A stretch of DNA of 32,000 nucleotides, taken from NCBI GenBank assembly GCA_963528875.1, contig CAURWT010000001.1, positions 150,001 to 182,000 on the forward strand. The letters run 5' to 3'. Every line of letters begins with the position of its first letter. Within the stretch, counting starts at the first letter, position 1. The notes below the pieces were generated by a model. That model had not been told where the DNA came from. It saw only the letters and a list, made by a program, of their open reading frames with translations, and did not search any database. Shown here piece after piece: positions 1-32,000 of this stretch. Origin of the DNA: an uncultured Candidatus Saccharimonas sp. GTDB taxonomy: Bacteria; Patescibacteriota; Saccharimonadia; Saccharimonadales; Saccharimonadaceae. The translations under genes and the position numbers were made by a program.

Positions 1-670
1 CATTGCCTTTTTTTGCATATAATTCAATAAGTAAAAGAATAAATAATTGAGAAGCAACAAAAAACAGACCGACAGTATCCGTATAAAATACCGTAGAATA
101 TGGAGAAAAGTTTATTATAGCAATAATAAATGTTGATATAATAGAAAATACATATTTATTAAATTTAACATAGATAATAGCCATTATAAACAATGAAGAA
201 AGAAGAATTAATATATTATTTATAAAAATTAGAAGTATATCTTTATCAATACCCACAAAATTAGCTATACGATATATTATTACTACAAAATAAGTTATAG
301 TTATATTATTATCATATCTCAATAAATAATTATATTCCCAAGCCTTATCGTCTGGATCAGTGTTACCAGTTTTTATATAATTATTAGCTATGGTTTGTAT
401 AGCACCAGCATCCCAAGAGTGTTGTGTTGAGGCAGTAGAAAAGCCAGTTATCATTTGAGAGATTAAAGCAATAAAAATAAAGAATACAAGCAGAGTTTTC
501 TTACTAAATTTTTTAGATAATAAAAAAACCGCCACAACAAATAAAATCAATAATATTGTTACAACTAATACTTTATAAGAATCATATATACTGAATATAT
601 TTTTCGAAAGACCAAATATGCCAAATATTAAGCTGATAAGAGAAAATAATCTTAATGCCTTAATTACCAT
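1..670 (-). CDS. Polytopic membrane protein, N-terminal 223 codons; the ORF runs off the left edge. Possibly a GT-C-type glycosyltransferase or glycopolymer polymerase.
   Basis: Not in the supplied ORF track because it is open-ended. The reverse complement of 1-670 reads ATG GTA ATT AAG GCA ... with no stop codon to the window edge. The product (MVIKALRLFSLISLIFGIFGL...) is mostly hydrophobic helices with one polar loop (STQHSWDAGAIQTIANNYIKTGNTDPDDKAWEYNYLLRYDNN). The function is guessed only from topology and the glycosyltransferase neighbourhood. Confidence 0.55.
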   Translation of the reverse strand, partial: MVIKALRLFSLISLIFGIFGLSKNIFSIYDSYKVLVVTILLILFVVAVFLLSKKFSKKTLLVFFIFIALISQMITGFSTASTQHSWDAGAIQTIANNYIKTGNTDPDDKAWEYNYLLRYDNNITITYFVVIIYRIANFVGIDKDILLIFINNILILLSSLFIMAIIYVKFNKYVFSIISTFIIAIINFSPYSTVFYTDTVGLFFVASQLFILLLIELYAKKGN

Positions 671-676
671 GTCATC

Positions 677-685
677 ATTATAACA
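677..685 (-). promoter_or_regulatory. Extended -10 box TGTTATAAT, 6 nt upstream of the ATG at 670-668
   Basis: The reverse complement of 677-685 is TGTTATAAT. Only GATGAC separates it from the ATG, and there is no Shine-Dalgarno sequence. Confidence 0.5.
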
Positions 686-720
686 CACGCTAATCCAATA
701 TTCAATTTCAACACACTGTA

Positions 721-729
721 TGCTATAAT
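721..729 (+). promoter_or_regulatory. Extended -10 box TGCTATAAT, 7 nt upstream of the ATG at 737
   Basis: Direct read of 721-729. There is no SD between the box and ATG 737. Confidence 0.5.
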
Positions 730-736
730 GGTATAT

Positions 737-2878
737 ATGAAAAGTATAGAAGAGACTAAATTATCTATAGTAGTAACAGCCCATAACGAAGGATTGTATC
801 TATATAAAACAATATTATCCATAGAAAAATCTATAGAACTGTTACCCGAAATAAGCTATGAAATAATTATAAGTCTAGATAATCCAGATGATGAAACTAT
901 AAGAGTTGCTAAATTTTTGAGTAAGAAAAAACAAATCAGAATATTCGAATCATCTTTCGGAAACCCTGCAGATAATAGAAATTTTGCAATTTCGAAAGCA
1001 AAAGGATCAATATGTGCGCTTATAGATGGCGATGATCTAGTGTCTAAGAATTGGTTCAAGAATGGATTAGAAAAATTAAAAGAAAACGAAAATTCAATTA
1101 TTAGGCCTCAAATACATGCAATGTTTGGTACACGCATGAATTCTCTATCAATATGGCAAATGCGAAATTCTACAGAAAAAAATATAGACTCTATACAGAT
1201 GTCATATTGGAATCCATGGACATTAACTTTAATAGCTAAAACAGAGTTATTAAAAGATACGCCATTCAAACCCCAAAAAGGAGGTTTTGGATTCGAGGAT
1301 TATCTATTTAACTGTGATATTATTTCTAAAAATATACCCATACTTATTGCGCCTGAAACTACTTTCTTCTATCGCCAGCGACCTAACGTCTCGGTATCAA
1401 CCCAACACAAAAATACAATCCTAGACTATTCAGATCTGTTCGATATAGAATATATTAAGTCAGTCGAAATGCCAACACCTCAAAAAAAGACAAGCTCTAG
1501 GATTAATATTAAAAAATATTATCGAGCACTATACGATATTGCAAAAAAATCAGAGAATATAAGAAGGGCTATGTCGCCAGTAGCATCAAGAATCCTGAGC
1601 AAAAAAAATATGAAAAAGCTCCCTACCTTCTTTATTGAAGATTGGCGAGAAATTAATGCTATAGAAAATCAACTCTACCCCACGAAAGAAAAAATATCAC
1701 AAGTAGAATTTCATCCACTAACTTTTAACCCATTAGACAATGAGTATGGAATCGTATATAAAAAGCTATGCGAACAGATATCTGGAAATAATATAGATTA
1801 TTTGTTCTTAGCACCTGCTATGAGCGGAAGGGGCGGAACAGAAAAGTTAATTTCTAACTATATCAGAGCTTTAAAAGAGATTCACCCTAAATGGAATATA
1901 GGAATATTATCGACACAGCCTTTTAATAAGCCAACTATCGATTTTTTCAGTAATTTAGGCGTAGATCTAATAGATTTCGGAAGATTAACTAAAAAAATGG
2001 GAGATTACGAAAAAAATATAATATGGTCGCGTCTCCTAATTCAAGCAAAAATTAAAAATCTACACTTAATAAATGATGAATACTGGTATAGATGGCTATC
2101 AGAGCATAAGTCAGTAATTAAAGAAAAAAATATTAAATTAAATATATCTTTGTTTATGCGTGAATTTACTAGCCAAAAAGATAGAATACTTTCATTCGCA
2201 GATCCTCAATTAGTAGAAGTGTGGGATATAGTTAATTTAGTTTTCACAGATAACCAAGCGGTAATAGATCAAGCCTTGGAAAATAATTTATTCGAAAAGT
2301 CTAAGTTTAGAGTTCACTATCAACCACAAACTATAGAAGAAGATAACAATTCGAATAATATAGAATATGGTCAAAAAATTAAAATTCTATGGGCCAGCAG
2401 AATAGCACTCCAAAAAAGACCAGATATCCTTAAAAAAATATCTAAAGAGCTCTCGAAAGATTTCGAAATAGATGCATACGGGGTCATTGAGAAAAAACAA
2501 TATAGCAAAAAATATTTCAAGGACTCTCGAGTTAACTATATGGGAGGATTTAAAGGTATAAATTCTATAGAAACAAGTAACTACGATATATATTTATATA
2601 CCTCTCAAACAGATGGAGTTCCGAATATATTGTTAGAAGTAGCATCCAAAGGAATACCAATAGTATCCAGTAACATTGGCGGAATCAGCGAGTTTATAAC
2701 CGATAAAGAGAGCGGATTATTAGTAGATATGGAAGATATAGATGGATATGTAAAAGCTATAGAATTCCTGAAAAACAATCCGACATATGCAGAAAAATTT
2801 ACAGCAAATTTGCGAAAAAAGCTAAAAACGCAGCATTCATGGAAAAGCTTTATAGATAAGATTTCTAAGGATATATAA
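737..2878 (+). CDS. Two-domain glycosyltransferase: N-terminal GT2 (GT-A) fused to a C-terminal GT4-like (GT-B) domain
   Basis: ORF 728..2878. I prefer ATG 737 because 721-729 is a -10 box. The N-terminus (SIVVTAHNE...SLDNPDDET...IDGDDLV) matches the GT2 DxD pattern. The C-terminus (QTDGVPNILLEVASKGIPIVSSNIGGISEFI..ESGLLV) matches the GT-B nucleotide-sugar binding region. Confidence 0.8.
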   Translation: MKSIEETKLSIVVTAHNEGLYLYKTILSIEKSIELLPEISYEIIISLDNPDDETIRVAKFLSKKKQIRIFESSFGNPADNRNFAISKAKGSICALIDGDDLVSKNWFKNGLEKLKENENSIIRPQIHAMFGTRMNSLSIWQMRNSTEKNIDSIQMSYWNPWTLTLIAKTELLKDTPFKPQKGGFGFEDYLFNCDIISKNIPILIAPETTFFYRQRPNVSVSTQHKNTILDYSDLFDIEYIKSVEMPTPQKKTSSRINIKKYYRALYDIAKKSENIRRAMSPVASRILSKKNMKKLPTFFIEDWREINAIENQLYPTKEKISQVEFHPLTFNPLDNEYGIVYKKLCEQISGNNIDYLFLAPAMSGRGGTEKLISNYIRALKEIHPKWNIGILSTQPFNKPTIDFFSNLGVDLIDFGRLTKKMGDYEKNIIWSRLLIQAKIKNLHLINDEYWYRWLSEHKSVIKEKNIKLNISLFMREFTSQKDRILSFADPQLVEVWDIVNLVFTDNQAVIDQALENNLFEKSKFRVHYQPQTIEEDNNSNNIEYGQKIKILWASRIALQKRPDILKKISKELSKDFEIDAYGVIEKKQYSKKYFKDSRVNYMGGFKGINSIETSNYDIYLYTSQTDGVPNILLEVASKGIPIVSSNIGGISEFITDKESGLLVDMEDIDGYVKAIEFLKNNPTYAEKFTANLRKKLKTQHSWKSFIDKISKDI

Positions 2879-2886
2879 TTAAATAT

Positions 2887-4002
2887 ATGAGCAATAATTC
2901 GAAATACTTAATAAGTTTTATAGTACCCGTATTCAATACGGGTACTAATATAGAAAACATTGTTAATTCAATACTTAAAGTAAGTAGCACAATGGATAAT
3001 ATATTAGAAATTATAGTTGTTGATGACGGATCAGATGATCAAGAAACGCTAGATTCTCTAAAAAATATATCCAAGCTTAATGATGTATCAGTAATAAGAC
3101 AAAAAAATTCTGGCCCTAGCGCATCTAGAAATATTGGAATATCTAACACATCTGGAGAATGGATTGGATTTTGCGATTCAGACGATATTATAGATTCCGA
3201 ACATCTTTTAAACACCATAAAAACAATAAAAATGAATAATTATAAAAATTCAGATATGCTTGTTTTTGGGTGGAACATAAGGCATGATCAAAATAATAAA
3301 AGTACTTATAGACACATTAATTTAGAAAAACAATCCATAACAGGTAAAAATGATATAACACAAAAAACATTGAAATCTCTAAGTTTAGATGGACGAATGT
3401 ATAATCTGTGGAATAGGCTTTATAGAAAAAATATAATCCGTGATAATAATATTAAATTAGATGAAAACCTTAGATTTGGAGAGGATCTAATATTCAACCT
3501 GAATTTCTTATTAAAATCAAGCAGGATTGACATACTAGATGTAGCCCCTTATTACACATATATTTCCAATAGTGAAACGAGTATAGTAAAAACTACAAAG
3601 CTCAACACTGAATATAGAATAAAAAATGCAAGAGAGTTAGATAAATTTTCAAAAATAGCAAATCAGCACGATAACCCCTATGTTCAACTCATTAAAGCTA
3701 GGTGGCTAATATCTTTCATAATGTCATCTATTCAATATTCAATCAAGCAAGAAGGATATAAAAAATCTTTAAATAATGTAAAGCGTATAATTGACAATAG
3801 AATACTAGCACCAAAATTTATTAAAAAAACACCAGAGATTGGTATAATAAAATATATACTTCTACTTATAGCAACCTTAATACTAAAAAATGCTCTATTA
3901 ACATTTATTTTGGCTAATATATTATTGTTTATTAAAAATATTAAATCTCAAAAAAATACGAAATTAGATGAAAAATATTACACACTGAAAAAAATAAGCT
4001 AA
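2887..4002 (+). CDS. GT2-family glycosyltransferase with a C-terminal membrane anchor
   Basis: ISFIVPVFNTGTNIENIVNSIL...IVVDDGSDD...NSGPSASRNIGI...FCDSDD are classic GT2 motifs. The hydrophobic tail is IIKYILLLIATLILKNALLTFILANILLFI. Confidence 0.8.
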   Translation: MSNNSKYLISFIVPVFNTGTNIENIVNSILKVSSTMDNILEIIVVDDGSDDQETLDSLKNISKLNDVSVIRQKNSGPSASRNIGISNTSGEWIGFCDSDDIIDSEHLLNTIKTIKMNNYKNSDMLVFGWNIRHDQNNKSTYRHINLEKQSITGKNDITQKTLKSLSLDGRMYNLWNRLYRKNIIRDNNIKLDENLRFGEDLIFNLNFLLKSSRIDILDVAPYYTYISNSETSIVKTTKLNTEYRIKNARELDKFSKIANQHDNPYVQLIKARWLISFIMSSIQYSIKQEGYKKSLNNVKRIIDNRILAPKFIKKTPEIGIIKYILLLIATLILKNALLTFILANILLFIKNIKSQKNTKLDEKYYTLKKIS

Positions 4003-4024
4003 AAAAATAATATTTTTTATTTTA

Positions 4025-4054
4025 ATACCACTGCTTAAACTCAAGTAGTGGTAT
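4025..4054. terminator. Hairpin between convergent genes; likely a bidirectional terminator
   Basis: ATACCACT (4025-4032) pairs with AGTGGTAT (4047-4054), and both flanks are A/T-rich. Confidence 0.45.
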
Positions 4055-4074
4055 TATTTAAAAGCTCTCTATTC

Positions 4075-5238
4075 CTATTCAATAATATTCTTTTTCACTA
4101 AACCATAGTCGTTATCGGTTTTAGTAGTTAAATACTTAAATCTAAAATCACCACCATCAAAAGTATTAGCAATAGCCTTAGAATGATCTTTATTTTTTTC
4201 GTATAGAACTGCAACAACTCTAAAGTCGGTAGAATTAAAATTGTCTAAAGAAATCCTAATATTAAATAATGAATTATCTGTAGAAACCTTTACATGACCG
4301 CTGTCATACACTCTACCACCTCTACCTTCATCTTGAAGAGTATAAGCAATATATAATTCAGCATCACCGTTATACGAATATTCTATATCAGCCTCAAAAT
4401 ATTCACCATGATGAATAATTGGTTTATTACCAACAATTTTAATTGAAGAAGAACTATTATCATTAGTAGAACTATGATTATTGCGAGAATTAAGCGTGTC
4501 TAGATTGGAAGCTATGTATTTCTCAGCAACTTTATCAACATCACCAGATTCACTTATCATACCATCTGCAATAAAAATAGCATTATTACAATATTTTTTA
4601 ACATCCGCCATTGAATGTGTAACCAAGATAACAGTTTTAGTTTTATCTTTCTTAATATTTTCGAAAAAATCATTACATTTACGCTGAAAAGCTTCATCAC
4701 CAACTGCCAAAACTTCATCCAACACTAAAATATCACCTTGAGCTTTAATAGCGATTGAAAAAGCCAAACGAACTTGCATTCCACTAGAGTAATTCTTTAG
4801 TTTTTGATCCATGAATTCTTCAAGCTCAGCAAATTCCACAATTTCATTATACATTGCGGAAATTTCTTCTTTCGAAAAACCAAGAAGTGCACCATTCAAA
4901 TAAATGTTTTCACGGCCAGTAAGTTCTGGATTAAATCCAACACCAAGTTCAATAAATGGGACCAAAGTTCCGTCAACTTTTACCGTACCACTCTCTGGCG
5001 TATAAATTTGCGAAATAATTTTAAGTAATGTAGATTTTCCTGAACCATTTCGACCAACAATACCATAAAAATCACCTTTTTTAACCTTGAATGAAATATC
5101 TTTAAGAACTTTTTGTTCTTTATAACCTTTAATTCCCTTCGTCCAGTTTACAAAAGCCTGTTTAATGCCGCTCGCCTGTTCTGTCGGTAAATGAAAACTT
5201 TTCGAAACATTTTTTACTTCTAAAGCGTATTTTCCCAT
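4075..5238 (-). CDS. Glycopolymer-export ABC transporter ATP-binding protein (Wzt/TagH type) with an extra C-terminal beta-rich domain
   Basis: Walker A is GRNGSGKST, the ABC signature is YSSGMQVRLAFS and Walker B is ILVLDEVLAVGD. About 130 aa follow the NBD, as in Wzt proteins with a C-terminal glycan-binding domain. The start overlaps the permease stop (TAATG). Confidence 0.85.
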   Translation of the reverse strand: MGKYALEVKNVSKSFHLPTEQASGIKQAFVNWTKGIKGYKEQKVLKDISFKVKKGDFYGIVGRNGSGKSTLLKIISQIYTPESGTVKVDGTLVPFIELGVGFNPELTGRENIYLNGALLGFSKEEISAMYNEIVEFAELEEFMDQKLKNYSSGMQVRLAFSIAIKAQGDILVLDEVLAVGDEAFQRKCNDFFENIKKDKTKTVILVTHSMADVKKYCNNAIFIADGMISESGDVDKVAEKYIASNLDTLNSRNNHSSTNDNSSSSIKIVGNKPIIHHGEYFEADIEYSYNGDAELYIAYTLQDEGRGGRVYDSGHVKVSTDNSLFNIRISLDNFNSTDFRVVAVLYEKNKDHSKAIANTFDGGDFRFKYLTTKTDNDYGLVKKNIIE

Positions 5239-6062
5239 TACATAATCTCCGCAAATTTTTTCGAATTTTTATTAAAATACCATAGTCCGAAAGCTACTAA
5301 TAAAGTTGTGATCAAAATCGGAATTAACGCAAACCAGTAATTTTCGAAAATTGTCCAGAAAGTTGGTGTTTCATGAGCGATTAGATTGTGACGAATGTCT
5401 TGAATTGCAAGCGCAATCGGGTTAAGCATCATGATTTTCGCAATCGAAACTCCAAAAATTGAAACTTTTGCAACCATTGAAATTGGATACATAATTGGCA
5501 TTGAATAGACTAAAATCTGCATAAATACTTCCCAGATATGCGAAATATCACGGAATTTAACATAAAGAGTTGATAAAATTAACGCTAAACCAAAAGCTGT
5601 AGCAAAAAGAAGTATAATGTTAAATGGCAAAATTAAAACAGACCATTGGAATTTTACACCAGCAAAAATTGCAAAAGCTAAAACAACCAAAAGATTAATT
5701 GAAAGTGAAATTAAAGCACTCACCATTGAAGAAATAATCACGATATATTTTGGAAAATTAATTTTTCGCATCAAATCACCACGAGCAACAATTGAATTCA
5801 TCCCCAAAGTAACTGCTTCGGTAAAAAATCCCCAAAGAGAGAGACCAAGGAGTAGAGTTATTGCATAGTTTGGAATTGAAGAATCAGTAATTCGCAAGAA
5901 TTTTACAAATATAAAATACATCACCACAAAAATCATAAGTGGCTTAAGAACTGACCATAAAATTCCCAAAGCTGAGCCTTGATACCTTAACTTAAAATCT
6001 GTTTTAACGAGTTCTGCAAGCAGAACCCGATTCCTCTTTTCAAAAAATCCTATTTTAATCAT
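5238..6062 (-). CDS. ABC-2 type transporter permease (Wzm/TagG type)
   Basis: Six-helix hydrophobic protein whose N-terminus (ELVKTDFKLRYQGSALGILWSVLKPL) is typical of ABC-2 permeases. It is translationally coupled to the ATPase. Confidence 0.85.
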   Translation of the reverse strand: MIKIGFFEKRNRVLLAELVKTDFKLRYQGSALGILWSVLKPLMIFVVMYFIFVKFLRITDSSIPNYAITLLLGLSLWGFFTEAVTLGMNSIVARGDLMRKINFPKYIVIISSMVSALISLSINLLVVLAFAIFAGVKFQWSVLILPFNIILLFATAFGLALILSTLYVKFRDISHIWEVFMQILVYSMPIMYPISMVAKVSIFGVSIAKIMMLNPIALAIQDIRHNLIAHETPTFWTIFENYWFALIPILITTLLVAFGLWYFNKNSKKFAEIM

Positions 6063-6072
6063 TATGCTTTTA

Positions 6073-6081
6073 ATTATATCA
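6073..6081 (-). promoter_or_regulatory. Extended -10 box TGATATAAT, 10 nt upstream of the permease ATG (6062-6060)
   Basis: The reverse complement of 6073-6081 is TGATATAAT, and no SD lies in the 10-nt gap. Confidence 0.5.
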
Positions 6082-6158
6082 TATATCGCCTAACACTCCA
6101 ACACTAAACTATTTTTAACACCTAAAAACTAGCTAACTTTCTAGATTATTTTTAATAA

Positions 6159-6186
6159 GTTAAAACAGCATCTCTGCTGTTTTAAC
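6159..6186 (-). terminator. Rho-independent terminator after the LGFP-repeat gene
   Basis: Perfect 12-bp inverted repeat GTTAAAACAGCA/TGCTGTTTTAAC with a 4-nt loop. It starts 2 nt after the stop codon at 6189-6191 and has a U-rich tail on the minus strand. Confidence 0.65.
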
Positions 6187-6188
6187 TG

Positions 6189-7916
6189 CTATTTATCTAT
6201 TTTTAATATATATTTATTACCAACACCCGTAATTAATCCTCTTTCGAAATTCTGAGTCCATTTACCATCATTCCATGCTTCATTCTTTAACGGTAAGCCG
6301 AGTTTATCTTTTTGCGTATCATTTAATGAATTATAGAATTTAAATACATCACCCTGAATCTCCCAATATCCTAAATTATCGTTTCCTATAATATCACCCC
6401 TCTCGTAGTGTTGTATCTTATAACCTTTTTCTTCAATAACATCACTAGTAGGAAATCCTAAAGCACCTTTTTCATTACCAATCTTATTCCAGCGTTCGCG
6501 TATTTTACCATAACTTTCATGATATCCAGATTTTGGACTACCTATAATAAAACCATTCTGATATTTCTGGAACCATCCACCTTGAATAGTTGAAAATTCT
6601 TGTGTTATAGGTAATCCCATCTTACCATGTTCATACCCTAATTGAGCATACTTATCTCTAATTAAACCAATACTTTCCCAATATCCAGTACTATCGCTTC
6701 CAATTATGAAACCATTCTGATATTTTTGTGCACGACCATTATTGATAATGTTAAAATATCCAGATAGTGGTAATCCCATCTTACCATGTTCATACCCTAG
6801 CTCAGAATATCTTTGTCTAATTTTACCATAGTTTTCCCAATATCCAGTACTATCGCTTCCAATTATGAAACCATTTTTAAACCTTTGGAATATTGATTTA
6901 TCGGTCTTGAAAAATTCAGAATCTACATCACCAAGATATCCTTTTTCGCCACCTAGCTCAATATATCTTTCATATATTCCACTATGTATTCTTTTACTTT
7001 CAAGAGTTGAACCAAATAGCTGGTTAAAGAACATAAAGAAATTACGATTTCCATAAGCTCCACAATGTGAAGTTCCCGGATAATTTGCTAGCGCTGAATC
7101 ATTCGGAACATACGGCGTATAAATATATAAACTTAAAGTTGCAATATTTTCAATATTAACACGTTTTGTACCACAAGCTGGATTTGGTGAATATTGAATA
7201 TTATTCCATCCAAGCTTTAGTGAATAACCACCATCTTTATGATGGTCTTTATAATATTTTAGCTGCCAAGCTGCCAAAGTCATTTGTTTATAAAAACCAG
7301 CTTTCGAATCCGCACAAGCAGCAGAAAATCCAGGCCCAGAATCTGGGCAAGCATAGCCCATCGCATATTTATATTGAGTTTTCACTGGCCAATTATCATC
7401 TAGTAAATTGAGAGATTCTTTCTTTAGCAAAACTAACAAAACTTGCGGGTTAATTTCATATTTTTGAGCTGCATCATAAATAATCTGTGCTGCCGAAATT
7501 CCACCTTCGAAAGATCCGCCACCTTTTTCGAAAGAAGTTTCGCCAGTATTTGGATTTTCATGATAATTATTTATGCATACATATGGAGGTTTATGCCAAT
7601 AATTTGAATTTTGTGCAGCAGCAAATTGGGCAGCGGTTCTGCCATCATTTTTTCCAGAAGGGCCAGTACCCCAAGTATCACAACTACCAATTTGTTTGTT
7701 TAAAAAGCTTTGGATTTGCTGCACATTCATTGCATCTTTATTATAAAAAATACTGTCGTCAATAATTCGGCCAGGATTGAAATCAGTTGCTTTAACAGCG
7801 TTAGAAAGATTTCTAAGTACAGCTAAAGCACTAAAAACAATAATCGCCACAACTGGCACACCAATTAAAATTGACTTTTTAAATTTTCTACTTCTCGATT
7901 GTAAAACTTTGAGCAT
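6189..7916 (-). CDS. Secreted or wall-associated protein: signal anchor, putative peptidoglycan/glycan-hydrolase-like domain and five LGFP-type repeats
   Basis: N-terminal TM segment ILIGVPVVAIIVFSALAVL. The central segment (ISAAQIIYDAAQKYEINPQVLLVLLKKESL) resembles muramidase/glucosaminidase families. There are five ~53-aa repeats of the form Y..LG.E.G.LG.P.......G...Q.YQNGFIIGS..GY. Confidence 0.7.
   Translation of the reverse strand: MLKVLQSRSRKFKKSILIGVPVVAIIVFSALAVLRNLSNAVKATDFNPGRIIDDSIFYNKDAMNVQQIQSFLNKQIGSCDTWGTGPSGKNDGRTAAQFAAAQNSNYWHKPPYVCINNYHENPNTGETSFEKGGGSFEGGISAAQIIYDAAQKYEINPQVLLVLLKKESLNLLDDNWPVKTQYKYAMGYACPDSGPGFSAACADSKAGFYKQMTLAAWQLKYYKDHHKDGGYSLKLGWNNIQYSPNPACGTKRVNIENIATLSLYIYTPYVPNDSALANYPGTSHCGAYGNRNFFMFFNQLFGSTLESKRIHSGIYERYIELGGEKGYLGDVDSEFFKTDKSIFQRFKNGFIIGSDSTGYWENYGKIRQRYSELGYEHGKMGLPLSGYFNIINNGRAQKYQNGFIIGSDSTGYWESIGLIRDKYAQLGYEHGKMGLPITQEFSTIQGGWFQKYQNGFIIGSPKSGYHESYGKIRERWNKIGNEKGALGFPTSDVIEEKGYKIQHYERGDIIGNDNLGYWEIQGDVFKFYNSLNDTQKDKLGLPLKNEAWNDGKWTQNFERGLITGVGNKYILKIDK
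6610..6875. repeat. Near-identical 159-bp-period DNA repeats inside the LGFP gene
   Basis: A 30-nt identity (GGTAATCCCATCTTACCATGTTCATACCCT) occurs at 6610-6639 and 6769-6798. A 43-nt identity (TTTCCCAATATCCAGTACTATCGCTTCCAATTATGAAACCATT) occurs at 6674-6716 and 6833-6875. Confidence 0.9.
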
Positions 7917-8490
7917 CCGACCTTCCTTCTTGTTTTTGTTTTGAATTTTTATAAGTTGTTATTGCTGTCCATTTTCCAGTTTTAAATTCACTATCACTAA
8001 TTTTTTTCGAAACTGCCTTACAATATTTATTGTTTGGACTCTCTAAAATTTCGGTTGAAAGTTCAATTTTAGTTCCATCAGAATGCGTTAGAGTATATGA
8101 ACATTTACCATTTCCATCGTCATAAAGGAGCCCTGAAATCTGCCCAGCCACGCGAACTGCGCCATCTTCAACTTGCACAGTTGTATAAGTTGGAAATTTT
8201 GTATATCCCGAGGATTCAACAGTTCCTTCAGCACGATCAGTATTGTTATTTTTAGTTTTCGAATTAATGATTTCTTTCGCAGCTTCTTGCTTTTTAGTTT
8301 CTTCAGGTTTTTTCGAATCTTCTTTTTTCTCTTCAACTTTTGAGGTATTTTCTTCTTTTTTCTCATTATTTTTTTGAGAATTTAAATTTACCCACCAGAA
8401 AATTCCACCAGCACCAGCGACCAGTAAAATTACAAATGTAGCAAAAATAATAGTTTTAGTTTTTTTAGTATTTTGTGTGTTTATTTTCAT
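7888..8490 (-). CDS. Membrane-anchored hypothetical protein with a Lys/Glu-rich linker and a small Cys-containing globular domain
   Basis: N-terminal TM segment IIFATFVILLVAGAGGIFWWV, then KKEENTSKVEEKKEDSKKPEETKKQEAAKE. An AGGAGA SD lies 7 nt upstream of the ATG. The 3' end overlaps the next gene by 29 nt. Confidence 0.6.
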   Translation of the reverse strand: MKINTQNTKKTKTIIFATFVILLVAGAGGIFWWVNLNSQKNNEKKEENTSKVEEKKEDSKKPEETKKQEAAKEIINSKTKNNNTDRAEGTVESSGYTKFPTYTTVQVEDGAVRVAGQISGLLYDDGNGKCSYTLTHSDGTKIELSTEILESPNNKYCKAVSKKISDSEFKTGKWTAITTYKNSKQKQEGRSDAQSFTIEK

Positions 8491-8508
8491 TTTATTTCTC
8501 CTAAACCA

Positions 8509-8517
8509 ATTTTAGCA
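8509..8517 (-). promoter_or_regulatory. Extended -10 box TGCTAAAAT with an 18-nt SD-containing leader, for the 7888..8490 gene
   Basis: The reverse complement of 8509-8517 is TGCTAAAAT, followed by TGGTTTAGGAGAAATAAA and then the ATG. Confidence 0.45.
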
Positions 8518-8566
8518 TAAGCCAAATAAAATTTCAACATTTTGGTTATATTTTTTGGTGATTTTG

Positions 8567-8575
8567 TGCTATAAT
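8567..8575 (+). promoter_or_regulatory. Extended -10 box TGCTATAAT, 9 nt upstream of ATG 8585
   Basis: Direct read of 8567-8575. There is no SD before ATG 8585. Confidence 0.5.
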
Positions 8576-8584
8576 ATAATTACT

Positions 8585-9550
8585 ATGAAGAAACTCATCA
8601 CAATCATGATTCCAGCTTATAATGAAGAAAAAGCTCTACCAAAACTTTTCGAAAGGCTCAACCTTTTAGCAAAAAATACTTCAAAATATGATTTTGAATT
8701 TCTTTTTATTAATGACGGTTCGAAAGATAAAACAATGGAAATTATTAGAAGTGAGAGCCAAAAAGATTCGCGAATTTCCTACATTAATTTAAGCCGAAAT
8801 TTTGGAAAAGAAAATGCAATGCTGGCAGGTTTTGATTATGCAAAAGGAGATGCATTAGTGATTATTGATGCAGATCTACAAGATCCACCAGAGTTAATTC
8901 CTGCAATGATCAACCTTTGGGAAGAAGGTTTTGATGATGTTTATGCTAAACGTGAATCTCGTGATGGTGAAACTTGGCTTAAAAAGCAAACTTCGAAATG
9001 GTTCTACAGCATACTTGATAAAATTTCACAAATTGAAATTCAACGCGACACTGGCGATTTTCGACTTCTCGACCGCCGTGCAGTCGAAGCTCTAAAAACT
9101 CTCCGCGAAATCAACCGTTATACCAAAGGAATGTTCTCTTGGGTTGGTTTTCGAAAGAAAGAAATTACTTATAAACGTGATGCGCGTGTAGCGGGCGAAA
9201 CAAAATGGAATTATGCAAAACTTTTCAATCTAGCAATCGAAGGAATCACTAGCTTCACTGTCGCACCACTTCGCATTGCTACAATTACAGGATTTTTTAT
9301 CTCAATCGCTGCATTTTTATGGATCGCTTTTTTACTAATTCGCCCGCTTTTCGGTGTTCCAACTGGTGACGGTTATACTTCAATTATGTCGGTAATTCTT
9401 TTTCTTGGTGGAATTCAACTCCTCTCAATTGGAATTTTAGGCGAATATATTGGTCGAATTTTCATCGAAAGCAAAAATCGCCCTGTTTATCTAGCGCAAG
9501 AAATCAAGGAATTCAATCATGAAAAATCTACTAAAAAAGCTAAAAAATAG
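8585..9550 (+). CDS. Polyprenyl-phosphate glycosyltransferase (GT2; GtrB/ArnC/DPM1-like)
   Basis: The track ORF starts at a TTG at 8555. I prefer ATG 8585 (MKKLITIMIPAYNEE). Motifs: FINDGSKD, IIDADLQDPPE, GDFRLLDRR, plus two C-terminal TM helices. Confidence 0.85.
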   Translation: MKKLITIMIPAYNEEKALPKLFERLNLLAKNTSKYDFEFLFINDGSKDKTMEIIRSESQKDSRISYINLSRNFGKENAMLAGFDYAKGDALVIIDADLQDPPELIPAMINLWEEGFDDVYAKRESRDGETWLKKQTSKWFYSILDKISQIEIQRDTGDFRLLDRRAVEALKTLREINRYTKGMFSWVGFRKKEITYKRDARVAGETKWNYAKLFNLAIEGITSFTVAPLRIATITGFFISIAAFLWIAFLLIRPLFGVPTGDGYTSIMSVILFLGGIQLLSIGILGEYIGRIFIESKNRPVYLAQEIKEFNHEKSTKKAKK

Positions 9551-9950
9551 CCAAGAATTTTGGTTTGCAGCAATTGGCGGGTTGAATACAATTCTAGATT
9601 TTGTAATTCTTTTTGGGCTAACTTCTCTTGGAATTAGCTCTTTAATTGCGAACATTTTCTCAACTGGGATTACTTTTATAAATAGCTTTGGCTTAAATAA
9701 AAAAATCACTTTTAAATCAGTTTCAAAAAGCAAAAAAGAACTCGTTCGAGAAATGGCGCTTTTTATTATTGTAACACTTTTTGGACTTTGGGTCATTCAA
9801 GGTGTGATAATTTTTCTAACTTTACCATTTTTCGAAAATATTTTAAAAAATCCAAGAATATCGCTTTTAATTTCAAAGCTTATCGCTACCATCTTCAGTT
9901 TAATCTGGAACTTTATACTTTATAAAAAAGTTGTATTCAATAAAAATTAA
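9519..9950 (+). CDS. GtrA-family small membrane protein
   Basis: Four-helix 143-aa protein with the GtrA-like N-terminus FWFAAIGGLNTILDFVILFGL. It overlaps the GtrB-like gene by 32 nt, which is the usual pairing. Confidence 0.75.
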   Translation: MKNLLKKLKNSQEFWFAAIGGLNTILDFVILFGLTSLGISSLIANIFSTGITFINSFGLNKKITFKSVSKSKKELVREMALFIIVTLFGLWVIQGVIIFLTLPFFENILKNPRISLLISKLIATIFSLIWNFILYKKVVFNKN

Positions 9951-10035
9951 ACATATTGTTTACTAAAGAAATTTATAACCGATTTGGAAGCCATTTTTAA
10001 CCTAAAAACAAAATAAAATAAGCCTTTCAAAAGAC

Positions 10036-10491
10036 TTATTTTTTCGAAATAATTAATTGTCGTTCGCGACCTTCACCTTCAGAATGTGTTTCGATATCTG
10101 AATAATCTTGAGCTAATTTATGGACAGTGAAGCGGTCAGTTGGATTTAAGTTTAATCGGTAAGGCTCGCCAGTTTTTCGAACTTGTTCAATCCATTTTTC
10201 AGCTTTTTCAGTAATTTTTTGAGCTCGTTGTTTTTTATAATCTGCAACATCAATATTTACACGGTGAATTTCAGCATTTTTAGCCTCAAGCGCTCGTGAA
10301 ATTAAAAATTGCAATGAACGTAAATTTCCAGAATCACGACCAATAAATAAAGAGTTTAGCTCGCTTGAAGGAACTGAAAGCTGAATAATCTCATCATCAG
10401 CAGTTGAATAGACCACCAAATTAACTCCGAAAAAGCTCAGAATATCTTCCAAAAACTTTTGTGCAAAAACAATTGATTCTTCTCGATTCAT
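10036..10491 (-). CDS. jag: Jag/KhpB-type RNA-binding protein (KH + R3H)
   Basis: I prefer ATG 10491 (MNREES...) because a GGAGG SD lies 4 nt upstream and the yidC stop is at 10493-10495. The C-terminus (RFTVHKLAQDYSDIETHSEGEGRERQLII) is R3H-like, and the gene shows conserved synteny with yidC. Confidence 0.8.
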   Translation of the reverse strand: MNREESIVFAQKFLEDILSFFGVNLVVYSTADDEIIQLSVPSSELNSLFIGRDSGNLRSLQFLISRALEAKNAEIHRVNIDVADYKKQRAQKITEKAEKWIEQVRKTGEPYRLNLNPTDRFTVHKLAQDYSDIETHSEGEGRERQLIISKK

Positions 10492-10492
10492 A

Positions 10493-11455
10493 TTACCTCC
10501 GTTTTCCATCTTTCGCTTTAATTCTTCGAATATTCGTTCCGCCTTTTTCTTTCAAATTTTTCTTTATCGGCTTAGATGGTGTATTTTTTACAATGATTGC
10601 TTCTTTAGCATTTTTAAGCTTATTTTTTGGAGATTCCTGAGCAATTTCTTCCATCTCTTTTGAATCAATTGAGAAAATATATTTTTGCTGAATGATTTGA
10701 ACGATGTTTGAAATTAAATAATAGAACGTTAAAGCACCATAGAGTCTCATCATAAGAAAGAACAAAATTACTGGGAGAATTAAATTCATATTAGAATTTA
10801 CAGCAGCGTTAAGTTCTGCTTGATTTGGCTCTTTTCCTTCTGCCGCTTCCTTAAAAATATCACGAACCCGCCGATTACCTTTTTTCGGCTGAGTTTGCCG
10901 AACCATATACCACTGCGAAAGTGTTAGTCCAACTAAAATTACCATCATAAAACCACTCGAAAGGTCATTTAAAGGTACAGCCGTATCTGTTAAATCGATA
11001 ACTCCAAGGAATTTTGGCTCAAGTTTTTTGCTTGAAATAACATCACTCACGCGACTCATTTGTGCAACCGGCTGATACACCCATTTCGAAATTTGATCAG
11101 GCGTATTTACTACGATTCGCATCACACTAAAGAAAGTTAGTAGAATTGGCAACTGAATAAATAATGCAAGCATTGAACGAAATGGCTTGAAATTATGACG
11201 GCGATAAAGCTCCATCATTTGCAAAGTTTCAGCTTGCTTATTACCTTTCGAATTTTTGCGAATTTTTTGTAATTCTGGCTGAAGCTCTCGCATAACTTTT
11301 GATTGATGAAGTTGACTTTTTGTAAGTGGCCACATCAAAAATCGCACAATTAAAGTGAAGACAATAATTGTGAAACCAAAATCACCAATAAAGTTATAAA
11401 TCACCAATAATAGGTTCAAAATTGGCTGAGTAATAAATAATTCAAACAAATTCAT
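10493..11455 (-). CDS. yidC: Membrane protein insertase, YidC/Oxa1 family
   Basis: RFLMWPLTKSQLHQSKVMRELQPELQKIRKNSKGNKQAETLQMMELYRRHNFKP is the conserved YidC core. The tail is basic, and the gene lies between rnpA and jag. Confidence 0.88.
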   Translation of the reverse strand: MNLFELFITQPILNLLLVIYNFIGDFGFTIIVFTLIVRFLMWPLTKSQLHQSKVMRELQPELQKIRKNSKGNKQAETLQMMELYRRHNFKPFRSMLALFIQLPILLTFFSVMRIVVNTPDQISKWVYQPVAQMSRVSDVISSKKLEPKFLGVIDLTDTAVPLNDLSSGFMMVILVGLTLSQWYMVRQTQPKKGNRRVRDIFKEAAEGKEPNQAELNAAVNSNMNLILPVILFFLMMRLYGALTFYYLISNIVQIIQQKYIFSIDSKEMEEIAQESPKNKLKNAKEAIIVKNTPSKPIKKNLKEKGGTNIRRIKAKDGKRR

Positions 11456-11478
11456 ATCTATTATTATACTACTTTCTA

Positions 11479-11832
11479 CTACTTATTACAATAAAAATCA
11501 GCCTCTTTAAAGATGTCAATTATGGTTTCTTTAAGTTCTTCATGCGGAATATCTTTTATACTTTTATGAAAAATCATCACTACAACATCAAAAGTGCCAT
11601 CAATTTTTGGTAGTTCATGGCGAATAATTTCATAAACTCGCCGGCGGATTCGATTTCGACCAACCGCACTCTTTAAAACCTTTTTCGAAACCACAACTGC
11701 AAAACGTGAATCTTTACGGCGTGGGTTTTGCGCAAATTTCACGGTAATTTTTTGTGTACGAACCGAAGTTCCATTTGAATAGACATAGCGTAAACTACCG
11801 TGACCGTGAAATCTATTTTTATAAGCTAACAT
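11479..11832 (-). CDS. rnpA: Ribonuclease P protein component
   Basis: FAVVVSKKVLKSAVGRNRIRRRVYE is the RnpA RNR motif, and the gene lies next to yidC. Confidence 0.88.
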   Translation of the reverse strand: MLAYKNRFHGHGSLRYVYSNGTSVRTQKITVKFAQNPRRKDSRFAVVVSKKVLKSAVGRNRIRRRVYEIIRHELPKIDGTFDVVVMIFHKSIKDIPHEELKETIIDIFKEADFYCNK

Positions 11833-11842
11833 AACTGTTTAT

Positions 11843-11851
11843 ATTTTAGCA
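11843..11851 (-). promoter_or_regulatory. Extended -10 box TGCTAAAAT, 10 nt upstream of the rnpA ATG
   Basis: The reverse complement of 11843-11851 is TGCTAAAAT, and there is no SD in the gap. Confidence 0.5.
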
Positions 11852-11910
11852 TTTTTTAAGTAATTTAGCAAATTAAAACGAGCTCACAGCAAGCCCGTTT
11901 TAGAAATTTA

Positions 11911-12525
11911 TTATAGATTAACAATAACTTTTTTATTAGACCAGAATGATGGTTGATAGTGGAGTTTTAGTGAAGAACCAGCAGGAACTTCGAAAATCAT
12001 AGAACCGCTCTTTTTACCACCTTTTACTAAATTACCAGAGCCAAGACTATCTGGCAAGCTATAGGTTTGAAAATCAAACCTTTCAGCAGCTCCATTAGAG
12101 TCTTCAGCCTTAAATTCGAAAACATTATAGTTCATTTCAGTTTCAGATTTATTTTCAATCTTTACTGAAACTTTTACGTATTCTTTACCATCTTTTGGCT
12201 TTATGTAAGTTTTTTCAGACTTCCAGTTTCGCTCAACTTTTTCAACGGTTAATTCTTTTCCGTCAAATGCAATTATATCACCAACGTTAAATTCAGTTTT
12301 TTCCTCTTTCTTAGGCTCACCTTTTTGAATTTGAGATGATCCGTTTGAACCAGAATTTTTATTTTCACCAACTTTTTCAGCCTGTTTAGATTGGCTCCCA
12401 ATAAGCACAATGAATATAACCACAATAACCCAAAACCAAGCTTTTTTATAGAACGGTTTCCCTGATTTAGTTTTTGCTAACTGTTTTTCATCCTTAAATT
12501 CTGTAGACAGCTTTTCTTCTTTCAT
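11911..12525 (-). CDS. DUF4352-like membrane-anchored extracellular protein
   Basis: N-terminal TM segment AWFWVIVVIFIVLIGS. The C-terminal beta-rich domain (VKVSVKIENKSETEMNYNVFEFKAEDSNG...SGSMIFEVPAGSSLKLHY) is typical of DUF4352. An AAAGGAG SD precedes the ATG. Confidence 0.7.
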   Translation of the reverse strand: MKEEKLSTEFKDEKQLAKTKSGKPFYKKAWFWVIVVIFIVLIGSQSKQAEKVGENKNSGSNGSSQIQKGEPKKEEKTEFNVGDIIAFDGKELTVEKVERNWKSEKTYIKPKDGKEYVKVSVKIENKSETEMNYNVFEFKAEDSNGAAERFDFQTYSLPDSLGSGNLVKGGKKSGSMIFEVPAGSSLKLHYQPSFWSNKKVIVNL

Positions 12526-12551
12526 TAGAACTCCTTTTATAAAATTTTAAT

Positions 12552-12565
12552 TTATTACGTAATAA
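12552..12565. promoter_or_regulatory. Perfect 14-bp palindrome TTATTACGTAATAA, immediately downstream of the putative -10 of the DUF4352-like gene
   Basis: Direct read; the sequence is self-complementary. Its position at about +1 of the candidate promoter makes it operator-like. Confidence 0.35.
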
Positions 12566-12596
12566 TTTTACCCCCCCCCCCGATATACTTTGTCAA
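12565..12596 (-). promoter_or_regulatory. Candidate sigma70-type promoter: TTGACA, a 20-nt spacer containing G11, then TAAAAT
   Basis: On the minus strand, TTGACA is at 12596-12591. The spacer is AAGTATATC plus eleven G. TAAAAT is at 12570-12565, about 39 nt upstream of ATG 12525. Confidence 0.4.
12571..12581. repeat. C11 (G11 on the minus strand) homopolymer tract
   Basis: Direct read of eleven consecutive C. It is the only long G/C homopolymer I saw in the window. Confidence 0.95.
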
Positions 12597-12610
12597 TAGC
12601 AAAAAATAAA

Positions 12611-12650
12611 AAAAGCACAGAACCTTAAATGAATTCTGTACCTTTTTTAT
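12611..12650 (-). terminator. Rho-independent terminator after copA
   Basis: The minus-strand RNA is GGUACAGAAUUCAUUUAAGGUUCUGUGC followed by UUUUUUUAUUUUUU. The stem is 8 bp with one G-U pair. Confidence 0.65.
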
Positions 12651-12655
12651 TTCAT

Positions 12656-14878
12656 CTAATCAATTTTCTCAACATTGAGAAGCAGCGAGCTAGTCAAAAC
12701 AGACAAAGAACTAAGGGCCATAGCAAGACCTGCTAGTTCTGGATTGAGGGTCAATCCCAGTCCTACAAAGACTCCAGCAGCAATTGGAATCCCAAGGATA
12801 TTGTAGATAGAGGCCCAGAAGAGATTGAGTAAGATCCTGCGGAAGGTTTTTTGACTCATGTCAAAGGTGCGCACAACGCCAAGCAAATCATTTTGCGTGA
12901 GCACGATGCCACCGGACTCGATCGCAATATCCGTTCCAGATCCCATAGCGATCCCCACATCCGCGATCGAGAGAGCTGGAGCATCATTGATCCCATCTCC
13001 AACAAAGGCGACCTTGCTAGCTTCTTGCAGTTTTTGGATGGCGCTAGCTTTTTCTTGAGGAAGGACATCAGCAATGACGGTGTCAATTCCCACTTGCTTA
13101 GCAATAGCTTGGGCCACCAGTTCATTATCCCCCGTTAACATGACCGTTTTCAAGCCCCGTTCTTTGAGCTTTTTGATCGCTTCTTTTGAGCTGGCCTTCG
13201 GAGCATCTTGAATGGCAATCAAGCCAATCACTTGCCCATCCACAGACAAACTGATCACTGTTTTGGCCTGCTCTTGCAACTCTACCATCCGTTTTTCAAG
13301 CTCCGGATCCATCGCTGTCCCGTCATGAAGTTTGCCATTTCCCAAGGTCACCAACTGCTGGTCGATCTGACCTTGGACCCCTTTTCCTTCAATCGCTTGG
13401 AAGTTTTCCACAGGGGATAACACCAAACCTTTTTCTTCTGCTTGGGATAACACCGCTTGGGCTAGTGGATGTTCTGAAAAAGTTTCAAGACTAGCAGCCA
13501 GTGTCAAGACACGCGCTTCATCTCCTACAACATCGGTTACAAGTGGTTGGCCAATGGTAATAGTCCCTGTCTTATCAAACACAACGGTTTGAATCTTTTG
13601 CACTTCTTGAAGAACTGTTCCATTTTTAATCAGAACCCCCATCTTGGCACTACGGCCGGTTCCGACCATCAGGGCTGTTGGGGTTGCTAAACCAAGGGCA
13701 CAAGGACAGGCAATAATGAGGACAGAGACTGCATAGAGCATGGCCTCTTGAAGCGACGCGCCCAGAAGCACGGACCAAACCCAGAAAGTCGCAATGGCCA
13801 AAATCGTCACCACTGGAACAAAGATACCTGAAATCTTATCCGTCAAATCTTGAATAGGAGCACGACTGGATTGGGCCATTTTGACAAAGTCCACAATTTG
13901 AGATAAGAGGGTCTCACTACCGACTTTTTCAGCCTTAAAGAGAATGGTCCCATTGCTGTTGATAGTGGAGCCAATAACTGCATCACCAACTGATTTTTCC
14001 ACAGGCAAGCTTTCACCTGTCACCATCGACTCATCAATGGTCGTACTTCCTTCTACAATCGTCCCATCAACCGCGATCTTTTCCCCAGGACGGACCCGAA
14101 TCAAGTCATCAATTTGGATATCTTCTGCCGCCACCTCGACATAGTTCCCATCACGGAGAACTTGAGCCGTTTTTGCCTGCAAATCCAACAACTTTTCCAC
14201 AGCCTCGGAGGCATTGTTACGCATCCGTTCTTCAAAGATTTGCCCTAAGAGGATAAAGAAGATGATAAAACCCGCAGCCTCAAAGTATACTGGCTGACCA
14301 GTAAAAAGGGCAAATACACTATAGACATAGGCTACCAGGGTTCCAAGAGCTACCAAGGTATCCATATTGGAATGGTGCTTCTTAAATGAGGCCCAGGCAC
14401 TCTTGATAAAAGGAACTCCTGCTACCAACATGATCGGCGTTGTCGCTAGAAAAGTCCCCCAGCGACCGACTGGATGGGATACAAATCCTGCCATCATCCC
14501 GATCATCAAGATCAATAAGGGAAGAGTAAAGATACTAGTAATCCAAAAGCGACCCAGTAAACTTAAGACACGACGGCGTTTTTTTACAACCGTGTAGGAA
14601 CCCTTTTGCATCTTCATTCCACATGAAAACTCGAAGTCCCCTGTTTCTGTCGGGGTAAAGGATATCACCTTATCCACACCGACTTCCAAAGGCTCTAAAA
14701 TCCCCTGATCTTCAAACAGAATTTCCTTGTAACAGCCGGAAGGATTGACCCGATGGAAGGTGATTTCAGCAGGGATCCCTTTTTGAAGTTGAAATTCCTT
14801 TGGACTATAGCCTTTTTCTGCTGTAATACGGATCTTTTGCACTCCGTTTTCCACAACTGCTTTTTGTTTTTCTACCAT
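12656..14878 (-). CDS. copA: Cu(I)-exporting P1B-type ATPase with a cupredoxin-like (CupA-like) N-terminal domain
   Basis: Motifs present: CPC ([13 protein letters not shown]), DKTGT (VFDKTGTIT), TGES (MVTGESLP), GDGINDAP. The N-terminus carries FSCGMKMQ and NPSGC rather than an MxCxxC HMA domain. I chose the ATG at 14878 (MVEKQK) because an AAGGAG SD lies 6 nt upstream; the track ORF starts at 14899. Confidence 0.95.
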
Positions 14879-14888
14879 ACCTACTCCT

Positions 14889-15260
14889 TTATTCCACAAT
14901 CATGTGACCATGCATCATGTTCATTCCACATGAATACCCATATTCGCCCGCTTTTTCTGGCGTAATTTCAATGACATGTTTTTCACCTAAAGGCAAATCT
15001 TCATGAACGCCAAAATCTGGAAAGATCACTTGAGCCAGACATGAAGATGGATCCTTGCGATGAAAGATGATCCGGGCTGGAACATTCTTTTTCAGGACAA
15101 TGGTTTCAGGCGAATAGCCCCCCATGACTTCGACTTCAATTTCTTGATAACCTGATTTCTGACGAGCGTGGCCGCTTACCTTTTCATGCTCTGCAAAGAA
15201 CCACCAAGCAATAAAAGCAACCACAAGTAAACAAACAATACTAATCAACAATCCAAACAT
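14889..15260 (-). CDS. cupA: Membrane-anchored cupredoxin-like Cu(I) chaperone
   Basis: 123 aa with an N-terminal TM helix. Cys74, Cys111, Met113 and Met115 (SSC...SCGMNMM) sit at the positions I recall for the Cu(I) ligands of pneumococcal CupA. A GAAAGAAGGAA SD precedes the ATG. Confidence 0.9.
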
Positions 15261-15265
15261 GGAAT

Positions 15266-15294
15266 TTCCTTCTTTCTATTACATACAATTGCAA
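15266..15294. repeat. Direct repeat copy A (copY 3' end plus cupA RBS)
   Basis: TTCCTTCTTTCTATTACATACAATT (15266-15290) is identical to 16098-16122. After one mismatch, CAA also matches. Confidence 0.9.
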
Positions 15295-15674
15295 GGGACT
15301 GTTTCGACAGCCTCTGCTTTCTTTTCTTCCAGGACCTGCTGCAGCTGATTAAGATCTGCAAGCGTAAAGTCACTCGCCTGAATCAAGTTTTCAAGCACCT
15401 GGACAATCCTTTTGGAGCAAACCTTGTCTTTCACATCCTTAACGACCAAGTCTAAACTCTGGTCCTGCTTCAACAAAGCCGAGTAAACAAAGGCTTTGCC
15501 TGATTTTTCTCTAGTCAAACATCCTTTCTCCACCAAGCGGGTCAAGAGAGTCTTGACCGTCGACTTCGACCAGTCAAAGCGCTCGGACAAGACGGCAATC
15601 AAATCCGTGCTGGTCTGCTTGCCTTCCATCCAGATAATCTTCATGATGCGCCATTCCGCATTGGAAATTTGCAT
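15279..15674 (-). CDS. copY: Copper-responsive repressor, CopY/TcrY (BlaI/MecI-like winged helix) family
   Basis: 131 aa. The N-terminus (ISNAEWRIMKIIW...STVKTLLTRLVEKG) is the BlaI-type winged-helix domain. The C-terminus ends in a single C-x-C (VPCNCM). An AGGAG SD is present and cop boxes lie directly upstream. Confidence 0.9.
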   Translation of the reverse strand: MQISNAEWRIMKIIWMEGKQTSTDLIAVLSERFDWSKSTVKTLLTRLVEKGCLTREKSGKAFVYSALLKQDQSLDLVVKDVKDKVCSKRIVQVLENLIQASDFTLADLNQLQQVLEEKKAEAVETVPCNCM

Positions 15675-15693
15675 GACCTCTCCTTTCTAAATC

Positions 15694-15746
15694 TACATTT
15701 GTAAATCTTATAATCCTATTTTACCTCTAAGATTTACATTTGTCAA
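15694..15746 (-). promoter_or_regulatory. cop promoter with two cop boxes (CopY operators)
   Basis: On the minus strand, TTGACA is at 15746-15741, the spacer is 17 nt and TAAAAT is at 15723-15718. cop box 1 is TACATTTGTA at 15694-15703. cop box 2 is GACAAATGTA (minus strand) at 15735-15744. Both fit KACAnnTGTA. Confidence 0.85.
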
Positions 15747-15756
15747 CCAAAAGTTT

Positions 15757-15787
15757 TAAAAAAACAAATCTTCCTTTGAAGATTTGT
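15757..15787 (-). terminator. Rho-independent terminator of the decayed upstream (donor-context) gene
   Basis: Perfect 10-bp stem ACAAATCTTC/GAAGATTTGT (15764-15773 and 15778-15787) with a 4-nt loop. Seven U follow on the minus strand. Confidence 0.7.
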
Positions 15788-15821
15788 CTGGTTGGGCTTT
15801 TTTCACTCCCTATTTTTATCT

Positions 15822-16090
15822 CTATAACGTTTCCTGCAGAGCTTGGGCTAGGATGCGATACCCGGCCACACTTAGATGGAGGCCATCTGTCGTATAGGCT
15901 TCTGCTAACTGCCCCACTTCATCCAATAAAGACGAGTATACATCGACATAGCTGACCTGGTGGTAGGCTTGGGTCAATTATTGATAGGCCTGATTGAGGG
16001 CTTGATTTTTTTATTGGACCGGATAGAAACTTTCTTCTTGTAGCGCTCTTCTTGACTCACTCGATCAATACAATCCAAGCCAACCACCAA
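15822..16090 (-). pseudogene. 5'-truncated, stop-interrupted remnant of an SGNH/GDSL-family hydrolase gene
   Basis: The minus-strand translation ends ...KNQALNQAYQ*LTQAYHQVSYVDVYSSLLDEVGQLAEAYTTDGLHLSVAGYRILAQALQETL*. DGLHLS..GY is SGNH block V. I saw at least two in-frame TAA codons and a frame change further upstream. There is no start codon or N-terminal blocks. Confidence 0.6.
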
Positions 16091-16097
16091 GCTCAAA

Positions 16098-16126
16098 TTC
16101 CTTCTTTCTATTACATACAATTACAA
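16098..16126. repeat. Direct repeat copy B, at the right edge of the GC-rich insert
   Basis: Same 25-mer as 15266-15290. On the minus strand it still reads ...TGT AAT TGT ATG TAA (C-N-C-M-stop) followed by GAAAGAAGGAA. It lies about 10 nt after the lepA stop codon. Confidence 0.9.
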
Positions 16127-16136
16127 TGAATCGTTT

Positions 16137-17914
16137 TTAATCTCGTTTAAGCATTACAGTAAAAGCTTCGCTCGGAATTTCAACATTTCCAAATTTCTTC
16201 ATTCGCTTTTTACCACGTTTCTGCTTGGCTAGCAATTTCTTCTTTCGAGAAACATCACCACCGTAAAGATAGCCCGTCACATCTTTTCGATAAGCCGAAA
16301 TATTCTCTCGTGCAATGAATTTTCCACCAATCGCCGCCTGAATCGCCACTTGGAAATTCTGTCGTGGAATCACTTCTTTCAATTTTGCAGTAATTTCACG
16401 ACCCATTCGTACACTTTCTGAACGATGACACATCACCGAAAGCGCATCAACCATTTCACCCGCAACATAAAAATCCACGCGTACTAAATCTTCTACTAAA
16501 TAATCCCAAAGTTCATAATTAAATGATCCATAACCAGATGTAACGCTTTTTAGCTGGTCGTAAAAATCAGTCAAAAGGTTAGCAAGTGGCGCCTCGAAAG
16601 AAACCAAAACGCGCTCATCAATATAACTTAAATTCTTTTGTAGGCCACGTTTCGAGACAATCAGCTGAATTACGGCACCAACATAATCTTTTGGTACCAC
16701 AATTTCACCTTTAATCCACGGCTCACGAATTTCATAAATTTTTGTTTGATCAGGTAAGTCAGCAGCACTTTTAATGTCTAATTCTTCACCTGTTGTTAAA
16801 ATTACATGATAGTCGGTTGAAGGGTTGGTTACCACTAAATCTAAGTCATATTCACGCTCCAAACGCTCGCGAACAATATCCATATGAAGAAGACCAAGAA
16901 AGCCAATTCGCACACCAAAACCTAAAACCGGTGAATTCTCTGGTTCAAATTGAAGTGCAGAATCACTTAAACTTAATTTTTCAACCGCATCTTTCAAATC
17001 TTGATAATCTTCGTTCGAAACTGGGAAAAACCCAGCATAAACAAACGGCTGAACGTTTTGATAACCAGGTAGAGGCTCACTAGCAGGATCTTTCGAAAGA
17101 GTTACAGTATCACCAACTTTTGCTTCACGGGTAGTTTTTAAGTTAGTAACAATATAGCCAATCTCGCCAGCACTCATTTTGTCATACGGTGTCATTTTTG
17201 GCTGAAGCTTACCAATTTCTAGCGCCAAACCTTTCGAATCTGTCGCCATCATTTTAATTTCTTCACCTTTTTTTAGCTCGCCAGAAAAAATACGCACGTA
17301 CAAAATTACACCGCGGTAATCATCATAATAACTATCAAAAATCAAAGCTTTTAGTGGTTTCATTAAATCTCCTTTGGTGCAGGAATTTCCTCAATCACCG
17401 CATTTAAAACTTCTTCAACACCCATTCCTGTTTTAGCTGAAATATGTAAAATTTCGCTTTTATCACAGCCCAAAAGGTTAATAACTTCTTTTGAAACTCG
17501 CGGAATATCTGCTGCGGGTAAATCAATTTTATTCAAAACTGGAATAATTTTTAAATCGGCCGCCATTGCAAGATAAACATTAGCTAAAGTTTGCGCTTGA
17601 ATACCTTGTGAAGCATCAACCACTAAAATTGCACCTTCACAAGCTTGAAGAGAACGTGAAACTTCATAGGAAAAATCCACATGTCCTGGTGTATCAATTA
17701 GATTTAATTCTATTCCCTGCCAATTCATTGTTACAGGCGCAAGTTTAATCGTAATTCCTTTTTCACGTTCCAAATCCATCGAGTCTAAAAGCTGCGATTT
17801 CATATCACGTTTTTGAACAGTACCAGTAATTTCCATCATTCGGTCAGCTAAGGTCGACTTACCGTGATCAATATGAGCGATAATACAAAAATTTCTAATC
17901 TTTTCTAAATTCAT
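16137..17914 (-). pseudogene. lepA: Elongation factor 4 (LepA), split into 183-aa and 408-aa ORFs by a 1-nt frameshift
   Basis: The N-terminal ORF has the GTPase motifs [14 protein letters not shown] and NKID. The C-terminal ORF has the LepA-specific tail KKLLAKQKRGKKRMKKFGNVEIPSEAF. The ORFs abut at 17363 (TAATG). Frame 1 reads PAPKEI* and the other frame reads [15 protein letters not shown]. Confidence 0.85.
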
Positions 17915-17925
17915 AAACTTTCTAT

Positions 17926-17934
17926 ATTTTAACA
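17926..17934 (-). promoter_or_regulatory. Extended -10 box TGTTAAAAT, 11 nt upstream of the lepA ATG
   Basis: The reverse complement of 17926-17934 is TGTTAAAAT, and there is no clear SD. Confidence 0.45.
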
Positions 17935-17955
17935 GATTTTTAAAGTTTAGGCAAA

Positions 17956-19587
17956 TTATTTAATTTTAACCTGCACGAAAATCATCTTTTTAATTTGCGA
18001 AATAATCGGCTCAGCTTCTTCAAGTTTTAATAATCTTGCAACCAAGACATAAGTTGCTGAACTTACTAATCCGATAAATATAAATTTTGGAAAGGTTGAG
18101 AAGAATCGTAAATCAGAGCCAAGTAAAGGCATTCTCGCTACCAATAAATAACAAATTAAACCAGCTACAGCACTAGCAATCACCATTCGAAAAATCCCTG
18201 AAAGAAATTGTGCGTCAAAAAGTCCATTGATTCTTTTTCGCATCAAAAATAGTAAAATCACAATTTCAAGAACTGCACCAATCGCCTGCGCCCAAGCCAA
18301 TCCATAAGCACCAAATTTAAAAATTAAGCTGAAAATTATCGCCAAAACAATATTCAAACCAATTGCAACCAACGAGATATAAAATGGTGTTTTTGTATCT
18401 TCCATTGCATAAAAACTCCTTGCTGCAATATGATAAATTGAACGTGCAAAAATTGAAAGAACAAGAACACCCAAAAGTCCAGATATCAAATCATCACCAC
18501 CGTTTTTAATAAAGCTAACAATATAGCCACGCAAAAAGAAGAACAAAACCGAAACTGGCAAAGCTAAGAAAATAATCATTCGAAGAGCAGATTGTAAATC
18601 TTTTCGAAAGAGATCTTTTCGGCCGATTGCTAATCTTTCAGTTAAATTTGGGAAAAAAGCAGTAGAAATCGCCACACCAATTAAGTTTACCGGCATCATT
18701 TGAAGAGTTAAACTTTGTGAATAAGCACGAACCGTTCCTGAGCCCATTCGGCTTGCCATATTTGTTTCAACAATTGAATTTACGTAGTCCAAACCTTGAT
18801 CCATTGAGCGTGTTGGTAGGAGCTTCATCACCTGCTGAAATCCTTTATTTTTCCAAAAAATTCGAAATTGATATTTAAAATCAACACCAATCAAACCAGC
18901 CGCTGCAATCAAAAGCTGCAAAACCGATCCAAAAGCAACACCGATCGCCACACCCATAATTCCGCCTTCAAAAATTTGAATACCAAAAATATTAATTCCA
19001 TTTGTAAAGAACACTGTTCCAATAATAATTCCAATGTTGTAAATTGCAGGTGCAAGAGCCGAAAAAGTAAATCTTCCAATTGCTTGCTGAACACTTGTCA
19101 AAACTGTTGCAATCGCAAAAAGAAATGGATTAATTGCAATAACGCGCATCATTGATATAGCCAAAGAACGTGAAGATTCACTCAACCCTGGGCCAACAAT
19201 ATATTTGACTAAAGGCTCTGCAAAAATAATAATTAAAACAGATGTTAATAAAGTTAAAAGTGCCAACAGATTCAAAACACTCGAACTTAATTCCCAAGCA
19301 GATTTTTTATTTCGATTCGCCATTCGCTGGTTAAAAACTGGAATAAACGTTACACTTAAAGCACCCGAAACCAAAATAAAAAACATAAAATCAGGAATCG
19401 TAAAAGCCACCGTGTAAGCATCAATTCCGTCTGGATAAGAATCTAAATAATATGAATTTAAAAGCCTATCTCGCAAAAAGCCTAACAAGCTCGACAAAAG
19501 CGTCGAGCTCGCAAGAACGATTGCTGCAAATTTTACTGTTAATCTTGAGTTAGCTTTCGAAACAATTGATCTAACTTTTGATTTCAT
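17956..19587 (-). CDS. murJ: Lipid II flippase MurJ (MviN family)
   Basis: 543-aa protein with about 14 TM helices. The N-terminus ([17 protein letters not shown]......[30 protein letters not shown]) is MurJ/MviN-like. The start lies 2 nt after the ftsH stop. Confidence 0.85.
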
Positions 19588-19589
19588 AA

Positions 19590-21446
19590 CTAATCGTGAA
19601 GTTTTGCTTCCTTAGGCAATTTAGCATTTTTTAAAATTTTAGCAACTTCTTTTTCATCAAGAGTTTCTTTTTCAAGAAGTGCATCTGTTAATTCTTTGAG
19701 CGGTTTTTTATTCGCTTTAAGAATTGCGGCAGCACGCTCAACAGCCTCTTTAATTAATTTAGCAATTTCTGCATCAATTTTTTCAGCGGTTTTTTCAGAA
19801 TATGGTCGCTCGCGAGTCATTTTATCAAAGAACATTCCCGAATTTTCTTCATGAAAAACTTGATCAAGTAAATCTTCACCCATGCCAAATTCAATCACCA
19901 TATTTCGAGCAATATCAGTTGCATTTCGAAGGTCGCTTGATGCTCCGGTTGAAATTCCAGCTTCACCATAAATTAACATCTCCGCTTGACGACCACCCAT
20001 TGCGCGCGCCAAAATATCTTTATATTCGAAAATATTAGTATAACTTCGGTCCTCTGGTGGCAAGAACCAAGTAACACCTCCAGTTCCACCACGCGGAATA
20101 ATTGTAACCTTATGAACTGGGTCTGAATCCGGTAAAACATGGCCAACAACAGCGTGACCAGCTTCATGCCAAGCGGTAGTTTCACGCTCTAAATCGCTCA
20201 TAACTTTTGATTTTCGTTCTGGACCAATCGCCACTTTTTCGAAAGCTTCAGTTAAATCTTCATTAGTAATTACTTCGCGGTTGTTTCGTGCTGCTAAAAT
20301 AGCTGCTTCGTTCGCAATATTTGCAAGATCAGCACCTGCAGAACCGGCAGTCTTCTTTGCTAATGCGTTCAAATCAACAGATTTATCAACTTTTTTATTT
20401 TTAAAATGAACCTCTAAAATTGCTAAACGATCTTTTCGCTCAGGAAGAGAAATTTCTACACGGCGATCAAATCGGCCAGGTCGAAGAAGGGCTGGGTCGA
20501 GTACATCAGCACGGTTGGTTGCAGCCAAAACAATAACACCGGTATCTTTTTCGAAACCATCCATTTCAACCAAAATTTGGTTCAAGGTTTGTTCACGTTC
20601 ATCATGACCTCCACCCATTCCAGAGCCACGTTTTCGTCCAACCGCATCAATTTCATCAATAAAGATGATCGCTGGAGCATTCTTTTTTGCTTTCGAAAAC
20701 AAATCTCGCACACGTGAAGCACCAACACCAACAAACATTTCCATAAATTCTGAACCCGAAATTGAGAAAAATGGAACTTTTGCCTCACCCGCAACAGCAC
20801 GAGCCAACATTGTTTTACCAGTTCCTGGGTTTCCAACCATTAAAACACCGCTTGGGATTTTTGCACCCATTTTTTGATATTTTTTAGGATCTTTTAAGAA
20901 ATCAACAACTTCGTATAAATCTTGTTTTGCGTTTTCATTTCCAGCAATATCTTCAAATTTGATCTTCTTTTTATCTTCACCGTAAAGTTTTGCTCGAGAT
21001 TTGCCAAAATTCATCGCTTGCGAATTTTGACCAGTTGCCGAACGCATAATTAGCATAAAGAAAGCCACGATTGCAATAACCGGTACAATCATAACTGTTA
21101 AATTCCAAATTATCTCCGAAGAGTTATCAACTGGCATTACATCAACAGTAGTCTTTCCTTTTTCAAGCCCTTGCTCATAAATCGTTCCATTCTCTTTAAC
21201 CGATTTTTCGCTAGCTCTCTTCTCACCTTTTCTAGTGATTCTTACATCATTTCCTTGAATTTCTAATTTCGAAATCTCACCTTTATTAGCGCGCGAGATC
21301 ACATCTGAAATAGCCACTTCTTTTAATTTATTCGAAAAAATATTCTGGCTTAGCCAAATTCCACTAAAAATAGCTATAATTACCACCCAAAAAATAACAT
21401 TCAGAGATAGCTTCTTAAAATTATTGTTTTTCTTATCTTTCATCAT
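19590..21446 (-). CDS. ftsH: ATP-dependent zinc metalloprotease FtsH
   Basis: Walker A is [18 protein letters not shown], Walker B is IIFIDEIDA, the SRH is [20 protein letters not shown] and the Zn site is HEAGHA. Confidence 0.97.
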
Positions 21447-21474
21447 CTTCCTTTCCGGTCATTCAACTCTTACC

Positions 21475-21503
21475 ATTTTAACAAATTTTTAAAGCGTTTT
21501 CAA
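21475..21503 (-). promoter_or_regulatory. ftsH promoter: TTGAAA, 17-nt spacer, TGtTAAAAT, with an SD-containing leader
   Basis: On the minus strand, TTGAAA is at 21503-21498 and TAAAAT at 21480-21475. The leader carries GGAAAGGAAG before the ATG. Confidence 0.55.
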
Positions 21504-21505
21504 CC

Positions 21506-21535
21506 AAAAAAGAAAAAGAGGCTCTAATGAACCTC
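21506..21535 (-). terminator. Rho-independent terminator after the 241-aa gene
   Basis: The minus-strand RNA is GAGGUUC-AUUA-GAGCCUC followed by UUUUUCUUUUUU. Confidence 0.6.
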
Positions 21536-21540
21536 ATAAA

Positions 21541-22266
21541 TTATTCACCCCTAATTCGAGCCAAGGCTTCATTTATATAAAACCCCACTCGGCCTAAGGT
21601 ATATATTCTCGCAGCTAGAGCTTTTAGCTTATTGCCACGAGAACTAAACTTTTCAGCAACTTCCCTGCCTAAAATTCTAGCACAAGGATGGCCGGCATAA
21701 GCAAGCACTCTCAAACTATGAAACCCAGCGTTTAACTGCCAAGTTTTAGCTGTTTTACTAGTGAATTTATCAAACTGTCCGTCGAGAATTGCATATTTCC
21801 CAACGATTTGCTTGATTTTTTCTACTCCACCATCATCATTTCTCGAAAGCTCAAATGTTATTCTAAGCTTTTCGTCTTTTACGAAAAGCCTTTCTAATTC
21901 ATAGCCTTCAAGCTGAGTGAAGCACTCGTCCGCCAATGACAGAAGATATAAAGCACTTTCGAAGCGATTATCATCTTTTTTATTTCTGATGATAATCTGA
22001 GCTTCATTGAGTAATAGTCTTGCTTCAAGGTATCGGCGTTCTCCAATATCAGCTTTTTCTAGAGCTAATACTGCCAATTGAGATACTTCTTTGGACCAAT
22101 AAAGGCGATGAAGTTTTTGTTCAACTAAAGCCTTAAAAGCAATTAGTTGAACTAACTCTTTTGAAGACAAATTATCAGGTTCAGCATAGCTGATAATTTC
22201 TCCAAGCTCTTTATATTTTGAGCTTTCGAAAGCCTTAATAGCCTTATCGCGATCATACTTAATCAT
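21541..22266 (-). CDS. Hypothetical helical protein (241 aa) between tilS and ftsH
   Basis: Long ORF with a GAGGGGGTG SD 8 nt upstream. I recognise no family motif. Confidence 0.6.
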   Translation of the reverse strand: MIKYDRDKAIKAFESSKYKELGEIISYAEPDNLSSKELVQLIAFKALVEQKLHRLYWSKEVSQLAVLALEKADIGERRYLEARLLLNEAQIIIRNKKDDNRFESALYLLSLADECFTQLEGYELERLFVKDEKLRITFELSRNDDGGVEKIKQIVGKYAILDGQFDKFTSKTAKTWQLNAGFHSLRVLAYAGHPCARILGREVAEKFSSRGNKLKALAARIYTLGRVGFYINEALARIRGE

Positions 22267-22325
22267 TTTGTTGCACCCCCTCTAAAAAATATGATTACAC
22301 CTAAATTAAACCATAAATTAAATAT

Positions 22326-23207
22326 TTAGTCAATATTAAAACTCCAGTGATTTCTAGAAAACATAACTTCATGCCCACCCAAAATTTGTGTTTTTGAGCC
22401 GTTTTTAAAAGTTCGAATGGCGTGCAATAAATTCCAAATCTGCTTCGATAGCGGAATTTTGCCAGATTGATAAATCATAATTTCGCGCAGGATTTCATAG
22501 CAAACTTCATCTGAATTTGTGCAAAAAAACTCTCGTTCAAATTTTTGCCCGTCGCCAATTTCAAACAAAATCCCTTGAGTTACTTTCTCAATTTCACGGC
22601 GAAGTTCAATTTGCCTTTGCCAAATTTTAAAAATAAATTCCAGATCTTTTTCGCTAAAATCCAGAGTTTTTCGAATTCGATTGCGTGTATATTTTTGACT
22701 CAGATTCGTTGAATCTTCTCGCCAAACTAAACCTCGCTGTTTTGCCATTTTTAGAATTTCTAATTTCGAAAATCGTAAAAAAGGACGCTTAATATCTAAA
22801 GAGTCAAAACATGCCACCGCGCGCCAACCACCACCGCGCGCCAAATTTAATGCAAAAGTTTCAGCCAAATCATTTTTATGATGCGCCGTAAAAATTATAG
22901 CATTTTCGCGTTTAGCAATTTTTCGCAAAAAAATATATCGAGCATTTCGAGCTTTCTCTTCGCTTGAATTTTCTCCTAAATTACCATGCTCAAATTCAAA
23001 TTTTAGTCTATCTTTTTCTGCTAATCTTCGAACAAATTCACAGTCTTCTTGACTTTCTTTTCCGCGAATTCCATGCTCAAAATGCGCAACAATTAAGTTT
23101 TCTTCAAGCCATTTTTGCCCATTTTTATTTCGAAAAAATCGCACTAAAAAATCCAGCAAAACCACCGAATCCACACCGCCAGAAACTGCCACGACTATTT
23201 TCTTCAT
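22326..23207 (-). CDS. tilS: tRNA(Ile)-lysidine synthetase
   Basis: PP-loop VAVSGGVDSVVLLD, then AHFEHGIRG...ARNARY...TAHHKNDLAET. Confidence 0.88.
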   Translation of the reverse strand: MKKIVVAVSGGVDSVVLLDFLVRFFRNKNGQKWLEENLIVAHFEHGIRGKESQEDCEFVRRLAEKDRLKFEFEHGNLGENSSEEKARNARYIFLRKIAKRENAIIFTAHHKNDLAETFALNLARGGGWRAVACFDSLDIKRPFLRFSKLEILKMAKQRGLVWREDSTNLSQKYTRNRIRKTLDFSEKDLEFIFKIWQRQIELRREIEKVTQGILFEIGDGQKFEREFFCTNSDEVCYEILREIMIYQSGKIPLSKQIWNLLHAIRTFKNGSKTQILGGHEVMFSRNHWSFNID

Positions 23208-23215
23208 ATAAATTT

Positions 23216-23224
23216 ATTTTACCA
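23216..23224 (-). promoter_or_regulatory. Extended -10 box TGGTAAAAT, 8 nt upstream of the tilS ATG
   Basis: The reverse complement of 23216-23224 is TGGTAAAAT. It is the divergent partner of the box at 23248-23256. Confidence 0.5.
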
Positions 23225-23247
23225 CACTTGCGTTTTTAAATCGATTA

Positions 23248-23256
23248 TGTTAAAAT
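23248..23256 (+). promoter_or_regulatory. Extended -10 box TGTTAAAAT, 7 nt upstream of ATG 23264
   Basis: Direct read of 23248-23256. There is no SD. Confidence 0.5.
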
Positions 23257-23263
23257 TTAAACA

Positions 23264-24538
23264 ATGAAAGAAGGTGGGAAAATTTCGAAAATTAAAGAGA
23301 TAAAGTTCGAAAATTCAGTTAAATTTGCAGCCGAAAGTATTATTGAAAATGCCCTAAATCTGCATGCGACTGATGTTCATATTGAACCAAGAGAAGATTC
23401 AACTTTGGTCCGTTTTCGAATTAACGGTGTTTTAAAAACCGTTAATGAATTTTCGAAAGATTTTTTGCCAAAATTAGCTAAATATTTCAAACATCTTGGC
23501 GGTTTAAATTTTAGTGAAAAAACCTTTCCACAATCCGCTACAGTTCGACACGGAGAAGCTCGGATTCGAATTTCCACAACTCCAGTTTTTTTGGGTGAGA
23601 AAGTTACTCTAAGGTTAATTCGAGCCCGAAAAAGTGTTAGAAAACTCAACGAAATTGGGCTTTGGGGCGAAAACTTGCAGCAAATTCAACAAATTTTACG
23701 CCAACCGCGTGGAATTATTTTTACAATTGGTGAAGGAAATAATACAACTAATTTCTCAATTTTAAATGAATTAAATTCGAGCGAAAAAAATATTGTTACA
23801 ATTGAAAAAAATATTGAAAAAACTGTTCCAGGAATTAACCAGACTGAAATTAATCCAAGAATTGGTTTAGATTATTTCGAAATAACTAAATCAGCCTTGA
23901 GCCAAAATCCTGATGTTTTATACATTGATAATCTAAAAGATTCGAAAACTGCCGAGCTTATTTTTGACGCTTCAATGCGAGGCAAATTCATCATTGCAAG
24001 CCTTCCAGTTCAAAAAATAAGTGAAATTATCCCATTTTTAAATTATCTTGAAATTGAACCGTTCTTAATTAGTGCAAATGTTTTAGGAATGATCTCGCAA
24101 ACCTTAATTCGTACCGTTTCGAAAAAAGCAATTTCAAAAACCAAAATCTCAAAAGAAGAATCTTCGCTAATTTTACAGGAATTTAAAACTACGGGAGCAA
24201 AAATCCATCAGTTAGAAAAAGATTTTCGCGATAAAGTTCACCCAAAAAATAAACTTTCAACTTCTTCAAACTCTATTTTAGAGTTGCCAATTATTCGAAA
24301 AAAAGAAAATTACGAATTAGCTTTTTCTGGAAATACTGCAATTTTTGAAGTTTTAAGTTTAATCAACGGCGAGATTTCAAAAGAAATTAAAAATTTAATT
24401 CAAATTAAACCAACTTCAGTTGAAATTGAAGAAATTCTTTCAGCAAATAATTTTAGAAATATGAAATTAGACGGCTTAGCTAAGGTTCTACAAAATGAAA
24501 CAATTCTGTCAGAATTAATGCGGAAAACTGGATTTTAA
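23264..24538 (+). CDS. PilB/GspE/PilT-superfamily protein with degenerate ATPase motifs (putative pseudo-ATPase)
   Basis: ATDVHIEPREDSTLVRFRINGVL...ARIRISTTPVFLGEKVTLRLI aligns to the secretion-ATPase core. Walker A GPTGSGKT is replaced by GEGNNTT. The Asp box reads TIEKNIE. Walker B reads PDVLYIDNLKD. The His box reads GKFIIASLPVQ. Confidence 0.75.
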   Translation: MKEGGKISKIKEIKFENSVKFAAESIIENALNLHATDVHIEPREDSTLVRFRINGVLKTVNEFSKDFLPKLAKYFKHLGGLNFSEKTFPQSATVRHGEARIRISTTPVFLGEKVTLRLIRARKSVRKLNEIGLWGENLQQIQQILRQPRGIIFTIGEGNNTTNFSILNELNSSEKNIVTIEKNIEKTVPGINQTEINPRIGLDYFEITKSALSQNPDVLYIDNLKDSKTAELIFDASMRGKFIIASLPVQKISEIIPFLNYLEIEPFLISANVLGMISQTLIRTVSKKAISKTKISKEESSLILQEFKTTGAKIHQLEKDFRDKVHPKNKLSTSSNSILELPIIRKKENYELAFSGNTAIFEVLSLINGEISKEIKNLIQIKPTSVEIEEILSANNFRNMKLDGLAKVLQNETILSELMRKTGF

Positions 24539-24548
24539 AACAATAATT

Positions 24549-24557
24549 TGTTAAAAT
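24549..24557 (+). promoter_or_regulatory. Extended -10 box TGTTAAAAT, 11 nt upstream of ATG 24569
   Basis: Direct read of 24549-24557. Confidence 0.4.
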
Positions 24558-24568
24558 TATAAATAATT

Positions 24569-25126
24569 ATGTTAATTTTAGCTTCAAAATTACTAAACAC
24601 ACCGATTATGGGGCTACAAACCGGCTCACAACTTGCCCTAACCGGCAATGCGATTATTAATCCTGAAAATTTACAAATTTTAGCTTACCAATTAAAAGCT
24701 AATTCTTTTTCGAACGAAGAAATGTTAATCCGAATCGCCGATATTCGTGAGCTTTCAAGAATTGGATTTATTATCGACTCTGGTGAAGATTTTATTCTCC
24801 CAACAGATGTAATTAAAATTAAAGAAATAATCGACCTTGATTTCGACATCTTAAATCTTAAAGTTGAAGATGAAAAAGGTTCAAAAATTGGTAAAATAAT
24901 TGATTACACCTTAAGCTTAGCTGATTTTTCAGTTCAGCAATTAATCGTAAAACGGCCATTTTTAAAATCGTTAAACGATCCAACTTTAACAATTCACCGA
25001 TCTCAAATTGTTGCAATAAATGACGATACTATCACAATTCGCCACGAAAAAGAAGAATCTCCACAAAAACGAGCAGAAAGAAATGATAATTTTGTGCCTA
25101 ATTATATAAATCCCTTCCGAGATTAA
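24569..25126 (+). CDS. Hypothetical protein, possibly a tandem PRC-barrel-like fold
   Basis: Two similar halves (LLNTPIMGLQTGSQLA... and ILNLKVEDEKGSKIGKIIDYTL...QLIV) resemble PRC-barrel patterns. The call is weak and based on the motif alone. Confidence 0.4.
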   Translation: MLILASKLLNTPIMGLQTGSQLALTGNAIINPENLQILAYQLKANSFSNEEMLIRIADIRELSRIGFIIDSGEDFILPTDVIKIKEIIDLDFDILNLKVEDEKGSKIGKIIDYTLSLADFSVQQLIVKRPFLKSLNDPTLTIHRSQIVAINDDTITIRHEKEESPQKRAERNDNFVPNYINPFRD

Positions 25127-25863
25127 AATTGTTCTTTCGAAATCGCCTTTTTAATTTCATCAAAAGAAAAACCCTGTCGAGCCAAATAAGCAATTAACTT
25201 TTGTTCATCTGCATACCTTTTAGCTTTTTTAGCAATTATTTTTTGAATCTCATCCTCATTATTTCGATTTGATTCACTTAAAACCTGTTCAATAATATCT
25301 GAAGAGATACCTTTCGAAAATAATTCAGATTTTAGTTTTTTAATTGAGCTACCTTTTCTCTGATTACGATTTTCAACCCAGAATTTAGCAAACTTTTCAT
25401 CATCAATATATTTTTTTTCAATCAATCGGCTCAAAACTTGTTCAAATGAAATTTTTGAAACTCCTTTTTTTTCATAAAATTCACCAGTTTTATGATTTTT
25501 AAGCTTACGATTCAAAGTTTTTTTCCATAAATAATCACTAATTTCCTTTTTAGAATGTGGCCTCATTAAGCAATAATTTAAAGCTAAAGCATAAAGTTTA
25601 CCAAATTCACTCTGCTGTTCAAGATTTTCGATTTCAGTTTTCGAAAACTTTGTGCCAATTTTAATATTTAACTGCGTCAGCTGAAAAATATCTAGCGAAA
25701 AACGATATTTTCCATTCACAAAAATATTTACCCGATTTTGATTTTTAACTGCTTGTTTTATATCTGTGATTATAAAAAAACCATCCTTAAAAGTAGCTTC
25801 TTGAGAGCTTTTTTTTATCTTTTTATACTCAAAATCACTATGATCAAAAATCTCTAATGCCAT
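25123..25863 (-). CDS. recX: RecA regulator RecX, with an N-terminal extension
   Basis: Repeated three-helix modules (EISDYLWKK, VLSRLIEKKYIDDEKFAKFWVENR, KLKSELFSKGISSDIIEQVL, KLIAYLARQGFSFDEIKKAI), located directly downstream of recA. I prefer ATG 25863 over the TTG at 25878. The gene has a 4-nt tail-to-tail overlap with 24569..25126. Confidence 0.8.
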   Translation of the reverse strand: MALEIFDHSDFEYKKIKKSSQEATFKDGFFIITDIKQAVKNQNRVNIFVNGKYRFSLDIFQLTQLNIKIGTKFSKTEIENLEQQSEFGKLYALALNYCLMRPHSKKEISDYLWKKTLNRKLKNHKTGEFYEKKGVSKISFEQVLSRLIEKKYIDDEKFAKFWVENRNQRKGSSIKKLKSELFSKGISSDIIEQVLSESNRNNEDEIQKIIAKKAKRYADEQKLIAYLARQGFSFDEIKKAISKEQF

Positions 25864-25879
25864 AAAAATTAAAATCAAA

Positions 25880-25902
25880 TTAGCCCAAATTTATCGGGCT
25901 AA
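25880..25902 (-). terminator. recA-recX intergenic hairpin (attenuator/terminator)
   Basis: TTAGCCC/GGGCTAA 7-bp stem with a 9-nt loop, followed by a U-rich run before the recX start. Confidence 0.5.
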
Positions 25903-25907
25903 TTATT

Positions 25908-26969
25908 TTATTCTTCAGTTTTTTCTTCGTTTGGAGTTTCTTCAACAAATTCTTCACCACGAATTTTTGCTCGAACCTTAGCATCAATTTCAGCCATTAC
26001 ATCTGGATTTTCAAGCAAGTATCGCTTAGCATTTTCACGACCTTGACCAATATTCTGGTCGTTATATTTATAGAATGCACCAGATTTTCCTAAAATTTCA
26101 TGTTCAACCGCTAAATCTATAATATCTCCAGTTTTCGAAATTCCCTCATTATACATAATGTCGAATTCAGCAACTCGGAACGGTGCTGCAATCTTGTTTT
26201 TCACAATTTTAACCTTTGTACGGTTTCCAATTACATCATCACCACTTTTAATTTGAGCTGTTCGGCGAATATCAGCACGAACTGAAGCATAGAATTTAAG
26301 CGCGTTACCACCAGTTGTAGTTTCAGGATTTCCAAACATCACACCAATTTTCATTCGAATTTGGTTGATGAAAATCACCGTAGCTTTTGATTTATTAATA
26401 ATTCCAGTAAGTTTTCGAAGCGCTTGCGACATTAAACGAGCTTGAAGCCCCATGTGTGCATCACCCATATCTCCATCAATTTCAGCCTGCGGAACAAGAG
26501 CCGCAACTGAGTCAACTACAATCAAATCAACTGCATTAGAACGCACCAAAGTTTCAGTAATTTCAAGCGCTTGTTCGCCATTATCAGGTTGCGCGACAAG
26601 CAAGTTTTCAGTATCAACACCAAGTTTACGCGCATAAGCTGGATCAAGCGCATGCTCAGCATCAATAAACGCCGCTGTTCCACCTTGTTTTTGGATTTCA
26701 GCAATTGCATGGAGTGTTAAAGTAGTTTTTCCTGAACTTTCTGGTCCATAAATTTCAATAATTCGCCCCTTAGGGTAGCCACCGCCAAGCGCAATATCTA
26801 GACTTAAACATCCTGAAGGCAAAAGTTCAACATCGACTTTATGATTTTCACCAAGTTTCATAATTGAACCATCGCCGAATTGTTTCGAAATTTGTGCAAT
26901 CGCTAAATCTAGCGCTTGTTTTTTACCATCTTCAACTATTCCTGTATCTGTTTTTTTTGCTTTAGCCAT
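25908..26969 (-). CDS. recA: Recombinase RecA
   Basis: [13 protein letters not shown] (Walker A), [12 protein letters not shown] (Walker B), and the L1/L2 regions [19 protein letters not shown] and [26 protein letters not shown]. Confidence 0.98.
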
Positions 26970-26997
26970 AAAATTTTCTCCTTAAAATAATACCTTT

Positions 26998-27026
26998 ATT
27001 TTAACATTTTTTAGCAAAATGTTCAA
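26998..27026 (-). promoter_or_regulatory. recA promoter: TTGAAC, 17-nt spacer, TGtTAAAAT, with an SD-containing leader
   Basis: On the minus strand, TTGAAC is at 27026-27021 and TAAAAT at 27003-26998. AAGGAGA lies 8 nt before the ATG. Confidence 0.6.
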
Positions 27027-27028
27027 GG

Positions 27029-27046
27029 TTATTTTTCGAAAAATAA
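27029..27046. promoter_or_regulatory. Perfect 18-bp palindrome TTATTTTTCGAAAAATAA, abutting the recA -35
   Basis: Direct read; the sequence is self-complementary and centred on TTCGAA. It lies 2 nt upstream of the -35 hexamer. Confidence 0.4.
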
Positions 27047-27075
27047 AAAAGCTCAAAATGAACCTTAAAAAATAA

Positions 27076-27252
27076 TTAGAAAACTGTTGAGCCCTTTTGC
27101 CTCGCAAGCTGCTCACGGGCATTTTGTATTTTAGCTCTTTGATTTACAGATAATTTACGATTAGTAATTGCATTATGGCGTCTATCTAATCCAAAAGTTT
27201 TACAATAAACTATATTACCGACAGCATTTCTGCCAATTGGAATTTTAATCAT
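27076..27252 (-). CDS. Small basic hypothetical protein (58 aa from ATG 27252; 61 aa from GTG 27261)
   Basis: An AGGGGGG SD lies 8 nt upstream of ATG 27252, and a TGATAAAAT box (reverse complement of 27307-27315) lies further upstream. I recognise no family. Confidence 0.4.
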   Translation of the reverse strand: MIKIPIGRNAVGNIVYCKTFGLDRRHNAITNRKLSVNQRAKIQNAREQLARQKGSTVF

Positions 27253-27361
27253 TTTCTTCACCCCCCTAATTTTACTTTACTAATTTTTAAAACCAGCAAT
27301 AAACAAATTTTATCATAATTTTCTAACAAGTTCAAACTGATTAGACCAAAAAAATAAATTG

Positions 27362-27370
27362 TGATATAAT
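27362..27370 (+). promoter_or_regulatory. Extended -10 box TGATATAAT, 8 nt upstream of ATG 27379
   Basis: Direct read of 27362-27370. There is no SD. Confidence 0.5.
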
Positions 27371-27378
27371 AAAAATAT

Positions 27379-27768
27379 ATGAAGAAAAAATCTGGTTTTA
27401 CAGTTATTGAAATTTGTGTTGTAATTATATTTTTAATCGTCGTTGGCGTAATTTTTACAATACAAAGATTCGAACTTCTCGCAGTTCAACGCGATCAAAT
27501 TCGAAAACTTTCGATTAATGAAATTTATTATAATCTGGAAGAAGTTTATTACAAGAAAAACGGCTATTACCCTGAAAAAATCAACGAAGATGTCGTTAAA
27601 GGGATTGAGCCAAATCTCCTAACCGACCCTTCTGGAATTATAATTAATGAAGAAAAAAGTGAATACCACTACGAACCAACCAACTGTGAAAACGGTAAAT
27701 GTAAAAAATTCACACTTCGAGCAAAATTAGAAAAAGAAGGTGATTTTATTAAAAAATCTCGAAATTAA
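27379..27768 (+). CDS. Type IV pilin/pseudopilin-like protein
   Basis: Prepilin-type N-terminus MKKKSG/FTVIEICVVIIFLIVVGVIF (G-F-T-x-I-E followed by a hydrophobic helix). The C-terminal Cys pair is CENGKC. Confidence 0.75.
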   Translation: MKKKSGFTVIEICVVIIFLIVVGVIFTIQRFELLAVQRDQIRKLSINEIYYNLEEVYYKKNGYYPEKINEDVVKGIEPNLLTDPSGIIINEEKSEYHYEPTNCENGKCKKFTLRAKLEKEGDFIKKSRN

Positions 27769-27779
27769 ATATTTTAAAA

Positions 27780-27811
27780 ACGGCTTAAAAGTTTCGAAAG
27801 CCGTTTTTTTA
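27780..27811. terminator. Bidirectional terminator between the pilin-like gene and the bPH gene
   Basis: ACGGCTT/AAGCCGT stem followed by TTTTTTT on the plus strand, with an A-run on the other side. Confidence 0.65.
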
Positions 27812-28561
27812 TTATTTTACGCTCATTTTTACCCCTTCTTCAAAAAGTTTATCAGAAAGCATTTGATTTTCGCGAGCAGCCTCAACAATATCACTTAAAA
27901 ATTCTGCTTTTTTGTCTGGATTCGGCGAAAATGGAAAAGTATAAGTTGATTCATCGCCAATAGTGCTCAATTTAACAGTTCCATAATCAAACAAATGTTG
28001 CAAAATCCCCTCTCGAGAATAAGAAATATCTTCAATCGATTCAAGGTTGATTACTTGTTTTTTTTGGCTCATGATTGTATTCGAAATCCATTGAATTGCA
28101 CGTTCGTTCGTAATCACAAATCGATTCGCTCGATATACAATATAATTAACATAAGTTAATATAATTAAAAGTAGTGTGACTGAACCAAAAATTAAAGAAA
28201 TTTGTGGTTTAAAGTTTGCGGGAATTGGTAGCGGATTTGGCATAAAACAGATGATGATCCACGCGCTAATTAGTAAAACACCAATAAATGCACTAAAAAT
28301 AATATTTAAAAGATAGCCGAGTGAATGACGGCGCATTGAGAGAACCACATATTCATCTTCATCAACAGTGATATCTGGATAAGTTTTTACAGATTGTTCG
28401 TGGCGAGTTTTAATTACGCGTGGATCACCAACGGGAACTTCTACTTGCATGACTGGCTGAACTTGAATTGGAGCCCCCAAGTTGTTTTCGAAAGTTAAAT
28501 TCTGCCCATTTTGTGCGATTTTTTCTTCAAATTTTTGCGCCAAGCTTTGCTTATCATTCAT
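27812..28561 (-). CDS. Membrane protein with a bacterial PH (bPH_2/YdbT-like) domain
   Basis: Two TM helices followed by [53 protein letters not shown]. The start overlaps the ruvB stop by 8 nt. Confidence 0.6.
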
Positions 28562-29567
28562 CTTTAAATTCCTTTCCTAAATGTTCGAATGCTTTTTTGG
28601 TAATAATTCTTCCACGAGGAGTTCGTTGCAAAAAACCAATCTGCATCAGATACGGTTCATAAAAATCTTCGATTGTTGCAGTTTCATCACCTGTTAATGC
28701 TGCCATTGTATTTAAGCCAACTGGCCGCGTTCCGTAATTTTCGATCACCGAATTCAATAGATTTCTATCTGCTGCGTCGAGCCCTAGCTCATCAATTTCA
28801 AGCATTCTTAAAGCATTTTGAGTGGTTTTTGAATCAATAATTCCATCACCATTAACATCAGCATAATCACGAACCCGCTTTAAAATTCGGTTTGCAATTC
28901 GTGGAGTTAACCTTGCTCTCGTTGATAGAATTTTCGAAGCTTCATCTTGAATTTTACTTCCTAAAATTTTACTTGAACGTAAAATAATTTTCGAAATCTC
29001 TTCGGGTGTGTAAAATTCCAATCTATAAATATGACCAAAACGGTCTCGAAGTGGCGCTGCTAAACTTCCTGTTCTGGTAGTTGCCCCAATAACCGTAAAA
29101 TGTGGCAAATCTAACCGAACCGAGCGTGCGGCTGGACCTTTGCCAATCACAATATCAAGTTTGAAATCTTCCATTGCGGAATAAAGAATTTCTTCAACAG
29201 CGCGTGGCATTCGGTGAATCTCATCAATAAAAAGAATATCACCATCTTGTAAATTTGTTACAATCGAAGCCAAATCGCCAGCTTTTTCAATAGCTGGGCC
29301 AGACGTAATTCGAATATTCGCACCCATTTCACGCGCAATCACATTTGCCATTGTAGTTTTTCCTAACCCCGGCGGACCGTAAAGAAGCACATGGTCAATA
29401 TTTTCACCACGCTTTTTTGAAGCTTCAATTGCAAGTTTTAAGTTTTTCTTCATTCGCTCTTGGCCAACATATTCATCAAAATTTGTTGGGCGTAAAGAAA
29501 TTTCCACCTGCTGCTCTTGCGGTTCGTCATCATGTAAGTTTGCATCAATAATTCTCTCAATAGCCAT
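28554..29567 (-). CDS. ruvB: Holliday junction branch migration ATPase RuvB
   Basis: [13 protein letters not shown], Walker [10 protein letters not shown], Walker [10 protein letters not shown] and the sensor [17 protein letters not shown]. Confidence 0.96.
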
Positions 29568-29574
29568 TAACTAT

Positions 29575-29583
29575 ATTATACCA
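29575..29583 (-). promoter_or_regulatory. Extended -10 box TGGTATAAT, 7 nt upstream of the ruvB ATG
   Basis: The reverse complement of 29575-29583 is TGGTATAAT, and there is no SD. Confidence 0.5.
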
Positions 29584-29587
29584 CGAC

Positions 29588-29616
29588 TTGACAAAAATAG
29601 AAAAATTTGTTATAGT
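29588..29616 (+). promoter_or_regulatory. Canonical promoter: TTGACA, 17-nt spacer, TGtTATAGT, for the 143-aa ORF
   Basis: TTGACA is at 29588-29593 and TATAGT at 29611-29616. The leader is about 55 nt, contains a TATTCC/GGAATA hairpin and ends with an AGGAGGG SD. Confidence 0.6.
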
Positions 29617-29672
29617 TCTAACGTGTATTCCTTTATGGAATAAGAAATTTTTATATTTAGGAGGGCTCTAAT

Positions 29673-30104
29673 ATGAGCAACTTAAAAAATTTAGTCAAAA
29701 GCGATATTGCCATTTTCGAAAATGCTGTAAAATTAGCTCACGGCGATGAAGAAACCGCGCGAGAAAACCTTAGCAAAAAAATAATAGGTTTCGCTAAATT
29801 AATTCGAAATAGATTTAACCCCTCTAAGCTAGAAGAAAGCGAACTGGTCAATCTACAAAAAGTTGATACAACTGGAGGGTTTGGAGTTGAGGAAGAAATA
29901 ATTTTCCTGACCAACACAAATAATTGCTTTGGTGTAAATAGCTGTGGAGAAATTTACAGCTTCTCGGTTAAATCTGGGAATAAATATGGTTTTCGTCGAC
30001 TAGATTCAAATGAAATTTTAAATCTTCCAAAAAATGAGCTTGAGTATTTACACCGGCAGTTTTTCCAAGCTGCGAAAGAAGTTTTTAAAAATCGATTATG
30101 CTAG
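29673..30104 (+). CDS. Hypothetical protein (143 aa) inserted on the opposite strand between ruvB and ruvA
   Basis: Strong promoter, SD and terminator. I recognise no family. Confidence 0.6.
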   Translation: MSNLKNLVKSDIAIFENAVKLAHGDEETARENLSKKIIGFAKLIRNRFNPSKLEESELVNLQKVDTTGGFGVEEEIIFLTNTNNCFGVNSCGEIYSFSVKSGNKYGFRRLDSNEILNLPKNELEYLHRQFFQAAKEVFKNRLC

Positions 30105-30126
30105 ATCCATATAGTATAAAATAAAA

Positions 30127-30160
30127 GTCGCACAAAATGTGCGGCTTCTTTCTTTTTTTC
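30127..30160 (+). terminator. Rho-independent terminator after the 143-aa ORF
   Basis: GTCGCAC-AAAAT-GTGCGGC hairpin followed by TTCTTTCTTTTTTT. Confidence 0.65.
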
Positions 30161-30165
30161 AAAAT

Positions 30166-30741
30166 TTAAATTCCAGCTTTCAGTGCCAAAGTAATGCGCT
30201 CCTCTGTTGGTAAATCTCGCGGAATTTGTTCTAATGCTTTTGTTGCATCATTTAAATTAAACCCAAGAGCAATCAGAGCTTCTAAAGCCTCATCAGATGA
30301 AAAATAATGAGGATTTTCAGTATTTTGTGATTTCGAAATCGCCATTCCAACTTTATCTTTTAAATCTAAAATTACACGCTCAGCTGATTTCTTACCAACT
30401 CCAGATGCTTTTTGGATAAATTTTGCATCTTCGCAAGCAATTGAATTTCGAACATCTTCAGTTTCACCTAAACTCATAATTGCAACTCCAGCCCTTGGGC
30501 CAATTCCTTGAACAGTAATTAAAAGTTCAAAAAGCTTTTTAGATGCCAAACTCGAAAAACCAAAAAGTTCTTGACTTCTATCGGTAATATTATGATATGT
30601 GTAAAATTTAATATCATCGCCCAGAACTGCTCGTTCAAACTCATTTGCGGGAACGATAACTTCATATCCAACACCAGCAACATCCACAATCACGCTACCA
30701 GCAAATTTTTCAACAATTTTTCCAGAAATATGTGCAATCAT
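30166..30741 (-). CDS. ruvA: Holliday junction DNA helicase subunit RuvA
   Basis: MIAHISGKI....VIVDVAGVGYEV, the HhH region LLITVQGIGPRAGVAIMS...LQKASGVGKKSAERVILDLK and C-terminal domain III. Confidence 0.92.
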   Translation of the reverse strand: MIAHISGKIVEKFAGSVIVDVAGVGYEVIVPANEFERAVLGDDIKFYTYHNITDRSQELFGFSSLASKKLFELLITVQGIGPRAGVAIMSLGETEDVRNSIACEDAKFIQKASGVGKKSAERVILDLKDKVGMAISKSQNTENPHYFSSDEALEALIALGFNLNDATKALEQIPRDLPTEERITLALKAGI

Positions 30742-30747
30742 TAAATT

Positions 30748-30756
30748 ATTTTACCA
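30748..30756 (-). promoter_or_regulatory. Extended -10 box TGGTAAAAT, 6 nt upstream of the ruvA ATG
   Basis: The reverse complement of 30748-30756 is TGGTAAAAT, and there is no SD. Confidence 0.5.
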
Positions 30757-30771
30757 TAAACTCTTTAAGTT

Positions 30772-31257
30772 TTAAATACGCGTCATATAAAAATGCGTAA
30801 TTGCAGCAGCGAGTGCATCGGCTGCATCATCTGGCTTCGGAATTTCAGCCAAATTTAAATTCGAACGCACCATTTCCTGCATTTGCTTTTTATTCGCTCC
30901 ACCATAACCTGTTAAAGTTTGTTTAATCTGATTTGGAGTATATTCTGAAATTGGAATTTTTGATTGTTGAGCTACTAACATAGCCACACCACGAGCCTGA
31001 GCTACCGAAATTGCCGTTGTTACGTTTTTCGAAAAAAATAGTTTTTCAATTGAAACTTCATCTGGATTAGTTTCTGCAATAATCTCTTTCAAGCCATTAT
31101 AAATTTCTTCAAGCCGAATTTCAATTGGTGTATGAGCCGGAGTTGAAATAACACCACCAGTTACCATTTTTAAGGGCTTACCAATCTGGCAATCTACAAC
31201 GCCGAAACCCAAAATTCCAGTTCCGGGGTCAATTCCTAGAATTCGCCGCTTTTTCAT
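30772..31257 (-). CDS. ruvC: Crossover junction endodeoxyribonuclease RuvC
   Basis: ILGIDPGTGILGFGVV, SIEKLFF and DDAADALAAAITH contain the catalytic acidic residues. Confidence 0.92.
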   Translation of the reverse strand: MKKRRILGIDPGTGILGFGVVDCQIGKPLKMVTGGVISTPAHTPIEIRLEEIYNGLKEIIAETNPDEVSIEKLFFSKNVTTAISVAQARGVAMLVAQQSKIPISEYTPNQIKQTLTGYGGANKKQMQEMVRSNLNLAEIPKPDDAADALAAAITHFYMTRI

Positions 31258-32000
31258 TTTTTACCTTTTGAAAATTTCGCAAAAATATCTTTTCGAAATT
31301 CGAAAAATAAAATCGCTAAAAATACTAGAATCACAACAGCGATAATCCACCAACCCGTGAATTCGGCCTGTTTAGAATTTTCTTCCTCTTTTTTTACACC
31401 ATCACTAGCACCACTGTTTTTTACAACTTTTCTGCAACGATTCGTCTCTTCATTTCGCTCATATCCATCTTTACAAGGCGCTAGTTCTTTTTTAACTTCA
31501 TTACTGTTTTTTCTACAACGATTTGTTTCAGGATTTCGTGTATATCCTGGAGCGCATAAAACATCTTTTTTCGAAACTATTACACTTGAAATTTTTCGAC
31601 ACCTATTAGTTTCTGAATTGCGCTCATAACCTTCACGACATTCCAATGTAGCTTTTTCTACTAAAATTTTATTACATCGATTTGTTTCAAGATTTAAGAA
31701 ATAACCATTTTCACATTTTTTTTCTTGATTTTCTTCTTTAATCTTATTACAGCGATCAGTTTCTTCGTTTAAAAAATATCCTGCTTGGCAAGTTTTTTTA
31801 TTTTTTTCACAATGATTTTCAGAGTTTAAAAAGAATCCATCTTCACAAACTTGAAGAATATTTTCACTATTTTTTGTTATTTTAAAGCTTTGTTTCCATT
31901 CTTCTCCATCAAAAATCCAGCTTAAATTCTTCTTTGAGCCCTTCAATTCAATACTTTGAATTTCTTGTTTTTTTGAATTTAAAAGAATAATTTTATTATT
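31254..32000 (-). CDS. C-terminally membrane-anchored protein with six tandem Cys-pair repeats (5'-partial; the frame stays open to the window edge)
   Basis: The track starts it at a TTG (31946), but the frame upstream (NNKIILLNSKKQEIQSIEL...) has no stop up to position 32000. The repeat is C-x2-G-[YF]-x2-N-x-E-[TN]-x-[RH]-C-x-K, six times. The TM helix WWIIAVVILVFLAILFF is near the C-terminus. The gene overlaps the ruvC start by 4 nt. Confidence 0.6.
   Translation of the reverse strand, partial: NNKIILLNSKKQEIQSIELKGSKKNLSWIFDGEEWKQSFKITKNSENILQVCEDGFFLNSENHCEKNKKTCQAGYFLNEETDRCNKIKEENQEKKCENGYFLNLETNRCNKILVEKATLECREGYERNSETNRCRKISSVIVSKKDVLCAPGYTRNPETNRCRKNSNEVKKELAPCKDGYERNEETNRCRKVVKNSGASDGVKKEEENSKQAEFTGWWIIAVVILVFLAILFFEFRKDIFAKFSKGKK

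Follow-up and report, generated by a model that had tools for sequence, protein, structure and literature searches.

The palindrome TTCGAA is hyper-abundant in native DNA of an oral Saccharibacterium and may serve as a lineage-specific self-DNA tag

The excess of the palindrome TTCGAA in the native DNA of an oral Saccharibacterium (TM7), close to 'Ca. Nanogingivalis gingivitcus', goes far beyond what codon usage or composition explains. We analyzed a stretch of 32,000 nt (the window; GC 34.5%) together with 10 kb to its left and 6 kb to its right, that is, ~48 kb of origin-proximal DNA of the window species, and found the enrichment there and in four related lineages. We give a probability of roughly 40% to the reading that TTCGAA, preferentially as (T)TTCGAA(A), is a highly iterated palindrome specific to this lineage, a self-DNA tag of the HIP1/DUS kind, in which a fixation bias acts on the whole palindrome. 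The first-pass annotation knew of no description of the motif, and our full-text search agrees with that, as it returned no paper naming both TTCGAA and Saccharibacteria.

Excess of TTCGAA and choice of codons around it

A direct count gave 90 TTCGAA in the window, 44 of them within TTTCGAAA and 7 within TTTTCGAAAA. This matches exactly the earlier count of about 90, with 7 sites in 1-4074, 25 in 4075-12570, 0 in 12571-16136 and 58 in 16137-32000. In native DNA there is one site per ~300 bases, and the word ranks 6th among all hexamers of the window and first among 6-bp palindromes. The composition-matched control AACGTT occurs 4 times in the window; the ratio of TTCGAA to AACGTT is 90:4, whereas other Saccharibacteria (374 kb) give 70:72 and other bacteria (981 kb) 242:126. 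The preceding base is T at 59/90 sites and the following base is A at 63/90, while C or G flank 5-6/90 sites each. By reading frame, the sites divide into 24, 22 and 41, with 3 being intergenic.

The left part of the native backbone (1..12613) carries 32 sites (603, 944, 991, 2291, 2350, 2462, 2898, 4660, 4871, 5201, 5260, 5343, 6243, 7303, 7506, 7527, 8006, 8258, 8312, 8648, 8719, 8992, 9150, 9831, 10043, 10176, 10525, 11085, 11247, 11684, 11989, 12115), and its right part (16135..32000) carries 58 (17014, 17092, 17233, 18186, 18579, 18603, 18861, 19556, 19925, 20025, 20238, 20550, 20692, 21268, 21331, 21958, 22225, 22412, 22670, 22765, 23027, 23129, 23284, 23306, 23415, 23452, 23565, 23876, 23941, 24118, 24294, 24709, 25136, 25313, 25640, 26134, 26354, 26414, 26884, 27035, 27469, 27500, 27793, 28080, 28487, 28584, 28933, 28990, 29309, 29715, 29803, 30332, 30447, 30860, 31028, 31292, 31299, 31570). 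The extended examples singled out by the first-pass annotation are real: the 14-bp perfect palindrome AATTTTCGAAAATT within a coding sequence (5339..5352), the 18-bp perfect palindrome TTATTTTTCGAAAAATAA in the divergent intergenic region between recA and a pilin-like gene (27029..27046), one of only three intergenic sites, and the tandem TTCGAAATTCGAA, a pair of sites 7 bp apart (31292..31304). The example CATTTTCGAAAATG was correct in sequence but misplaced by one base, its coordinates being 29711-29724. Within ftsH, the word is indeed read in three ways, as A-F-E-K (frame 0, 20238), D-L-R-N (frame 1, 19925) and L-F-S-K (frame 2, 20692).

Markov models of order 0, 1, 2 and 3 predicted 9.6, 19, 35 and 49 sites in the backbone, respectively, versus 90 observed. 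The expectation of the order-4, maximal-order model is as high as 77 because the sub-words TTCGA and TCGAA carry the same excess. Codon-aware nulls were run on 26.3 kb of backbone coding sequence, in which 87 sites were observed: synonymous-codon shuffling gave 28.5±4.6, codon permutation 20.3±4.3, and dicodon shuffling, which keeps the protein, the codon usage and every dinucleotide, 45.5±4.6 (z = 9.0; the highest count in 1000 shuffles was 60). Over the three nulls, z was 9-15. The excess thus outlasts the codon- and dinucleotide-preserving shuffle, which had been named beforehand as the test that could reduce it to a by-product. The 8-mer was observed 41 times in the same coding sequence versus 12.1±2.9 expected. 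The excess of TTCGAA was replicated in the extra 10 kb of the same species (23 sites versus 5.1 and 8.9 expected), in the related lineage L089 (63 versus 20.2 and 42.8) and in L095 (20 versus 7.7 and 12.1), a related species sampled in another genomic region, on which the putative genome-wide extent of the excess rests.

The earlier proposal that a force at the DNA level, and not a dipeptide or codon effect, steers Ser toward TCG and Arg toward CGA in a TT..AA context gained support from the shuffles and from codon choice itself. TCG accounts for 41/77 Ser codons (53%) flanked as T_AA, for 3/41 where the preceding base is not T, and for 56/486 in other contexts; CGA makes up 22/33 Arg codons (67%) in the TT_A context versus 29% elsewhere; and Phe-Glu is written TTC-GAA in 24/46 cases versus 23% expected. 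Altogether, 87 of the 204 positions (~43%) at which synonymous choice could yield TTCGAA carry the word. Its one-mismatch neighbours are not enriched (observed/expected 0.6-1.4), and relatives have hexamers such as TAAGAA, TAAAAA and TTCTAA at the orthologous positions. The force works on the complete hexamer. Codons under TTCGAA show 57-58% identity to motif-poor relatives, as compared with 73% elsewhere (P<0.001), the usual replacements being K to R and L to F. Amino acids give way to the word, whose sites fall at poorly conserved residues, and the same pattern is reported for uptake sequences (PMC2817400).

Foreign DNA, related lineages and spacing of sites

The stretch 12614..16134 (minus strand) contains no TTCGAA. 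It encodes, according to Pfam, a copper P-type ATPase (12656-14899), a cupredoxin protein (14889-15260) and a CopY-type repressor (15279-15674), and its left boundary, with the backbone ending at 12613, was placed by homology to island-free strains. The GC content of this island is 0.45 and its CpG odds are 0.66 versus 1.17 in the backbone; its CopA is 98-99% identical to that of Streptococcus vestibularis/salivarius (salivarius group), and strain L003 shares the island, which strains L001, L002 and L097 lack. These features mark a foreign segment freshly imported from Streptococcus. At backbone density it would carry 11 sites (P(0)=1.5e-5), so that the contrast between backbone and island noted earlier is real. 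As this motif-free segment was integrated, the word is not an absolute requirement for entry. Two glycosyltransferase genes (728-4002) are also less saturated, with 6/27 permissible sites used versus 81/177 elsewhere (P=0.02), and L089 has a 3.4-kb TTCGAA desert within a gene of 1130 aa.

Strains and relatives were found with the recombination genes of the backbone as anchors: recX (25123-25878), recA (25908..26969, minus strand), ruvB (28554-29567), ruvA (30166-30741) and ruvC (30772-31257). The window species and L089 reach a TTCGAA density of 3.2-4.2 per kb; L095 has 2.2 per kb, and the genomes L090 and L096, which are mosaic, have 1.1-1.7. In contrast, N. gingivitcus, L091 and L092 have 0.02-0.14 sites per kb; their summed genes contain 4 TTCGAA versus 18.0 under the synonymous null (P=8e-5) and 11.3 under the dicodon null (P=0.012). 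No enrichment was found in ~75 other genomes. By these counts, one family is split into lineages that hoard and lineages that avoid the word. L090 matches the window at 91-92% identity in lepA and at 73% in murJ, a mosaic in which between-species recombination is visible.

TTCGAA density is kept within 3-5 sites per kb, and the sites are spaced more evenly than at random. The coefficient of variation of gaps among permissible sites was 0.79 in the window versus 1.04±0.12 at random (P=0.002), 0.51 versus 0.99 in L095 (P=0.0004), and 0.79 versus 0.94 in the L089 core (P=0.05); under other nulls P was 0.02-0.05, and evenness varies with the null model, P ranging from 0.0004 to 0.27 across data sets. 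The longest gap is 1060 bp versus 1646 bp expected. Single sites turn over at approximately the neutral synonymous rate: no purifying selection was detected at the site level (synonymous polymorphism at TTYGAA/TTCRAA 15% versus 10.5% elsewhere, P=0.19), and conservation of codons within TTCGAA did not significantly exceed that of identical codons elsewhere.

Possible self-DNA tagging and competing mechanisms

The first-pass annotation had named an uptake or self-recognition signal, an orphan-methyltransferase motif and a nucleoid-protein site as candidate functions. Reading a palindrome of 6-8 bp would take a sequence-specific protein, probably a dimer like those of restriction-modification systems. 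Through its activity, an allele with the complete word would gain a small fixation advantage in the TTCGAA-rich lineages, most likely by way of natural transformation and homologous recombination: DNA bearing the word may be preferentially taken up, protected or recombined, possibly only if methylated by a cognate orphan methyltransferase. Molecular drive or weak selection could then make the word more common, and it would act as a self-DNA tag, whereas in sister lineages with an enzyme cutting TCGA or TTCGAA it would be counter-selected. DUS/USS act in this way in Neisseriaceae and Pasteurellaceae, and methylated RAATTY in Campylobacter jejuni and HIP1 in cyanobacteria have been tied to transformation along the same lines. 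In favour of the self-DNA tag are the excess over the codon-aware nulls and in all frames, the action on the complete hexamer, the amino acids that give way to the word, the lack of the word in foreign DNA, the even spacing, the hoard-or-avoid split and the between-species recombination; moreover, Saccharibacteria are experimentally naturally competent through ComEC (PMC10633639), and HIP1 boosts transformation in a methylation-dependent manner (bioRxiv 10.1101/2024.09.10.611283). Against it are the absence of site-level constraint, unlike in HIP1, the dependence of evenness on the null and the integration of a motif-free segment. A palindrome of 6-8 bp would also be expected to discriminate weakly, the known uptake sequences being asymmetric 9-12-mers.

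A search of the ~48 kb of the window species revealed no methyltransferase, endonuclease, Vsr/MutH-like or com gene, so the protein reading TTCGAA is hypothetical and the function of the word inferred. Type IV pilus/T2SS-E ATPases belong to the machinery that cooperates with Com proteins in competent bacteria. The one encoded at 23264..24538 (plus strand; the identical protein of strain loci has the Pfam domain T2SSE) is given as context only and is at most a hypothetical reader of the word. A small pilin-like protein (27379..27768, plus strand) has the N-terminal sequence KSGFTVIE, two conserved Cys and no Pfam match. Motif-rich and motif-poor relatives alike conserve it at 55-65% identity, so it does not stand out as a determinant of specificity.

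Could the word have accumulated without any function? An orphan TTCGAA (or TCGA) cytosine methyltransferase, acting with a mismatch-specific nuclease of Vsr-type very-short-patch repair, would correct T:G mismatches in TT(T/G)GAA to C:G and so raise TTCGAA neutrally; the same idea was reportedly put forward by Elhai for HIP1. We consider this unlikely. In its favour, the specificity is palindromic, as in restriction-modification, site-level constraint is absent, ~15/22 variable sites among strains are CG<->TG/CA transitions, 62% of TTYGAA/TTCRAA synonymous sites are fixed for CpG versus 19% in other contexts, the deamination products TTTGAA/TTCAAA are mildly depleted (0.68-0.74 of expectation), and alternate HIPs in cyanobacteria follow cognate methyltransferases (PMC4390886). 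However, the depletion of these deamination products is weak, orthologues differ by transversions and two-step changes, and independent repair of each site would fill permissible sites at random, not at even intervals. Nor can repair limited to transitions produce frame-1 sites: CGA has no synonymous-transition route, TGA being a stop codon and CAA a Gln codon, and yet frame 1 is enriched 2.7-fold, equally to frame 0. Frame-1 sites require AGA-to-CGA transversions and also a different preceding codon, so that a repair bias for transitions alone is insufficient. Pure mutational bias is disfavoured as the cause of the excess. The ~48 kb examined also lack a methyltransferase or vsr gene.

It is improbable, in our estimate, that TTCGAA is a strand-discrimination or nicking signal of a system resembling methyl-directed mismatch repair, comparable to Dam-GATC/MutH of E. 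coli, in which selection would lift a rare hexamer to one per 250-300 bp, leaving no mismatch far from a site. The observed density of 1 per 270-316 bp is close to that of GATC in E. coli (~1 per 240 bp), and the even spacing, the short longest gap, the lack of the word in foreign DNA and a selection targeting density and not single sites would all fit, but no MutH-like or methyltransferase gene was seen in the ~48 kb, and the avoidance by sister species of the same lifestyle would be left unexplained. Quite improbable, too, is a binding site of an abundant nucleoid-associated or chromosome-organising protein whose dimer recognises (T)TTCGAA(A). The palindrome with its extended T-tract/A-tract context and even spacing would suit such a protein, and a role in chromosome architecture has been proposed for HIP1 (PMC5861425). 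Nevertheless, the sites of such proteins are usually degenerate, in contrast to a word with no enriched one-mismatch variant, a hoard-or-avoid switch in sister species is more typical of restriction-modification-type recognition, and no candidate was identified in the ~48 kb. Finally, a by-product of codon usage, codon-pair bias, dinucleotide composition or an RNA or peptide motif can be practically discounted: CGA and TCG are unusually common codons here and the maximal-order model predicts 77 of the 90 sites, but that expectation shows only the shared excess of the two sub-words, the excess over the dicodon shuffle was replicated in three more data sets, the enrichment spans three frames encoding different peptides, and the CGA/TCG preference is itself context-dependent and follows the motif status of the species (CGA accounts for 39-40% of Arg codons in TTCGAA-rich lineages and for 5% in N. 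gingivitcus).

Comparison with words described in other bacteria

The nearest described phenomena are HIP1 of cyanobacteria and the DUS/USS uptake sequences. HIP1 (GCGATCGC) and the alternate cyanobacterial HIPs are, like TTCGAA, short palindromes hyper-abundant in native DNA (PMC4390886, PMC5861425). In both cases, the word appears in each of the three frames as well as in non-coding DNA, plays no role as peptide or RNA, is lineage-specific, being replaced or absent in some relatives, and is non-randomly spaced, with selection seemingly on distribution and not on single sites. HIP1 is tied to orphan methyltransferases and, recently, to transformation efficiency (PMC4390886, bioRxiv 10.1101/2024.09.10.611283). 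HIP1 is, however, a GC-rich octamer with a GATC core, whereas the patescibacterial word is an AT-flanked hexamer/octamer with a CG core; the excess of HIP1 is 15-300-fold versus 4.5-9-fold for TTCGAA, and HIP1 sites are conserved beyond codon conservation, a signal not seen for TTCGAA. Also unlike HIP1, TTCGAA has no enriched one-mismatch variants, is actively avoided by sister species, and has a hypothetical cognate methyltransferase.

DUS and USS are asymmetric and read in one orientation, the receptor in Neisseria being the ComP pilin; their dialects differ between related taxa, and uptake sequences are spaced more evenly than random. The DUS of Neisseriaceae and the USS of Pasteurellaceae (PMC2817400) resemble TTCGAA in reaching at least 1 per kb in the core genome, in being missing from recently acquired genes, and in lying at poorly conserved amino acids, accommodated by codon choice, in a naturally competent host group. 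By contrast, TTCGAA is palindromic, three to four times denser, and has a putative uptake role, and the Streptococcus segment was integrated without it. In Campylobacter jejuni, RAATTY methylated by the orphan methyltransferase CtsM marks self DNA for transformation. It shares with TTCGAA the form of a short, AT-rich, palindromic hexamer and a very high frequency in the genome but, unlike TTCGAA, it is degenerate and frequent largely through base composition, and we know of no report of RAATTY being driven above codon-aware expectation.

TTCGAA is identical to the BstBI/AsuII target (TT^CGAA), and its core is that of TaqI-type enzymes (T^CGA). The sister species avoid it, as is expected of restriction targets, with TTCGAA reduced to 0.21 of expectation and, in N. 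gingivitcus, TCGA to 0.14, whereas the window species hoards the word; unlike in BstBI/AsuII- and TaqI-type systems, no restriction or modification gene was found in its ~48 kb. Dcm sites (CCWGG) of E. coli are over-represented through VSP repair of T:G, their deamination product being under-represented. Such repair raises transitions only, in contrast to the equal enrichment of TTCGAA in a frame without a synonymous-transition route. Taken together, the pattern of TTCGAA points to a lineage-specific 'self-DNA' mark, as with the uptake sequences and iterated palindromes of transformable bacteria.

TTCGAA abundance and codon-aware expectations

A direct tally gave 90 TTCGAA sites in the 32-kb window, with 7 in 1-4074, 25 in 4075-12570, none in 12571-16136 and 58 in 16137-32000, the same counts as those of the first-pass annotation, whose quoted examples and three ftsH reading frames were also correct, save for one example shifted by 1 base. 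The form TTTCGAAA accounts for 44 of the sites and TTTTCGAAAA for 7. TTCGAA is the most frequent 6-bp palindrome of the window and its sixth hexamer overall, the remaining top words being pure A/T. AACGTT, which has the same composition, occurs 4 times in the backbone (the native DNA outside the foreign copper island), versus 90 copies of TTCGAA; in a eukaryote paper, the excess of TTCGAA over AACGTT was merely 2-fold in fly and worm, far under the 90:4 seen here.

Markov models of the backbone predicted 9.6, 19, 35 and 49 copies at orders 0, 1, 2 and 3, respectively, and the maximal-order model predicted 77, because TTCGA and TCGAA carry the excess themselves. For codon-aware nulls, 29 backbone ORFs (26.3 kb) with 87 sites were called. 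Shuffling of synonymous codons gave 28.5±4.6 sites, permutation of codon order gave 20.3±4.3, and the Katz-Burge dicodon shuffle, which preserves the protein, codon usage and every dinucleotide, gave 45.5±4.6, with 60 as the highest of 1000 shuffles (z=9). Thus, the type of shuffle that the first-pass annotation had named as able to explain away the excess did not return the observed count. The 8-mer form of the motif was found 41 times, with 12.1±2.9 expected. As all three codon-aware nulls yielded only 20-45 sites, neither codon-pair nor dinucleotide usage accounts for the excess, and we reject a codon or composition artefact as its cause.

The word is a symmetric palindrome, perfect over 6 bp and extended to 8 bp by its flanks: the base before it is T in 59/90 sites and the base after it is A in 63/90, C or G being present in just 5-6 of 90 each, and the two preferences are largely independent of one another. 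None of the words one base away from TTCGAA was enriched in the window, ruling out a motif limited to one-step neighbours or half-sites. Even the window has no cluster of motif copies of a kind that could be used to search public collections, in which a 14-base pattern would match thousands of times by chance. The divergent intergenic region between recA and a gene for a pilin-like protein holds a perfect 18-bp palindrome, TTATTTTTCGAAAAATAA (27029-27046), which may serve as an operator or be no more than a longer copy of the motif.

By reading frame, 24 sites are read as TTC-GAA (frame 0), 22 as xTT-CGA-Axx (frame 1) and 41 as xxT-TCG-AAx (frame 2), with 3 more being intergenic, and every frame exceeds the expectation from codon usage 2.3-4 times. 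Altogether, 87 of the 204 permissible sites, at which synonymous codons could make the word, are occupied. Phe-Glu is written TTC-GAA in 24/46 cases (23% expected), Arg is CGA in 22/33 TT_A contexts versus 29% elsewhere, and Ser is TCG in 41/77 T_AA contexts, in 3/41 after a base other than T and in 56/486 elsewhere. This enrichment of all three frames, with a context-dependent choice of CGA and TCG, bears out the earlier proposal of steering at the DNA level that is not tied to one dipeptide. The codons under the motif show 57-58% amino-acid identity to motif-poor relatives versus 73% elsewhere (P<0.001), with K-to-R and L-to-F as prominent replacements.

Genomic setting, the copper island and other motif-poor DNA

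Genes of the window code for envelope glycosyltransferases, an ABC transporter, YidC, the RNase P protein, a split LepA, MurJ, FtsH, TilS, a PilB-like (T2SS-E) ATPase, RecX, RecA, the pilin-like protein and RuvB/A/C. The window is origin-proximal, since dnaA and dnaN lie about 3-6 kb past its right end and GC skew is negative throughout. The RecA matches in GTDB representative genomes are Saccharibacteria at up to 83% identity, and MurJ shares 85% identity with its counterpart in 'Candidatus Nanogingivalis gingivitcus', a TM7 of the human mouth. The same species is represented by six strain contigs, 96-99.9% identical in nucleotides and taken from metagenomes assembled independently, so the TTCGAA pattern is not an assembly artefact. 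In about 48 kb (Pfam on unannotated window ORFs and precomputed Pfam for flanks of 10 kb on the left and 6 kb on the right), we found no methyltransferase, endonuclease or com genes. The pilin-like protein, considered as a specificity determinant, was rejected, being conserved alike in motif-rich and motif-poor species.

Several other features were recorded in these genes. The minus strand at 31254-31946 encodes a 230-aa protein with repeated Cys modules (C..GY..N.ETNRC.K) and a C-terminal membrane anchor, whose Pfam matches are sub-threshold at best (DUF7630, TNFR-like). A 101-aa ORF on the minus strand (9491-9796), overlapping the end of a glycosyltransferase gene (8555-9550) and much of a GtrA-like gene (9519-9950), is almost certainly spurious. 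The lepA gene (16137-17914) consists of two ORFs of 183 and 408 aa that meet at 17363 in an overlapping TAATG stop/start, a split kept in every family member examined. Between the two halves, locus L089 of a related lineage has a 208-aa ORF with a T5orf172 domain (L089:11660-14063) and locus L091 has two small ORFs (L091:12086-14700), which suggests that lepA was split by a homing-endonuclease-like insertion, afterwards lost in the window species.

The motif-free island lies at 12614-16134, between lepA and a DUF4352 gene, and carries genes for a CopY-type repressor, a cupredoxin protein and a copper P-type ATPase. Homology with island-free strains stops at 12613 and restarts at 16135, leaving 3.5 kb between; only some strains carry the island. 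Its GC content is 0.45 and its CpG odds 0.66, and a protein search matched its ATPase at 98-99% identity with CopA proteins that bear the names Streptococcus vestibularis or S. salivarius. At the backbone density of 3.2 sites per kb, 11 TTCGAA would be expected in it and none is present (P=1.5e-5). The contrast between backbone and island drawn in the first-pass annotation therefore stands. No mobility gene was found in the island, and no near match to it among plasmids. From sequence similarity, the island looks like a very recent inter-phylum import from Streptococcus to Saccharibacteria, which plausibly arrived by transformation. A C11 tract (12571-12581) lies just outside its left junction. 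Neither Rfam nor a tRNA scan gave a hit anywhere in the window, so this GC-rich segment is no rRNA or tRNA locus.

Two other segments were also poor in the word. In two glycosyltransferase genes (728-4002), 6/27 permissible sites are occupied, versus 81/177 elsewhere (P=0.02), and the GC content of this region (1-4074) is lower, 0.286, which would fit a polysaccharide cluster acquired longer ago and since ameliorated in part. In the otherwise saturated locus L089, 3.4 kb without TTCGAA (L089:13545-16931) correspond to a 1130-aa ORF at the contig end with no Pfam annotation, which probably encodes a surface protein that either was acquired recently or evolves fast.

Hoarding, avoidance, turnover and spacing of the word

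The distribution of the word was surveyed in 86 loci retrieved via RecA, and the family was sampled via MurJ and UvrA homologues; three UvrA look-ups matched other family members (loci L092-L096) and not the window species. Outside the family, enrichment was found in none of about 20 other Saccharibacteria and none of about 55 other bacteria among the RecA loci, the ratio of TTCGAA to its order-1 expectation being 0.48 and 0.79, respectively. Within the family, the word is hoarded by the window species (3.2-4.0 sites per kb, and 3.1 in a further 10 kb on its left side), by L089 (4.2 per kb, and 5.1 over the 13.6 kb of native DNA in it) and by L095 (2.2 per kb, in another genomic region than the window). 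Under codon-aware nulls, the z values were 11.4 and 4.9 for L089, 5.1 and 3.2 for L095, and 8.9 and 6.1 for the left extension. Loci L090 and L096 (1.7 and 1.1 sites per kb) belong to mosaic genomes with sites in patches. The identity of L090 (10001-13454) with the window is 91-92% in lepA, 84% in tilS and 73% in murJ, where L090 has no TTCGAA, and L096 (1-22811) has 12 sites in 15.5-17.6 kb and nearly none in its first 10 kb. This mosaicism points to recombination between species, of motif-rich with motif-poor lineages.

The avoiders are N. gingivitcus (1 TTCGAA in 43 kb), L091 (3 in 21.6 kb) and L092 (2 in 22.8 kb). Their genes, summed, contain 4 sites, a small count, where the codon-aware nulls predict 18.0 (P=8e-5) and 11.3 (P=0.012). 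Under-representation of the kind typical of restriction targets (BstBI/TaqI type) is seen in the sister species only, the window species showing the contrary, an enrichment of 4.5-fold. Among four lineages compared, the nearest relatives of the window by nucleotide identity are the hoarders L089 and L090. Codon usage tracks motif status across lineages: for Arg, hoarders use CGA 39-40% of the time, L091 24% and N. gingivitcus 5%. The 43 kb of the latter (L087, L088) have 11 TCGA sites, which is 0.14 of the expectation given CpG, at CpG odds of 0.6, suggesting that this species is under TaqI-type restriction pressure; TAGCTA, which is about 2-fold over-represented there (31 per 21.6 kb), is perhaps its own favoured palindrome.

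Among strains, 68 of the 90 site positions are invariant and 22 variable, about 15 of these being changes between TTCGAA and TTCAAA or TTTGAA. Hypermutability of the CpG as a 5mC deamination hot spot was rejected as unsupported: an initial 25% versus 12% was biased by site choice, and with symmetric ascertainment, polymorphism at synonymous positions of TTYGAA/TTCRAA was 15% versus 10.5% at other CpG-capable ones (P=0.19). The CpG is the fixed state at 62% of the TTYGAA/TTCRAA synonymous positions versus 19% elsewhere. The sites thus appear to be neither mutational hot spots nor under constraint one by one, and the equilibrium is strongly shifted. A HIP1-style comparison of codon conservation inside and outside the motif, made for site-level purifying selection, gave no significant difference, and strain polymorphism was not reduced. 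Between the window and L089 (about 78% nucleotide identity), 20/37 sites (54%) are at orthologous positions, in comparison with 22% of hexamers overall and 0-14% of TTCAAA/TTTGAA. The avoiders have TTTGAA, TAAGAA, TAAAAA, TTCTAA and similar hexamers at positions orthologous to TTCGAA, which indicates that the word could not be made without transversions (AGA to CGA), changes in two steps and replacement of amino acids.

Occupied permissible sites are spaced more evenly than random in the window (gap CV 0.79 vs 1.04±0.12, P=0.002), with a largest gap of 1060 bp versus 1646 bp expected (P=0.03). The gap CV was under the null in all four data sets of native, non-mosaic DNA, with 0.51 vs 0.99 in L095 (P=0.0004), 0.79 vs 0.94 in the L089 core (P=0.05) and a difference that was not significant in a fourth, small set (P=0.27). 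The P-values vary with the null model, being 0.02 and 0.05 under uniform and dicodon nulls.

Taken together, these results demonstrate that a lineage-specific force acting on the whole word at the DNA level fills native DNA to a roughly constant, fairly even TTCGAA density. It tolerates the turnover of single sites and bends the protein at tolerant positions, and it has not yet affected imported DNA.

Likeness to known words and possible functions

As in the case of HIP1, TTCGAA is a short palindrome far over composition- and codon-based expectations in all three frames, with no tie to a peptide. For HIP1, occurrence in all frames, selection on distribution and not on sites, non-random spacing (PMC5861425) and a methyltransferase link (PMC4390886) have been described. 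However, the excess of TTCGAA falls short of the 15-300-fold reported for HIP1 (PMC5861425), its evenness is at the 100-1000 bp scale whereas kb-scale periodicity was reported for HIP1, the word is not GCGATCGC or a GC-rich variant, and the host is not a cyanobacterium. Since both word and phylum differ, TTCGAA is not HIP1 itself and is an analogue at most. It also resembles the uptake sequences DUS and USS, as it is present at 3.2 per kb in the backbone and absent from the newly acquired island, leaves the variable gene of L089 a desert, and lies at poorly conserved amino acids accommodated by codon choice. DUS and USS are asymmetric 9-12 nt words, present in both orientations, whereas TTCGAA is a perfect palindrome of 6-8 bp. 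Restriction to core genes, poorly conserved residues and codon accommodation are described for uptake sequences in PMC2817400. A full-text literature search returned no paper pairing TTCGAA with Saccharibacteria and no report of hyper-abundant TTCGAA in prokaryotes. The kind, iterated palindromes or uptake-type words, is thus known; the word and the phylum are new, and the hoard-or-avoid split among sister species is unusual.

A palindromic specificity of 6-8 bp would point to a sequence-specific protein of the restriction-modification type, a proposal backed by the hoard-or-avoid split within one family. We favour the reading, at a probability of roughly 0.4, that TTCGAA is a self-DNA tag that would gain a fixation advantage via transformation or recombination and may be read by methylation. 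It rests on the likeness to uptake sequences and HIP1, on the methylation-dependent increase in natural transformation caused by HIP1 (bioRxiv 10.1101/2024.09.10.611283), and on the natural competence via ComEC recently demonstrated experimentally in Saccharibacteria (PMC10633639). As a motif-free Streptococcus segment was integrated, TTCGAA cannot be an absolute requirement for acquisition. More tentatively, the word (core TCGA) may have flipped within this one oral family from a purged restriction target, as in N. gingivitcus and two other lineages, to a hoarded, methylation-read self-DNA tag in the window species, L089 and L095, which would bias transformation or recombination to conspecific DNA.

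That the excess is a neutral by-product of a methyltransferase and Vsr-like repair seems doubtful. The deamination products of this model, TTTGAA and TTCAAA, are depleted, as it requires, but mildly (0.68-0.74 of expectation); repair biased to transitions is unable to make frame-1 sites, the enrichment of which takes transversions, and it predicts random occupancy, whereas the observed spacing is even. Such bias is a contributor at best. A 6-8 bp palindrome at fairly even density could also be a mismatch-repair signal like Dam/GATC, which we consider unlikely, or be bound by a nucleoid protein, which we find slightly less likely again.

To our knowledge, nothing is known about how reduced epibiont Saccharibacteria discriminate self from foreign DNA, and the hoarded or purged palindrome provides a concrete, testable handle on it. 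For HIP1-like palindromes, whose purpose has been in question for 30 years, it adds a second, independent system. In these genomes, TTCGAA sensitively distinguishes native from imported DNA, flagging, for example, the Streptococcus copper-resistance island, and it may matter in the design of donor DNA for the genetics of CPR bacteria. If the word did flip, Patescibacteria would have their first uptake or recombination signal, which would also be the first palindromic one, and the family would offer a comparative system that could explain the origin of HIP1-type palindromes. The split between hoarding and avoidance would then hinder gene flow in both directions between species living in the same habitat.
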